This document shows, in pieces, positions 1 to 64,000 of a DNA stretch of 64,000 bases; within the stretch, counting starts at the first letter, position 1; each line of letters starts with the position of its first letter. The notes below the pieces were generated by a model. The model did no database searches, was not told the origin of the DNA, and worked only from the letters and a program-made list of their open reading frames with translations. The DNA is from Squalus acanthias. Taxonomy: Eukaryota. A program made the translations under genes and the position numbers. Where the stretch lies: the NCBI GenBank assembly GCA_030390025.1, contig CM059430.1, positions 62,496,001-62,560,000 on the forward strand. The letters run 5' to 3'.

Positions 1-610
1 AAAGTGCCGGACGGGCACAATGGGCCGCATGGTCTCCTTCCGTGCTGTAAGTTTCTTTGATTCTACGTGGCCATATGGGCAGACAGATGTTTGCAGGACA
101 TAAAACAATTGGTAGCTTCTTTCAACAGCTTCACCCGTTTCACATCAGGAGCGTCACCTGGACTGGAAGTCAGAATGCAGTAACGCGACACATAAATCAA
201 TGCACAGGTTTTGCAGTATTACTCGCCAAAAATGAGCACGAATCGTTGATTTGTGAGCGGTTGTATATAATATATTTTTATTGAATTCATGTTTGATGAT
301 AATTAGTTACAGCAAGGCTATTAGCGTATCATTGTAATCGAAAGAATAGAGATTTGTCTTCAGTTAAATAATAGATTTAACATTAAAGTACGTCAGGAAA
401 GTTAGATTTCTTAAAAACAACTAAAAGAAAATTTATCAAGTAATTGTACAGTAATAAATAGCTATCGACTGCTTTCTCTGATATATTACTGGAATGCTTT
501 ACCTCCTGGAGGAATGGTATGCCACGCTTTACAAACCCGTGGAGTTGATATGGCAGCGGAATGCGATTAGTACACACCTATAATGTGGTTTCTGCATCTA
601 AAATGTAATG

Positions 611-784
611 CTAATTGATTTTTGCTTCTGTGTACAAAGGCTCTGTAACTCCTCTTTGTTTTTTTGTCTGCAACTGGGCATACTCTGTGCTTCTTTCGTT
701 ATGTTTGCATTTCCCCGTTTTCTCTGAGCCAGTCAATGCTAGAGTCGTGTATGTCAGCTTGTCACGGCCTGTTCCTTTTTCGGT
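611..784 (-). CDS. Gene A terminal exon 7 (distal duplicate), ITIM plus ITSM
   Basis: tttcag|TEKGTGRDKLTYTTLALTGSEKTGKCKHNERSTEYAQLQTKKQRGVTEPLYTEAKIN*, matching ORF 611..796. Confidence 0.85.
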   Translation of the reverse strand, partial: TEKGTGRDKLTYTTLALTGSEKTGKCKHNERSTEYAQLQTKKQRGVTEPLYTEAKIN

Positions 785-991
785 CTGAAAAGCCAATGTT
801 TGGGAATATTGTTAATTGGGCTTTTTGCAAGTTCAGTGGACTGCTGCTCAAAGCAGATATCAGAAGGACGCACAAATAGCCTCAATACAACACACGGTTA
901 AATTCAGCACAAACATATTCCTTCTGCTATCGCATTAATGTTGATCTTACACTGGTGATCTATGTTTCTCTGATCTGTCACTTAGCCCTAC

Positions 992-1093
992 CTGATCGTA
1001 CACGGTACCCTGCTCTTCACGTTTACGTCTTGGAGTTTTCCTGGCTTTGCTCATTTCGAATGCAACATAATGCAGGATCTCAGCCGCTGCTCC
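992..1093 (-). CDS. Gene A cytoplasmic exon 6 (distal duplicate)
   Basis: catgcag|GAAAEILHYVAFEMSKARKTPRRKREEQGTVYDQ|gtaggg. It is 102 nt, and its ITIM is degenerate (LHYVAF). Confidence 0.8.
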
Positions 1094-1369
1094 CTGCATG
1101 GGTCACAAAGAAAATGTTTGGTTATGTCATCAGTACATTGTTTTCACCAGTTTATGTACCGCTGATCAAACATTGAGCAGATTGACCGGGGCTGGAGATC
1201 AAGTGCACAAACGGTAGTTCATATATATTTAGATAAGTGGGAATATTAAGGCACTGTGGTCAATATAACTAATATTTAAACCTGTCAATGTTCATGCTGC
1301 AACACAGTGTTACATAAATCTTCAAAGGTGTGGCAGCTTTAGAAGGTAAAGTTTTTTTTCAAATCCAAA

Positions 1370-3680
1370 GGTACTTAAGTTTTAGAAGAGATAGTCAAAA
1401 TTTAAAAGGAGGGACGGTAGCCCTGATAATAATGGAGGGGATAAAGACAGTAGAAAGCAAGCATCTTAGCTCGGAAAATCAAGGTATCGAATCATTTGGT
1501 GGACCTAAGAAACAACAAGGGACAACACGGTTGGTATTAGTGCATTGGCCCCCTAACACTATTTGTAGTGTCGGGCACAGTATAAATCAGGAAATTTGAG
1601 GTGCGCGTAACAAGGTGGAGTAAACATTGTGGAGATTAATTTTCATATCGACTGGACAAACCACATTTGCAGTAAATGTGCAGCCAACGAGTTGTTGAAA
1701 TGCATTCAAGATAGTATTCTGGATCAAAATATCGAGGAACCAACTAGGGAACAGGCTATTTTAGAACTAGTATTGTGCAACGAGACAGGGTTAATTAATA
1801 AACTTGTATTAATGGATCCCCTGGGGAAGAGTGATCATAATATGAGAGAATTTTATATTGGCCCAGAATTTGTGGTGGAAATGATGGCGTACTCTTGGAG
1901 TACGCAGTCATACTGTCTTTGAAATTGACCACAAGTTCAGGATTTTGCATGCGCCTGCTTATTCGCTAAATCCAGAACTTGCGGTCCATCAATGTGCGCA
2001 TTGACAGACTATCTACAGACCCATCAAAAACCTAATTGCTGGTACAGAGTGGGCAAATTGCCCACCAACTGCCCAGCAATTATGTACGGAAAATTTACGG
2101 CTGGTGGAAGCAGTCGCAGGGCCTGTTTCCACAGTGTAAGGGGATACCCGAAATGGAAAAAAAAAACTTTATTTTTAATTAAATGACATCCAGGAACATT
2201 AAAAGCTTTAATGAGAAGCAATCCTAATGTATGATAAAGCAGCAGGTTTTAAAACTAATAATTACATTCCATAATTTTCTGCACAGTGCACGGTATTTAT
2301 TTAGAAGTGGGAATTACGAGTAATTAATTGGATTCCCATGAGAAAAGCGCAATCTGTAATGTATTTTAAAGGCTGTAGTGATGAAGTAACGTAGTAATTT
2401 AAGTGAATGAAAGACAATCTGTTACCTGATTGGAGGACCAGGCCCACGTGTTCCCAGGTACGCTTCTGCACAGGCTGCTTCCCTGGGACCTGTGAGCCAT
2501 TACCCTGCCCTCCCACTCGCAGCGTCAGAGAGCAAGCTTACAAAGGAGGGCCACCATCGGGTTGGAGCGTAATCTTTTTGTAGGTCTGCGCCACACTCCG
2601 GAGCGATGCCGTGGAGCGCAATTTTGGGGCTATTGTGTTTGAGTGATTTAGTTAAGTCCGAATTTGGGAGCAAATCTGAACAAATCAGAATACGTAGGTA
2701 TGAGTGGTTGTTGGCTGAGGTAGATTGGTAAACTAGATTAACAGATATGATGGTAAATAAGCAATGGCAAGCATTTAAAGAATCAATTTATTATTCACAA
2801 CAAATATACATTCCCTTAAGGAATAAGAACCCCACGCAAAAATTGGTTCAACCGTGGCTTACAAGAGAGTTTAAAATAGTATTAAATTAAAGGAAAAGGC
2901 TTATAATGTTGACAAGAAAGAGTAGTAAACCAGAGAAGTGGGAGGATTTTAGAATTTAGCAAAGGGTGAGCAAAAAATTGATAAAGAAAGAGAAAAAAGA
3001 ATATGAGATTAAGCTAGCAAGAGACATGAAAACAGATTGTGAAAGCTTCTATAGATATGTAAAAAGGAAGATGTTTGCGAAAATAAACGTGGGTCACTTA
3101 CAGACTGAGACAGGAGAAATTATAATGGGGAATAAGGAAATGTCCGAAACATTATACAAATATTTTGTGTCCGTCTTCAGTGAAGAAGACAGAAAAAAGA
3201 TTCTGTAAATAGTGCGTAACCAAGGTTCTAATGAGAGTCAGGAACTTAAAGAAATTAGTAATAGTAAATAAATTGTACTGGAGAAATTAACGGGACTAAA
3301 AGCTGACAAATCTCCTGGATCTTATGGACTATACACTATGGTTTTACATCAGGAGGCTACAGAGATAGTGCAAGCATTGGTTTTGATATTCCAGAATTAC
3401 CAAGATTCTAGAACGGTCCCTGTGCAATGGAAGGTAGCAAATGTAACCCGCTATACAAAAAAGGAGGGTGAGAGACAACAGGGAACTATAGGCCAGTTGG
3501 CCTGACATCTGATGTAAGGAATGCGAGCATATGTTATTAGGGCCGTGGTAACAGAGCAGTTAGAAAATTATAATATGGGCAGAGTCAACACGGATTTATG
3601 AAAGGGAAATCATGTTTCAAAAATCTGTTAAGAGTTTTTTGAGCTTGTAACTAGCAGGGTAGATAAGAGGGAGCAAGTGA
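1370..3680 (+). mobile_element. CR1 LINE ORF2 remnant, interrupted by a MITE
   Basis: Endonuclease motifs EPTREQAILELVLCNE and LGKSDHN are followed by the RT N-terminal region. Confidence 0.9.
1860..2631. mobile_element. Non-autonomous DNA transposon (MITE), PIF/Harbinger-like
   Basis: TIRs GGCCCAGAATTTG / CAATTTTGGGGCT, a 3-bp ATT target duplication on both sides, and it splits the CR1. Confidence 0.75.
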
Positions 3681-3972
3681 GTTTATCATCAGTTAAATGA
3701 TAGATTTAACTTAAGCATGTGAGGAAGGTTACTGTTTCTTAAAAGCAGCTAAAAGAAAATTCATCAAATAATTGAACAGTAAGTAACGACTATAGACTGC
3801 ATTCTCTGATATATCACTGGAATGGGTTACCTCTCGGAGGAATGGTATCGCACGGTAAACATACGCGTGGAGTTGATATGGCAGCAGAATTCGATCAAAA
3901 CACAACAAAAAAGTGTTTTCTGCAGCAAACTTTATTGCTAATTGATTCTTACTTCTGTGTAGACAGCCTCTA

Positions 3973-4107
3973 TTACTCTTTGTTTTTTGTCTGCAGCTGG
4001 GCATACTCTGCGCTTCTTTCATTAATTTTGCATTTCCCCGTTTGCTCTGAGCCAGTCAATGCTAGAGTCGCGTATGTCAGCTTGTCACGGGCTGTCCCTT
4101 TTTCGGT
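3973..4107 (-). CDS. Gene A terminal exon 7 (proximal copy), ITIM plus ITSM-like motif, truncated tail
   Basis: ttacag|TEKGTARDKLTYATLALTGSEQTGKCKINERSAEYAQLQTKNKE*. A 4-nt deletion relative to the other copies removes the last YTE motif. Confidence 0.85.
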   Translation of the reverse strand, partial: TEKGTARDKLTYATLALTGSEQTGKCKINERSAEYAQLQTKNKE

Positions 4108-4309
4108 CTGTAAAGCCAATGTTTGGGAATATTGTTAATTGGCTTTTTGCAAATTCAGTGGACTGCTGCTGAAAGCAGACAGAAGGACGCACAAATAACC
4201 TCAATACAACACACGGTTAAATTCAGCATCAACATATTCCTTCTGCTATCGTATGAATGTTGATATACACCAATGATCTATGTTTTTCTGATCTGTTACT
4301 CATTCTTAC

Positions 4310-4411
4310 CTGAGCGTACGCGGTTCTCCCCTCTTCACGTTTAGGCTTTGGAGTTTTCCTGGCTCTGCTCAAATCTAATGCAGCATAATGCACGGTCTCA
4401 GCCGCTGCTCC
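4310..4411 (-). CDS. Gene A cytoplasmic exon 6 (proximal copy), ITIM plus second Tyr motif
   Basis: catgcag|GAAAETVHYAALDLSRARKTPKPKREEGRTAYAQ|gtaaga. It is 102 nt, phase 0-0. Confidence 0.85.
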
Positions 4412-4757
4412 CTGCATGGGACAGAAAGGAAATGTTTGCTTATGAGGCCAGTTCATTGCCTTCACCAGTTTACGTACCGCTGATCAAACATTGAACAGAT
4501 TAATCTGGGCTAGAGATCAAGTGCACAAACCATAATTCATATATATTTAGATAAGTGGGAATATTAAGACACTGCGATGACTATATCTAATATTTAAACC
4601 TGTCAATGTTCACTCTGCAATACAACGTTACAGAAATGTTTAAATTGAGAGGCAGCTTTAGACTGTAAAGTTCTTTTTTTTAAATCCAAAGAATAGATTA
4701 ATCTATAAACAGATATCACCGAGATTTTCAACGAAACAGGCAGTTTTCATTTCTGCC

Positions 4758-5600
4758 ATGGAGAGGGGAGCAGAAAGGATCAAACCAGGAGAGGAGAGCG
4801 GATCGAGTGGGGAGGAGGTGCGATCAAAGGGCAGAGGAGAGTGGATCGAAGCGGGGAGAGCAGCTCGTATAAATAGGAGCTCGCAGAAAGGAGCTCACAG
4901 GGGGAAAGGAGCTCGGAGAGAGATAAGCTCGGAGAGGGGAGAGGGGAGAGGGGAGAGAGGAGTTCGGAGTGGGGAGGGAGGAGCTCAGAGAGGGGGAGAA
5001 GATCAGGAACTCGCGGGGGGGGGGCGGGGTGGGAGGTAATGTCATCAACTCGGGGAGAGAAAATCAGGAGCTTGTTGGGTGGGGCACGGTGAGAAAGATG
5101 GGGAGGTGGGAGGAACGTGGTCCAGGTCTAAAGCAGGGGGCTGAGATGAAGAAAGTGATCCAGATAGGAAGATGCAGATGCACATGCGCACTCGATCTAG
5201 TCGTGCATGTGCAGTAACAAATGGTGCGGCGGCTGCGGCCTGCACAAGCACATTTTCGTCAGCTGCGTGCGGAGAAGGTCAGGGGAATTTGGGGAGAGAG
5301 GATAGTGGATTGAAGGTGAGAGAAGAGGGGGGGGAGTTAAAGTGGGCAGCAGAGTGGATCCAAGGGGGCAGGGAGGAGAGGGGATCGAAGTGGGGGAGAC
5401 GAGCTCGGAGAGAGAGGAGCTCGGAGAGAGAGGATATCAAAGAGGGGAGAGAGGAACCCGCAGAGTGTGAAGAAGGCCAGGAACTCGGAGAAAGGTCAGG
5501 AACTTCTTGGGGGGTAGTACAGTGAGAACAGAGGGGAGGAAGGAAGAATGTGATCCAGGTCTAAGGGGGGGTGGGGGGGTGTGAGCAAAAACGTGATCCA
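4758..5600. repeat. G/A-rich low-complexity region with internal duplication
   Basis: It has recurrent GGAGCTCGGAGAGAG and GGATCGAAG units and G-runs; ~4760-5150 resembles ~5340-5600. Confidence 0.65.
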
Positions 5601-5859
5601 ACTGGGAAGGTAGATCACGTTCTCCCGCCCGCTGTTCGGACTGGACTACGCTCTTCCACCCACTCCGTTCAAACCTGCGCAACGTTCGCCCTCTCCTTCC
5701 CCACCAACACCACCCAGACCGCAACAGTTCAAGAAGGCAGCTCAATACCATACACTCAAAGGCAAATAGGGATGGGCAATATATAAATTAATGCTAAATA
5801 TGAGAGCGTATTCTGTGTTGGTCCTATAACCTGAATAACATTACATTTATGTTTTATTT

Positions 5860-6270
5860 GCCGGACTTGACTATTCCAATGTTCTCCTGGCCAGCTCCCA
5901 TCTTCCACCGTCAGTGAACTTGAGATCATCCAAAACTCTGCTGCACTTATCCTAACATGCAGCAACTCTCATTCACCCACTACCCCTGTGCTCGTTGACC
6001 TACATTGGCTCATGGTCCACCATCAATGTTCCCGCTAAGCTACACGGTCACGCAGCTGTCAGGAGGTCCCATGCAGCCTGCTTACCGGCGTTTGAATGTG
6101 AGATTTGGTGCAATCGGGAAATGATGAATGGGCTGTGCAGCCCGTTAAAGGGATCGTGCACCCCCCCAAAATTAGGAGGAACATTGTGAACCAACGCATT
6201 GATTTTAAAATTCTCATCCCCATTTTAAAATCCCTCCATGGCCTCACTCCTTCCTATCTGAACTCTGCAT
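5860..6270 (+). mobile_element. L2-like LINE 3' fragment
   Basis: It contains L2-type C-terminal coding sequence (IQNSAA..L, FKIL..FKSLHGL.PSY). Confidence 0.6.
6024..6186. mobile_element. Short MITE, probably hAT-derived
   Basis: TIRs CAATGTTCC / GGAACATTG, inserted in the L2 fragment; the TSD is imperfect. Confidence 0.55.
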
Positions 6271-6646
6271 TGTGAGCGCTGTGAGTGCTCCTAACCCGAA
6301 AGGGTGAGCCCTGTCTGTTTTCTGAAAGCAGTAGTGTTCGCACTGTGAGCTCTGGAGCCTAGCTGTCACAATGAATGGATCATATTACTCATTGCAAAGA
6401 TCTTGATTACTCTCCAGCAGGCATGGTCAAATTACACATTTCAGACAAACTGTTGAGTGGGTCTTGTCCTCCAAGGGGACCGATCAGAAATCTGATCTTG
6501 TCCTCGAAGGGGACCAATCAGAAATTTCGTGTTGCAACCAGACACGACCGTAGACTTAAGCTATTCTGACGTGATTATGACATAATCTTTCCATTATAGC
6601 AACCTTGACATTTCAACCATCTACCAGGATGAATGAATGAACGTAC

Positions 6647-6690
6647 CGGCTCTTCACGGCGGTTCGGTCTCGTTACACATTCTTCTTTAA
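6647..6690 (-). CDS. Gene A exon 5, short cytoplasmic exon
   Basis: ttttcag|(V)KEECVTRPNRREEP|gtacgt. It is 44 nt, phase 1-0, and conserved with 50869-50912. Confidence 0.8.
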
Positions 6691-7348
6691 CTGAAAATGA
6701 ATGAAATTGAATGATATTGAAAGATTGAAATATTTACTCAGTTTCTGTGTCAATGATTGAAAAGACATTTCTAGAGTCAGAACAAAGCAGAAACTAATTT
6801 CCAATTTCGCATTGTGCCGATAGTGTTTGAAATCCCAGCCCTTGTAGCGATCAGCAATGGTGCATTTTTTGGATTTTTTTTCGAAAACTGAGGGAATCGT
6901 TTTGGACACTAAAGGAATCAAGGGATATGGGAATAGGGTGGGAAAGTGGTTTTGAGGCTCGAGGTGTCGTATAGCCTACATCTGATCCTATTTCTTATGT
7001 TCAGATGTGTACAACCATTCCCCGGCCAGAATCTCACACTCTTTCACTCAAACTAGTTGTGCTTCCACAACAGAATGTGTTGGAAAGTGATTGTGTGTCA
7101 GGGTACATGTCATTTATTATGCTGCAATGGGGGCATTTTTGTTGCAAACATCCAGATAATTATCTCCATTTTTATTACGATTCTCTGAGAATGTCTGCGT
7201 TTTAAAATGCATTTGGTACAATCGGCGCTCTCTGAAAACAGCTCACACGGTTTTCAACTTTAATTCCTAATCGAGTTCTCATTTCCCCGTGTTACCCTGA
7301 GACTGTCACGACAGTGAACTAAAATGAAGTGCTTACATTAGATCTTAC

Positions 7349-7462
7349 CGTCATTATTCTGCAGTCGGCACCACGTCCCAATGAAGATCATTAGCACTAG
7401 AAACGCCAATCCACCCACCGCACACGCAGAAGCCCAGAAGTAAAGTGAATTATCGACAATAC
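7349..7462 (-). CDS. Gene A exon 4, transmembrane exon
   Basis: cttgcag|GIVDNSLYFWASACAVGGLAFLVLMIFIGTWCRLQNND|gtaaga. It is 114 nt, phase 1-1, with no charged TM residue. Confidence 0.88.
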
Positions 7463-8482
7463 CTGCAAGATTAATAGGAACATTAAGTTTTGACGAGCGA
7501 TGGCTAAGAATAGGCCTCAAGATCGTTTATTGGTTGAACTATGGCGATGCTTTCAGTAACTCCGGGGTATAAAACGGGAATAAGAAAGTTTAAAATCAAA
7601 ATATTATTTATTTTAGATATAATATTTGAAGTAACTTCTTGATCGAATGGATGTAACATACTGGATTAATCTGCACATCGCACTACCGGTTTAGGGATCT
7701 CAAAACAATGTTTTTGGAGAGTTAGAATACGAGAGAAATCAATTTCCCATGACCAAAAGACTTGTTCTTGTTATTGAACGTTCTTATTTATTAACATATA
7801 GTTTGAGGAAATTGGAGGCAATTTTGTCACAAGCGTTTCTTCGATGCCTGCTCAAAATTCTGGATTGTAGCAAAATGTTAAAATTCCCCTTTCAATTATC
7901 CGAATTGTGTTCATTAAAGTAAGAATGTCATTGACTAGTAAAGGATATCAACGGGCGATGGTTCATTGTCTTGGGGACGGGAAGATTTGTTCACAATATG
8001 ATATATTGAACCGGCTGTACTGTCGCCTGTTTGCGGGCACAGTTTAAATGAGATATATGAGACAGATTCCAATTAAAGCTGCAGTGACATGAACGGGTGA
8101 GGGGTAAAAGCTGACCAGGGGTTAATTTCATATCTCTACAGTAGAATTAGCCGATAGGGGATAGAGGATCAAGAACTGCATTGGAAGAAGCCCGAGTGCA
8201 AACAACATGACTGCAGCTCCTGCTAACAGTCTTGGTTCAAGGAGACCAGGCTATGGTAAAGAAGAAAACAATCTTATCTTTCAAACAAAAGAATTTGAAA
8301 CGTTATTAATAATAAGTAGGTGAGGAAATATAACGGGTTAGAAAAGACAAACTCATGTTTATGATTGTAATACAATATATAAAAAAAAATTTGAAATCAA
8401 ATAAGCTTTGACTGAATATACTTGTGTGGAGAGCGATATAACCCGGTTTTACAATACATTGGGTTCAATTATATTATACATT

Positions 8483-9229
8483 GGCCCAGAAATTAAAGAC
8501 GGAGCCTTCCTGCGGGGGTAAGGCTTCCCCGCGATATCTCACTGCACGCCTGCATTTTCCTTCTGAGCTCACACGAACTTTATTATCAAGACTGCAGCTG
8601 TGCAGTGTGTGCGTATCCCACAGACGCAGTTAGTTCGTGCGAGCTGTGGGATCACGTGATTCAGTTAGAGCCAATGGCAGCACACCATCTTTTATTCATA
8701 GTTTTCACAGCAAGGGCTGTCAAAGCTATGAATCTATACCCCCCCAAAAAGAACAGCTAAACCTCAATTATTATTTTTTTTTTAAAAACATCACATTAAT
8801 AAAATAAGTATAGTTAAATAAATTAACCACTTTAAACAAAAAATTAAATTTTTGAAAAAATTTAAAATCTTTTTAAAAGTTATAAAAATAAACTTACCTT
8901 TCTTTAAAGTCTCTAAAAAAGATATACCTGTTGAAAAAAATTCAAAATTATACTTAATTAACTACTTACCTTGTTAAAAGAGGGTCTTACGCCTCCTTTC
9001 TTCATGTGCAAAATCTTCCATGCTAACCTGCGCGTTCAAAGCACTAAGTGCACTGCGTGGGCGCAGCCTGTAGCGTGCACGCGGTTCACTTAGGAACCGC
9101 CCCCTTTTGAAATCACCAAGTGCCGGTTTTCAGCGCATGCGCATTGCATGCAGAAAACCGGCAATTGGAGACAGAATACGCGAGAGTACACAGTGCGTAC
9201 TCTCGCGTACTGAGACTAATTTTTGGGCC
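8483..9229. mobile_element. Harbinger-like MITE in gene A intron
   Basis: TIRs GGCCCAGAAATT / AATTTTTGGGCC with an ATT TSD. It has GC-rich arms and an AT-rich core, and is an inverted near-copy of 38473-39216. Confidence 0.8.
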
Positions 9230-9380
9230 ATTATAACATGAATTTAATGCTTTGGTTGAAATTCCTCATGAGACTTCCGTGGACTGTCTTCATGATTATT
9301 AATAAGTGCAAACTGTACGATATATCTCTTTACGAATTTAACAGTGGCTGGCTCTCCTTTTTGGTCTGTTCGCTTCATAC

Positions 9381-9693
9381 CTTGGTTAGATTTAGAAACA
9401 GTATGGGTGACAAGAGCTGGAGTCTCGTGAGAGACATGAGAAACCAAACAGTTATAACGGGCGTCGCTCGGAACAGGCTGTGTCTCAACCAAAGAGCTGG
9501 AAACTTCAAACAGTCCCTCCGTGTTCTGCACTTTCCTGGTATGTATTCCTAATGCAGTTTCGATGCCATTTTTATACCAAGTGAGGGTGAAATTCTCCGG
9601 AAAAAAACGCAGCCGTTTCAAACACAAAAGACAGAGAAGCAGGCGAATTCCCTTCAGGTGTCCTGGAGACAATCTTCAGTGGGGTTGGGGCCG
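9381..9693 (-). pseudogene. Gene A exon 3, C1-set Ig domain, frameshifted
   Basis: Reads AAPTPLKIVS...FVFETAAF then FFPENFTLTWYKNG...GLFEVSSSL...YNCLVSHVS, with C1 motifs F.P..(I/F)...W.KNG and Y.C.V.H. The exon is 313 nt (+1, in the A7 run at 9601-9607). The B-strand Cys is TTT (Phe). Confidence 0.9.
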
Positions 9694-10211
9694 CTGCGGA
9701 ACAGAGATTGCACAAAGTCGAGTTACTGGGCACCATTGGGAAATTCAATACTATTCTGATTTACGTTCGGTACATTTTATTACAACAGCACCATTCGAAA
9801 GCGCAGCCTCCTGTCCATTTAATGTTACGCTCATCATCTACACACACCTGATCCATATCTCTCATAGACGCCCGCATCTGTACAAATTTACCCGCGCTAT
9901 CAATCCAAGCCTTTGAGTTACTTAGCAGACAAGCCGCAAAGATTTGCTAATCAATGTTAGCTTTTCAAAGTCCAAAGAATTAAGCAAGTAAACCTCGGGG
10001 CAAGTTTGCGCGCTGAGTCCCTCCGTATTAGGAACAGATAGACAGTGACCAGTAATCTGCACATTGTGGGTGGCAAAATGAGGGGCCCAGTCGGTATCGG
10101 ACAGATTTCACAGCCGAAGCATGACAATTGGTGACAGAAATGATAATCGGTTGAACCTCGGGAGGTTTCAGCAACACAGTTCCTCGGTACTGTTTAAAGT
10201 ATTGGGGATTC

Positions 10212-10860
10212 ACAGAATCAAAGAATCACAGAAATTTACGGCACGGGAGGAGGCCATTTGGCCCATCGTGTCTGTGTCGGCCTAAGAAGAACTATCCAAC
10301 CAAATCCCACTTTCCAGCTCTTGGTCCGTAGCCTTGTAGATTCTGGCACTTCAAGTGCATATCCAAGTACTTTTTAAATGTGATGAGGGTTTCTGCCTCT
10401 ACCACCCTTTCAGACAGTGAGTTCCAGACCTCCACTACCCTCTGGGTGAAAAGATTTCTCATCAACTCCCCTATAATCCTTCTACCCATTACTTTAAATA
10501 TATGCCTCCTGGATATTGACCTCTCTGCTAAAGAAATAGATCCTTCCTATCCACTCTAACCAGGCTCCTCATAATTTTATACAGCTCAATCAAGTCTCCC
10601 CTCAGCCTCCGCTGTTCCAAAGAAAACAACCCCAGTCTATCCAATCTTTCCAAATAGCTAAACTTCTCCAGACATGGCAACATCCTCGTAAATCTTCTCT
10701 GTACCCTCTCTGGTACAATCACATCTTTCCTGTAATGTGGTGAACAGAACTGTACGCAGTACTCCAGCTGTGGCCTAACTTGTGTTTTATACTGTTCAAG
10801 CATAACCTCCCTGTTCTAACATTCATTGACTCGGCTAATAAAGCAAAGTATCCCGGACGC
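10212..10860 (-). mobile_element. CR1 LINE 3' end
   Basis: Motifs VRPQLEYCVQF, ERVQRRFTRMLP and FTQRVVEVWNSL, plus a GATTCT-type tail. Confidence 0.92.
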
Positions 10861-11382
10861 CTTTTTAGGTTAGTGAGGTGACAACGTTGTGTGTTCCAAG
10901 CTCCAATTTGTTGAGTGAAGACGTTGATCAACAGTTAGTTTCACCCTGGCTTTCTAATCCCTGACGCTAACATTATGTGAGAATTAATTTCAGGAATGTT
11001 AAACCGCAGAGACAGCGATGGGGGCAGACAAAGCATCAGTATTGGACTAAGAGCCGTGTATATGTTGGGAAAGTTGTATTAACATAAATGATTTCCAGTC
11101 TTGCAATTTGTTCAGAAATTCCGCTATCAGACATCTGGTGTGTAAATTGTAGAGTTATAGTCTAACTGGTTAATATTGATACATTTTGCATTACTCTGCC
11201 TGTGACATTGAATATCTAATTAGCAGTTCTACACAGAGAACACGAACATACAACTTAACTTACCTAGAAATGTATTATTAGGCATGTGTATACTTCCAAA
11301 GGCGGTGCAATAAAACAATCACAAAACATCCCCGTTTGTTATGTTCGATATATTTACGACTGTGCCAATCTCCTGTGTTTCA

Positions 11383-11681
11383 CACTTACTATTAGATGTG
11401 ATCCGGTTCCATTTCCTCGAACTATTCCCCGATGGAACACTGCACAGTGATAGACTCCAGAATCTTGGAAAGTCGCGCTCAGCAACTGAAAGAACCCGCT
11501 CGCTTTCTGTTATCGGCGCTTGTGCGCAGGTATTCATTTTCACCCTGTTTCCAACAATACACTCTTACGTTGGAATTGTCCTGCGAGATGGGGAACAAGC
11601 AGTATAAGGTGATGTTCCCCCCTCTGGATACAGTCGCTTGTTTTGGCACTTGAGTCACTCTGAACGTATTGTTGTCCGCTG
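11383..11681 (-). pseudogene. Gene A exon 2, V-set Ig domain with J-like end, frameshifted
   Basis: Acceptor ttctgacag. Reads AADNNTFRVTQVPKQATVSRGGNITLYCLFP...WKQGENEYLRTSADNRKR, then after a ~22-nt deletion FFQLLSATFQDSGVYHCAVFHRGIVRGNGTGSHLIVS. The 3' donor is not canonical, so the end is approximate. Confidence 0.88.
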
Positions 11682-11844
11682 CTGTCAGAAAATATAGTCA
11701 AGTACAGGTAATTGGTATTGGAGATGACCTGGAGATAGAAGACAGAAAAAAACCTAGATAGAGATATTGCGGTTCACTAAATGAATGTGGAAACTACTTC
11801 GGATATATAAATTAAAGTAGCTGGGACAATGAATAAAGAGTTAC

Positions 11845-11899
11845 CTGTCTATATAATCTGCCGGAGTGTCAGGCACAGGAAAAGCAAAGCCGCCGACAT
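11845..11899 (-). pseudogene. Gene A exon 1, signal peptide with in-frame stop
   Basis: Translates as MSAALLFLCLTLRQII*T with a phase-1 donor G|gtaact. The TAG is at 11851-11849. It aligns to the gene B leader. Confidence 0.8.
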
Positions 11900-12060
11900 T
11901 CGGAGCAACTGATGAAACTCTGCAGTAACTGCGAGTTTGCAACTGTTAAAAAAGGTTTGCGGTTTATTTTCAATTAGATATGCCGCAATGACATTTGACA
12001 TCATGTAACTGCGGGTTCAGAAATTTGCCTTCGTTTGTGATGTGAGATTTTCTAACTTCT
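11900..12060 (-). promoter_or_regulatory. Candidate proximal promoter of gene A
   Basis: Blocks are conserved with the gene B upstream region (TCACAAACGAA, GATGTCAAA(T/C)GTCAT, AAATAAA..GCAAACC). It also has a RUNX-like AACCGCA. Confidence 0.5.
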
Positions 12061-12149
12061 GCACTTAATTCGACTGCTCGAATCACATGTGTCACAGACA
12101 GCAAAGAGTAAGGTAACATTTTTGATTTTCAAATGCAAAACTTACTAAC

Positions 12150-13135
12150 ACACGCGCAGTCAGTGTTGTTTCTTGACAAGTTACGATAGTCTAAGCAGGT
12201 TCGACAACAGAGGAGAAGAGTTGGAGAATGGTGATTTGGTTCACCATTTCAAAGACTACAGAGAGGTTGAGAACGAACAAAAGATGAGATTACGCACCAC
12301 GGTCACATTCACACATATTGCAATTCATGACCTTGGTTCGGCCGTTTAGGTGTGTGAGAGGTGGAAACTGGGTGGAGAGATTGAAAAAAGAGCTGATTGG
12401 GATATAGGCACGCGTCTGTGAGGTGACAACATTCTGACTGTCTTAAGGGAGGAAAGGGAGTTTGGATATGTGGTAGCAGTTTGCAAGAAGGGAGCAGTCG
12501 AGAGTGAGTTTATTTGGAAGGGATGGTGACAACGGTTTCCAAACGAAAGGGAGAGGCTCTAAGGAGAGGCAGCATTTAAAATGTTAGGTTTGATGGGGAC
12601 AAGAAAAGGAAGTTGGATGGTCAGTGATTAAGTCTGAAGAGGGTCTGTGGAGCAGGAGGTGGTTCACGTGGATTAGATGAGCTTAGAGAGTGCATGTGGG
12701 GAAGAAGGAAGAGATGATATAGGGAAACAAGGATTCAGAGGTATCTTATGACGTGGAGGAGAGATTTGGCCTGGTGTGCAAGGTGAAAGGAGAAAGCTGT
12801 AGAGGTAGCTGCGCGGATGGTCTCTATTTCATGACAAAGAAATCATGAGCTCTTTGAACATGTTGTTAGCTGAGATATGTTTAAGCAGGTGGTTGATAGA
12901 GGGGGAAAGTAACGGTTGGTTACCATTGCTCTCCAGGGCAATTATAGGGCAGTGGGCAGTTATAGCAGAGATCAGGGAGACTCTGCAACGCTTCACTTGG
13001 TCCAGCCAGAATAGGCTTTGGATGCCTGCACCACTTGTTTGCAAGATGCGGTCAAATGGACTTGAGGAGGTGAAGATAAAGAGCACACCAGGGTTATAAC
13101 CAGAATAGGAGGCAGTGAAGGATTTGCTTGGCATA
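12150..13135 (-). mobile_element. Old LINE (L2-like) fragment
   Basis: Degenerate purine-rich sequence resembling an L2 endonuclease/linker region; no intact motif was found. Confidence 0.4.
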
Positions 13136-13384
13136 AGTTCATTTATTCTTGATTTCTGTTTCTTATAAACAGGTTTCTAAATTATTTCATTCGAGGCGTG
13201 CACAGTTCCAAGTTTCATATCTCAGAAACTCACCTTGGTACAGAGCTGCAGAATCTCTTACTCGCCATGGGAAATTTGATAATTTATAGATCTCCCATGC
13301 TGATGCTCAAAGTAAGTTTGAGGATACAATATTCAACAAGATTTCTGTTAGAGCTCCATCATTTGTAGCAATCTTGAATCCTTG

Positions 13385-13530
13385 TCAGAGGATTGTGGTT
13401 TCATTCCCCACTCCAGAGACGTCAACGCATCATCTAGACTGTCACTTCACTGCTGTGTTGGGGTGTGCTGCACTGTCGGAGATGTCGTTTTTCAGGTGAA
13501 ATTTTAAATAGCCACGTCTGTCCTCTCAAA
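13385..13530 (+). mobile_element. Deu-domain SINE fragment
   Basis: It is the reverse complement of part of 21640-22095 (GCTGCACTGTCGGAGATGTCG). Confidence 0.6.
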
Positions 13531-14579
13531 TCGGTCAGTCATTCTTTCTTGCATTTTTTTTTTCTTACTTTCTGCATTCTTTCTATCGAGTTTTATTTCT
13601 TTCTAGCTTTCTTTCTTGCTTTCTTTCTTTCTAGCTTTCTTCCTTCCTTCCATGTAAGGGTTGCACCTCAACAGGTCTGGGACCAATGTTCTCGCGGGGA
13701 TGTTAACTAGTACTTTGGGAGGGGCGCACCAGAATGAAGCATTAGAGATAAGATACTAGGTGCACAGATGACTCAGAGAGACAAATCGTACTAGAATAAA
13801 GAGTAGTTCAGCAATAGAACGGAACAGACAGGATTGAAATGCGAGGCAGAATAACATGTGTTTAGAGAGCACGTGTGTGAATGTTTTGAGCATGCTAAGT
13901 AAGGTTGGTAAACTACAGGCACAAGTAGGCACATGGGAGTATGAATTAATGGGAATAACGGAAACCTGGCTTAATGGACGACCTCATTTATCCAGCATAG
14001 ACTGGGGTAATAAAGGTGTAAATGGCAAAAAGGGGTTAAAAGATATGTTTCTCATATAAAGGATTATTGAGACACCGAATATCTTAATGTAAGTTGCTAA
14101 TGAGGCAGAAACTATAATATAATTCAAACGGCAAATAGATATGTAATTCCTAATTTATTCTGGGGATATGAGCGTCGCTGGCAAGGCCGCCATTTATTGC
14201 CCATCCCCAGTGGCCCTTGAGAAGGTGATGGCGGGCTTCCTTCTTAAACGCTGCAGTGCAAGTGGTTAAAGTGCTCCCACAATGCTGTTCGGTAGGGACT
14301 TCCAGGATTTTCATCCATCAACGTTGAAAGGATATCAGCGAAAGGACAGCGAATGAAATGAGAGAGCTCCAGGTGACGAAGTGGTACTGGCACAGGCGGA
14401 TTGACTCAATGGCCTCCTCCTGCTCTGCAATTTCATTGGTTCTATAAATTGGTTTTAGCGTCTCTGGGCAATGTCGGGGGTATAATCAAGGTTCTAGCTT
14501 ATGATCCCTTCTGTAATTAACATATTCTGTGATGCCGGCTCAGGGTCACTGTCTAAGTTGACACATAAACTATTACATC

Positions 14580-15790
14580 TTGGGCAATTACCTCTATTCC
14601 ATTCTCCCAGTTTCTCCGTCTCCACCGCATCTGCTCTGACGATGCCACCTTCAATACTAATGCTTCCGACATGTCTTTCTTTTTCCTCAACCGAGGATTC
14701 CCCTCTACTGTGGTTGGCACGGCCTTTGAACGTGTCCGTTCTATTTCCCGCACTTCTGCTCTCAGCCCTTCCCCTCCCCCGCCCCCGGAATGACGATAGG
14801 GTTCCCCTTGCCCTCACTTTTCACCCCACCAGCCTCCACATTCAATGGATCATCCTCGCCTTTTCCACCACCTCCAGCGTGATCCCAACACCAAACGCAT
14901 CTTCCACTCACCTCACCTTTCAGCATTCCAAAGGGACTGCTCCCTCCGCGACAACCTGATCCACTCCTCTATAACCCCGAACACTCCTGCCCCTTCACCT
15001 GGCACCTTCACGTGCCAGCACAGGAGATGCAATACATGCCCTTTTACCTCCTCCCTTCCAACTGTCCAAGGCCCCAGACACTCCTTCCAGGTGAAACAGC
15101 GATTTACTTGTACTTCTTGCAATTTAGTACATTGTATTCGCTGCTTACGATGCGGTCTCCTCTAAAGTGAGGAGACCAAACGCAGATTGCGTGAACGCTT
15201 TGCAGAACAACTCTGTTCCGTCCTTAAGGGTGAGCTCGAGCTTCTGGTCTCCTGTCACTTTAATTCTCCGCTTCACTCCCACTCTGACCTCTCCGTCCTT
15301 GGCCTCTTACACTCTTCCAATGAAGCTCAACGTAAGCTCGAGGAACAGGACCTCATTTTCGATTAGGCACTTCTAAGCCTTCTGGACTCAACATCGAATT
15401 CAACAATTTCAGGACGTAACCTCGGCCCCTATCTTTTTTTCATTTTTTTCTCTCTCTCACATGGCAGCTGTCGATCATTCAGCAATTGCCATTTACACTT
15501 CATCCAGAGCCATCTTTTGTTTCTTAACTTGTCCCATTACCATCTCCTTTTGCCTTGCACCATCGTCCCGTTTGTCTCTTAATCTCTCCTGACTTCCATC
15601 CTATCACAGACCTTCCCTTTTGTTCTTTCCTCCCCTCCCCCTTTTCCTGCCCCAACACTTACTTAAAAACCTGTTCCATCTTTAGCTTTTTCCGGTTCTG
15701 ACGAAGGGTCATCGACCTAAAACGTTAACTCTGTTTCTCTCTCCACAGATGCTGCCTGACCTGCTGAGTACTTCCAGCATTTATTGTTTT
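14580..15790 (+). mobile_element. Penelope-like element (GIY-YIG end plus 3' repeat)
   Basis: Motifs RVPLALTFHP, C.HRRCNTCP and RFTCTSCNLVHCIRCLRCGLL..ETKRRLRERFAE, with a typical tail ending in TCTGACGAAGGGTC...AACGTTAAC...GCTGAG. Confidence 0.88.
15690..15735 (+). ncRNA. Degenerate minimal hammerhead ribozyme motif of the Penelope element
   Basis: CUGACGA core, stem GGTC-ATC-GACC, then AAAAC in place of the conserved GAAAC. Confidence 0.55.
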
Positions 15791-16317
15791 TACCTCTTGG
15801 GCAAGCTCCAGAGACCCGCAAAACGCCCTGTCGTCAGGAAAAATCTGCACTTCTTGGAGAGGAGAAAAGTGGTTAAACAAATATTTTGAAGCCGACTTTC
15901 TGAATTAATAAACCACTCTCTTACCATTAACGGAAGTTGATTTCACCTGTTCCACAATAATGCCCATCAGCATCAGGATTTCCAGCTAACCCAGAAACAC
16001 CCGAACAACAGGAAGCGCTCGATTCCGCCACTGTGGCCCACATTTTAGGAATAAAATAGAGCTGCATGGTTATGCCAGACTGATGGCGGCAGTAGAATTG
16101 AACCCTCAATGAAACAATGTCGGGGCGACAGGAAATAAATCATCTTTTATATTAGAAACAACATTATTTTGGTTCTAAGGATTTCGTTAAAAATACCGAA
16201 CAGGGAAATTTACCGCAAGGCTGCAAACAACGGCCAGAGGAGTTCAGAACCCAGTACTATCTATCGATGTCTTTGTTACCACGATTTTGTAATTTCAAGA
16301 TATTGCGTTACACTTTA

Positions 16318-16680
16318 GGCCGCGACTTCGCTGACCTCGGCGGGTCCGTGTCGGGCTACGTGGGTGGCGGGTCCAGACCGCGTTGTTTGCTCCATCCCCC
16401 AGTGTGAAATTATTACACCTTGATTCGGCCCGCGCATCGCGTTTCCCGGCCAATGATATGAAGCGGGTCTGGTGACGTCATATGATGACGCGTCATCAAC
16501 CAGTTTCCTGAAATGGACCAAGTCCAAATTTATGTTGACATTTGTGCTGTCAGTTTTCTACAGCTGCTAACACTGGCAACTACTGCACAGAGGTGCAGAG
16601 CTGCTCCCAGGCTCTCCCAAGACGTCCTCCATATGCTTATGCAGAGAGTCACAGCAGGCAGGGAGTCACAGCACACAGTG
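16318..16680 (+). mobile_element. Possible Harbinger 5' fragment with Myb/SANT-like ORF start
   Basis: It has a GGCC start, a GC-rich arm, and the peptide RAAPRLSQDVLHMLMQRV resembling a Harbinger Myb-like protein N-terminus. Confidence 0.4.
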
Positions 16681-16686
16681 GTGTTC

Positions 16687-17556
16687 CACAAGGGTCGCTA
16701 CTGCTTTTGTTGATATATATTAATGACTTGGACTTGGGTGTACAGGGCATAATTTCAAAATATGCAGATGACACAAAACTTGGAAGTATAGTGAACAGTG
16801 AGGATAATAGTGATAGATTTCAAGAGGGCATAGACAGGCTGGTGGAATGGGCGGATATGTGGCAAATGAAATGTAATGCAGAAAAGTGCGAAGTGATACA
16901 TTTTGGTAGGATAAACGAGGAAAGTCAATGATCTGGAATGCACTGCCTGGAAGGGTGGTGGGGGTGGATTCAATCGTGGCTTTCAAAAGGGAATTGGATA
17001 AGTACATGAAGGAATAAACATTGCACGGCTACGGCGAAAGGGCTGGGCGAGTGGGATTAGCTGAAGTGCTCTTGCAGAGATCTGGTACGGGGTCGACGGG
17101 CCGAACGGCTTCCCCTTCTGTGCTGTAACCATTCTACGCTTCTATTCTGTGATTCTATGAATTATGATGTTACAAGACTTGTTTCCGGTTGTAAGCCTCA
17201 GCTTAATGCTGAAACGAAAAACAAAGCATTTTCAAACAGGTCGAGTAATTTGGTTGGTTCCTCTTTATTTAATGGTTATACCCCCAACACCATTCTAGGC
17301 AGTGCATTCCAGATTATTGACTTTCCTCGTTTATCCTTCCAAAATGCATCACTTCGCACTTTTCTGCGTTACATTTCATCTGCCACATATCCGCCCATTC
17401 CAACAGCCTGTCTATGTCCGCTTGAAGTCGATCACTATCCTCCTCACTGTTCACCATACTTCCAAGTTTTGTGTTATCTGTATATTTTGAAATTGTGCCC
17501 TGTACACCCAAGTCCAAGTCATTAATATATATTAAGAAAAGCAGTAGCGACCCTTG
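16687..17556. repeat. Local inverted duplication of an internally deleted CR1 fragment
   Basis: ~16687-16966 is the reverse complement of ~17259-17556; ORFs 16542+ and 17314- are near-identical. Confidence 0.9.
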
Positions 17557-17949
17557 GGGAAATTATTGTTTTAATACGTTCTTAGCAATTCATCATTGGT
17601 GCTGTTTCTACCCTCCTTCTGCACAATTGGTTTGGGCTTACACATATCAGTTATCATTTGTTGATTTTTAATGATGTTAACCTAACTTAAACACATCAGG
17701 TGTAAGTGTTATAAAACGACACTATCTTCGAGATAGCTTGTTGGCATTCTCCTACCAGAATGGTGTGGTTTTAAATTCCCAGATTTCTTAAAATCGACAG
17801 GGTTAGACTCCTGGAATTGATCAGCTCTTTCGTGTTTCGGTCCGTGATTGTCAACGTGCTCCAAATATTGAGTATGTGGATGAACAATGTTGTCACACGA
17901 GGAAAGGCGGTCAAAGGGCCATGGTGCATCTCACCATCAACGTTGAAAA

Positions 17950-18385
17950 GAATCATAGAATCATTGAAATTTATGGCACAAAAGGAGGCTATTCGGCCCA
18001 TCGTGTCTGCACCGGCCGTAAAAGAGCCATCCAGCCGAATCCCACTTCCCAGCTCTTGATCCAAAGCCTTGCAAGTTACAGCACTTCAATGTATATCCAA
18101 GTACGATTTAAATCTGATGAGGGTTTCTACCTCTACAACCCTTTCAGGCAGTGTGCTCCAGACCCCCAAGGCCCTCTCGGTGAAAAAAGTTCTCCTCAAC
18201 TCTCCTCTAATCCTTCTACCAATTACTTTAAACCTGTGCCCTTTGGTTTTTGCCTTCTCTGCTAATTGATATACCCGCTCCCTATCCACTCTAACTAAGT
18301 TCCTTATAATTTTATACACCTCAATTATGTCTCCGCTCAGCATAATCTGTTCCAAAAAAACATTCTCAGCTTATCCAATTTTTCC
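17950..18385 (-). mobile_element. CR1 LINE 3' end
   Basis: Motifs GDIIEVYKII and FFTERALGVWSTLP. Confidence 0.88.
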
Positions 18386-18389
18386 TTTA

Positions 18390-19830
18390 TTTTATTCGCT
18401 CATGGGATGTGGGAACCGCTGGCAAGGCCAGCATTTATTGCCCATCACTAGTTGCCCTGGAGAAGATGGTGGTGAGTTGCCTTCTTTAACCGCTGCAGTC
18501 CATGTAGTGATTGTACTCCCACATTGCTGTGAGAGAGGGAGTTCCAGGATTTTGACCCAACGATGATGAAGGAAAGACTATTTACCTCAAAGTCAGGATG
18601 GTGTATGACTTGAAGGGGAACGTGAAGGTGGTGCTGTTCTGATGCATCTGCTGCCCTTATCATACTAGGTGGTAGAGATCGTGGGTTTGGGAGGTGCTGC
18701 CAAAGAAGCCTTGGCGAGTTGCTGCAGTGCAACCTGGAGACAGTACACACTACAGCAACGGTACGCCGGTGGTAGAGGGAGTGAATGTTTAAGGTGGTGG
18801 ATGGGGTGCCAATTAAGCGGGCTGCTTTGTCCTAGATGGTGTCGCGCTTTCTGAGTTGTTGGAGCTGCACTCATCCAGGCAAGTGGAGAGTATTCCATCA
18901 CGCTCCTGACTTGTGCCTTGTAGATGGTGGAAAGCCTCTGGGGAGTCAGGAAGTGAGAGACTCGCCGTAGAATACCAAGCCTCTGAACTGCTCTTTTTAC
19001 GACAGTATTTATGTGGCTGGTCCAGTTAAGTTTCTGGGCAATGCTGATCCCCCAGATGTTGCTGGTGGGGTATTCGGGTTTGTAATGCCGTTGAATGTCA
19101 AGGGGTGGTGGTTCGGCTCTCGCTTGTTGCCTGGCACTTGTTTGACGCGAATGTTACCTGCCACTTATCTGCCCAAGCCTGAATGCCCTCCAGGTCTTGT
19201 AGCATGCGGGCATGGACTTCTTCATTATCTGAGGAGTTGCGGATGATACTGAATACTGTGCAGTCCTCAGCGAACATCCCCACTTCTGATCTTATGAAGG
19301 ACAGAAGGTCATTAATGAAGCAGCTGAATATGGTTCGGCCTAGGACACTGCCCTGAGGAACTCCTGCAGCGATGTCCTGGGGCTGAGATGAATGGCCTCC
19401 ACTTACCACAACCATCTTCTTTTGAGCTCGGTATGACTCCAACCAGTGGAGAGCTTTCCCCCCAATTCCCATTGACTTCAGTTTTCCTAGGGCTCCTTGA
19501 TGACATACTCGGTCAAATGCTGCCTTTACATCAAGGGCAGTCACTATCACCGCACCTCTGGAATTCAGACTTTTGTCCATGTTTGCACCAATACTGTAAT
19601 GAGGTATGGAGTCGACTGATCCAGGCGGAAACCAAACTGGGCATCAGTGAGTAATTGCTGCTTGATAACAATCTCGACGAAACCTTCCATCACTTTGCTG
19701 ATGATTGAAAGTAGACTGATGGGGCAGTAATTGGCCGGATTGGATTTATCCTGCTTGATGTGGATAGGACATAAATGGGCAGTTTTCCAAATTGTCGGAA
19801 AGATGCCAGTGTTATAGCTCTACTGGAACA
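18390..19830 (-). mobile_element. Non-LTR retrotransposon RT fragment (second LINE family, RTE-X/CR1-group-like)
   Basis: Motifs ALDVKAAFDRV, GVPQGSVLG, FAEDC and MEYSPLAWMSAAPTT. Confidence 0.88.
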
Positions 19831-19944
19831 CTTTTTAACCCTAACACTCTAATCTTTTTTAACCGAACACTCGCCACTAATGACTGCCGTGTCTCTCTCC
19901 ATCCTCCTGTCATTCTTCCTGCCCTATCCGTTAGGGCCCCTTTA

Positions 19945-20230
19945 TAGATTCGTAGGAACATAGAAACAGGAGCAGGCCATTGAGCCCCTGGAGCGTGTTC
20001 CGGCATTCAAAGAGATCATGGCTGATCTGTGACCTAACTCCACACACCCGCCTTTTTCCCAAATCCCTCAATACCTTAATTTAACAAAAGGCACTCAATC
20101 TCCATTTTAAAATTAACAATTGATCTGACATCAATTGCAGTTTGTGGAAGAGAGTCCCAAACTTCTACCACCCTTTGTGTGTAGAAGTTTATCCTAATTT
20201 CACTCTTGGAAGGTCTGGCTCTAACGGAAG
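19945..20230 (-). mobile_element. CR1 3' end
   Basis: Motif FYTQRVVEVWDSLP followed by a CR1 3' UTR. Confidence 0.8.
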
Positions 20231-20539
20231 CTGGCTTGGACATAGAAAACCAAGAATATAGGTAAATTGTCATTTTTTGAATTAGAAAGTTGTGGAGAGT
20301 GTGGTGGGGTGGTTGATGCAACAATGTAAATATATCAATACTAGCAATGTAATCAAATAGTGCAACTACAGCAACAGAAGACAATTGCCAACGGATCAGA
20401 TTGTGATTTTTGCAGTTGTTCGGCGCTGCTAATGATGGAAATGTAAACGTTAATGCATTTATTTGTACACAACATCCGCGATCAGAATTTATGTCATGGG
20501 CGACACCAATTCAATTATAAGTGCTGAGGTACTTCAGTT

Positions 20540-20985
20540 ATGTATAAGGACTGGGGAAGCGGGGATTGTTCTCATTCATGCAGAAAAGCATAAGAGGAGC
20601 TTTGCCAGAAGTGTTTAAAATCATGAACAGTTTTGCTGGAGTAAATTTGGAGCAACTGTTTCCAGTGGCAGAAGGGTCGATAACTAGAGGATACTGTTTA
20701 AAGTGATTTTATGTTGAACCAGAGGCGACATGAGGAAACTTTTTTTACGCAGCGCGTTGTTGTGATCTGGAATGCACTGCCTGAAAGGGTGGTGGAAGGA
20801 GTTTCAAAAGTAACTTTCAAAAAGGAATTGGATGAATAATTGAAGGAAAAACATACAGGGCTATGGGAAAAGAGCAGGGGTGTGGGACTAATTGAATAAC
20901 ACTAACAAAGAGCCGGCACAAGCACGATGGGCCGAATGGCGTCCCTCTGTGCGGTATCATTCTACGATTCTATGATTCTATGATC
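20540..20985 (+). mobile_element. CR1 3' end
   Basis: Motif FFTQRVVVIWNALP and a (GATTCTAT)n tail. Confidence 0.82.
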
Positions 20986-21639
20986 GCTACCAACTTCTAT
21001 TGCTAAGGTGTAAAATACTGTGACAGAACAACTTGAATTAGCAAATCCTCTTAATATAGTACCAATTATGGAGAAATGTTTACATTACTGGCCGAACTCT
21101 TGGTATTTTAGACATTTGTCCAGGTCCCACAATATCTGACCCCATGTAATCAATGTCACATTATTGTAGTACATCAAGAAATTACATCAAGCGCCAATAA
21201 TTTAACCAACGTTACCGTACGGAACCTATGTGTTGTTGATTAAATAAAATGTGCAGCATGAATCCAATTCATGGCCAGACCTGGGCGAGTTAGTCTCACA
21301 GATGCCACCTTAGTCATTCGTTGCAACTGAATTAGCAACATTCTCTGAAAATGGCTACAATTATGGGGCGATTAAAGAAAATGCGCTTCATTTTAGCCGA
21401 ACTCTGCTGCTGTTTTGGACATTATCCTGAGCTGCAATTTGGGAGCCCATGTGATCCATATTGCAGGATTGCTGTACATAAGGAAATTGCATCGAATGTC
21501 ACGGATTTAACCAATTTCACAGCACTGAAAAATCTGTGTGGACCAGTAAATAAAACGGCAGAAAATTCATGAAGGAAACATTTCTGCAGCTTGCCTTATA
21601 CTTAATATAATATATGAGATTGGAAACAATGGGACACAT

Positions 21640-22095
21640 GCAGGTGCCTTTTAGTGCCTTTCATGACCACCGGACTTCTCGACGCGATTTACAGCAAATT
21701 AAGTACTTTTTGGAGTTAGCCATTGTAGCAATATAAGAAACGCGGCAGCCAATTTGCGCACGGCAGGCTCCCATAAACAATAATTTGATACTGACCAGAT
21801 AATCTGCTTTTGCTTTATGTTGATTGAGGGATAAATATTGGCAAGTACAGTGGGATAACTATCCTGCTAGTCTTCGAAATAGTGCCATGTGATCTTTTAC
21901 GTCCACCAGAGAGAGCAGACGGGGCCTCGGTTTAATCTCTCAGCCGAAAGACGGCACCTCGGACAGTGCAGCACTCCCTCAGCACTGCACTGGAGTGTTA
22001 ACCTAGATTTGTGTGCTCAAGTCCCTGGAGTGGGATTGTGAACCAACAATACTTCTGACTCAGAGGTGAGAGTGCTACTCACTGAGCCAAAGCTG
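21640..22095 (-). mobile_element. tRNA-derived Deu-domain SINE (SacSINE1/AmnSINE1-like)
   Basis: The minus strand begins with a tRNA-like head (TGGCTCAGTGAGTAGCACTCTCACCTCTGAGTCAGAAG...GGTTCACAATCCCACTCCAG), followed by a Deu-like core. Confidence 0.72.
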
Positions 22096-22099
22096 ACAC

Positions 22100-22870
22100 T
22101 CAAGGAACTGAAAGAAATTAGTATTAGTAAAAAGATAGTACTGGAGAAATTAACGGGACTGAAAGCCGATAAATCTCCTGGATCTAATGGCCTGCATCCT
22201 CGGGTTTCGAAAGAGGTATAAATAGAGATAGTGGATGCATTGGTTGTCATTTTCCAAAATTCCATAGATTCCAGAACGGTTCCCATGGATTGAAAGGTGG
22301 CAAATGTAACCCCACTATTTAAGAAAGGAGGGAGATAGAAAACGGGAATGAGAGGCCAGTTAGCCTGACATTGGTAGTAGGGAAAATGCTATAATCTATT
22401 AGTAAGGATGCTTAGAAAATAATAATAGGGTTGGGCAGAGTCAACGTGGATTTATGAAAGGGAAATCGTGTTTGACAATCTTTTAGAGTTTTTTGCGGTT
22501 GTAACTAGGAGAATAGATAAGGGGGAACCAGTGGTTGTGGTGCATTTGGATTTTCAGAAGGCATTGGATAAAGTGCCAGACAACAGGTTATTAAACAAAC
22601 TAAGAGTTCATGGGATTGGGGGTAATATACTAGCATGGATTGAGGATTGGTTAAGCAACAGAAAACAGAGAGTAGGAATAAACGGGTCATTTTCGTGTTG
22701 GCAGGCTGTAACTAGTGAGGTACCACAAGGATCAGTGCTTGGGCCTCAGCTATTCACAATCTACATCAATGATTTGGATGAGGGGACCAAATGTAATATA
22801 TCCAAATTTGCTGATGATACAAAGCTGGGTGGGAATGTAAGTTGTGAGGAGGATGCAAGGAGACTTCAAG
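22100..22870 (+). mobile_element. CR1 RT fragment
   Basis: Motifs LDFQKALDKVP, VPQGSVLGPQLF and FADDTKL. Confidence 0.92.
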
Positions 22871-23399
22871 AATTTCTACAGCATTGAAGGAATATAAAAC
22901 AGTTCTGAAGCGTCGAGTTGTTTAAATTCCCCTTAAAGAATACATTGCCTATGATTATGCACAAGATGGTTGAAAAGACAATGCGCAGACATATGCCCAG
23001 AAGCAAATAAAGCGACCAACACATGCACGGCGAATTTATCGTGGCTGTGGATACATATTGACAAAGTATCCAACTTCGAATGTCAATGGGAGCACATCTT
23101 GTCTCTCTCCGTCCAGGTAGATTTGTAGAATCGTATTTTTCTGGTGGCTTAATATAAAGATAATCCTTGCTGCAAGTAAATAGTCACGGTTTATATTACA
23201 ATTAATACATAATCAAAGTAAAAATATGAATACGAATGGATAATCAACTCAACGGACCAAAAACTATGATTTTTTTAAATTTACATGATCTCTATTTAAC
23301 GTAGTAAACCCGTTTTACTATCTCACCACCCCACCCCTGTCCAACAGATTCATAATTTTAAAGACCTCTTTCACGTCACCTCTAAGTCTTCTTCTTCTT

Positions 23400-25050
23400 T
23401 TTGACCAAAAATCCCTAACTTCCAAAAGCCACAACTATCATCCAGTTAAGAGTTATCCTCCTGATTCCTGTTGACTTAAATGTTATTAAGGCTCCTTGGT
23501 GGTACACTCGGTCAAATGCAGCCTTTGATGTCAAGACCCTTCACTCTCACCTTAACTCTGGAATTCAGCTCTTTTGTCCATGTTTGGACTGAGGGTGTAA
23601 TGAGGCCTGGATCCAAGTGGTCCTGGCGGATCCCAAACTGAGCATCGGTGATCAGGTTATTGGTGAGTAAGTGCATATCTGGCAACTCTGTCCACGACAC
23701 CTCCCATCAGTTTACCTAATCTCAGTCATCAGCAATTTGCTCAAATGAGGCGGTAACTGGCAGGATTGAATCTGTCCTTCTTTTTGTGGGCAGGACATAT
23801 CTGGGCAATTTTCCACCTTGTTGAGTAGATAGCAGTGTTGTAACTGTACTGGAGCAGCTTGGCTAGAGGCGAGGCTAGTTCTGGAGCACAAGTCTGGAGC
23901 ACGACAGCTGGAATGTTGCAGGGGCCCATAGCGTTTTTCTTGATATCAAGTGGAGTGATTTGGAAGTGTCTGAAAACTGATTGGCGGGAACTTCAGGAGG
24001 AGGTCGAGGTGAATCATCTATTCGGCCCTTCTGGCTGAAGATGGTTGCAAACGCTTCAGCCTTGTCTTTTGCACTCACATGCTGAGCTCCGCCATCGTTG
24101 AGGATGGGGATGTTTACGGAACCTCCTCCTCCCGCTAGTTGTTTAATTGTCCACCACCATTCACAACTGGATGTGGAAGGACCTCAGAGCTTTGATCTGC
24201 TCTGTTGATTGTGGCATCGCTTTGCTCCATCTACACTATGCTGATTCCGCTGTTTAGACAGTTGGAGCTTCACTAGGTTGTCACCTCATTTTTAGTCACG
24301 CCTGGGGCGGTTTCTGTTGCATGCCTACACTACGTTTTGAACCAGGGGTGGTCGCCTGGCTTGATGTTAATATTAGAGTAAGGGATATGTCAGACCATGA
24401 GGTTACAGATTGTGATGGAATACAATTCTGCTGTTGCTGATGGCCCACCTTGCCTTATGGATGCCAAGATTCGAGCTGCTAGATCTGTTCTGATCTAATC
24501 TGATCTGATTTAGCACAACACGTGTCTTAATGTGAAGGCTGGATTTTGTTGGTCACTCCTACCAATGTTATGGTCATGCTTTTCAAGTTTTACTTGGTCA
24601 GTAGGATTTTACCTCGTGGTTGTTGTATCACCACCCGCCACAATCCCAGTCAACCAGGTCGGTGAGTAGTGTTGCTACCGAGTCACTCTTGGTCACTGAA
24701 GTTCCCCAGCAGTAAATTATGTGCCCTCAGTGTTTAATCCAAGTCATGTTCAACATTCATCAGCTGAGGGCAGTAATCAGCAGGAGGTTTCCATGCCATG
24801 CAGATTCAGTGTTGAGGACTTCCATGGCCGCTCCCTCCCACTGTTGGGTCTGTCCTGCCAGTGGGAAGTTGGCTGATCGGTAGTCGGTTGGACAGCTCTC
24901 TCAATTTTGGCACACGTCAGTTGGTAGTGAGGATTTTGCAGCGTCGACTCGGATTTGTCATGCCCGAATCCAATGCCCGGGTCAATGCTGGGAGGTAGGT
25001 TTGGTTTCATTCTTCTTATACCTTCTTGTAGCTGTGTTCTGAAACTGAGT
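23400..25050 (-). mobile_element. Internally deleted LINE (second family)
   Basis: Motifs APELASPLAKL and KDKAEAFATIFSQK; it shares deletion junctions with 62930-64000. Confidence 0.82.
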
Positions 25051-25194
25051 GGGTATGTGACGTCTACTGCATTACCCTTGTCAGCTCCTTCTGTTACCTT
25101 TTAAAATAATTCTATCAGGTTAGTTAAGTATGCATTCGCCTTTCAGAATCCATGCTGACTATTTTTTATGATATGTCCTGGTCGTAGGAATGTA

Positions 25195-26815
25195 GAAGAG
25201 CATTCCAGGAGCAGCACCAGGCGTACCTAAAAATTAAGTGCCAACCTGGGGAAGCTGCAACACAGGTCTACATGCATGCTTAAAATTGGAAGCTGCGTGC
25301 TACAGACAGGGCTAAGCGGTCCCACAATCAATGGATCAGATCAAAGCTCTGCAGTCCTGCCACATCCAGTCGTGAATGTTGGTTGACCATTAAACAACTA
25401 ACGGGAGGAGGAAACTCCATTACTATCCCCATCCTAAATGATGGTCGAGACCAGCACGTGATTGCAAAAGACAAGGCTGAAGCGTTTGCAAGCAACTTCA
25501 GCCAGAAGTACCAAGCGGATGATCCATATCGGCCTACTCCTGAGGTCCCCACCATCTTCAGCCAATTCGATTCACTCCACGTGATATAAAGAAACGGCTG
25601 AGCCCATTGGATATGGCAAAGTCAATGAACCCCGGCACCATCCTGGCTATCGTGCTGCAGACTTGTGCTCCAAAACTAGCCGCGCCTCTAGCCAAGCTGT
25701 TCCAGTACAGCTACAACACTGGCATCTATCCTACAGTGTGGAAAACTGCCCAGGTATGTCCTGTCCACAAAAAGCAGGACAAATCCAATCGGGCCAATTA
25801 ATGCCCCATCAGTCTACTCTCAATCATCAGCAAAGTGATGGAACGTGTCATCGACAGTGCTATCAAGTGGCACTTACTCACCAATAACCTGCTCACTGAT
25901 GCCCAGTTTGGGCACTCGGCTGCCGACCTCATTACAGCCTTGGTCCAAACATGGACAAATGAGCTGAATTCCAGAGGTGAGGTGAGAGGTACTGCCCTTG
26001 ACATCAAGGCAGCATTTGAACGAGTGTGGCATCAAGGAGCCCTAGTAAAACTGAAGTCAATGAGAATCATGGTAAAACTTTCCACTGGCTGGAGTCATAC
26101 CTAGCACAAAGGAACATGGTTGTGGTGGTTGAAGGTCAATCATCACAGCTCCAGGCCATCGCTGCAGGAGTTCCTCAGGGCAATATCCTAGGTCCAACCC
26201 GCTTCAGCTGCTTCATCAATGATGTTCCCTCCAACATAAGGTCAGAGATGGGGATGTTCGCAGATGACTGCACAGTGTTCAGCGCCATTCACAACTCCTC
26301 AGATAATGAAGCAGTCCATGTTCGCAAGCAACAAGACCTGGACGACGTTCAGGCTTGGGCTGATAGGTGGCAGGTAACAATCGCGCCACAGAACTACCAG
26401 GCAATGACTATCTCCAACAAGCAACAGTCTAACAACCACACGTTGACATTCAACGGCATTACCATCGCCAAATCCCCCACCATCAACATCCTGGGGGTCA
26501 CCATTGACCAGAAACTTAACTGGATCAGCCACATAAATACTGTGGCAACAAGAGCAGGTCAGAGGGTAGGTATTCTGCGGCGAGTGTCTCACCTCCTGAC
26601 TCTCCAAAGCCTTTCCACCATCTACAAGGCACAAGTCAGGACTGAAATGGAATGCTCTCCACTTGCCTGGATGAGTGCAGCTCCAACAACACTCAAGAAT
26701 TACGACACCATCCAGGACAAAGCAGCCCGCTTGATTGGTACCCCATCCACCACCTTAAACATTCACTCCCTCCACCACCGGTGTACCGTGGCTGCAATGT
26801 GTACCATCTACAAGT
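25195..26815 (+). mobile_element. LINE RT fragment (second family)
   Basis: ORF 26026..26853 contains GVPQG, FADDC and KAQVR..ECSPLAW. Confidence 0.9.
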
Positions 26816-26819
26816 TGCC

Positions 26820-27369
26820 CTTTCTGCACAACTTCACCCCAGTAAAAGCATAAGGTCTGCTTTTGCCAGCATAAGAGTTTAAAAAACTAAAAAAAAAATT
26901 GTAGTCACTCATTTATAATTTAAAAATACTTTTAAAAAAGGTAAGTTTATTTTTAGCCCTGTTAAAAACATCAATTATATTTTTCAAAAAATTAAATTTT
27001 TGTTTAAAATATTTAATTTAAAGTAATTTAAACTAATTTTTAAATACAGGATTTAAAAAAAATATTTAATATTTAACTGCCTTTGTAAATATGGTCCCCA
27101 TTCATACTTTTGACAGATTTGTGGGTAGAAACCTGTCAAAAGTGTGAAAGTGGATTCCCTTCTTTGATTTGTTCCCCATGGCCCACGTGATCCCAGGAGC
27201 GCTTGCGAACCGCATGCTCCTCTGGGATAGGTGGGCCTCTGCCTGCGCGGACGCGGAGAGGTTCCAACATCGCAAGCCTCGGTACCTTCGGACCAGCAGG
27301 TAACTTCGTAGATTTTTTCCAATCGGAGACCTCCGCACGCAGGAAGCCTCCGATCGGAAATTCAGGGCC
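26820..27369. mobile_element. Truncated Harbinger-like MITE
   Basis: It has the same AT core (AAAGGTAAGTTTATTT) and right TIR AAATTCAGGGCC as the other copies. Confidence 0.65.
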
Positions 27370-29239
27370 AAAGTTGAAGACCTGGGGGCGCCTCATAGTA
27401 CGAACCAGCATCGCGAGGGAAGTAAACTTTATGTTATTAGATCGTGGGGCAGGTGTTAATTTTACTAAGCGCGTGGCAGTATCTGATTTTGAAAAGTCCA
27501 TAGAGGATGTTAAGAATATCCCCATAACTGGTAAAGTGGCGAAACGAGTGAAAGTGAAAATTGGGGCATAAGAATGACAGGAGCCTGTAGAGATTTTATG
27601 CATGATTATGCGGAGAAGGCGGCCCCAATGTATGTTTTACTGAAGGAGATTGACTGACAGTGGTTGGAAGAACATACAGAAGCCGTGACTGCCCTTAAAA
27701 CGGCCCTCGCCAGTGCACCGGTCCACGCAAAACAGGACCCAGAAAAGTCTTGCTACCTATTTCCCACGGTATCTGTTGCCAGCATCGGAGCTGTGCTGAC
27801 AAAAACAAAGTATGGCGATGACCACTGCCCCATTGCTTTTGGTCTCGATTACCTAAATCTCCGGAGTTGAAAATGGGCTGGAGTAGAAATTTGATCCTGT
27901 CCTCCAACTGGGGTGTCCAGAAATTTGAATATCTTCCAGGGATGCAAGATGCTCATCTTTGGATAAACCAGACACCCCTGAAAATGCTGTTGGAAGGCAA
28001 ACTCGCTAACTTTAGAATACGGGGTGCACGGGTACAGCAGTGGATTCTGCTTCTACATGCTTAGAATGTTAAATTACACCAGTTAAATAGGCCACAAGAG
28101 TGGGTGACCGGTACTTTAATTGAGGGTAAGCTCCATGTGTGAGAGGGCACCTCCACATCATTAAATCACTCCATTTTTAAGGAAAAGACTACTGACCAGA
28201 TTAAAGATGATGGGGGTATTTTGGTATACAGACGGCAATTCTTGAGTTGACAGCCCCGTGCTGGGCTGGCTGTGCTCGCATAAATGGAGGATCATGTTCT
28301 CGATCAGCAAAATATGTGGAGTGGCTGCTGTATTGACAGTGCTTGAAGAAGGCACTCGGGAGAAGGAGTTGATTATTGTGCTTGACTCTGATTATGTGTT
28401 TCGGGGATGTATGCAATTGCTGCAGTGGTGCATAGATAACATTTTCATGGCCACCGATGGCGTTGCGATAAAAATTTGTCCCATGTGGCAAGTTGTACAG
28501 GATGGGGTACGTCAGTACGTAGGATGTCAATGGCAAAAATTAAAGAAACACAGTAAGAAATGCCCGTTATCCCGGTGCAATAGGATAGCAGATGAGGCAG
28601 AAAAACTGGCGGCTCTTGAGGCCCCTCCGTGGCCCTGGGACATTGCTTTTGCAACAATACCTGTGGCTCCGGTTGTGACGAGGGGACAGAGTAAATGATC
28701 TGCTCAGCCTGGTCTGCTCCGTGACTTACAATGACAGGAAGACCAGCTGGCGCCTCTCATGTGTATCTATCAGCCTGTTGCCTTGGGCGAAGAATTGATT
28801 GAACGACATCAGGACCTCGTTTTTCGGGTGCAGGATGGAGTTAAATTACGGGTGCTTCCCAATTCAGTTCGGAAAGATTTAAAGCAGTGGATCCATTGCT
28901 GTAATTTAGGCGGACACCCTGAATGCGAAGGTATGGAGGAATATTTAGGACTGATTGGATGGTGGCCTGGTATGGGACAGGATATTAAGATACTGTGGCA
29001 GGATGTTTGAGCTGTGTTAGATTTGATCCTGTAAGGAAACAGAAAATGGGGTCTATAATGCGACAGCCACCCTCGGGTCCTTGGCAGCAGATACAGATTG
29101 ATTATACAGGGCCTTTAACTATTACATCACGGGGTCATAAATATCTCTTAGTTGTGGAAGATGCATTCTCACGATGGGTAGAGGATTTTCCCACTCGCAA
29201 TCAGACGGCTGCAAACACCGCTACATAACTTGTTTATAG

Positions 29240-30177
29240 AGTCATAACGTTATACAGCACAGAAAGAGGCCCTTCGGCCCATCGTGTCCGCGCCGGCCAT
29301 CAAGCCCAGTCTATTCTAATCCCACTTTCCAGCTGTTGGTCAGGTGGACAGAAAATTGGCAAATGGAATTCAACTCGGAGAAGTGTGAGGTAATGCATTT
29401 GGGGAGGGCTCACAAGGCAAGGGAATACACAATAAATGGTAGGATACTGAGGAGTGTAGAGAAACAGAGGGACCTTGGAGTGCGTGTCACAGATCCCGGA
29501 AAAGTAGCAGGACAGGTAGATAAGGTTGATTAAGAAGGCGTACGGGATACTTTCTTTTATTAGCCGAGGCCTAGGGTATAAGAGCAGGGAGGTTATGCTT
29601 GAACTGTATAAAGCATTAGTTAGGCCACAGCTTGAGAACTGCCTACCGTTCTGGTCACCAAATTACAGGAAAGATATGATTGCATTAGAGAGGGTACAGA
29701 GGAGATTTACGAGGATGTTGCCAGGACTGGAAAATTTTAGCTATGAGGTATGATTGGATAGGCTGGGGTTGTATCCCTGACAACAGAGGAGGCTGAGGGG
29801 AGACTTAATTGAGGTGTATACAATTATTAGTGGGCTAGATCGAGGGGATAGAAAGGATCTATTTCCCTTAGCAGAGGTCAATAACTAGGGGGCATCGATT
29901 TAAATGAATTGGTAGAAGGATTAGAGGGGATTTGAGGAGAAGTTTTTTCACCCAGAGGGTGGTGGGGGTCTGGAACTCACTGCCTGAAAGGGTGGTAGAG
30001 GTAGAAACGCTCAATACATTTAAAAAGTACTTGGATATGCACTTGAAATGCCGTAATCTACAGGTCTACGGATCAAGAGCGGGAAAGTGGGATTAGGCAG
30101 TATTGCTCTTTTTAGGCTGGCACAGACACGATTGGCCGAATGGCCTCCTCGGTGCCGTAGGTTTCTGATTCTATGAT
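29240..30177 (+). mobile_element. CR1 3' fragment inserted in the ERV integrase, with an inverted 3'-end piece at its 5' side
   Basis: Motifs WQMEFNSEKCEVMHLG and LVRPQLE; 29240-29335 is a reversed CR1 tail. Confidence 0.85.
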
Positions 30178-30989
30178 TGTGCTGATGCGTATCCGTGCTC
30201 GGTTGTTCAAATCTACAGGGTTTGCACGGTATGAAGCATTGATGGACCGTCCAATGCCATTCTGGGAGAATCTCCTTTCTCCCTTTGCCCATGAGGATAA
30301 AACACAGGATTCGTATCAGGAGTGGATGGAACACTTTACAGAGCATCTCTCCTCGCTGTACAAGCGAGACTGGGTGCTAATGATGAAGCCAATCTTGTCC
30401 GTAGGATTGCATGGTGTGATGATCGGTCAGATGTTTCTGAGATGGAGTTGGGACAGAAGGTTATGATCCTGAATCCGAGGCCCATGGTGCCTTTTGGTTC
30501 CGCAAAATGAAAAGGTCCGTTTACAGTTGTTGACAGAGTAAGAGCCCCTTTATATCCTGTTAACATGGGTAAGCTGGGTGTCTCACGGAATCATGTAACA
30601 CAGATTAAACCGTTTAGGAAACCTAAGGGAACTGAGGAATAGCAGGAGAAAGAGCGGGAGGAAGATATATTTGTCTTGCTGGAGGCTGTTATTCTTTTTT
30701 CTACACCCTGTGTGTATCTGACACTGGCTGAGTCTGCTCTTTCACTTCGAAATCTTAATGATGTTAAATTGGAGGTCAAAAAGACGCTGAAATTTGTTTC
30801 CTAAATTATAATTGTATCTGCATATTTGTCTCAGTTTCCAGGCCGCAAAGTTTTCGGGAATTCAGTGGGTTTGTTCTTTTAAGTAAATTACTTGAAAGCT
30901 GGGTGATGCTGACATTGATTGATGATGTCTGGGTTTGTGTTCTTCTAAAATGCAAAGAAGTTAACTCTTTCCACAAACAACTCTGTTGT

Positions 30990-32411
30990 TTTTGCTTTCT
31001 AGTGTATGTCTGATCCTGCTTTACTCTGGCCAAAGATCAGGAACAGGAGAAATTGCAGGAGTAAGCGATGACAATTTTGTTTCTTATCCAGATGACCGCA
31101 GATAAAGAATCCCTGATAGAGAATTCGGCCTCGGGGAAAGGAGATGGAGAAAAGATTGTGGTGCAACCCTCTTGTTTGTCGTGTGTTGTTCTTGATGGTG
31201 TCGAAGATATTGTTAATGTATACTGTAATACAAAACCATTTTGTCTCTGCCACTTTCGTTTCTGTCCCAAATAACCTTGTTACGTATTGGGCGGATTGAA
31301 TGGAAAACGTCAATGATCACCGTCTTATCTCTGGGACTGCTTTTACTGATACGACATGAACTGAATATTTGTGTTGGTACAATGGATCGGCAAATGGCTT
31401 CGAGAATCGGTCAGTTGTGGACGACGGAATAAAGACTTTAGTGGGAATGAAGTACGGGGACAATAATATATTACTGTTAGGTTTACACCAGGATGCTTAC
31501 AGTGTAAATTAATTCATGATTCGAACTTGAAACATGTACGAAGTAGGAGGAGTGTAGATCGCAGGTACCACCTATTGCCAGGTGCAGAAACAGGCAATAA
31601 AACATTCATTATGTTACCATATATAAAGGAAGCTCGACTTCCATGTGGTAAGTTTAGTAGTTTGGTGTGCATGGATGATTATAGAGCCAACCCCAGTGTC
31701 TGGCTCGCTACGTGGTGGCATAAAGATGAAACATCTTATACGTTGGCATTTTAAAATAAAAATAGAACCTTGCCGTGGACGTTTGTGTGCGTATTACAAG
31801 TACATCCACACGCAATATCGGGAGGTTAAAATGGATGAGTTCCATGTTATTTTATGTTGGACGTGGACTGCTATGTTCTATAAGTAAGTGTAAAAATGTA
31901 ACTATTGCTATGCTTGATTGTCAAACTGTTGCTCATGTGTGTATGGTGGCCTGTATCGATATGTGGAGGTCTCTTATTGACTGATCCACAAATGTATCAT
32001 TGGGATAAGTCTGTAGGAGAAATTAGCTATTCGATTACGGGTATGGATATGGGACTTAATATAAACAAAATTAGACAGTTAATGGATAATGAGCATGTGG
32101 AGAGAGATTTAGGTGAATTCAGGGATAATGATTAGAGATTGCGTTTGTAAAATAAAGGCAACCTAGATCAGATGCCAGGTGATTCAAGCTAAGTTAATAG
32201 AAGACGTTAAACACTCATGGTGGGGGTCATTTCTAGGGTGGTCGCCATCGGCCACTCGATTTTTAAATATTGCTTGCTCCCTATCGTTTGCATTGTCGGC
32301 TTACATCTCCTGTTATTGGTTATCACCTTAACCATTTGCTGCTGGGTGAGGAAGAAGTTGCGAGCATTGAACCGACTGTTGGAAAGGCAACTACAACCTT
32401 TATTGTATTAA
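30990..32411 (+). pseudogene. Degraded env-like gene of ERV-like element 1
   Basis: Cys-rich fragments, a furin site RSRR (~31540), a membrane-proximal WW motif, TM LLPIVCIVGLHLLLLVITLTICCW and a basic tail; multiple stops and frameshifts. Confidence 0.72.
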
Positions 32412-32467
32412 CAATCGACTTCATTGTTTGAGAAGAAATAATAATAAGATATAAAAAGTGGAGGATA

Positions 32468-33118
32468 TGTTGGATATCGCGAGAGTTAAAAGTTTAACAG
32501 TCGAACTTCTTCATATCATGAAGGAATAAACTTTCAAATATAAACAGAATGACTTTGAAGTGTTCTGAAAGGAATGCATTGCTTCTCTCCTGATATGTAA
32601 AGTTCTTGTGTAAGGAAATACATGTTGGAATGACGTCACCCATGAGTGGTTCATGTTTAGTTTTAAGGTAATAAAATGTAACTTTGTGGGCTGGGATAAT
32701 AAAACATGGATAGATAATCCATTAGCTGCAGATAACAGTTGGTAAAGTTTTTTCTTCAAAGGGTTTATGGTCTGTTAGGTCAGGCGGTCTTGCTTAGGGG
32801 AAGTAGCTTTGAAGTAAAGAACGACAACTGTTTACATGAATAGTTTATCTTTAAAGGATCTGGGGATAGATACGTCATGCCGTCTTATCTATGACGTTTT
32901 CCTTTGCAGTACTCAAAATATGGTGTTTAAAGGAGGATGGTTTTCAACAGTAATTCAGAGGGTGAGAAAGTGAAAATTTGTAACCCAAGAACAGTTGGAC
33001 TGATCATCTTTACTGTGTATCAATAAAGTGTGTTCCGTATACTGTGCTACGAAGTGTCTTGTGCTTACTTGAAACGTGTTGTTCTGAACCAGAGGAGGAA
33101 GGAGGTTGACTGCTAACA
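32468..33118 (+). mobile_element. 3' LTR of ERV-like element 1
   Basis: PPT AAAAAGTGGAGGA precedes TGTT...AACA termini, with AATAAA at ~33022. Confidence 0.75.
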
Positions 33119-33499
33119 TTGGACCTCTTCCCTAATCTTTCCTAATTTGTTTGTTCTGAAATGGAGCACAACAAGTGGATCCTACTCACACCCCCACCCT
33201 TTCCAGATCATTTTCTTGCCGTTTCGAAATGCACCTGACACTAGTACTGGGTCGGAAAAACACCCTTTGGAATACTCGATCCTGACTGGAAAGAATACTA
33301 TCTATCCTGCTAATTATAGAACCTCCAATAACTACAGCGTTTGTACTCTGCACCTCCTCCCTTAGACGGCCTCCTGCTCCATAGTGCCTTTGTCGGCATT
33401 CTGGCTGTCCTTCCCCCAGTATTTCACATTATCCTCACAGGTATCTAGTATATTGTGCCTGCTCGATACGAGCAATACCTACTGGACTCTTTTTATACC

Positions 33500-36400
33500 A
33501 TTCTCTCCTGGGATGTGGGCGGCACTGGAAAGACAATCATTTATAGCCCATTTCTAATTGTTTTTGAGAAGGTAGTGGTGAGCCGCCATCTTCAACCGCT
33601 GCAATCCGTCTGGTGAAGGTAATCCCACAGTGCTGTTTGGGAGGGAGTTCCAGGATTTTGACCAAGCGACGAGGAAGGAACGGCGCTATGTTTCCAAGTC
33701 AGGACGGCATGTGACTTGGAGGGGAACTTGGAGGTGATGGTGTTCCCATGCGCCTGCTGCTCCAGTACTTCTAGGTGGTAGAGAGCTGCTGTCGAAGAAG
33801 CCTTGGCGAGTTACTGCAGTGCATCTTGCGGAAGGTACACACTGCAGCCAATGTGCGGCAGTGGTGGAGGGAGTGAATGTTTAAGGTGGTGGATGGGGTG
33901 CCAATCAAGCGGGCTGCTTTGTCCGTGATGGTGTCGAGCTGCTTGAGTGTTGTTGGAGCAGCACTCATCCAGGCAAGTGAAGAGTATTCCATCACACTCC
34001 TGACTTGTGCCTTGTAGATGGTGGAAAGGTTTTGGGGAGTCAGGGGGTGAGACAGTCGCCGCAGAATATCCAGCCTCTGACCTATTCTTGTAGCCACAGT
34101 ATGTATGTGGCTGGTCCAGGTATGTTTCTGGTCAATGGTGACCCACAGGATGTTGATGGTGGGGGATTTGGCTTACGTAAATGTAAAGGGGAGTTGGTTA
34201 GAATCACTCTTCGTGGAGATGGTCATTGCCTGGCACTTTTGTGGCGCGAATATTACTTGCCACTTATCAGCCCAAGCCTGAATGTCGTCCAAATCTTGCT
34301 AGTTGCGGGCATGGACTGCTTCATTATCTGAGGAGATGCGAATGGATCTGAATACTGTGCATTCATCACCGAGCATCCCCAATTCTGACCTTATGATGGA
34401 GGGAAGTTCAATGATGAAGCAGCTGAAGATGTTTTGGCCTAGGACACTGCCCTGAGGAACTCCTGCAGCGATGTACTGGGGCTGAGATAATTGGCTTCCA
34501 ACAACCACAACCACCTTCTTTTGTGCTACGTTTGACTCCAGCCAGTGGAGGGTTATCCCCCGGATTCCCATTGATTTCAGTTTTACTAGTGCTCCTTGAT
34601 GCCATACTTGGTCAAATGCTGTATTGATGTCATAGGCATTCACTCTCACCTCACCTTCGTAATTCAGCTCTTTCGTCCATGTTTGGACCAAGGCTGTAAT
34701 GAGATCTGGAGCCGATTGGTCTTGGTGGAACCTAAACTGAGCATCGGTGAACAGGTTATTGGTGAGTACGTGCCGCCAGATAGCACTGTTGACAACACCT
34801 TCCATCACTTTGCTGATGATTGAGAGTAGACTGATGGGGCAGTAATTGGCCGGATTGAATTTGTCCATCCGTTTTGGACAGGACATACCTGGGCAGTTTT
34901 CCACATTGTCGGGTAGATGCCAGTATTGTAGCTGTGCTGGAACAGCTTGGCTAGATGCGCGGCTATTTCTGGAGTACAAGGCTTCAGCACAACAGCTGGG
35001 ATGTTGTTGGGGCCCACAGCCGTTGCTGTTTCCAATGCGCTCAGCCGTTTCTTGATATCACGTGGAGTGAATCGAATTGGCTGAAGACTGACATCTGTGA
35101 GGGTGGGGACCTCCGGAGGAGGCCGAGATGTATCATCCACTCGGCACTTGTAGCTGAAAACATTTACACTTTATCCTTGTCGTTTGCACTCGACCACTGG
35201 CCTCCGCCATCATTGAGGATACCGATGGTGCTGGAGCCTCCTCTTTTTCATTGTTTAATTGTCCACCACCATTCACGATTGGATGTGGCAGGATTGCAAA
35301 ACTTTAATCTGATCCGTTGTTTGTGGGATCACTTAGCCCTGTCTATAACCTGCTGCATCTGTTGTTTAGCATGCAAGTATTCCTGGGTTTCAGGTTCCAC
35401 AGATTGGCACCTCAATTTTTGGTACACCTGGTGCTGCTCCTGGCATGCTCTTCTACATTCCTCATTTAACCACTAATGATCCCCTGGCTTGATGATAACG
35501 GTAGAGTGAGGAATACGCCAGGCCATGAGGTTTCAGATTGTGATGAAATACAATTCTGCTGCTGATGATGGACCCCAACGCCTCATGGATACCCAGCTGT
35601 TAGATCTGCTCTGAATCTATCCCATTTAGCACGGTGGTAGTACCACACAACACGATGGAGGTTGTCCTCAGTGTGAAGACGGGACTTCGTCTCCACAAGA
35701 ACTTTGCGGTGGTCACTGCTACCAATACTGTAATGGACAGATGCATCTGGGACAGGTAGATTGGTGAGGTCGAGGTCAAGTAGAGTTTTCCCTCTTGTTG
35801 GTTCTCTCACGAAATGCCACAAGCCCAGTCTGGCAGCTAACTCCCCCACCCAAAGTACATTCTGTGTACTTGCCACCCTCAGTGCTTGCTCCAAATGGTG
35901 TTCAACATGAAGGGGTAATGATTCATCAGCTGAGGAGGGCGGTAGGTAGTAATCAGCAGGAGGTTTCCATGCCCTTGCTTGACATGAAGCCATGAGACTT
36001 CATCGGATCCGGAGTCAATGTTGGGTACTCCCAGGGTCAACCCCTCCCGACTGTATTTCACTGTGCATCCACCTCTGTTGGGTCTGTCCTGCTGGTGGGA
36101 CAGGACATACCCAGGGCATGGTGATGGAGGAGCCGGGGACATTGGCTGAAATGTCTGATTCTGTGAGCATGACCATGTCAGGCTGTTGCGTGACTAATCT
36201 GTGGGACAGCTCTCCCCATTTTGGCACAAGTCCTCAGATGTCAGTGAGGAGGACTTTGCAGGAACGACTGGGCTGGGCATGCCTTTGTCCTGTCTGAAGC
36301 CGGTGCCTTGGTCGATGCCGGATGGTTCGTCCGGTTTTATTCTTATTATTTATCGTACCGGTGTAGTACAACTGAATGGCTTGCTCGGCCATTTCACAGC

Positions 36401-36690
36401 ACAGTTAAGAGTGAGCCACATTGCTGCGGGTCTGGAGCCGCATATAGGCCAGACCAGGTAAGGACGGCAGGTTCCTTCCCTAAAGGACATTAGTGGTTCT
36501 GATGGGTTTTTATGAAAATCTGGTAGTTTCAAGGTAACCATTACTGAAACTAGCTTTTTATTCCAGATTTATTTAACTGAATTTAAATTCCCCAGCTGCC
36601 ATGGTGTGATTTTACCTCACGTCTCTGGATTATTCGGCCAGGCCTCTGGATTACTGGTCCAGTAAAATAACCACTATGCTACCATACCTT
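33500..36690 (-). mobile_element. Near full-length LINE (second family) with single EN-RT ORF remnant and tRNA-like 5' head
   Basis: EN motifs PDMVMLTES, EPTRGKTLLDL and SDHR; RT motifs GVPQGSVLG and KAQVRSVMEYS; the 5' end reads GGTATGGTAGCATAGTGGTTA. Confidence 0.88.
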
Positions 36691-37713
36691 CTTCTCTACC
36701 TCTGCTACGTTCCCCTTACCTGGCTTACTGATAGTCTCATTCTCCATTTTCTGATGTGTCACTGTACTCTGGGGTAAATTATCGAGCAATTTCTCCTCCT
36801 CCCTTATGTGTCAGAATGTCTCTAACTCTGACTCCAGCTCAATGACTCTGAGCCAGAGGATCTCGAAACAGACACATTTCTAGCAGATGTGGTAGTGTGG
36901 GACAGCCTCCTTGTCTACAAACTCATTTTGGACAGTCTCCTTGTCCACACACCCCTCTTGGAGATTCTCCTTGTCCAATAACTCATCTTGGACAGTCTCC
37001 TTGTCCACACACCCCTCTTGGAGAGTCTCCTTGTCCACTAACTCATCTTGGGCAGTCTCCTTGTCTACAAACTCCTCTTGGACAGCCTCCTTGTGCACAA
37101 ACTCCTCTTGGACAGCCTCCTTGTCTACAAACTCATCTTGGACAGTCTCCTTGTCCACAAAATCCTCTTGGACAGCCTCCTTGTCCACAAACTCCTCTTG
37201 GACCGTCTCCTTGTCCACAAAATCCTCTTGGACAGCCTCCTTGTCCACAAACTCCTCTTGGACCGTCTCCTTATCCAAAAACTCCTCTTGGACAGTCTCC
37301 TTGTCCACAAATTCCTCTTAGACAGTCTCCTTGTCCACAAACTCCTCTTAGACAGTCTCCTTGTCCACAAACTCATCTTGGACAGTCTCCTTGTCCACAA
37401 ACTCCTCTTGGACATTCTCCTTGTCCACAATCTCCTCTTCGACAGTCTCCTTGTCCACAATCTCCTCTTAGACAGTCTCCTTGTCCACTAACTCCTCTTG
37501 GACATTCTCCTTGTCCACAAGCTCCTCTTGGACAGTCTCCTTGCCCACAAACTCATCTTAGACAGTCTCCTTGTCCACAAACTCCTCTTGGACAACCTCT
37601 TTGTCCACTAACTCCTCTTGGACAGTCTCCTTGTACACAATCTCCTCTTGGGCAGCCTCCTTGTCCACAAATTCCCAAACTCTAAAATCCAGACACAATG
37701 CCTGCGCAGGCAT
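36690..37713 (-). mobile_element. CR1 ORF1 5' region containing the minisatellite
   Basis: ATG at 37713 gives MPAQALCLDFRVWEFVDKE...(repeat)...VPHYHIC*KC..LRVIELESELE, the CR1 ORF1 zinc-finger/leucine-zipper pattern. Confidence 0.7.
36899..37680. repeat. 30-bp minisatellite, ~26 copies
   Basis: Unit GGACAGTCTCCTTGTCCACAAACTCCTCTT. Confidence 0.97.
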
Positions 37714-38472
37714 TTCATAATTAATTATTTAATTAATGTATTGATTTATTTGTTCGTTAACTCGTTTATTTGTTGAACTAATTGATCACTTGAGGCCTTG
37801 ATAATTAAATAGGTGGACGCAGCGTGCTGTTAAATAAATTAATAGTTAGTTACTGTGATTAATTACTTAGCTATTTGTCAGTTATTAGCCTCCTATTGCA
37901 ATAAGATTTCTGTGTGTTCAGATGGTTGCAGCCACTCAAGTGTATTCCAGGAAAGACTACGGGTGGGCGAGCACTTCTTTTACTGTTCTCATCGCAATTA
38001 CTGCTTCCTTCCTTCCATTTCTCAGAGCACCTCTGTTTTAGCAGATGTGCCGAACACGATGTATCTCACAATGCAGCCGCATATTTTAAAATACTCCAAG
38101 TTCACAGTGTCCAACTTTTTTTTTACAAGAGGAAGCATTCATTTGAATTGCAGTCACTCATGAGATAACTTCTGATCGTGGATGTTGAATACAAGTAACT
38201 GTCATGGCCTGGTCTTGCGATTGTTATAACACTGAGGCTATCAACACTCTCCTTTATTCTGGAGTAATCGGACAGCAACTTCCGGAGTCAACACATGTGC
38301 AGTTAAACGCAGAAATCTGGAAGTTGCTTTCGGATTCGTCGTGCTTCTCCACATGCTGTGCTACCCCAGTTACTCTCTGATAGATATTGCATTAAAACAC
38401 ACGAAGTGCGTGAAGTTGTGGTTCCTACCCTGTGAAGGAATAAGCCATATAACCTATTCAGAAAAATACAAT

Positions 38473-39216
38473 GGGCCGAAAATTGATCCCGGGACGCGAG
38501 AGTACGCACTGCGTACTCTCGCGTATTCCCACTCCAATTGCCGGTTTTCTGCATGCCCTGCGCATGCGCTGAAAACCGGCAATTGCTCTTCTGAAAAGGG
38601 GGCGGGGCCTGGTTCCATCGCGTGCGCGCTACAGGCTGCGCGCACGCTGTGCACTTCATGCTTTGGACGCGCAGGTAAGTAGGGAAGATTTTGGAAATGT
38701 AAAAAGGAGGAGTAAGACCCGCTTTTAAGAAGGTAAGTAGTGAATTAAGTATTTTTTTGAATTTTTTTTTACAGGTATATCTTTTTTATAGACTTTAAAG
38801 ACAGGTAAGTTTATTTTTATAACTTTTTAAAAGATTTTAAATTTTTTCAAAAATTAAATTTTTTATTTAAAATGGTTAATTTAATTAACTATACTTATTT
38901 TATTAATGTGATGGTTTTTTTTAAAAATTTAATTGAGGTTTAGCTGTTATTTTGGGGGGGTGTAAGATTCATAGATTTCACAGCCATGCTGTGAGACTTA
39001 TGAATGGAAGATGGTGTGCTGCCATTGGCTCTAACTGAGTCACGTGATCCCACAGCTCGCACGAATTCACTACGCCGCTGGGATACGCAAGCCCAGCACA
39101 GCTGATGTCTGGAACATCAAGTTCGTGCGAGCTGGATCTGAAAAAGCATAAGCGAGGTGAGACATCGCGGGGAATGCTTACCCCCGCGGGAACAGAGCGA
39201 GATCAATTTCTGGGCC
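38473..39216. mobile_element. Harbinger-like MITE
   Basis: TIRs GGGCCGAAAATTGATC / GATCAATTTCTGGGCC; it is an inverted homolog of 8483-9229. Confidence 0.8.
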
Positions 39217-39222
39217 ACTATC

Positions 39223-40086
39223 TTATGAAAGAATTCTGGCCTTATTAAAACAGGACAAACTGGGTTTGGAAATTTAGAAAATTAACTATGAAATAGCTCT
39301 GAAAGCATTCTGACTATTGAGATAAGACAGTTGTTGACCCTGAATAAATAACCTGATTGAAACAGAAGCTGAAGGGCTCCGACAGGGTGATCATTGCGAA
39401 CAAAAACAATGGTTCACCATGGATAAGGTGTTCTAATTTACACTTCGTAAAGAAGCACAAAAAGTAAGGAACATCTGCCCTCGTAAAGATGACATAAAGT
39501 AAGGAACACCTGTCGTCACACCGTTTTTTATATGATAAACTTAGAACACCTGGAGATGAGACATGATTCTGGTTGAGGTGGCTGTAAGAGTTGCAGTGGT
39601 CGGCAGAAAAATGACTAGAGATAATTAACTTGCATAAGCAGAAAACCTTAAAGGAAATACCACTGGAAAAAGGTGCAAACATTGAACTCTCAAATGGGAT
39701 AACAGACTCACTTTAATCGAGCAAAGTGATTCTCAGCTTCAGAGGCGGCCCTGTAAATCTCCAACTCTTTATACCTCGGGAATCAAAGGTGTTTGATTTT
39801 AGTGTAAAGCCTGTAGAACACTGAGAACTGTAATACTGTAGCGAAGTTAAGATTTAAAAGTAAGATTCTCTGTTAATAAAAAGATTGTAAGTTTTCTCTT
39901 TTTAGAACTGTTAATGTTGCGATTGACTCACCAACTGTAAATTACATGTCGGTTCTTTAATAAATCTATATATTTTTAGAATTGTCTCACATAAGACTTC
40001 TGTATCAAAAACTCGTGAACTCAATCTCTGTACACTCTTTGGTGAGGAGTTGCAGAATTCTGAGGGAGTTTTCCAGACCCTCATAA
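39223..40086 (+). mobile_element. Putative solo LTR
   Basis: Inverted ends TTATGA...TCATAA flanked by a TATC direct repeat, internal TAAGGAACA(T/C)CTG repeats, and AATAAA near the 3' end. Confidence 0.55.
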
Positions 40087-42879
40087 TATCCGGAATGTTA
40101 CAGTCTAGCTAAACTTTTTAAAAGTGCTATCTGGAGGACGGTAACATTCTCAGGTTGTTCTTTTCCATTAGGGAGAGATAGTCCGGACCTTTAGACCCAA
40201 TTAAGCGTCTTTAGGATTCGGCTACCTCAAACTTTAGTTGAAAGTGAACGTCTTGAGAAATACGTCTGATCTGGGGTAGCCCTGAAGGGGCTAGGACTAA
40301 TAATTATCCCTTCAACCCATTACTTACCCACTAAACACGGCAGAAAAGTGAGGGCTGGTGCATGCAGGTGTAAGAGAATTTTTAACGGCGCAATAAATTG
40401 TAATTACTGCCAAACAACCTCTCTGGCCCTGAAAATATAATTTTACAGGGGGTGGAGTCTAAATCCTTCATAATTTAATTACTATTGAAGATTTAAAAAT
40501 GTATATATATTTCTTATTCTTTCCATCTCATTTATCTCTCTTAACCTCATCCTTATTTCCCTCTCTTTATTCCACTTGGTGTGAATGATTTTATGGAGAT
40601 AAAGGCGAGCTATAGTAACAGCCTATATTCATTGTATTTTCACCTCTGTATCCAGAACCTACATAGCAGAATGTAGATAGATACTTATTAATGTTATAAA
40701 TACACTTTAGTCACCTGATTTCTAATTTACCGTCTTTTTCGGAACTCTTTTCAACCTTAATGGTGAGTTACACCACAGCACTTGCACCTTCGTTTCTCAT
40801 ATGTAATAACAACCGTTCATCCACATACTCAATATTTGGACCAAGTGCACTCAGCACTGACAGAAACACGAGAGACTTGATCAGTTCCATGACGTTAACG
40901 AATTCTCAGACTGTCGCTTTTAATGACTATGGGAATTTAAAACTCCACCTTTGTGGTAGGAAATGCCAACACACGCTATCTCGATGATTGCGTCGCTGTA
41001 TAACACTTACATCTGATGTGCTTAAATTAGGTTCTTATTTTTAAAAAGCAACAGATAATGGCTAAGCTGAAGAACGCGCAAATCAAACGTGCAGAAGGAA
41101 GGTAGAAACAGGAACAATGAGGTATTACTAAGAACATATTAAAACAATAATGCATGCTCAGTGTGCAAAATATAGACATTAATTATAGAAGAACAAACCA
41201 CATTATTCGACATTTTCAAAATGCTTTGTTTTTCTTTTCACCATTAAGCTGAGGCTTACAACTGGAAACAAGGCATGTAACATCATATTTACAAAATATA
41301 CAAGAAAATATTTGACCGAATTGACACAATAGAATTTTCTGTGTTTTCCTCAGATTTTGGGAAGGTTTTCGGATGGAACCTTGCACCTTTCTGAAAGCCC
41401 GAGTTTGCAGTGTAAGGGCTTTCCAGCGACAGCTCATTGTCAGCGGAAAACTAGCCCAAAAAGGCAGGAACCGACAGCTCCCAACATGCACCACTGTGAC
41501 TTCCGGTAATAATCTGTGCAGAGAGTTGCGAGCATGCACTTACTGCTGCTCCTTTCCGATGTCAGTGAACACAACCCTTCTCAGAAGACGCCAGATCTTA
41601 TATTTCTTAAAAACATCACCCCTTGCCACCCACATGTCCATCAACGGAAGTGGTAATGCAGAGCGATCATGGCAACAGAAATGTAAATAAGGCTTTCTTT
41701 GTCTCATTGAATACTACAGATATTAAATGCACGTATTTAATGATTTATATAACTGTGTTATTTGAGTGAAACAAAGTGATTGATGTATATCCCCTGCATT
41801 GATCCTGACAGTAAACGTAGAAAATATGCTTGGCCAGTTCCTGCTGGCAGGGGTCACAGAACGCAATGGGCCAGTTTGGAACCAATTCTCACTGTCACTG
41901 AGAGAACCCACGGGATAGCTGGCGGGGGAGTGAAACAAATCTGTGTGAAGGATTTCTGACTATGTGTCCTTCTTGAAAAATAGCTTGGGATCTTTTGCTT
42001 CTACCTAAATAGGTAGATGGGTCCTTACATAGAATTACATAGCATATACAGCACACAAACAGGCCATTCGGCCCAACCAGTCCATGCGGCGTTTTTGCAC
42101 CACTCAAGCCTCCTCTCATTTTACCCCTCTAACTCTAACAGCATAACCCTCTATTCCCTTCTCCCTCATAAATTAATCTAGCCGCCCCTTAAATGCTGCT
42201 ATATTCAGTTAATCTTAAAGGTGGCAGTTCATTGAAGGCAGAATTCCATTACTACCATATATTATGTTAGTGCACTTTTTCTGTCAACTTTACCATTTCT
42301 ACTGTAAGTTTTTTACGCGCTCCTCACATTAGAGGCATTGCAGTGCCGCTTCTGGCAGTGGGTGCAATTGCAGGCTAACGGTTCAGCAGGAAATTTTATA
42401 GAAATGAATATGGGAATTTACAGGACAGAATGTATATGAATTTAAAAGGAGCAAGAGCTACGTCTGCATGCACTGGTCCAAATATCAACCAGCCTGTAAC
42501 CCTGCTTCACCTGATGATGAAACTCCAATTTGATTCGCCATGCCCAGCACTATGGGAGATAGACAGCATTTTATAAAATTTAACTTAACTTTTAATAAAA
42601 TAAGTGATACAGTCTTACACAATAAAAGCAGAGCCAGTGGCATATGATAACATGAGCTCCAACAGGATACTAAGCATTTGTGCTGAGGGTTGCATCATTT
42701 TGTGGAATATTTCAGCACTTCCTGTTGCTGGTCAGTACTTATCCTACATATAAAACGGACGAGTCCGTGAATTTAAGTTACATTTTCCTTTTGATTTTGC
42801 GATGCCTGTTGGGAAGTTTTCTTCTATTTTAAAGCCGTTATAAAATACAGTTTCTTCTTTTTGTTGGATCCTTTTGATC

Positions 42880-45790
42880 CTCGTCCCTTGAACTTGTCCA
42901 ACAGGTACGAGGTACTTGCTACCTGTATGGATGAGGAAAAGGACTGCACGGAGAATGGGCAAACTGACCTTGTCACCGTGGTACAAGAGGCCTTCCAAGT
43001 GGGGGGAGAAGAGAAGAATGTGGTAGTAGTAGGGGGACTGTATAGTCGGGGGGGGGGGGGATAGATACTGTTCTCTGCAGCTGTGAAAAGGAGGGTGTGG
43101 GGTGTTAGCGCTGATAATAAAGGATGACATAAGGACATTAGAGAGAAAGGAACTCGGCTCGGAAGATCAAAAAGTAGAATCAGTATGGGTGCCGATAAAG
43201 TGTAACAAGGGCAGAAAACACTTGTGAGCATATTAGCTATACCGTTGGCCAGAATATTAATCAAGAAATAGTAGGCACTTGTAACAAAGGTATGCAATAA
43301 TCGTGGGGGACTTTAATCTTCACATAGACTGGACAAATAAAATTGGCAAAGTTAGTCTGGAGGATGAGTTCATGGAATGCATTCGGGACAGTTTCCCAGA
43401 ACAATACATCATGGAACCAACTAGGGAACAGGCTATTTCAGATTTTGTGTTGTGTAATGAGACAGGGTTAATAAGCAATCTCATAGTAAAGGATCCTCTG
43501 GGGCAGAGTGATCATAATATGATAGACTTTCGCATTAATTTGAGAGTGACTAGCCTAAGTCTGAAACAAGAGTCTTAAACTTAAATTATGCCAATTATAT
43601 AGGTATGAGGAGAGTGTTGGTTAAGGTAGATTCGAATAATAGATTAAAAGGTATGGCCGTAGATAAGCAGTGGCCACTTTTAAAGAAATATTTCATAATT
43701 CTCGACAAAAATATATTCCATTGAGAAACACAAACTGCGCGGGAAAAGTGTTCCATCCATGTCTAACAAAAGAAGTTAAGGATAGCATTAGATTGAAAGA
43801 AGAAGCTTATAATGTTCTGAAGATTATTAGTAAGCCTGAGGATTGGGAGAGTTTCAGAAACCAGCATAAGATGAATAAAATTTTGATAAAAATGGGAACA
43901 ATAGAATTTGAGAGAAAATTTGCAAGAAATATAAAAACAGATAGTAAGAGCTTCTACAAGTATTTAAAAAGGAAGGGAGTAGCAAAAGTAGACGTTGGCC
44001 CCTTAGAGGCTGAGACAGGAGAAATTATTATATAAGGAAATGGCAGAAACGTTAAACAAATATTTTGTATCTGTCTTCACAGTAGAAGATGCAAAAAGCA
44101 TACCAAATATGGTGGGGTATCAAGGGTAGAATGAAGATGAGGAACTTAACATAATTAATATAAGTAGAGAAAAAGTACTCGAGAAACTAATGGGACTAAA
44201 AGCCGAAAAATCCCATGGTCCTGACGGACTACAGCTAGGGTTCTAAAAAAGGTGGCTGTGAGATAGTGGATGCATTGGTTTTGATCTTCCAAAATTCTCT
44301 CGAGTCTAGAATGGTTCCAGTGGACTGGAAGGTAGCAAATGTAACACCACAATTCAAGAAAGTGGGAGAGAGAAAACAGGGAACTTTAGGCCAGTTAGCC
44401 AGACATTAGTCGTCGGGAAAATGCTGGACTCCATTGTTAAGGAAGTGGTATCAGGGCACTTTGAAAATCATAACATGATTAGGCAGAGTCAACATGGTTT
44501 TATGAAAGGAAAATCGTGTTTCACAAATTTATTAGAGTTTTTTGCGGATGTAACTAGCAGGGTAGACAAAAGGGGAACGAATGGATGTAGTATATTTGGA
44601 TTTCCAAAAGGTATTCGATAAGGTGACACATAAAATGTTATTACACAAGATAAGGGCTCATGGGATTTGGGGTAATATAGTAGCATGGTTAGAGGTCTGG
44701 TTAACGGACTGAAAGCAGAGAGTAGGGATAAACGTGTCTTTTTAAGGTTGACAGGCTGTAACTACTGTGGTGCCGCAAGGATCAGTGCTGGGGCCTGAGA
44801 CATTTACAATCTATATGAATGACCTAGATGAAGGGACCGAGTGTAATGGATCCAAGCTTGCTGACGATCCAAAGCTAGGTGGGACAGTAAGCTGTGAGAA
44901 GACAAACAGTATGCAAAGGGATATAGATAGACTAAATGAGTGGGCAGTAAGGTGGCAGATGGAGTATAATGTAGGGAAATGGGAGGTTATTCACTTTGGT
45001 GGGAAGAAAAGAAAAACATAATATTTTTTAAACGTGAGAAACATATATATGTTGGTGTTCAGAGAAATTTGTGTGACCTCGTGCAAAAAATACAGAAAGC
45101 TAACATGCAGGTACAGGAAGCAATATGGAAGGCAAATAGCATTTTGGCCTTTGTTACAAGTGGGTTGGTGCATAAGAGGAAGAAAATCTTGCGAAAATTG
45201 TATAGGGCCTTGGTGAGACCACACTTGGAATACTGTGCACAATTTTGGTTCCTTTATCTAAGGAAGGGTATGCTTGCCTTGGAGGCGGTTCAATGAAGGT
45301 TCACTAGATTGATTCCTGGGATGAGAGTGCTGTCCTATGATGAGAGATTGTGTAGAATGGGCCTATAAACTCTCTGGAGTTTAGAAGAATGAGAGGTGAT
45401 CTCATTGAAACATACAAGATTCTGAAGGGGATTGACAGGGTAGATGCTGAGAGGTTGTTTCCCTTGGCTGGAGCATGTAGAACTAGGGGGCATAGTCTCA
45501 GGATAAGAGGTAGGCCACTTAAGACCGAGATGAGGAGAAATTTCTTCACTCAAAGGGTTGTGAATCTTTGGAATTCTCTGCCGCATAGGACTGCGGTTGC
45601 TGAGTCTTTGACCATATTTAAGGCTCAGGTAGATAGATTTTTGGACTTCATGGGAAGCACGTGATATGGAGATCGGGCTGGAAAGTGGAGTTGTGTTCAG
45701 TGATCAGCCATGATCTTATTGAATGGCGGAGCAGGCTCGAGGGGCCGTATGGCCTACTCCTGCTCCTATTTCTTATATTATTGTGTTCTT
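42880..45790 (+). mobile_element. Near full-length degraded CR1 LINE
   Basis: ORF1 remnant LSNRYEVL; EN motifs GDFN, EPTREQA and SDHN; RT motifs VPQGSVLGP and LADD; FFTQRVVNLWNSLP; 3' tail. Confidence 0.93.
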
Positions 45791-46849
45791 ATGTTGTGGT
45801 TTCGAATGGAAACATTCGCTACTCTCCGCACTTCACCGCAAACATCAGATGAACTTAAGGGTGTGTGATTGTATAAATCAATCAAACATTTTAGGTACTA
45901 ATTTTTGGCGTACTGTACTACGCAGAAATCCTTACCAACATTTTCTAAGTGCGGCGTCCGTGGACACCTGCAATATGAGAACGCTTTAGGATACCCTTCA
46001 AATAACGGTGAAGGCTCCCATACACTCGAATGAGAAGAATATTACCCTTCACTTTGCGTAACATATTTTTGGCCATTGAGCTCTTGACCTGGAAGCTCAC
46101 TAAACGCACGTTATTTTAATCTAGCTAATATATCCGCTATCAAACCAATTTGCACAGTTAAATCGTGGCTATCAACATTTTCCTCTAAACATTTTAGGCC
46201 GGCGGCGCTGACAGCAGGAAATTGCATTTGCAAAGAAGCCCTGACCTCAAACACACATCGGCAGCTCTCTGAAGGAATCATCAAAGCTCTATTTCCTAAA
46301 TATTCAATAAGGTTATTTTAAGGTGAAAATAAACCCCATCGTTATCATTGACGGTTCTGATTGAGGTCACTGTGTTCGGAATAGCATCAGGTCTCCCGAG
46401 ATATAACACATCACAATGAATGCGATCTACCCAGTATCACGTGAAATGTGCAGCAATGCGTGGAATTATAGTAGATCAATCTCTATACACGCAACTGCTG
46501 TGTTAATCAGTTACTTCTGACCTTCAGAGTTTATCATAAAATATTGCTACTGTTATTTAAGAACTAATTATTAACAATTTATAAATGTTCCCAGTTTGAT
46601 CGGCTTTGACATCGGCAGTCTATTGTGTGACGTTAACAGCAGCGGACAGACGAAGGGAAGTGGAAGAATATTTGCCTCACCAGATTCACTACAAGGAATG
46701 TACACTTTCGACTACTTCATCTGGTAGAAACCAACACTGGCTCAGCGATCGGTGGTAAATTCTCTATTTGGAATTTCGCATATTATTTTTCCTCAGCTTT
46801 TGTTGACCGTGACAGAGGTGATTCCAATGGCTGCCTTAGAGCAGAACGG

Positions 46850-47011
46850 TCATCAAATTTCACTTCACAAACGAACCCTATTTTTAACCAACAGACACAG
46901 GATGTCAAACGTCATGATGAAACATTTCGGTTTAAATAAAGAGCAAACCCTTCCTGCAGTCGCAAGCAGACGGTCGGTGCAGTGAGTGATCAGTTGAATC
47001 TTTTGCTCGGA
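46850..47011 (+). promoter_or_regulatory. Candidate proximal promoter of gene B
   Basis: It has the same conserved blocks as upstream of gene A, including an AT-rich TAAATAAA about 75 bp before the ATG. Confidence 0.5.
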
Positions 47012-47072
47012 ATGTTTTCGACTGTGATGTTTATTTTCCTGTTCCTGTCTCTCCCGGGGATCATTTGCATAG
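47012..47072 (+). CDS. Gene B exon 1, signal peptide
   Basis: Translates as MFSTVMFIFLFLSLPGIICI with a phase-1 donor G|gtccct (weak donor). Confidence 0.8.
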
Positions 47073-47227
47073 GTCCCTGTTTATTCTCAAATCGAGCTGT
47101 CTCGATAAATATAATTAGTCGGTCTGTATTCTTTTAACGCTTTTTAATTTCCATGTAGAAATGCATTTTAAAGTGTTTAGTTCCGCATAGAATACACTTA
47201 AGCAACTTTGAATATATTTTCTAACAG

Positions 47228-47548
47228 CTGCTGCGTTCTCTTCGATCAGCGTGTCTCAAAAACCCAGAAAAGTAACTGAATTAAGGGGGACAAACATCAC
47301 CTTCCAGTGCTTAGTCCCCGAGTCCATTCGCAATTCAGGGATAGAATTGCGTTGGAGGAAAGAGGGTGAGAATGAATATCTGCAAAGAGGAGCAGATAGC
47401 AGAAAAAGATTTACTCTGAAAGATAATGGATACTGTTTTTTTGAGTTACTGAACGTGGCTTTTCGGGACTCTGGAATTTATCACTGCGCAGTGATCCATC
47501 AGGGAAGAATTATTGGAAAAGGCACAGGATCACATCTAACTGTGAACG
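47228..47548 (+). CDS. Gene B exon 2, intact V-set Ig domain with germline J-like segment
   Basis: ctaacag|...VSQKPRKVTELRGTNITFQCLVP...LRWRKEG...DSGIYHCAVIHQGRIIGKGTGSHLTVN|gtaagt. It is 321 nt, phase 1-1, with canonical C, W, D-x-G-x-Y-x-C and GxGT. Confidence 0.93.
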
Positions 47549-48035
47549 GTAAGTGACCGGAGTGAGCGGGAACGTCCAAATGTATCAAATGTAACAAGGA
47601 TGATGTTTTGTCATTGTTTTATTGCACCGTCTTTGATATTATAAAACAATATATTAATACATTTACAGTGAAACTCTGCACACAGCTACTAATTATGCGG
47701 CATAATATGACGCTTCATTTGCTGAGTTGTGTAAAATTCCAGCAATATTAACCAGATTAAGTAACATGTTACTCGATTCATCTCAAAACGTAATTTTTAC
47801 ATCCGACTTCTGAAGATGGAAGTTGCGGAACAAATTCCACATATATTGATGACTGGCTGAAAATATTTTCTATTAATGCACCACTCCCGCCATAAATACG
47901 GCTCTCTTGCGGAGACAGACAGACAGACCCAGAGTTACAAACAAACAGAGAGCGACTGAGGATACCATTGTTCTTCCATATCTTATGTTTAATATCGCCC
48001 AAGTAACTTGATTTTCTCCATTCTCTTTTTCGCAG

Positions 48036-48346
48036 CTGCCCCAACTCCATTGAAAATTTCCCCTGGGACACCGAGAGCAATTCATCTGCGATTCTGACTC
48101 TTGTGTGTGAAACGGCTGAGTTTTACCCGGGCGATTTAACCCCCGTTTGGTATAAATATGGCGTCGAAACCGCAACTGGGATAAATTACACTAAACGGCA
48201 GAACACTGAGGGACTGTATGAAGTTGCCAGCCCTTTTGAAGAGACGCAGTCTGTGCCGAACGGGGCTGTTTACATCTGCTTGGTATCTCATGCCTCCCTT
48301 CGGACTCCCGCCATTGCCAGCTAAGCAGTTTTCAATTGCGACCCAG
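48036..48346 (+). pseudogene. Gene B exon 3, C1-set domain, frameshift and nonsense
   Basis: The exon is 311 nt (-1 near 48060-48075). It reads LTLVCETAEFYPGDLTPVWYKYG...YICLVSHASL with a premature TAA at 48322-48324, and donor CCAG|gtacga. Confidence 0.9.
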
Positions 48347-50068
48347 GTACGAAGGCATCAGGCCAAGAAGTGAGGTCAGCTACTGTTATATTCTGAAAGG
48401 GTATTTCATAGAATTTGTTTATATTGATAAACATACATTTATTTTGAAAATACGCCCAGGAAACAGCAAAGCAAAGAGAAAATTAATGTTTCAATGTAAA
48501 ATATTGTTGACCCGGACCCGGTGTGAAGCCGAAGTGTTATTATCGCCCTTCACCCAGTAACTGCCTATTAAACCTCATCAGCTTCCAATTGTTAAAACAA
48601 ATACGTGCTGGCTGGTTATCTCTTCTATGCAATTATTTTACATTTCTTGCTTATTACTAAACAATCAAACGTTTGCTTTTGTTAAACTGAATTCATTTTT
48701 TCCCATTTCCTGGTTCCTTACATGAGTTGCAGGACTAGAAGCGACTGTTCGTTTGTCTGGTCTCGAGCATCTCTGAATCCCGCCTCTGATGGGCGATTCA
48801 CGGTGAGGGCTTTTACACCGTCATTGTTACCAAACACCAGCTCATTTCCTGTGTTCCCAGGTCTCGCATTTCAGTTACGAAATCGCCTTCTACCCAAGGG
48901 TGCTGGATAAGCCGAGCAACCAAGAACACACACACTAAAGTTCCATTCTCTTCCCAAATTCCAGTACTCCCACACACGACAACATGATTAATCCGAGATC
49001 TTACCTTCTCCCATTCTGTTCAAGCTTACATCCCCCTCTAACTTTCATGTTCGAGATCCATTCCGTTGGTACCTCCTGGCCCCAGCTCTGCTGACCCCAC
49101 TTCCAGCCACACACATATTCTGTCAAACATTATTTTATATCATATTAATTAATTAATTTATAACAATTATAAACAACAGTTTATCACTTGTATCCGATTA
49201 TATTTCCTCACCTGTTTATTATTAATACTTATTCAATTTATTTCGTTTCAATTTTAAGATCGTTTTATTCCTTACCATTGCCTGCTGTCCTTGTACCAAG
49301 ACTGTTACCAGGAGCTGCAGTCACGCTGCTTGCACTTGGGCTTCTTCCAATGCAGTTCCTGATCCTCATCCCCCTATCGGCTAATTCTACTGTAGAGATC
49401 TGAAATTAACCCCTGGCCAGCTTTTACTCCTCACCCGTCCATGTCATAACGGGTTTAATTGGAATCTGTCTCATAAATCTCATTTAACCTGTGCCCGCAA
49501 CCTGGCGACAGTTCAACCGGTTCGATACGTCATATTGTGAAGAACTCTTTGCCACGAAGGGCAATAATCAATGAACCATTGCCCGTTGATAGCCCTTACT
49601 ATTCAGTGACCTTCTTACTGTAATAAACAAAGGTCAGGTAATTGAAAGGGGATTCTTAACCGATGGCTGCAACCCAGAATTTTGTGCCGGCAACGAAGAA
49701 ACTCTTGTGACGCATTTGCCTCCAATTTCCTCAAACTATATGTTAATAAATAAGAAACGTCAAGAATAAGTCTTTTGGTCATGGGAAATTGATCTCTCTC
49801 GTATTCTAACTCTCTTAAAACAGTGCTGTGAGATCCCGAAACCGGTAGTGCGTTGTGCAGATTAATCCCGAATGTCTGATCCATCCGACGAAGAAGTTAC
49901 TTCAAAGATGATATCTAAAAGAAATAACATTTTGTATTTAATCTTTCTTATTGCCGTTCTATACCGCCGAGTTACTGAAAGAAACATCATAGCTTAACTA
50001 ATAAACTATCTTGAGGCCTATTCTTAGCCAACGCCCGCCATAACTTAATGTTCCTATTAATCTTACAG

Positions 50069-50182
50069 GTAGTGGCGATAATTCACTTTATATCTTGCCT
50101 CCTGGGTGTGCGGTGGCTGGATTGGCGTTTCTGGTGCTAATGATTTTCATTGGGACGCGGTGCCTACTGCAGAAGAATGAAG
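50069..50182 (+). CDS. Gene B exon 4, transmembrane
   Basis: cttacag|GSGDNSLYILPPGCAVAGLAFLVLMIFIGTRCLLQKNE|gtaaga, 114 nt. Confidence 0.88.
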
Positions 50183-50868
50183 GTAAGATCAACTGTAAGC
50201 CCTTTATTTTATTACAAACCCTCCGGGTTAGTGACAGTCTCCGGTAACATTGGGGAAGCAGAACTCGATTAGGACTTAAAGATGAAAACAGTGTTATCTG
50301 TTTCAGGAGCACGGATTGTTCCAAATACATTTTAAAACACTGAATTGCTCAAAGAATCGTAATAAAAATTGAAATAATTATTTGGATGTTTGCAACAGAA
50401 GTGCCCCCTTTGCAGCATAATAAATGACATGTACCCTGACACACAATCACTTTCCAACTCATTCTGTTACGGATGCGCAACTAGTTTGAGTGAAAGCGTG
50501 TGAGGATCCGGCCGGGGATTGGTTGTATACATAAGAACATAATAAATAGGAGCAGTGTTAGGCCGTACTGCCCTTGAGCCTGCTCCGCCATGCTAATCCT
50601 CTACCGCAACACCATTTTCCCGCCCTATCCCCATATCGCCTGATCCCCTTAATGCCCACAAAGATTCCCTTAGTTTCCGAGAAATTTCAAAAAAATCCAC
50701 CATTGCTGATCGCTACAAGTGCTGGGATTTCAAACACTATCGGCACAATCCGGAATTGGAAATCATGTTCGGCTTTGGCTGACTCTAGAAATGTATTTGC
50801 AATCACTGACATTGAAACTGAGTAAATGTTGCAATCTTTCAATATCATTAAATTTCATTCGTTTCCAG

Positions 50869-50912
50869 GTACAGGAGAATGTGTAAGGGGACCGAACCGC
50901 CGTCAAGAGCTG
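50869..50912 (+). CDS. Gene B exon 5, short cytoplasmic exon
   Basis: tttccag|GTGECVRGPNRRQEL|gtacgt, 44 nt. Confidence 0.8.
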
Positions 50913-51164
50913 GTACGTCCATTCATCCATCCCGGTCGACGGTTGAAATGTCAAGAAAGATTGCTATAATGGAAAGATTATATCATAGTCACGTCAGAAC
51001 AGTTTACGTCTACTGACTTAAAGTATTTGTCCGGTCTTAGTGAGTCATTCAAATCATGGTTAGAAATATACTTGGCACCCGGAGCGTTACTGAAAAAATT
51101 GTTCAATGGGAGAGAAGAAACTGTTTGTTTCGTTGAAAAAGTTCCTGGGTAATAACTGCTTGTA

Positions 51165-52374
51165 GAATCATAAGAACATAAGAAATGGGGGCAGGAGTAG
51201 TCCATTCGGCCCTCCGAGCCTGCTCCGCTATTGAATAGGATTATGGCTGATCTTTTACTTCGAATCCACGTTCCCGCACTGTCCCTATTTCCCTTGGTTC
51301 CCTCAGTATCCAAAAGTCTATCCATGTCTGTCTGCAATATTCTCACCGACTGAGCATTCACAGCCATTTGGGATGTATAATTCCAAAGATTCACAACACT
51401 TTGAGTGAAGAAATTTCTCCTCATCTCAGTCCTAAATGACCGAACCCTTATTCTGAGACTTTGAACCCTAGCTCTAGACTCCCCAGCCGGGGGAAACAGC
51501 CTCCCAGCATCTACCCTGCCAATCCACTTCAAAATTTTAGACATTTCAATGAGATCACCTCTCCTTCTTCTAAACTGTAGCGAATAAAGGTCTAGTCTAC
51601 TAAATCTCTCCTCCTAGGACAAACCCCCATCCGAGGAATTAGCCTAGTGAACCTTCGTTACACTCCCTCTAAGGCAAATATATCCTTCCTCAGAAAAGGA
51701 ATACTCCAGGTGTGGTCTCACCAAGATCATACATAACTACAGTAAGACTTCTTTCCTCTTATACACCAATCCTTTCGTAATTAAGTCTAATATACCATTT
51801 GTTTTCCTAATTGCTTGCTATACCTGCATGTTGACTTTCTATGATTCGTGTATAAGGAGACCCTGCTCCCTCCGAACACCAACATTTTCCAATCTCTCAC
51901 TATTTAAAAAATATTCTGCTTTTCTATTTTTCCTACCAAAGTTGATAACTTCACATTTCTGCACGTTATATTCCATCTGCCATGTACTTGCCCACTCACT
52001 TAACCTGCCTACATCCCCATGTAGCCTCTTTGCGTCCTCCTCACAACATACTATCCCATGGAGATTTGTATCATAAGCAAACTTGAATAACTTACACTTG
52101 GTTCCCTTATCTAGGTCATTGATATAGATTGAAAATAGCTGAGGCCCAAACAATGATCCCTGAGATACCCCACCAGTTATAGCCTGCCACCCGAAAATTA
52201 CCCATTTATTCCTATTTTCTGTTTTCTGTCCGTTAACCAATCCTCAATCCACGCTAATATTTTACCTCCAATCCCATGAGCCCTAATTTTATGTAATATC
52301 GTCTTGTGTGGCACATTATCGAATTTTTTTTGTAAATTCAAATGCACTACATCCACCGCTTCCCCCTTATCTAC
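51165..52374 (-). mobile_element. CR1 3' half, cut by the ERV LTR
   Basis: RT and C-terminal motifs; it ends abruptly at the LTR TGTAAG at 52375. Confidence 0.9.
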
Positions 52375-52850
52375 TGTAAGATTTGGATCACAGGTCGCAC
52401 ACAGTTTACCCAAAGGGTCTTAGGTGCTGTAATGCATTTTATTAAGGAGTGAGAGTTTAAGTTAAGTACAACACGCAATCAAGATAGACATAGTAGAGAT
52501 ACGACCGTGACAAGCAGTTGGTATTGGTCCCGATCGGACAGACGGCTGGCGTGCGCGAACAGCTCTTCCCTTCCCTTCACCATCTGTGCTAAAAGCTCTT
52601 TAGATATCTCTTTTACTCTATTTGTAGGGGTGGGCCCAGTGTAGATTATTAAAGATACAGTCAACAACCTTTCTAGCACACAAACAGCAGACAGCTAGTC
52701 TAGAAACAAGGTCACCGCCACGGTGCAGAATGCTATAAATTCCACAGGGAACCAAGAACTAAGCAAATTCCGTCTATCCAGTTATTGTAACACCCGTCTG
52801 AAGAGAATTTGTTGTCTCAAGTTATTTTTTCCAATTCATGATTTCTTACA
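52375..52850 (-). mobile_element. 3' LTR of element 2
   Basis: Termini TGTAAGA...TCTTACA, preceded on the minus strand by PPT AAGGTGGGGAGT. Confidence 0.88.
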
Positions 52851-53279
52851 ACTCCCCACCTTGAGAAGGAAATATCCTATTGAGTTCGCACAACCCTCTT
52901 TTGACTAATTTAGCTCCTTCTAAGTTATCGGCCCGCTGATAACATTCGTGCCCAGCGATGCTAGCTGGCATTATAAGTTAGTTGCCACCACTCGTAGTCC
53001 GTAAATTTGCTTATTGCTTTCTCAACTTGGGCAATAGTTATTAGGGAGACTCAGAAATGAAGATTAACCCCTTCCTTACGGTCCATTCTTTTGAGGGGGA
53101 GGAGCAACTTCTGACCCTTCACACAGGTTCAGTTCACTGTTCCGGTGTTCCAATTCTGCCCCGCCTGGGGTATCCTCTTTTTCTTCTATCTTTCCTGATC
53201 TTACCCCGCCTGGGGTGTCCTTTACTTTGCTTCGGATCTTCTCTTTGAGTGTGCTCAATTAATTTCTTCATGCTGGTTA

Positions 53280-54450
53280 GTCATAAGCATGTGTACACAA
53301 TTGGCTGGTGCATCAAAGTCTTACTACACAGGTTACATATATCAAATACACTATCAATACAAGTTGGAGATCTACCAGCGCGTGTGAAATAATACGAACA
53401 TAGGGTGTGCTGATATATTAAGCCCAATATCCCACCAGTGCGAATCTTCCCCTATGTTGTCAATTTCAATATCTATTCTCGAGTTGTCCTGCTCCAAAAC
53501 ATAAAGATGCTTGAGGGAGGAGTTCAGTCACATCACAAGTTCACTGAAGCCGTTAGACAACAGGGGTGTCTTGCCCGAATTATGCAGCTCATACTTAAGT
53601 GTCTCATTTACTGTCAGTTTCAGTTGAGCATAGGTTTTGATACTGAGTAAAACGTGTTGGTTGATGGTTGTGGGTACATGTGGTGTGAAGCAGAAACTGG
53701 GGCTATTAATTGGACAGGTCCTGTTAGACCGATAAAGCATACTAGTTGCGGTAGTAGTGACACAGGAGGCACCACCAAAAGCACCTCATACTGGATTCGT
53801 ACTGGTTTTTCTCACACTCTGTTACCTACAAAACACAATTAGTACAGTCACAGTTAAATTCAGTCTTACAATAATTATAAGCGACACTAAAGTTTAACAT
53901 CGAGTCAACAAACAATGGACTTAAAAGATTCTCCAGATCTCTTTTACCCGTATCCATCTTGTGGATTATTCTTGCTAAGTATGATTTCTCCGTAGCCTCA
54001 ATTGTCCCAATCAAAATTCCGTGCAATTCTCCGCTTCAACTTCAATTTCAATCCCTCTAATAGGTACCAGTGTGTTTAACTCTATTTAGATTGTTTCACT
54101 GCTTAGATACTTTCTCGATGGAGTATGTGTCAGTGCTTTAAACGTTGTCGCACTCTCCTGAGCCACATTAACCATTTCATGTCATGCTGTTGTCAAGTAA
54201 CTGAGCATGTCTGAGACCCGTTCTTCAGTGCGGATTCACCATGCATTTCCGGATGGTAATTGCTTCATACATAACAAATCAATATCATGCCACGTGTGCC
54301 ATCCGATACAAGCCATTCTTGGGCTTTCAGCTGATCTTATCAAAAGATTGTCTGGAGATCTTTGCTCATCTTCCATCGCATGGTATCGGGTAGTGGCCAA
54401 ACTATCAAATTCAGTTTTCTTAAAAAGTTCATTATAGGCAGGGACACAGA
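53280..54450 (-). pseudogene. env remnant of element 2
   Basis: A basic site KLKRR, Cys-rich segments (CKTEFNCDCTNC; SCVTT..CPINSPSFCFTP), and HWWDIG followed by a hydrophobic TM-like stretch. Confidence 0.65.
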
Positions 54451-56074
54451 TGTCTCCAAGAGAAAGCTATCAATTTACTATTCTTAACTATACTTTCCTG
54501 ACTTTCACTGGAAAGTTAGGAAAATTCCCATTTGATAGTGTAATTTTCCTGTTTCAATCTTACATCTTAAGTGGGGCATGCCATTAATAATTATTAATAT
54601 CTCATTCATGAGCCCTGGAGGAATTTTACTGTCCAATACAATATTACGGATAGAAAACATAGATCAAAGTTTCTAGCTGAACGAATTAAAAAAAATCCAA
54701 CTGCCAGCGGAAAGGGTTAACTCCTTTGCAGCTTTTCAGAAGGCGGAGCAAATATTGTCAGACACAGACAATTGTGTCACTTCACGTAAATTTTAAAAAC
54801 TTTCCCGATCGAAAAAGACAGTTGGGTTTTCACAATTTAATAGGTTAGTTAACTTTAATAATCCCAATTTAATTTTATTAACTAAACACTATACAGAAAA
54901 GATAATATAAATCAAATTAAAACACAGTAAGTTACATAATATTTCTCTTTGTTCTTTCTTCAGATGCCTTTTCAAATGACAGTAAAAATATTGAATACAA
55001 CTGGAGAAAAATTAGTTTTCACACTTAAATTAAACAAATCAAACTGCTTTGGAAAGTTCACGACAGCAACCGCAACTCCAAGGTTAAATCTTAGTCTGAA
55101 ACTTAATCATTTGTTGAACAAACTTTTTGTTTTTCTCAGGTTTTCCACACCAGCTTAACTTAAATTTTAGTTCAAAGTTTTATTTTTCAATTCTGGGTGC
55201 ACAATCTTATTCGCACATTCTTAAAACTTCCAAAATTCAAGACAAGACTACAACGTGTTAAATGGCTTTTAGCACATAGAAGTGGGTGGAGATAAAACAC
55301 ACATAACAGACACTTTCTTTTAAAGACAGACCTTCAGACGAAAGGAATACTGTTACTTCCCAAACACTCACAGATGCTTTGCAAAAGGATATCAAAGTTC
55401 ACACTGAAAACAAATAAAAACCAATAGAACAGCAGAAAAGAAATATGATCTCCCCTTTTCTCTTTTATTCCATCCTAATTATTTTATCCTTTCACCCATA
55501 AACCAACTTTCAGTTTCTAATGTTTTCTACTGCATCTCATTCTTAACTGATTACTGCCACTGGGAATCTGGGAGAGTAGGGTGGGTGTCTCCAGAACCAT
55601 CGGGGTACACACGGGGGTGACTGAATTGAGTTTGTGATAGTCAATAGTCATCCGATAATCACCCGGTTCTCTAACCGACCAAACTAGGGAGCTGGTCGTG
55701 AAAGTGCCTTTGCAAACAACACCCTGCTTTAGCTCCAAGGGAAGGGATCCTTGTATAGTTGTCTGGATTGAATTGTCAAAGTCCTATAAAACTTGGGGCT
55801 CACCCTTTTTAGGATCGGGGTGGGGATCGTGAATGATGGTGGTGGAGCAACCGGAGTTGAATCACAATAATTGTTGACGGGATCCAGAATCAACAGTTGG
55901 GACTACCGGTCTCCCACCACCATTATATCGGAGAGGGGAAATCATCTCTCCCTGAGAGACCTGCAGGAGTCATAGGGGAGGTGGAAGGTCTGCTGTTTGC
56001 TCTGGTTGTTGATGCAACGCGACAACCTGTCGGGCTCCCTGGCCGTTGGTCAAAGCTGCTTCCATTCTTTCCAG

Positions 56075-57637
56075 TCATCGTTCTAGTGAGTCGAGGCCTG
56101 CCTGTCTGGGGGGGTTGTGACCATTGTTGCATTGACGGGCATAGTGGCCTAGACGTTGGCAGAGATTGCAGCACACTGAAGTACGTTTCCCTGGATTTCT
56201 AGATGGCCCTGACTTTTGCTTAGGCAGCGAGCCTTCAACAGCCACTACGGCAAACTTGGCAGGTATCACAGGGATATTGGCACGGGTCTGATCCCAAGCA
56301 GTCCTGACACGGGCGAGTATTTGGTCCCACTCGATGTTTTTAGAGACATAAATGCGCAGCGCATTACGGACCAGCGGTTGGAGGTCGTTCAAAAAAAGGG
56401 TTCTGAAGCCCGAGTCGTTGAAGTAATTCCTTCCACCCCACCTGTTGCACTGTAAGATGCCATGAAGTTTATGCACAAAGGCATTCGGGCTTTCGGTAGG
56501 GCCCTCTTTAGTGCAAGCTAGATGCTGGTGAAAATCAATGCTCTCTTCCCCTAGAGTTTGGCATAGTTCTAACTCAATCTCATCTATTGTGCTCCACCCC
56601 CACCCCACTCAGGATATCCAGGTCCATTTCTTGTTTTAATCCAGAGGAACATGCTTCCAGGGGTGCCTCTTTGAGGCCGTCCCCTTCTAGTTCTGGTTGG
56701 TTGATTATAAAAATCCTCCAGCATTGCCTGACGTCGAGGGAGCTGATGTCCATGTCCACCACCCCCAGGTTAGCCTTTAGCTGCACCACTTCAACCGCGG
56801 AAAGGGACGGATGTGTGGTTGTGGTAATGGTTTCTGCCTCTCTACTAATGGTGATCGAGGAGGTTGCCTCGCCTTTCAGGTCTCGGTCAGCCTGGCGCCT
56901 GGTCTCGCATGGTGCCTTAGCTCGGGTGACCACACATACTGGTATGCTCCCCCCCGCCTCGCCATCCTTGTATCGTGGTGGCGGAGCTAAGGGAACAGAG
57001 GGAGCAGAGGGAGTACTGTCCCCAATTATGTTGTCACAGCAAAGGCCAGGATCTTTTGGGTTTGTCTTGAAGACAGCAGCCATTACTGCCCGTTGTTGAC
57101 CAATTTTTGCCTGCAGCTGTTGGATTTTTTCAAAGCACGGGCCATGGTCTGCTTGGGGGGAGGCAGTGGATTGGCGCCAGTTTAATTCCCTTAACGCTCC
57201 ACTTGCATACTCTAGCTCCACACTCAATCTGGTGTTTTCTGCCTGTAGTTCAATATTCTGCTCAAGTATTTGAGCTAGTTTCTTTTATGTACATGACATT
57301 TTGTCATGAATCTTTTGCTCCCAGCGCGACTGGTTGCGGAGGGCAGAAAGCTTCTCACGCCAATCACTTCTTTCTCTCTGCATTTGGCCGACTTAACCTT
57401 TTAACTCTTTAATCTCGCTGTTTAACTTGGCAGCGCACAAGTGTGCCCCGTAGGCTAACCTGTCACGGCCTCTCTTATTTTAAGTTTGTTTTTCTGAACA
57501 ACCTCAGAGAGTTTATCAAGGATGTAGTCATAGTCCCCGTTACCATCTTCTAAGATTTTTAGGAGGTTCGCTGCTGTGGCGGTGCCGACTTTTTCTGTCA
57601 GGCTGTTCCCGATGGTATGCCAACGCCATTGTACCAC
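56075..57637 (-). pseudogene. gag remnant of element 2
   Basis: ORFs 57455..57637, 56580..57227 and 56075..56608 carry a PSAP/PPRY proline-rich segment, an MHR-like segment and a CCHC knuckle. Confidence 0.8.
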
Positions 57638-57775
57638 TGGTTTTAACTTTACCCAACTCTCTCCCTATCCCTTATTTCAGGGAATTCTTCTACTTCGTCT
57701 CAAGTGATGATCACGTGCGGTCGACCAAGTCCCTCTGGTCTCTACAACCAGAACATTACAACTCCCAACTCTCTG

Positions 57776-57793
57776 ATTCCACTTCTGACACCA
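57776..57793 (-). promoter_or_regulatory. Primer binding site, tRNA-Leu
   Basis: TGGTGTCAGAAGTGGAAT lies next to the LTR end and is 1 mismatch from the complement of the tRNA-Leu(CAA) 3' end. Confidence 0.85.
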
Positions 57794-57794
57794 T

Positions 57795-58150
57795 TGTAAC
57801 ATTTGGATCACAGGACAGGAACAGATTACCAAAGGGTCTTAGGAGTTGTAAGGCATTTTATTAAGAAGCGGCAGTTTAAGTTAAGTACAACACGCAATCA
57901 AGATTGACATAGTAGACATACGATCGTGACAAGCAGCTGGTATCGGTCCCGATCAGTCAGACTGCTGGCGTGTGCGAACAGCTCTTCCCTTCCCTTCATC
58001 GTCTGTGCTAAACGCTCTTTAAATATCTCTTTTACTTTCGTTTTAGGGGTGGGCACAGGGTAGATTATCAAAGATACAATCAAGAACCTTTCAAGCACAC
58101 ATACAGCAGACAGCTAGTCTGGAAACAAGGTCACCGCCATGGTGCAGAAT
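57795..58150 (-). mobile_element. 5' LTR of element 2 (U3 end deleted)
   Basis: It matches 52375-52730 colinearly. Confidence 0.88.
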
Positions 58151-58154
58151 TTTA

Positions 58155-58243
58155 TATCGAAGACTTTTTTGTGTTTCCTTCGGATGTCTGCATTGAGCAG
58201 CAGTCCAGAGAACTTGCAAAGCTAAAAATTAGCAATATTCCCA
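58155..58243 (+). repeat. Remnant of a second cytoplasmic-exon module (intron 6 fragment) in gene B
   Basis: GAGCAGCAGTCCAGAGAACTTGCAAA is shared with 60231-60256. Confidence 0.75.
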
Positions 58244-59330
58244 TGCGCCTGCTGCCCTTATCCTTCTCGGTGGAAGAGGTCGCGAGATTGGGAGGTGCTG
58301 TCGAACAAGCCTTGGCGAGTTGCTGCAGTGCATCTTGTAGAAGGTACAGACTGCAGCCACGGTACGCCGGTGGTGGAGGGAGTGAATGTTTAAGGTGGTG
58401 GATAGGGTGTCAATCAAGCGGGCTGATTTGTCCTGGATGGTGTCGAGCTTCTTGAGTCTCGTTGGAGCTGCACTCATCCAGGCAAGTGGAAAGTAATCCA
58501 TCACACTCCTTACTTGTGCTTTGTAGATGGTGGAAAGGCTTTGGGGAGTCAGGAGGTGAGACACTCGCCGCAGAATACCTACCCTCTGACTTACTCTTGT
58601 TGCCACAGTATTTATGTGGCTTGTCCAGTTAAGTTTCTGGACAATAGTGACCCACAGGATGTTGATGGTGGGGGCTTCGGCGATGGTAATGCCGTTGAAT
58701 ATCAAGGGGCGCTGGGTAGACTCTCGCTTTTTGGAGATAGTCATTGCCTGGCACTTATGTGTCGTGAATATTACCTGCCACTTATAAGCCCAAGCCTGGA
58801 CGGCCTCCAGGTCTTGTTGCATGCGGGCATGGACTGCTTCATTATCTGAGGAATTGTGAATGGCACTGAACACTGTGCAGTCATCAGCGAACATCCCCAT
58901 TTCTGACCTTATGATGGAGGGAAGTTCATTGATGAAGCAGCTGAAGATGGTTCGGCCTAAGGACACTGCCTTGAGGAACTCCTTCAGTAATGTCCTGGGG
59001 CTGGGATGTTTGACCCCAACCACCACAACCATCTTCCTTTGTGCTAGGTATGACTCCAGCCAGTGGAGAGGTTTCCCCCCGATTCCCATTGACTTCAGTT
59101 TTACTAGGGCTCCTTGATGCCACACTGGGTCATCAGCTGAATTGATATCAAAGGCAGTCACTTGCACCTCACCTCGGGAATTCAGCTCCATTGTCCATGT
59201 TTGGACCAAGGCTGTAATGAGGTCTGGAGCCGAGTGGTCCTGGTGAAACCCAAACTGACCATCAGTGAGCAGGTCATTGGTGAGTAAGTGCTGCTTGATA
59301 GCACTGTCGATGACACCTTCCACAACTTTC
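58243..59330 (-). mobile_element. LINE RT fragment (second family)
   Basis: ORF 58229..59323 contains FADDC and KAQVRSVMDY. Confidence 0.92.
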
Positions 59331-59339
59331 AGAAGTACG

Positions 59340-59715
59340 ATTTATTTACTAATGCTAATTTCTTTAAGGTCCTCATTCTATCTAGAACCTTGGTTCCCCA
59401 CTATTTTGTCTTGTTCCGTAAAGACAGATAAAGAATATTTGTTTAGTATCTGCTAATTTCTCTATTTTCCTGACTGAAACTGTGCCCGACACTACAACTA
59501 CTGTTAGGGGCCGGTACACTACTCCCACCAATGTTTTCTTTCCCTTGTTGTTTCAAAGCTCCAACAAAGTGATTCTACATCTTGATTTTCCGAGCTAAGA
59601 CCCTTTCTCTCTATTGTCTTTATCCCATCCTTTATTATCAGGGCTTCCGGCCCTCCTTTTCCATTTTGCCTACCTCTTCTAAAAGTTAAGTACCCTGCCA
59701 TATTTAGTTCTTGGT
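59340..59715 (-). mobile_element. CR1 fragment, inverted counterpart of part of 1370-3250
   Basis: It matches the reverse complement of ~1370-1600 joined to ~3150-3270. Confidence 0.75.
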
Positions 59716-59985
59716 TTTGGAAAAAAACGTTATGTTCTAAAGCTGCCGCTGATTTAAACAGTTCTGTAACACTGTGTTGCAGGGTGAACATTAACAGGTT
59801 TGAATATAAGTTACATGGCCCACAGTACCTTAACATTCGCACTTATCTAAATATGTATGAACTGTGGTTTATGCACTTGATCTTTAGCCTCGGTCAATCC
59901 GTTAAATGTTTGCTCAGCGGTACGTAAACTGGTGAAGGCAATGAACTAGCCACATAACCAAACTCTTTCTTTCTGACCCATGCAG

Positions 59986-60087
59986 GAAGCAGCGGCTGAG
60001 ACCGTGCATTATGCTGCATTAGATTTAAACAGAAGCCGGAAAACTCCAAGACGTGAAATTGAAGCGGAGAGAACCGTTTACGCTCAC
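59986..60087 (+). CDS. Gene B exon 6, ITIM exon with mutated donor
   Basis: catgcag|EAAAETVHYAALDLNRSRKTPRREIEAERTVYAH|ggagga, where GT is lost. Read-through stops at TAA 60130-60132. Confidence 0.82.
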
Positions 60088-60295
60088 GGAGGATTGAGTA
60101 ACAGATCAGAGAAACATCGATCGTCAGTGTAACATCAACATTCATGCGATAGCCGGGGGCATGTGTTTGCCCTGACTTTGACCGTGTGTTGTATCGAAGA
60201 GTATTTGTGCGTCCTTCTAATGCCTGCTTTGAGCAGCAGTCCAGAGAACTTGCAAAACGACCAATTAACAATATTTCCAAACGTTGGCTTCACAG

Positions 60296-60469
60296 ACCGA
60301 ACAAGGGACAGCCCGTGACAAACTGACGTACGCAGCTATAGCATTGACTGGCTCAGAGAAAACGGGGAAATATAAAAATAATGAACGAAGCTCAGAGTAT
60401 GCACAGCTGAAGACCAAAAAACAAAAAGGAGTAAAAGCGGCTGTCTACACAGAAGCAAGAATCAATTAG
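60296..60469 (+). CDS. Gene B terminal exon 7, ITIM plus ITSM-like motif
   Basis: tcacag|TEQGTARDKLTYAAIALTGSEKTGKYKNNERSSEYAQLKTKKQKGVKAAVYTEARIN*. Confidence 0.87.
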   Translation, partial: TEQGTARDKLTYAAIALTGSEKTGKYKNNERSSEYAQLKTKKQKGVKAAVYTEARIN

Positions 60470-61600
60470 TAATACATTTTAGCTGCAGAAGTCACTTTTT
60501 TGGTGTTTACTGATCGCTGCCATATCAACTCCACGCGTATGTCTACCATGCGATCCCATCCCTTTGAGAGGGAACGCTAGTGATATATCAGAGAATGCCG
60601 TTTATAGTTATTACTTACTCTTCAATTATTTGATGTATTTTATTTCAGCCACTTTTAAGAACAAAGTAACTTTCCTGACATACTTTAATGTTAAATTTGG
60701 ATTATTTACCTGCTTGCAAATATCTACGCTTTCGATTAAAATAATACGCTAATAGCCTCGCTTTATACAATTATCATCATATATGAATTCAATGAAAATA
60801 GATTATATACGGTCTCTTACAATTCAACTATTCGTGTTCTATTTAGCGAGTTAAACTAAAAGAAAACCTGTGAGCTGATTTACGTGTGGCGTCACTGCAC
60901 TCTGGCTTCCAGTTCAGGTGACGCTCCTGATGTGAAACGGCTAAAGCTCCAGTCGAGGGACTTGTCCATCAACCTACGGAAAGTAGCTGCCAGTTGTTTT
61001 AGGTTCTGCAAACATCGGTTTATCCATGTGCAACGTAGAATCATAGAATCTTACAGCACAGAGGAAGGCCATGCTGCCCATTGTGCCCATGCCGCCACTT
61101 TGAAAGATTAGTCCCAATTAGTCCCACTCTCGCGATCCTTCTGCAAAGTCCTGCAATTTTCTCCTTTTCAAGTAAATATCAAATTCCGTTTTGAAGGTTC
61201 CCATGTATTCTGCTTGCAGGACTCACTATCTAAAGGTGTCAATTTGTCATTTAAAAAATTCATGCAAACGATATCTGCTGCATTTCCTTGATCTATTCTA
61301 ACTGCTGTTTCTCAAAGAATTCTGGAAGGGACGTCAAGCACGAATTGCCTTTTCGAAATCCGTGCTGATTTGCCTTAATTAGCTCAAGTTTCTACAAGAA
61401 CTTCGCAGTTTTATCCCGAATGACAGGGGCCGAAAAATTGAATTAATTTTGCAACTGTTTACCTCTCATTATGTTTCAGTTCACGTCAAATTCCATTTTC
61501 TCACCTAATAACAATCCGTTGCTTCGAAATGAAGATAAAGTGGTGTAGATTATTTTGACAATTAATTACCCAAAACAGTGGTACATCTATGTACATGCAT

Positions 61601-62352
61601 GGTCCAGAAATTCAGCTGTTGTCGGGTGAGTACTCACCGGTAAGGTCATCTGAAGTGCCGGTTTCCTGCATGCAGTGCGCATGCGCGCGAAACCGGAACT
61701 TCGGTTCCCCTGAAGGGAGGGGTTCAGAAGTTGAACGCGTGCGCGGGAGAAGCTGCGTGCACGCAGCGGACTTTAGTTTTTTTTTCCGGTTTCTCCGGGA
61801 AGGTAAGTATGAAGAAGCTGCGCTTTTAAAAGGAGGCACAAGGCCTGTTTTTAATCAGGTAAGTGGTTAATGAATTACAATTTAAAAGTTCTTTCAACAG
61901 GTTTATCTTTTTTAGATACTTTAAAGAAAGGTAAGTTTATTTTAGCACCGTTAAAAAGTATAATTAATTTTTTCAAAAATTAAAATTTTTGTTTAAAATA
62001 GTTAATTTATTTAACTTGTAGTTATTTTAAAAATGTGATGATTTTGATTAAATTTATTTGAAGTTTAAGTGTGGTTTTGGGGCCGATCTCTATTCATAGC
62101 TTTGACAGGTCATCCTGTCAAATCTATGAATGAAAATGCCCTGCTAGGATTGGCTTTCCATGGCCCACGTGATGCCAGAGGATGCTTCGAACTAACTGCG
62201 CCCCTGGGATACACAAGCACTGCGCGCCGGTAGCTGGAGGAGGCCCAGGACCCGAAGTTCTCGTGGTCCCAAAGCACAACTGCAGGCGCGGTCGGCAAGT
62301 ACACGCGCGATGCTTGCACCCGCAGGAAGCCGGAAAGCCGAATTTCTAGCCC
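61601..62352. mobile_element. Harbinger-like MITE
   Basis: TIRs GGTCCAGAAATTC / GAATTTCTAGCCC, with the same AT core and GC arms as the other copies. Confidence 0.75.
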
Positions 62353-62929
62353 ATGATTTAAAAGGTCATTGTGTGGGCGATCTATCAGTTCTGATGAAAT
62401 ATAAGCGATTAGCTGGGGTTTTTATCTTCTGGTTTTCGCTACACTGATGTACTGCTAAATATTTACAAGGGCGAATCGCTTATGCGAGCTAAGTAAAGGA
62501 AGCGGTTCAGTGGCTCAGCTCGAAGCACCAACACGTCTTGTTCTCAATTTAACTCTGTAATTGCAACATACTGTAAACATATCTAGTGCTGAAGAGCAGC
62601 AGTTATTTCACATCGCATGTTTCAGTATAACTATAACAACACTTAATGTTCACATTCAAAAGACATTCTACCTCACATTTGTCATTGTAACTTTCCTAAC
62701 CTCACTCTCGGTACCGATGGGAAGGGGTAAGCCCTTCGCCCTAAGGCTTTGGTCTCACTTTTATTGGTTCCATTTTCATATATTTCTCTAAGTGTTTTCC
62801 TGTACATTTTCTGCCTTTTATTATTTCATCCATACACAAATTTCAGTAGTTAAATTGTTTAAATCTCTGAAACGCACTACAATTTCTTTATGTCCTACAA
62901 TACTGTAACATTGATCACATGATGCCATT

Positions 62930-64000
62930 GTTGTAAATGTACTGGAACAGCTTGGCTAGAGGCGCGGCTATTTCTGGAACAGAAGTCCTGAGCACTTCAG
63001 GCGGAATGTTGCAGTGGCCCATAGCGTTTGCTGCATCCTGTTCCCTCAGCCTATACTTGATATCACGTGGAGGTATTGGATTTTGGCTGAAGACTGATAT
63101 CTGTGACGGTGGAACCTCAGGAGGAGGCCGCGGTGGATCATCCACTCGGCACTTCTGGCTGAAGATGGTTGCAAACGCTTCAGCCTTTTCTTTTGCACTT
63201 GCGTGCGTGGCTCCGCCATCGTTGAGGATGTTCATGGAGCCTCCTCCTCCTCCCGTTAGTTGTTGAATTGTCCACCACCATTCAGGACTGGATGCGGCAG
63301 GACTGCAGATCTTTGATCTGATCCATTGGTTGTGGCATTGCTTAGCTCTGTCTGTATCATGCTGCTTCCGCTGTTTAGACAATTATAACTTCATCAGGTT
63401 GTCACCTCATTTTTAAGCACGCCTGGTGCTTCATCCTGGTGCAAGCCTGCACTATCTTTTGAGTCAGGGAGAGTCGTCTGGCTTGATGGTAATATTAGAG
63501 TGAGGGAACTGCCAGACAATGAGGCTGAAGATTGTGGTGGAAACCAATTCTGCTGCTGCTGATGTCCCACCGCACCTTATGGATGCATAGTTTCGAGCTG
63601 GTAAATCTGTTCTGATCTAATCTGATCTGATTTAGCACAACAAGTGCCTCAGTATTAAGGCGGGATTTTGTTTGTCACTCCTACCAATGCCATGGTCATG
63701 TTTTTCAAGTTTTACTTGGTCAGTAGGATTTTACCTCGTGTTTGTTGTATCACCACCTGCCACAATCTCAGTCAGACAGGTCGGTGAGTAGTGGATTCTA
63801 CCCAGCCACCCTTGGTCACTGAATTCCCCCAGCAGTACATTCTGTGCCTTCAGTATTTATTCCAAGTCGTGTTAAACATTCATCCACTGAGGGCGGTAAT
63901 CAGCAAGCGGTTTCCATGCCAAGCAGATTCAATGTTGAGGTCTTCCATGGCCGCTCACTCCCGCTGTTGGGTTTGTCCTGCTAGTGGGATGTTGGCTGAT
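62930..64000 (-). mobile_element. Internally deleted LINE (second family), runs off the window
   Basis: ORF 62915..63382; it shares deletion junctions with 23800-24900. Confidence 0.82.

Follow-up and report, generated by a model that had tools for sequence, protein, structure and literature searches.

This study provided evidence that the two receptor genes lying head-to-head in a 64,000-nt stretch of Squalus acanthias DNA (called the window here; its contig is C6) are, with high probability, pseudogenes of two distant subfamilies of one tandem array that face each other through an inversion of ~115 kb; this judgement covers the joint explanation, including the paired-receptor function of the array. 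The inversion behind the head-to-head pair is what is new in the window: the initial annotation was right in reading a cluster and wrong in reading a duplication. As an event, the inversion is ordinary cluster turnover, but its breakpoints are resolved to single bases and it changes how the window should be read. More important than the inversion is the family, as a large cluster with intact paired members offers direct targets for ligand, signalling, and phylogenetic tests.

Genes A and B share one layout, namely a leader, one VJ exon that ends with a GxG strand, one C1 exon, a transmembrane (TM) exon, a 44-nt exon, and two tyrosine exons (Table 1), with V-set and C1-set domains recognised by Pfam. 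Gene A runs on the minus strand from its leader at 11,899 to its tail at 611 and gene B on the plus strand from 47,012 to 60,469, pointing away from each other as annotated at the outset. Gene A is a pseudogene by its leader stop, V deletion, and C1 frameshift, and gene B by the loss of a donor and two C1 lesions, a frameshift and a separate stop; the V exon of B is open, and its predicted model is a confident V-set fold (pLDDT 89.7). The private insertions and lesions proposed for each arm were found in both genes. Homopolymer error as a source of the frameshifts was dropped, because each gene has independent stops, deletions, or splice losses.

Table 1. Features of the window (coordinates in window nucleotides; TM, transmembrane; cyt1, first cytoplasmic exon).
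Feature	Position	Strand	Remarks and basis
Gene A leader exon	11845-11899	-	In-frame stop
Gene A single-exon VJ domain	11384-11681	-	Frameshifting 23-nt deletion
Gene A C1-set exon	9381-9693	-	+1 frameshift, first cysteine lost; Pfam and exon model
Gene A TM exon	7349-7462	-	Uncharged (inhibitory type)
Gene A first cytoplasmic exon	6647-6690	-	44 nt
Gene A tyrosine exon alpha, copy 1	4310-4411	-	VHYAAL, TAYAQ
Gene A tyrosine exon beta, copy 1	3973-4107	-	LTYATL, AEYAQL; frameshift past second tyrosine
Gene A tyrosine exon alpha, copy 2	992-1093	-	Motifs degenerate
Gene A tyrosine exon beta, copy 2	611-784	-	
LINE fragment (reverse transcriptase)	22103-22870	+	Cut by inversion
Left breakpoint of ~115-kb inversion	22870-22877	.	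7-nt filler
Gene B leader exon	47012-47072	+	Donor weakened
Gene B single-exon VJ domain	47228-47548	+	Frame open, GxG J-like strand, no RSS; Pfam, exon model
Gene B C1-set exon	48036-48346	+	1-nt deletion near 48070, separate stop near 48322; Pfam
Gene B TM exon	50069-50182	+	Uncharged
Gene B first cytoplasmic exon	50869-50912	+	44 nt
Gene B tyrosine exon alpha	59986-60087	+	VHYAAL; splice donor lost
Gene B tyrosine exon beta	60296-60469	+	LTYAAI, SEYAQL; frame open
LTR-bounded insertion in tail intron of B	52375-58156	.	363-bp repeats 88% alike; common to sister units
Mirror block 1	1-1600 / 59460-61101	inverted	78.8%, self-BLAST
Mirror block 2	6550-8429 / 49107-51013	inverted	82.3%, self-BLAST
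Mirror block 3	9292-9730 / 47999-48434	inverted	72.5%, self-BLAST
Mirror block 4	11268-11701 / 47208-47664	inverted	66.2%, self-BLAST
Mirror block 5	11831-12173 / 46726-47086	inverted	65.4%, self-BLAST
Mirror block 6	17160-17280 / 41171-41290	inverted	86.0%, self-BLAST
Mirror block 7	17562-17951 / 40746-41151	inverted	75.9%, self-BLAST
Repeat tail, TM-cyt1 intron of A	6880-7001	.	Self-BLAST and unit comparison
Repeat tail, TM-cyt1 intron of B	50529-50660	.	Unit comparison
Upstream blocks of repeat unit, left arm	17160-17951	.	Broken up by a repeat; comparison
Upstream blocks of repeat unit, right arm	40746-41290	.	Comparison

Both tyrosine exons are doubled in gene A (353-1370 and 3682-4691, 85% identical), with the better alpha exon in copy 1 and the intact beta exon in copy 2, and the doubling is common to A', a copy of A 140 kb away. 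A third A-type gene (L053, C6:62,760,001-62,770,000), with open V and C1 exons, a neutral TM, and a tyrosine exon, is apparently intact and appears to be a living relative of gene A. The LTR-bounded element in gene B carries long open frames at 56075-57284 without a Pfam match, and its LTRs predate the ~95% unit duplications. In the C1-TM intron, a 114-nt exon-like stretch lies opposite to the receptor strand (49276-49389, minus; 8141-8254, plus), with good AG/GT sites in phase 1-1; it is open in B and several sisters, has in-frame indels in two, a stop in A, and a frameshift in others, is present in 12 of 60 other loci (all A/B subfamilies), and has no RNA cover. A sense-strand relic TM in the same intron was rejected, as it did not match the family TM profile.

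Self-BLAST of the window joined genes A and B through seven colinear reverse-complement blocks outside transposon matches, totalling ~5.2 kb at 65-86% identity, with E values of 1e-10 to 0, far beyond chance. The four mirror pairs given as examples in the initial annotation are real (83.1, 85.8, 90.8, and 79.2% of aligned columns), that at 121-330 lying just 3' of copy 2 of the beta exon of gene A, and the colinear diagonal is not confined to interspersed repeats. The mirror does not span the window as had been stated, since its blocks cover ~5.2 kb of the 22.9-kb left arm and each recurs 9-17 times in the 464 kb around the window, once per repeat unit; between the arms, no block of at least 200 bp reaches 88% identity. 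A CR1 tail had also been described as shared by the two arms. A ~130-bp repeat tail, presumably CR1, does lie at the matching spot of both TM-cyt1 introns, but it is not specific to A and B, being present in 8/8 neutral-TM units tested and in 0/7 units with an arginine in the TM (Arg-TM). The mirrored block at 1-1600 was dropped as a transposon candidate because it contains tyrosine exons.

Several repeats accompany these blocks. An inverted pair of 282-bp LINE fragments (92%, ~315 bp apart) occupies 16684-17561, and a ~750-bp non-coding element with inverted ends lies at 8482-9235, 38467-39217, and 61653-62223, representing independent insertions across numerous units and present at very high copy number in public DNA. 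A 30-bp minisatellite of 26 copies at 36900-37675, with several frames open, is common to sister cassettes, and a second LTR-type element lies in fragments at 27100-30500, with RNase H (28246-28698) and integrase zinc-binding (28735-29010) matches in Pfam.

The two arms had been attributed to one old inverted segmental duplication, in which a single event copied the gene unit upside-down beside itself and the arms then decayed. Exons, introns, and upstream blocks do line up in an inverted colinear chain, but its identity is uneven, from 65% to 87%, every block recurs in each unit, and the arms are not mutually closest. The left arm has its counterpart at window 138-164 kb in the same orientation (22,032 of 22,870 bp, 94.8%), and the right arm matches both 213-256 kb (39,624 of 41,130 bp, 94.9%) and the left flank (37,592 bp, 94.2%) in reverse. 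Exon identity between A and B is 68% for V, 72% for C1, and 87% for TM, compared with 97-99% between A and A' and 90-97% between B and its sisters. In the trees, A falls in one subfamily with A', its same-strand sister, and B in another, its sisters being four other units; a clade of A and B was rejected by AU tests for V (p 5e-115, 33 rows), C1 (3e-43, 32 rows), and the TM region (2e-10, 29 rows), the rows coming from 14 modelled units and from 14-19 of 59 other loci picked as nearest relatives and outgroups. These tests refute the duplication, short of assuming that both arms were later converted wholesale, and the orientation is accounted for by the mapped inversion. With closer copies elsewhere, this explanation is barely credible and is the least probable of the alternatives weighed here.

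The 464 kb contain no N. Twelve of the 16 units in this region are on the minus strand, and the four plus-strand units lie together between window 22,871 and 137,862. At 22,870, a LINE breaks off and the reverse of sequence present at 255,876 follows; the remaining half of the LINE is inverted at window 137,854 (C6:62,633,854), and the LINE is whole in three uninverted paralogous copies. The two reciprocal junctions rejoin into uninverted paralogous sequence, as a simple inversion predicts. One break cost about 10 bp and the second 187 bp. A 7-nt filler at the left junction matches the reverse of the other breakpoint's flank, and the right junction carries a 7-nt tandem duplication. As the breaks lack long shared homology, they were probably rejoined by end-joining with templated filler.

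A duplicative inverted insertion, in which the cassette at window 164-256 kb served as template for the 115-kb block and the copy went in upside-down, agrees with the 94-95% mirror between the block and that cassette, but the junctions are complementary halves of one LINE, the target would need a cut at the exact paralogous base, and the left flank cassette is equally close (94.2%); we consider it very unlikely. The richness of the array in 94-97% duplicates could also invite a mis-join during assembly. Against such an error, which we rate slightly lower still, neither junction has a gap, both lie outside shared homology and carry small deletions, filler, and the 7-nt duplication, and six more head-to-head pairs occur among the 39 V loci of the 1.6-Mb subcluster at C6:61.1-62.8 Mb. 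Public contigs (three DNA runs, one putative RNA run) compared with 9,000-24,200 were repeat-swamped and too short; among the listed pieces, starts were at least 22,929, and none bridged 22,870.

Based on this evidence, we favour the inversion, and the history of the locus would have begun with an ancient split of the A and B ectodomain lineages (V 68% identical). TM-tail cassettes may then have been swapped among lineages, as the conflict between trees suggests, giving A and B a shared, younger inhibitory 3' half (83-87%). Multi-gene cassettes, now ~95% identical, would next have been duplicated in tandem with A already broken, the B-type genes of one cassette would have been inverted, and B would have accumulated its own lesions; apart from the swap, these steps are read directly from the comparisons above. 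Since A and A' share the 23-nt V deletion, the inactivation of A preceded both the ~5% duplication and the flip.

The reading of the window as part of a birth-and-death immune receptor cluster was confirmed, with broken and intact units side by side. The V exon of B as query gave 131 genome matches, 126 of them on C6 at 57.5-76.9 Mb, and C1 exons were found beside V matches with a full-length ray homolog as query. Because 150 of 199 candidates were scored and ~7 matches were second pieces, the resulting figure of roughly 115-120 V exons is a floor; one V match on contig C17 (weak alignment, 30%) and one on C2 (not recovered) were left uncounted. The intact members expected nearby were located by searching the 464 kb, 26 kb to the left and 17 kb to the right of the window.

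The 16 units of this region, each with the mirrored blocks, comprise three intact inhibitory genes, three to five intact short-tailed Arg-TM genes, and eight pseudogenes. Among the 14 that were modelled, the three intact inhibitory genes (375 aa) lie at window coordinates -26, +81, and +230 kb; five have an open frame of 274-280 aa with a TM arginine, a tail ended by a stop after ten residues, and tyrosine exons that have decayed, two of these five having a non-canonical splice site; and six are broken. The two further units lack the 5' end. RSS-like sites were found at none of the 16 V exons. A sample of 59 further loci, amounting to about half of the cluster and covering 10 kb at each, had an open V in 57 cases and an open C1 in 55 (L069 doubtful), with one C1 match in 56 loci and two in three. 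A TM was found in 46 of the 59, with arginine in 14, and in 13 there was no TM within 10 kb; tyrosine exons occurred in 20 of the 32 neutral-TM loci.

The array lies 2.4 Mb from CBFB on a contig also carrying GPI. A single divergent VJ and C1 pair (L115-L116, C6:57.546-57.552 Mb) sits beyond CBFB, separated from the first subcluster by 3.6 Mb, and could be a basal member. Pristis, Heptranchias, Heterodontus, and Scyliorhinus have full-length homologs of matching layout, to which automatic annotation has given five mutually conflicting names. Contigs from three putative RNA runs of one study contained leader-V (two runs) and V-C1 (two runs) joints at the predicted introns; these joints derive from paralogs, contain the base missing from B, and do not extend to any TM or tail exon.

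Like ectodomains occur on charged-TM short-tail forms and on neutral-TM ITIM-tail forms, which is the pattern of a paired-receptor cluster, and three opposite-type pairs have V exons 99.1-99.7% identical. In the tree of the TM region, all ten local Arg-type TMs form one starred clade whatever the ectodomain, A and B being neutral. As the repeat tail likewise marks the neutral cassette, we infer that tail cassettes moved between ectodomain lineages. Traced over 38 of the 59 loci, the Arg label required five changes on the TM tree, where one origin was rejected, and 13 on the V tree, which is no fewer than with shuffled labels. Within the helix, the TM arginine occupies the outer edge, and an aspartate is also present in most local Arg-types; one Arg-TM gene (L089) still has an intact tyrosine exon. 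One Arg-type unit (L046; L045/L046 region C6:62689047-62689730, window ~193,050-193,720), in which an extra V exon lies in tandem, has a V 99.7% identical to that of an inhibitory gene 37 kb away, a likeness that points to recent conversion or crossover.

Concerning selection, dN/dS was 1.78 for B-clade V (codon bootstrap 1.12-3.15), which includes B's own V, and 0.96 for C1, the estimates being pairwise and not independent. A-clade V showed no replacement excess (0.74, 0.43-1.34, 6 rows); on these values, only one clade shows a sign of selection. Judging from motifs and from known families of such receptors, the intact members are likely paired leukocyte surface receptors. The uncharged-TM forms, with four to five tail tyrosines, would recruit SHP-type phosphatases, and the Arg-TM forms, with a 10-residue tail, would signal via an ITAM adaptor; with a near-identical V, a pathogen attaching to the inhibitory form would also be met by a response from the activating form.

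Among known families, SIRP (SIRPalpha/SIRPbeta1) likewise has an unsplit VJ exon followed by C1-set and TM, clustered inhibitory and activating forms, and a tail with two pairs of ITIM/ITSM-like tyrosines. Some homologs are auto-named SIRPalpha-like by NCBI, the top two ESM Atlas feature matches are SIRPalpha clusters (0.96), and PDB 2wng was the third match of protein query P0001, among antibody chains. SIRP has two C1 domains and an activating type with a mid-helix lysine, and lies beside NSFL1C in amniotes. The array, in contrast, has one C1, as do the homolog proteins, more than 100 genes, and an outer-edge arginine in its activating type, and it lies near CBFB, with p47/NSFL1C-type SEP matches only at two loci on C8 and C11. 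A CD47 search gave no match, as did its control queries, and an opioid-peptide marker search was uninformative.

An unsplit VJ exon is also found in UrIg, UrIg2, NCR3 (NKp30), PRARP, and tetrapod VJ-C1 genes, with C1 in UrIg; NCR3 is not known to have a C1. UrIg2 was the second-best PDB match of the C1 profile and the best of protein query P0004. One report describes UrIg as secreted with three C1 domains and UrIg2 as having nine, within the MHC and Ig/TCR complex (PMC12227049), whereas the array genes combine one C1 with a TM and a signalling tail and form a large cluster; C6 gave no proteasome match. A preprint presents the NITRs of ray-finned fish as VJ receptors that do not rearrange, lie in clusters, and include ITIM and charged-TM forms (bioRxiv 10.1101/2021.06.11.448072). 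The array shares these features, but its second domain is C1-set (Pfam) rather than I-type, and holostean NITRs flank runx1, whereas Runt matches here are on C5, C9, and C2339, with none on C6. Rearranging Ig/TCR differ in that the array V exons have no RSS and are accompanied by a TM and a tyrosine tail. PDB sequence and fold searches with the V domain returned generic V-set matches (VNAR, CD79b, Fv; Z 13-14.4, tied) that did not assign it to a family, and protein query P0007 had no PDB match at E 1e-18. Judged on its sequences, the family is SIRP-like by architecture, yet is placed in none of SIRP, NITR, UrIg, or the rearranging receptors.

Literature searches found no description of the family, which publications beyond their reach could already list; a term search in the elephant-shark supplement (PMC3964593) returned no SIRP, CD47, or ITIM. 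The origin of SIRP is stated as unknown in PMC9652883, and unsplit VJ-C1 genes are being looked for as remnants of the precursor of antigen receptors (PMC10751288, PMC12227049). Tentatively, and with slightly less than even confidence, we suggest that the array is a complex, so far undescribed and common to elasmobranchs, comprising well over 100 VJ-C1 receptors that are fixed in the germline and constructed like a single antigen-receptor chain, with activating partners re-invented at least four times. It would be a shark counterpart of KIR/LILR, and either the oldest SIRP branch or an independent antigen-receptor-precursor offshoot, at a CBFB-region locus not tied to such genes before.

Shark NK and myeloid receptors are poorly known. 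Birth and death, inversions, V-domain homogenisation, and repeated activating origins characterise the rearranging paired-receptor clusters KIR, LILR, Ly49, and Siglec-5/14. The array is alike in its birth and death, its inversions, the homogenisation of V between opposite types, and the repeated origin of activating forms; its ectodomain is different, and the comparison carries no claim of homology.

What the first reader, a model, noticed from the sequence alone, without database searches (positions are those of the whole stretch)
47012..60469. Germline-joined VJ + single C1 receptor with a SIRP-alpha-type four-tyrosine inhibitory tail in a probable cartilaginous fish
Seen in sequence: seven spliceable exons encode leader, V with a J-like GKGTGSHLTV end in the same exon, C1-set domain, uncharged TM, and a tail with VHYAAL / TVYAH / LTYAAI / SEYAQL plus a terminal VYTE. 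The ORF track hides this because the pieces are spread over 13 kb. Established knowledge: non-rearranging VJ-C1 architecture is rare (SIRP, tapasin, B7H6-like) and is the proposed form of the pre-RAG antigen-receptor ancestor. The human SIRP-alpha tail has the same alternating order (ITYADL, TEYASI, LTYADL, SEYASV) but two C1 domains. Inference: this is an expanded family of SHP-1/2-recruiting V-C1 inhibitory receptors, possibly an uncharacterised SIRP-like lineage.
Basis: partly seen in the sequence, partly recalled or inferred. Interest (0 to 1): 0.9.

Follow-up and report, generated by a model that had tools for sequence, protein, structure and literature searches.

The report
Decayed shark SIRP-like V-C1 receptor gene
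This is a broken copy of a gene from a large shark and ray family of antibody-like surface receptors whose tails look built to switch immune cells off, much as the mammalian receptor SIRP-alpha does.

Summary

This copy does not read through. The C1 exon is 1 nt short, it holds an in-frame TAA, and the first tail exon has GG where relatives have the GT donor. A second, head-to-head copy at 0.6-11.9 kb is broken in at least four places.

The family is real. Intact V-C1-TM members with four tail tyrosines spaced 22/23-14-23 occur across sharks, rays and a chimaera. RefSeq names them inconsistently; SIRP-alpha-like is the commonest name.

Whether they are true SIRP relatives is open. PDB sequence and fold searches score SIRP-alpha level with Ig chains and UrIg2. 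Only a language-model look-alike search puts SIRP-alpha first.

RNA-like contigs show spliced leader-V and V-C1 joints from paralogues, none from this copy.

First-stage notes on other DNA of this genome already describe this family: 16 mention SIRP.

Verdict: a real, probably dead member of an undescribed but database-annotated SIRP-like family. Moderate interest.

The parts
47012..47072 (+). Gene B exon 1: leader (MFSTVMFIFLFLSLPGIICI plus 1 nt, phase 1), donor GT at 47073-74
   Evidence: The leader resembles the leader of P0001. A paralogue contig in run X6 joins about 47066 to about 47224.
47228..47548 (+). Gene B exon 2: V-set domain with a J-like G strand (GKGTGSHLTV) in the same exon; 321 nt, phase 1-1; intact
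   Evidence: Pfam V-set 1.5e-08, 35.3 bits. phmmer best hit 9.8e-34. No RSS consensus. It falls in a supported V clade (98/90) with proteins of five other species.
48036..48346 (+). Gene B exon 3: C1-set domain; 311 nt, where 312 is expected for phase 1-1
   Evidence: Pfam C1-set 9e-08, 32.8 bits. Best PDB match is UrIg2, 8.5e-11. Length and frames. Family alignment.
48072..48073 (+). Lesion 1: a 1-nt deficit. The frame that reads APTPLKISPGTP gives way here to the frame that reads ESNSSAILTLVCE...
   Evidence: Gene A and all aligned family proteins read straight through this place.
48322..48324 (+). Lesion 2: in-frame TAA, 22 nt before the exon's end. Aligned family proteins have Tyr, His, Phe or Leu at this position.
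   Evidence: Not verified by reads: every laid DNA contig reads C at 48324, but those I could inspect are paralogues.
50069..50182 (+). Gene B exon 4: stalk plus uncharged TM (LYILPPGCAVAGLAFLVLMIFIG) and RCLLQKNE; 114 nt, phase 1-1
50869..50912 (+). Gene B exon 5: juxtamembrane exon (G)TGECVRGPNRRQEL; 44 nt, phase 1-0
   Evidence: It matches GYDGRLTGGNRSEEL of P0012 and KEECDTGPNRSEEL of P0171.
59986..60087 (+). Gene B exon 6: tail exon 1 with VHYAAL and TVYAH, tyrosines 23 residues apart
60088..60089 (+). Lesion 3: GG where a GT donor is expected. Read-through adds 14 codons and stops at 60130-60132.
   Evidence: Gene A has cag|gtaaga and cag|gtaggg at the same place.
60296..60469 (+). Gene B exon 7: tail exon 2 with LTYAAI, SEYAQL and VYTE; stop TAG at 60467-60469
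611..11899 (-). Gene A: head-to-head paralogue, also a pseudogene. Exons: leader 11899-11845, V 11681-11390, C1 9693-9381, TM 7462-7349, juxtamembrane 6690-6647, tail module 1 4411-4310 and 4107-3973, tail module 2 1093-992 and 784-611.
   Evidence: Lesions: in-frame TAG in the leader; V exon 292 nt (frame lost); C1 exon 313 nt with the B-strand Cys replaced by Phe; early stop in tail exon 2 of module 1.
50434..50701 (.). High-copy short repeat inside intron 4, present in both gene copies
   Evidence: Summed contig depth 12,000-57,000 here against roughly 4-470 in the other bins of the DNA runs. Aligned between genes A and B.

Best explanation
Gene B (47012-60469, + strand) is a decayed copy of a receptor gene. 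It belongs to a multigene family found across cartilaginous fishes.

An intact member is built in seven exons:
- a leader;
- one non-rearranging V domain whose last strand is J-like;
- one C1-set domain;
- an uncharged transmembrane helix;
- a short juxtamembrane exon;
- two tail exons, each carrying a pair of tyrosine motifs about 23 residues apart.

In intact members the most likely working is as follows. The V domain binds a still unknown ligand. Src-type kinases then phosphorylate the tail tyrosines. Each tyrosine pair docks the tandem SH2 domains of SHP-1/SHP-2 type phosphatases, which damp activation of the cell. This is the SIRP-alpha way of signalling.

Other family members have Lys or Arg in the TM and a short tail, so the family probably works as inhibitory/activating pairs.

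Gene B itself most likely makes no full-length protein. Its C1 exon has lost one base and holds a stop codon, and the splice donor that should join the two tail exons is gone.

Shown here: exon anatomy, domain types, the lesions as they stand in this assembly, family membership, and intact relatives. Inferred: phosphatase recruitment, paired function, and pseudogene status, which rests on the assembly being correct.
For: Anatomy and lesions.
- The V, TM and juxtamembrane exons keep the expected lengths (321, 114, 44 nt).
- The C1 exon is 311 nt.
- The TAA is at 48322-24.
- GG stands at the donor place, 60088-89.

The neighbouring copy is dead too, and 9 kb of transposon-derived ORFs sit in intron 5.

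Family:
- The V exon finds 208 proteins at E<=0.001, 63 of them at <=1e-10.
- The family profile finds 35 of 5839 candidates, all chondrichthyan.
- One search finds 25 of 313 candidates, all chondrichthyan.

Intact V-C1-TM-four-tyrosine proteins include P0163, P0007, P0009, P0025 and P0174; P0018 and P0064 have six tyrosines. Tyrosine spacing is 22/23-14-23 in 7 of the 8 tails checked. Within each gene B tail exon it is 23.

Gene B's V sits in a supported clade (98/90) with proteins of Heterodontus, Mobula, Chiloscyllium, Scyliorhinus and Mustelus.

Structure model of P0007:
- two beta-sandwich domains, most 10-residue blocks at pLDDT 80-93;
- a TM helix at 232-260;
- a disordered tail.

Of 87 family-type proteins, 16 have K/R in the TM core and tails of at most 41 residues.

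Contigs of runs X6 and X7 carry leader-to-V and V-to-C1 joints at the predicted exon ends, from paralogues 92-95% alike.

The nearest named look-alike clusters in the ESM Atlas are SIRP-alpha, score 0.97.
Against: - None of the three lesions could be checked against reads. The DNA runs hold only 0.26-0.27 of the stretch's sampled words, and most contigs laid are paralogues.
- At 48324 all ten laid DNA contigs read C, which gives TAC (Tyr), not the window's A. I could inspect only the longest of these, records 2 and 12, which differ from the window at 13 of 154 places. The stop could still be an allele or an error.
- The 1-nt deficit could be an assembly slip.
- No phosphatase binding, ligand or expression data exist for any member.
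- In most members the second tyrosine motif (TVYAQ followed by T or N) is neither a textbook ITIM nor an ITSM.
- The hydropathy scan for charged TMs is crude. Some of those proteins may be truncated gene models.
Confidence: 0.7

Rival explanations
1. The family is the cartilaginous-fish counterpart (orthologue or sister lineage) of tetrapod SIRPs. SIRP-alpha-type receptors would then date to the first jawed vertebrates, with one C1 domain as the older or a reduced state.
For: - The alternating four-tyrosine tail has conserved spacing.
- The V domain is VJ-type and is followed by a C1-set domain.
- Charged-TM, short-tail partners exist, as with SIRP-beta (SIRP features read in passages of PMC12975943).
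- RefSeq's naming pipeline picks SIRP-alpha or SIRP-beta for 13 of the 35 hits.
- The ESM Atlas ranks two SIRP-alpha clusters first (0.97, 208-209 of 256 features).
- SIRP-alpha 2wng is rank 4 of 256 PDB hits for P0163 (3.4e-14) and rank 2 for P0071.
- In the fold search 2wng superposes at 4.3 A over 214 columns, against about 10 A for Ig light chains.
Against: - The same searches score UrIg2 and Ig chains as high or higher.
- The V exon alone shows no SIRP among the best 60 of 73 PDB hits. The C1 exon alone shows none among the best 60 of 509.
- The tail alone finds only 2 of 41 candidates, both family members, and nothing in the Atlas.
- No bony-vertebrate protein with this architecture turned up among the 30 hits that I looked up.
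- The one V-C1-C1 member seen (skate P0071) has two nearly identical C1 copies, which is a recent duplication and not the SIRP d2/d3 pair.
- No phylogeny with SIRPs and no synteny could be run.
Confidence: 0.3
2. The family arose inside cartilaginous fishes from germline-joined Ig light-chain clusters (leader / VJ / C exons) that picked up TM and tyrosine-motif exons. It would then be a secondary, post-RAG product, and the likeness to SIRP-alpha would be convergent.
For: - The exon plan, leader / VJ / C1, is that of a germline-joined light-chain cluster (shark lambda clusters being germline-joined is stated in a passage of PMC12227049).
- The C1 exon's best PDB matches are UrIg2 and an Ig chain filed as IgA1 heavy chain (2rcj_C), ahead of MHC II beta; no SIRP is among the 60 shown.
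- RefSeq calls several members 'immunoglobulin lambda-1 light chain-like': P0035, P0086, P0180, P0073.
- Unchecked first-stage notes place VJ-C1-TM-ITIM genes inside Ig light-chain arrays of this genome.
Against: - The G strand has K or N where antigen-receptor J segments have Phe or Trp: [KN]GTGSxLxV.
- The V exon's PDB matches to light-chain V regions are weak, at 1e-4 and worse.
- The family is present in the chimaera Callorhinchus as well as in sharks and rays, so it is at least as old as crown chondrichthyans.
- The notes on light-chain linkage were not tested and may concern another family.
Confidence: 0.2
3. Gene B still makes a product. Either the lesions are assembly errors, or the C1 exon is skipped (phase 1-1, so the frame is kept) and the tail ends by read-through after exon 6. 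That would give a V-only receptor with one ITIM (VHYAAL).
For: - The leader, V, TM and juxtamembrane exons and their splice sites are intact.
- A natural V-TM-tail protein without C1 exists in Callorhinchus: P0005, 268 aa.
- Some RefSeq models of relatives read on past a tail or juxtamembrane exon, as gene B would: P0038, P0039, P0013.
- No read evidence confirms the stop codon.
Against: - None of the 65 contigs of runs X6 and X7 laid on the stretch is 99% or more alike; the 0/19/12 and 0/16/18 split is. No joint from 47548 to 50069 was seen.
- Three independent lesions of three kinds, next to a neighbour with at least four, fit decay better than error.
- Gene B has a long terminal branch in the V tree, 0.43 against a median of 0.27.
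Confidence: 0.12

Closest known systems
SIRP-alpha / SIRP family (PTPNS1, SHPS-1, CD172a) of tetrapods
   Same: - A non-rearranging V domain with a J-like last strand, followed by a C1-set domain.
- A single-pass, uncharged TM.
- A tail with four tyrosines in alternating motifs, suited to SHP-1/2.
- Relatives with a basic TM residue and a short tail.
- V-only forms exist.
SIRP features come from passages of PMC12975943 and PMC2785349.
   Different: - One C1 domain, not two.
- No sequence affinity above that to Ig chains and UrIg2.
- Dozens of diverged members per genome in several V clades.
- Ligand unknown; no test of CD47 binding.
- The copy in this window is broken.
UrIg / UrIg2 (non-rearranging shark antibody-like genes; PDB 9dmx)
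   Same: Both are found in cartilaginous fish and have a single-exon VJ domain followed by C1-type domains. UrIg2 is the best PDB sequence match of the C1 exon (8.5e-11) and of P0163 and P0071.
   Different: UrIg has three C domains and is secreted. UrIg2 has nine or more C domains. Neither has a tyrosine-motif tail in the passages of PMC12227049 that I read. The present family has one C1 and an ITIM-type tail.
Germline-joined Ig light-chain clusters of cartilaginous fish
   Same: The leader / VJ / C1 exon plan; C1-set constant domain; some members are named lambda-like by RefSeq.
   Different: The present family has TM, juxtamembrane and tail exons and lacks the Phe of the J motif. There is no evidence that it pairs with a heavy chain.
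Other ITIM-bearing multigene IgSF receptor families (teleost NITRs, skate MDIRs, mammalian KIR/LILR; named from memory)
   Same: Clustered, fast-turning-over families with inhibitory and activating members and many pseudogenes.
   Different: As I recall, those families lack a C1-set domain. I did not test this here. NITRs are known from bony fish only.

Membership tests
SIRP family | N-terminal V-set domain with a J-like G strand, encoded whole in one exon | tested here: met
   Pfam V-set 35.3 bits against a cut-off of 26. One open exon, 47228-47548, ends GKGTGSHLTVN before gtaagt.
SIRP family | [quoted passage not shown] | tested here: not met
   One C1 exon lies between the V and TM exons. 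The aligned relatives have one C1. The only V-C1-C1 protein seen, P0071, has two near-identical copies.
SIRP family | Cytoplasmic tail with four tyrosine motifs that recruit SHP-1/SHP-2 | tested here: inconclusive
   The motifs and the 22/23-14-23 spacing are present in 7 of 8 intact tails and in gene B's two tail exons. In gene B the donor joining the two exons is missing. Phosphatase binding cannot be tested with these tools. The human motifs are recalled from memory.
SIRP family | Closer in sequence or phylogeny to SIRPs than to other V/C1 proteins | tested here: inconclusive
   PDB E-values for P0163: UrIg2 3.6e-15, Ig heavy chain 2.7e-14, SIRP-alpha 3.4e-14, SIRP-gamma 8.2e-11. The exons alone show no SIRP among the 60 rows shown. 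The Atlas puts SIRP-alpha first. No SIRP sequence could be fetched for a tree.
SIRP family | Conserved synteny with SIRP loci; CD47 as ligand | not testable with these tools
SIRP family | Paired members with a basic TM residue and a short tail (SIRP-beta type) | tested here: met
   Family level only. 16 of 87 proteins have K/R in the central 15 TM residues and tails of at most 41 residues, for example P0178, P0181 and P0138. This was a crude scan.
Rearranging antigen receptors (Ig/TCR) | V and J as separate segments flanked by recombination signal sequences | tested here: not met
   V and the J-like strand are contiguous in one exon. There is no exact consensus heptamer or nonamer in 46901-48400. 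Degenerate signals were not scanned.
UrIg / UrIg2 | VJ domain followed by three or more C domains, with no inhibitory tail | tested here: not met
   Gene B has a single C1 exon and tyrosine-motif tail exons. UrIg features are from passages of PMC12227049.
C1-set immunoglobulin domain (Pfam PF07654) | Score above the family's gathering cut-off | tested here: met
   32.8 bits against 21 for gene B, 28.8 for gene A, and 47-87 for intact relatives.
Functional protein-coding gene | An open frame through all exons with usable splice sites | tested here: not met
   C1 exon of 311 nt, TAA at 48322-24, GG at the exon 6 donor. This rests on the assembly; reads gave no verdict.

The most novel reading that the evidence does not exclude
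This family is the surviving cartilaginous-fish branch of the lineage that gave rise to tetrapod SIRPs. A non-rearranging VJ-C1 receptor with a duplicated two-tyrosine, SHP-docking tail module, together with charged-TM activating partners, would then already have existed in the first jawed vertebrates. It would have sat beside the rearranging antigen receptors and possibly been physically linked to light-chain clusters. That would move the origin of the SIRP family from tetrapods to the base of gnathostomes. A table passage of PMC13262535 lists the SIRP family under Tetrapoda. It would also give a living two-domain model for the pre-RAG antigen-receptor form.
Probability: 0.25. Interest if true: 0.7.

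Novelty: new variant of a known kind. Interest (0 to 1): 0.4.

Why it matters
C1-set domains are almost confined to antigen receptors, MHC molecules and a few associates. SIRP-alpha has been discussed as a link to antigen-receptor origins (abstract and passages of PMC2785349).

A large, old shark, ray and chimaera family that joins a VJ domain, one C1 domain and a SIRP-alpha-style inhibitory tail gives two things:
- a testable candidate for how old the SIRP kind of signalling is;
- a second non-rearranging VJ-C1 lineage to set beside UrIg in the debate on antigen-receptor origins.

The copy in this window adds little by itself. It is a dead member, useful mainly as a record of gene birth and death in the cluster. 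The family deserves a proper phylogenetic and synteny study, and its RefSeq names need tidying: alone shows seven different names besides 'uncharacterized'.

Tried and rejected
1. A tail-only protein search (P0007 residues 266-368) gave 41 candidates. Two passed E<=1, both family members. The word-based search cannot reach SIRP tails, so a blank means little.

2. A tail-only Atlas search gave no usable hit.

3. Fetching SIRP, Ig light-chain, TCR or tapasin sequences for V and C1 trees failed. None of my three homologous-protein searches nor the representative search returned any.
   - That tree had 64 rows: gene B's V plus 63 domain rows cut from the 57 proteins whose species I knew.
   - Matches covering fewer than 80 query positions were dropped. 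P0009 is one such row.
   - Seven rows are C1 domains and serve as an outgroup.

So I have no genomic context, synteny or exon check of relatives.

5. Reads:
   - The DNA runs are thin and dominated by paralogue contigs, so they give no verdict on the lesions.
   - The two runs guessed to be RNA are small (about 130 million letters) and hold nothing 99% or more like gene B.

6. I considered an alternative acceptor to rescue the C1 frame. No AG in the right phase exists, and gene A and all relatives use the same acceptor. Rejected.

7. I considered SIRP-type V-C1-C1 architecture on the strength of skate P0071. Its two C1 copies are near-identical. Rejected.

8. The species was not determined. 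The best matches to the window's exons are:
   - Heterodontus francisci P0001, 60% to gene B's V;
   - Heterodontus francisci P0171, 84% to gene A's C1;
   - Heptranchias perlo P0204, 86-88% to pieces of gene A.
   No stored protein is identical.

9. Literature. Seven answered searches found no paper describing a shark SIRP-like V-C1 family.
   - The PRARP and NITR searches returned only unrelated papers.
   - The review by Dornburg and Yoder (Immunogenetics 2022) is not held.
   - Many immunology journals are outside the library, and supplements were closed and not consulted. The family may be in print where I could not look.

I built, typed and searched no joined coding sequence or protein.

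Full report
WHAT IS THERE

The stretch 47012-60469 holds, on the + strand, seven exon-like pieces with the order and phases of an IgSF receptor gene. I call it gene B. A script, working from the sequence read, gives these bounds:

- leader 47012-47072, 61 nt, ending in phase 1
- V 47228-47548, 321 nt
- C1 48036-48346, 311 nt
- stalk and TM 50069-50182, 114 nt
- juxtamembrane exon 50869-50912, 44 nt
- tail exon 1 59986-60087, 102 nt
- tail exon 2 60296-60469, 174 nt including the stop

All six acceptors are AG behind a pyrimidine-rich run. Five donors are GT; three of them read gtaag or gtacg.

The domain calls are sound:
- Pfam gives V-set at 35.3 bits (cut-off 26) for the V exon and C1-set at 32.8 bits (cut-off 21) for the C1 exon.
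- The V exon runs without interruption into GKGTGSHLTVN, whose GTGSHLTV fits the GxGxxLxV bulge of J segments.
- No consensus recombination-signal heptamer or nonamer lies in 46901-48400.
- The TM is uncharged.

The juxtamembrane exon was found by aligning the two gene copies. It matches the same short piece in relatives.

THIS COPY IS BROKEN

There are three lesions.

1. For phase 1-1 the C1 exon must be a multiple of three, as the V and TM exons are. It is 311 nt. The frame entered from the V exon reads APTPLKISPGTP and then meets a stop. The rest of the domain (ESNSSAILTLVCETAEFYPGDL...YICLVSH) is in the next frame. The switch lies between 48072 and 48073, inside a Pro codon that gene A and all relatives read through.

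2. An in-frame TAA sits at 48322-48324. The aligned relatives have Tyr, His, Phe or Leu there.

3. After tail exon 1 the window reads GG. Both tail modules of the neighbouring copy read GT in an otherwise alignable context. Read-through would add 14 codons and stop at 60130-60132.

Intron 5 is 9 kb long and full of reverse-transcriptase-like and other transposon ORFs.

A SECOND DEAD COPY

Gene A lies head to head at 11899-611 on the - strand. It has:
- an in-frame TAG in the leader;
- a V exon of 292 nt with the frame lost;
- a C1 exon of 313 nt in which the B-strand cysteine is a phenylalanine;
- two tandem tail modules, the first with an early stop and the second intact.

The two copies are about 66% alike in DNA over the V exon and its flanks and 72.5% over C1. 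They are 80-82% alike from intron 3 onward, introns included. The two halves therefore have different histories, which suggests recombination or gene conversion in the 3' half.

THE FAMILY

The V exon was scored with HMMER against 1.84 billion representative proteins. It finds 208 at E<=0.001 and 63 at <=1e-10, the best at 9.8e-34.

The single-domain hits of 220-410 residues share one plan:
- a V domain ending [KN]GTGSxLxV;
- PPTPLKI...LVCETAxFYPxxxxLTWYKNG...YTCLVSHxSL, a C1-set domain;
- a TM;
- a short acidic piece;
- then xVxYAxLDL...ERTVYAQ...KLTYAxLxL...TEYAxL.

Taxonomy:
- I looked up 30 proteins by name, and 27 are chondrichthyan.
- The other three are a carp butyrophilin, a turtle 'polymeric immunoglobulin receptor-like' protein and a viper protein. 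They have other architectures.
- A profile of 16 members found 35 of 5839 candidates, all chondrichthyan.
- A search with P0001 found 25 of 313, all chondrichthyan.
- The species include the chimaera Callorhinchus, sharks of several orders, and skates and rays.

RefSeq's automatic names for the 35 hits are a mixture:
- 11 tyrosine-protein phosphatase non-receptor type substrate 1(-like), that is, SIRP-alpha
- 6 tapasin-related protein-like
- 2 CD276 homolog
- 2 signal-regulatory protein beta-1-like
- 2 NCR3 ligand 1-like
- 1 Ig lambda-like
- 1 class II beta
- 10 uncharacterized

Intact proteins that join the Ig exons to the tyrosine exons exist in other species, for example P0163 of Heptranchias perlo. 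Its tail is about 60-70% identical to gene B's tail exons.

In 7 of the 8 tails examined the tyrosines are spaced 22/23-14-23; the eighth, P0197, lacks the third tyrosine. Gene B keeps 23 within each tail exon. Counting residues to the exon ends, the middle gap would be 14 if the two exons were spliced.

A V-domain tree built inside the family puts gene B's V in a supported clade (98/90) with proteins of Heterodontus, Mobula, Chiloscyllium, Scyliorhinus and Mustelus. The relatives of gene A form a separate supported clade (97/97). V types are thus older than the split of shark orders. Gene B's own branch is long: 0.43 against a median of 0.27.

A hydropathy scan found 16 of 87 family-type proteins with Lys or Arg in the TM core and tails of at most 41 residues. 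That suggests activating partners.

READS

Eight runs of the same coded organism were listed, none on record as RNA.

DNA runs:
- They hold about a quarter of the stretch's sampled words.
- They yielded 1140 and 562 short contigs on the 4 kb laid. Most are 90-99% alike and cover introns as well as exons.
- That fits many close paralogues, but it gives no verdict on the lesions.
- At 48324 all ten contigs read C. The ones I could inspect are paralogues.

The two small runs guessed to be RNA gave:
- a contig that skips from about 47066 to about 47224, which is leader to V;
- a contig whose loose end reads as the end of a V exon set directly against the start of the C1 exon at 48037.

Both contigs are 92-95% like gene B. 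Relatives are therefore spliced as predicted. None of the 65 contigs from these two runs is 99% or more alike, so there is no sign that gene B itself is expressed.

WHAT IT IS LIKE

PDB sequence searches:
- The C1 exon matches UrIg2 best (8.5e-11). Next come an Ig chain filed as IgA1 heavy chain (2rcj_C) and MHC II beta. No SIRP is among the 60 of 509 hits shown.
- The V exon has only weak matches, and no SIRP among the 60 of 73 shown.
- Whole proteins score UrIg2, Ig chains and SIRP-alpha within one order of magnitude: P0163 gives 3.6e-15, 2.7e-14 and 3.4e-14. P0071 gives similar values.

Structure:
- An AlphaFold model of P0007 has two confident beta-sandwich domains, a TM helix and a disordered tail.
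- Foldseek ranks PD-L1, Ig light chains and SIRP-alpha all near 1e-14.
- The extended two-domain arrangement superposes on PD-L1 and SIRP-alpha at 4.2-4.3 A, and on light chains at about 10 A.

The ESM Atlas look-alike search puts two SIRP-alpha clusters first (0.97). That is a lead, not a test.

The tail alone reaches nothing outside the family.

So the family works like SIRP-alpha on paper, by its architecture and the design of its tail. It fails one defining SIRP feature, the two C1 domains, and its descent is open.

Two family-level rivals stand: a true SIRP sister lineage, or a secondary derivative of germline-joined light-chain clusters. The second is suggested by the exon plan, the C1 matches, some RefSeq names, and unchecked scan notes that place such genes inside light-chain arrays.

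LITERATURE

Seven answered searches found no paper on this family. What I read, always as passages found by search:
- PMC12227049 on UrIg and UrIg2;
- PMC13262535, which lists the SIRP family under Tetrapoda in a table;
- PMC11599192, which lists SIRP among joined-VJ IgSF members;
- PMC12975943 for SIRP features;
- PMC2785349 for SIRP-alpha's C1-set domains.

Supplements were closed. Much of the immunogenetics literature is not in the library.

EARLIER NOTES OF THIS SCAN

First-stage notes already describe this family elsewhere in the same genome. 16 notes hold 'SIRP' and 115 hold 'ITIM'. They include copies 17 and 30 kb beyond this window's end and a note on this very stretch proposing a V-only product. 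I used them as leads only.

VERDICT

- The gene is most likely a pseudogene, subject to the assembly being correct.
- The family is genuine, old, large and undescribed in the papers I could search, though it is annotated in databases.
- Its kinship with SIRPs is the interesting open question.

Noticed in passing
window 611-11899 (- strand): A second family member (gene A) lies head to head with gene B, about 35 kb away. It is dead too: TAG in the leader, a 292-nt V exon, a 313-nt C1 exon with the B-strand Cys replaced by Phe, and an early stop in one tail exon. It carries two tandem copies of the two-exon tail module (4411-3973 and 1093-611).
   Followed up: yes
window 46726-51013 against 12173-6550: The two copies are 65-72% alike in DNA over the leader, V and C1 exons and their flanks, but 80-82% alike from intron 3 to the tail, introns included. 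The 5' and 3' halves therefore have different histories: recombination between family members, or gene conversion of the 3' half.
   Followed up: partly
window 50434-50701: A short element in intron 4 has summed contig depths of 12,000-57,000 in the DNA runs and 230-590 in the small RNA-like runs. Neighbouring bins of the DNA runs lie mostly around 30-170. It is a very high-copy repeat (SINE-like?) present in both gene copies.
   Followed up: no
window 50978-59323: Intron 5 of gene B is filled with transposon remains. These include reverse-transcriptase-like ORFs on the - strand at 51839-52413 and 58229-59323 (364 aa) and long ORFs at 56075-57227. Copies of the 58.2-59.3 kb piece recur at 18.6, 25.8 and 33.7 kb of the window.
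   Followed up: no
family proteins P0178, P0181, P0182, P0138, P0101, P0037, P0079, P0081, P0091 and others: 16 of 87 family-type proteins have Lys or Arg in the core of the predicted TM and tails of 5-41 residues. This is the pattern of activating partners that borrow an adaptor, so the family looks like a paired inhibitory/activating set.
   Followed up: partly
protein P0071 (Amblyraja radiata, 493 aa): This is a V-C1-C1 member whose two C1 domains are almost letter-for-letter repeats. That points to a recent exon duplication or an assembly duplication, not the diverged d2/d3 pair of SIRP-alpha.
   Followed up: partly
proteins P0038, P0039, P0013 and P0001: Several RefSeq models of relatives run on into what is intron in their kin, after a tail, juxtamembrane or C1 exon. 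These are either mis-modelled or natural short-tail isoforms. Gene B's lost donor would give the same kind of end.
   Followed up: no
protein P0005 (Callorhinchus milii, 268 aa): A family member with V joined directly to the TM and a three-motif tail, without a C1 domain. V-only forms therefore exist naturally or as splice variants.
   Followed up: no
window 27375-33118: Another first-stage note reports an env-bearing LTR element between the two receptor copies. I did not look at it.
   Followed up: no
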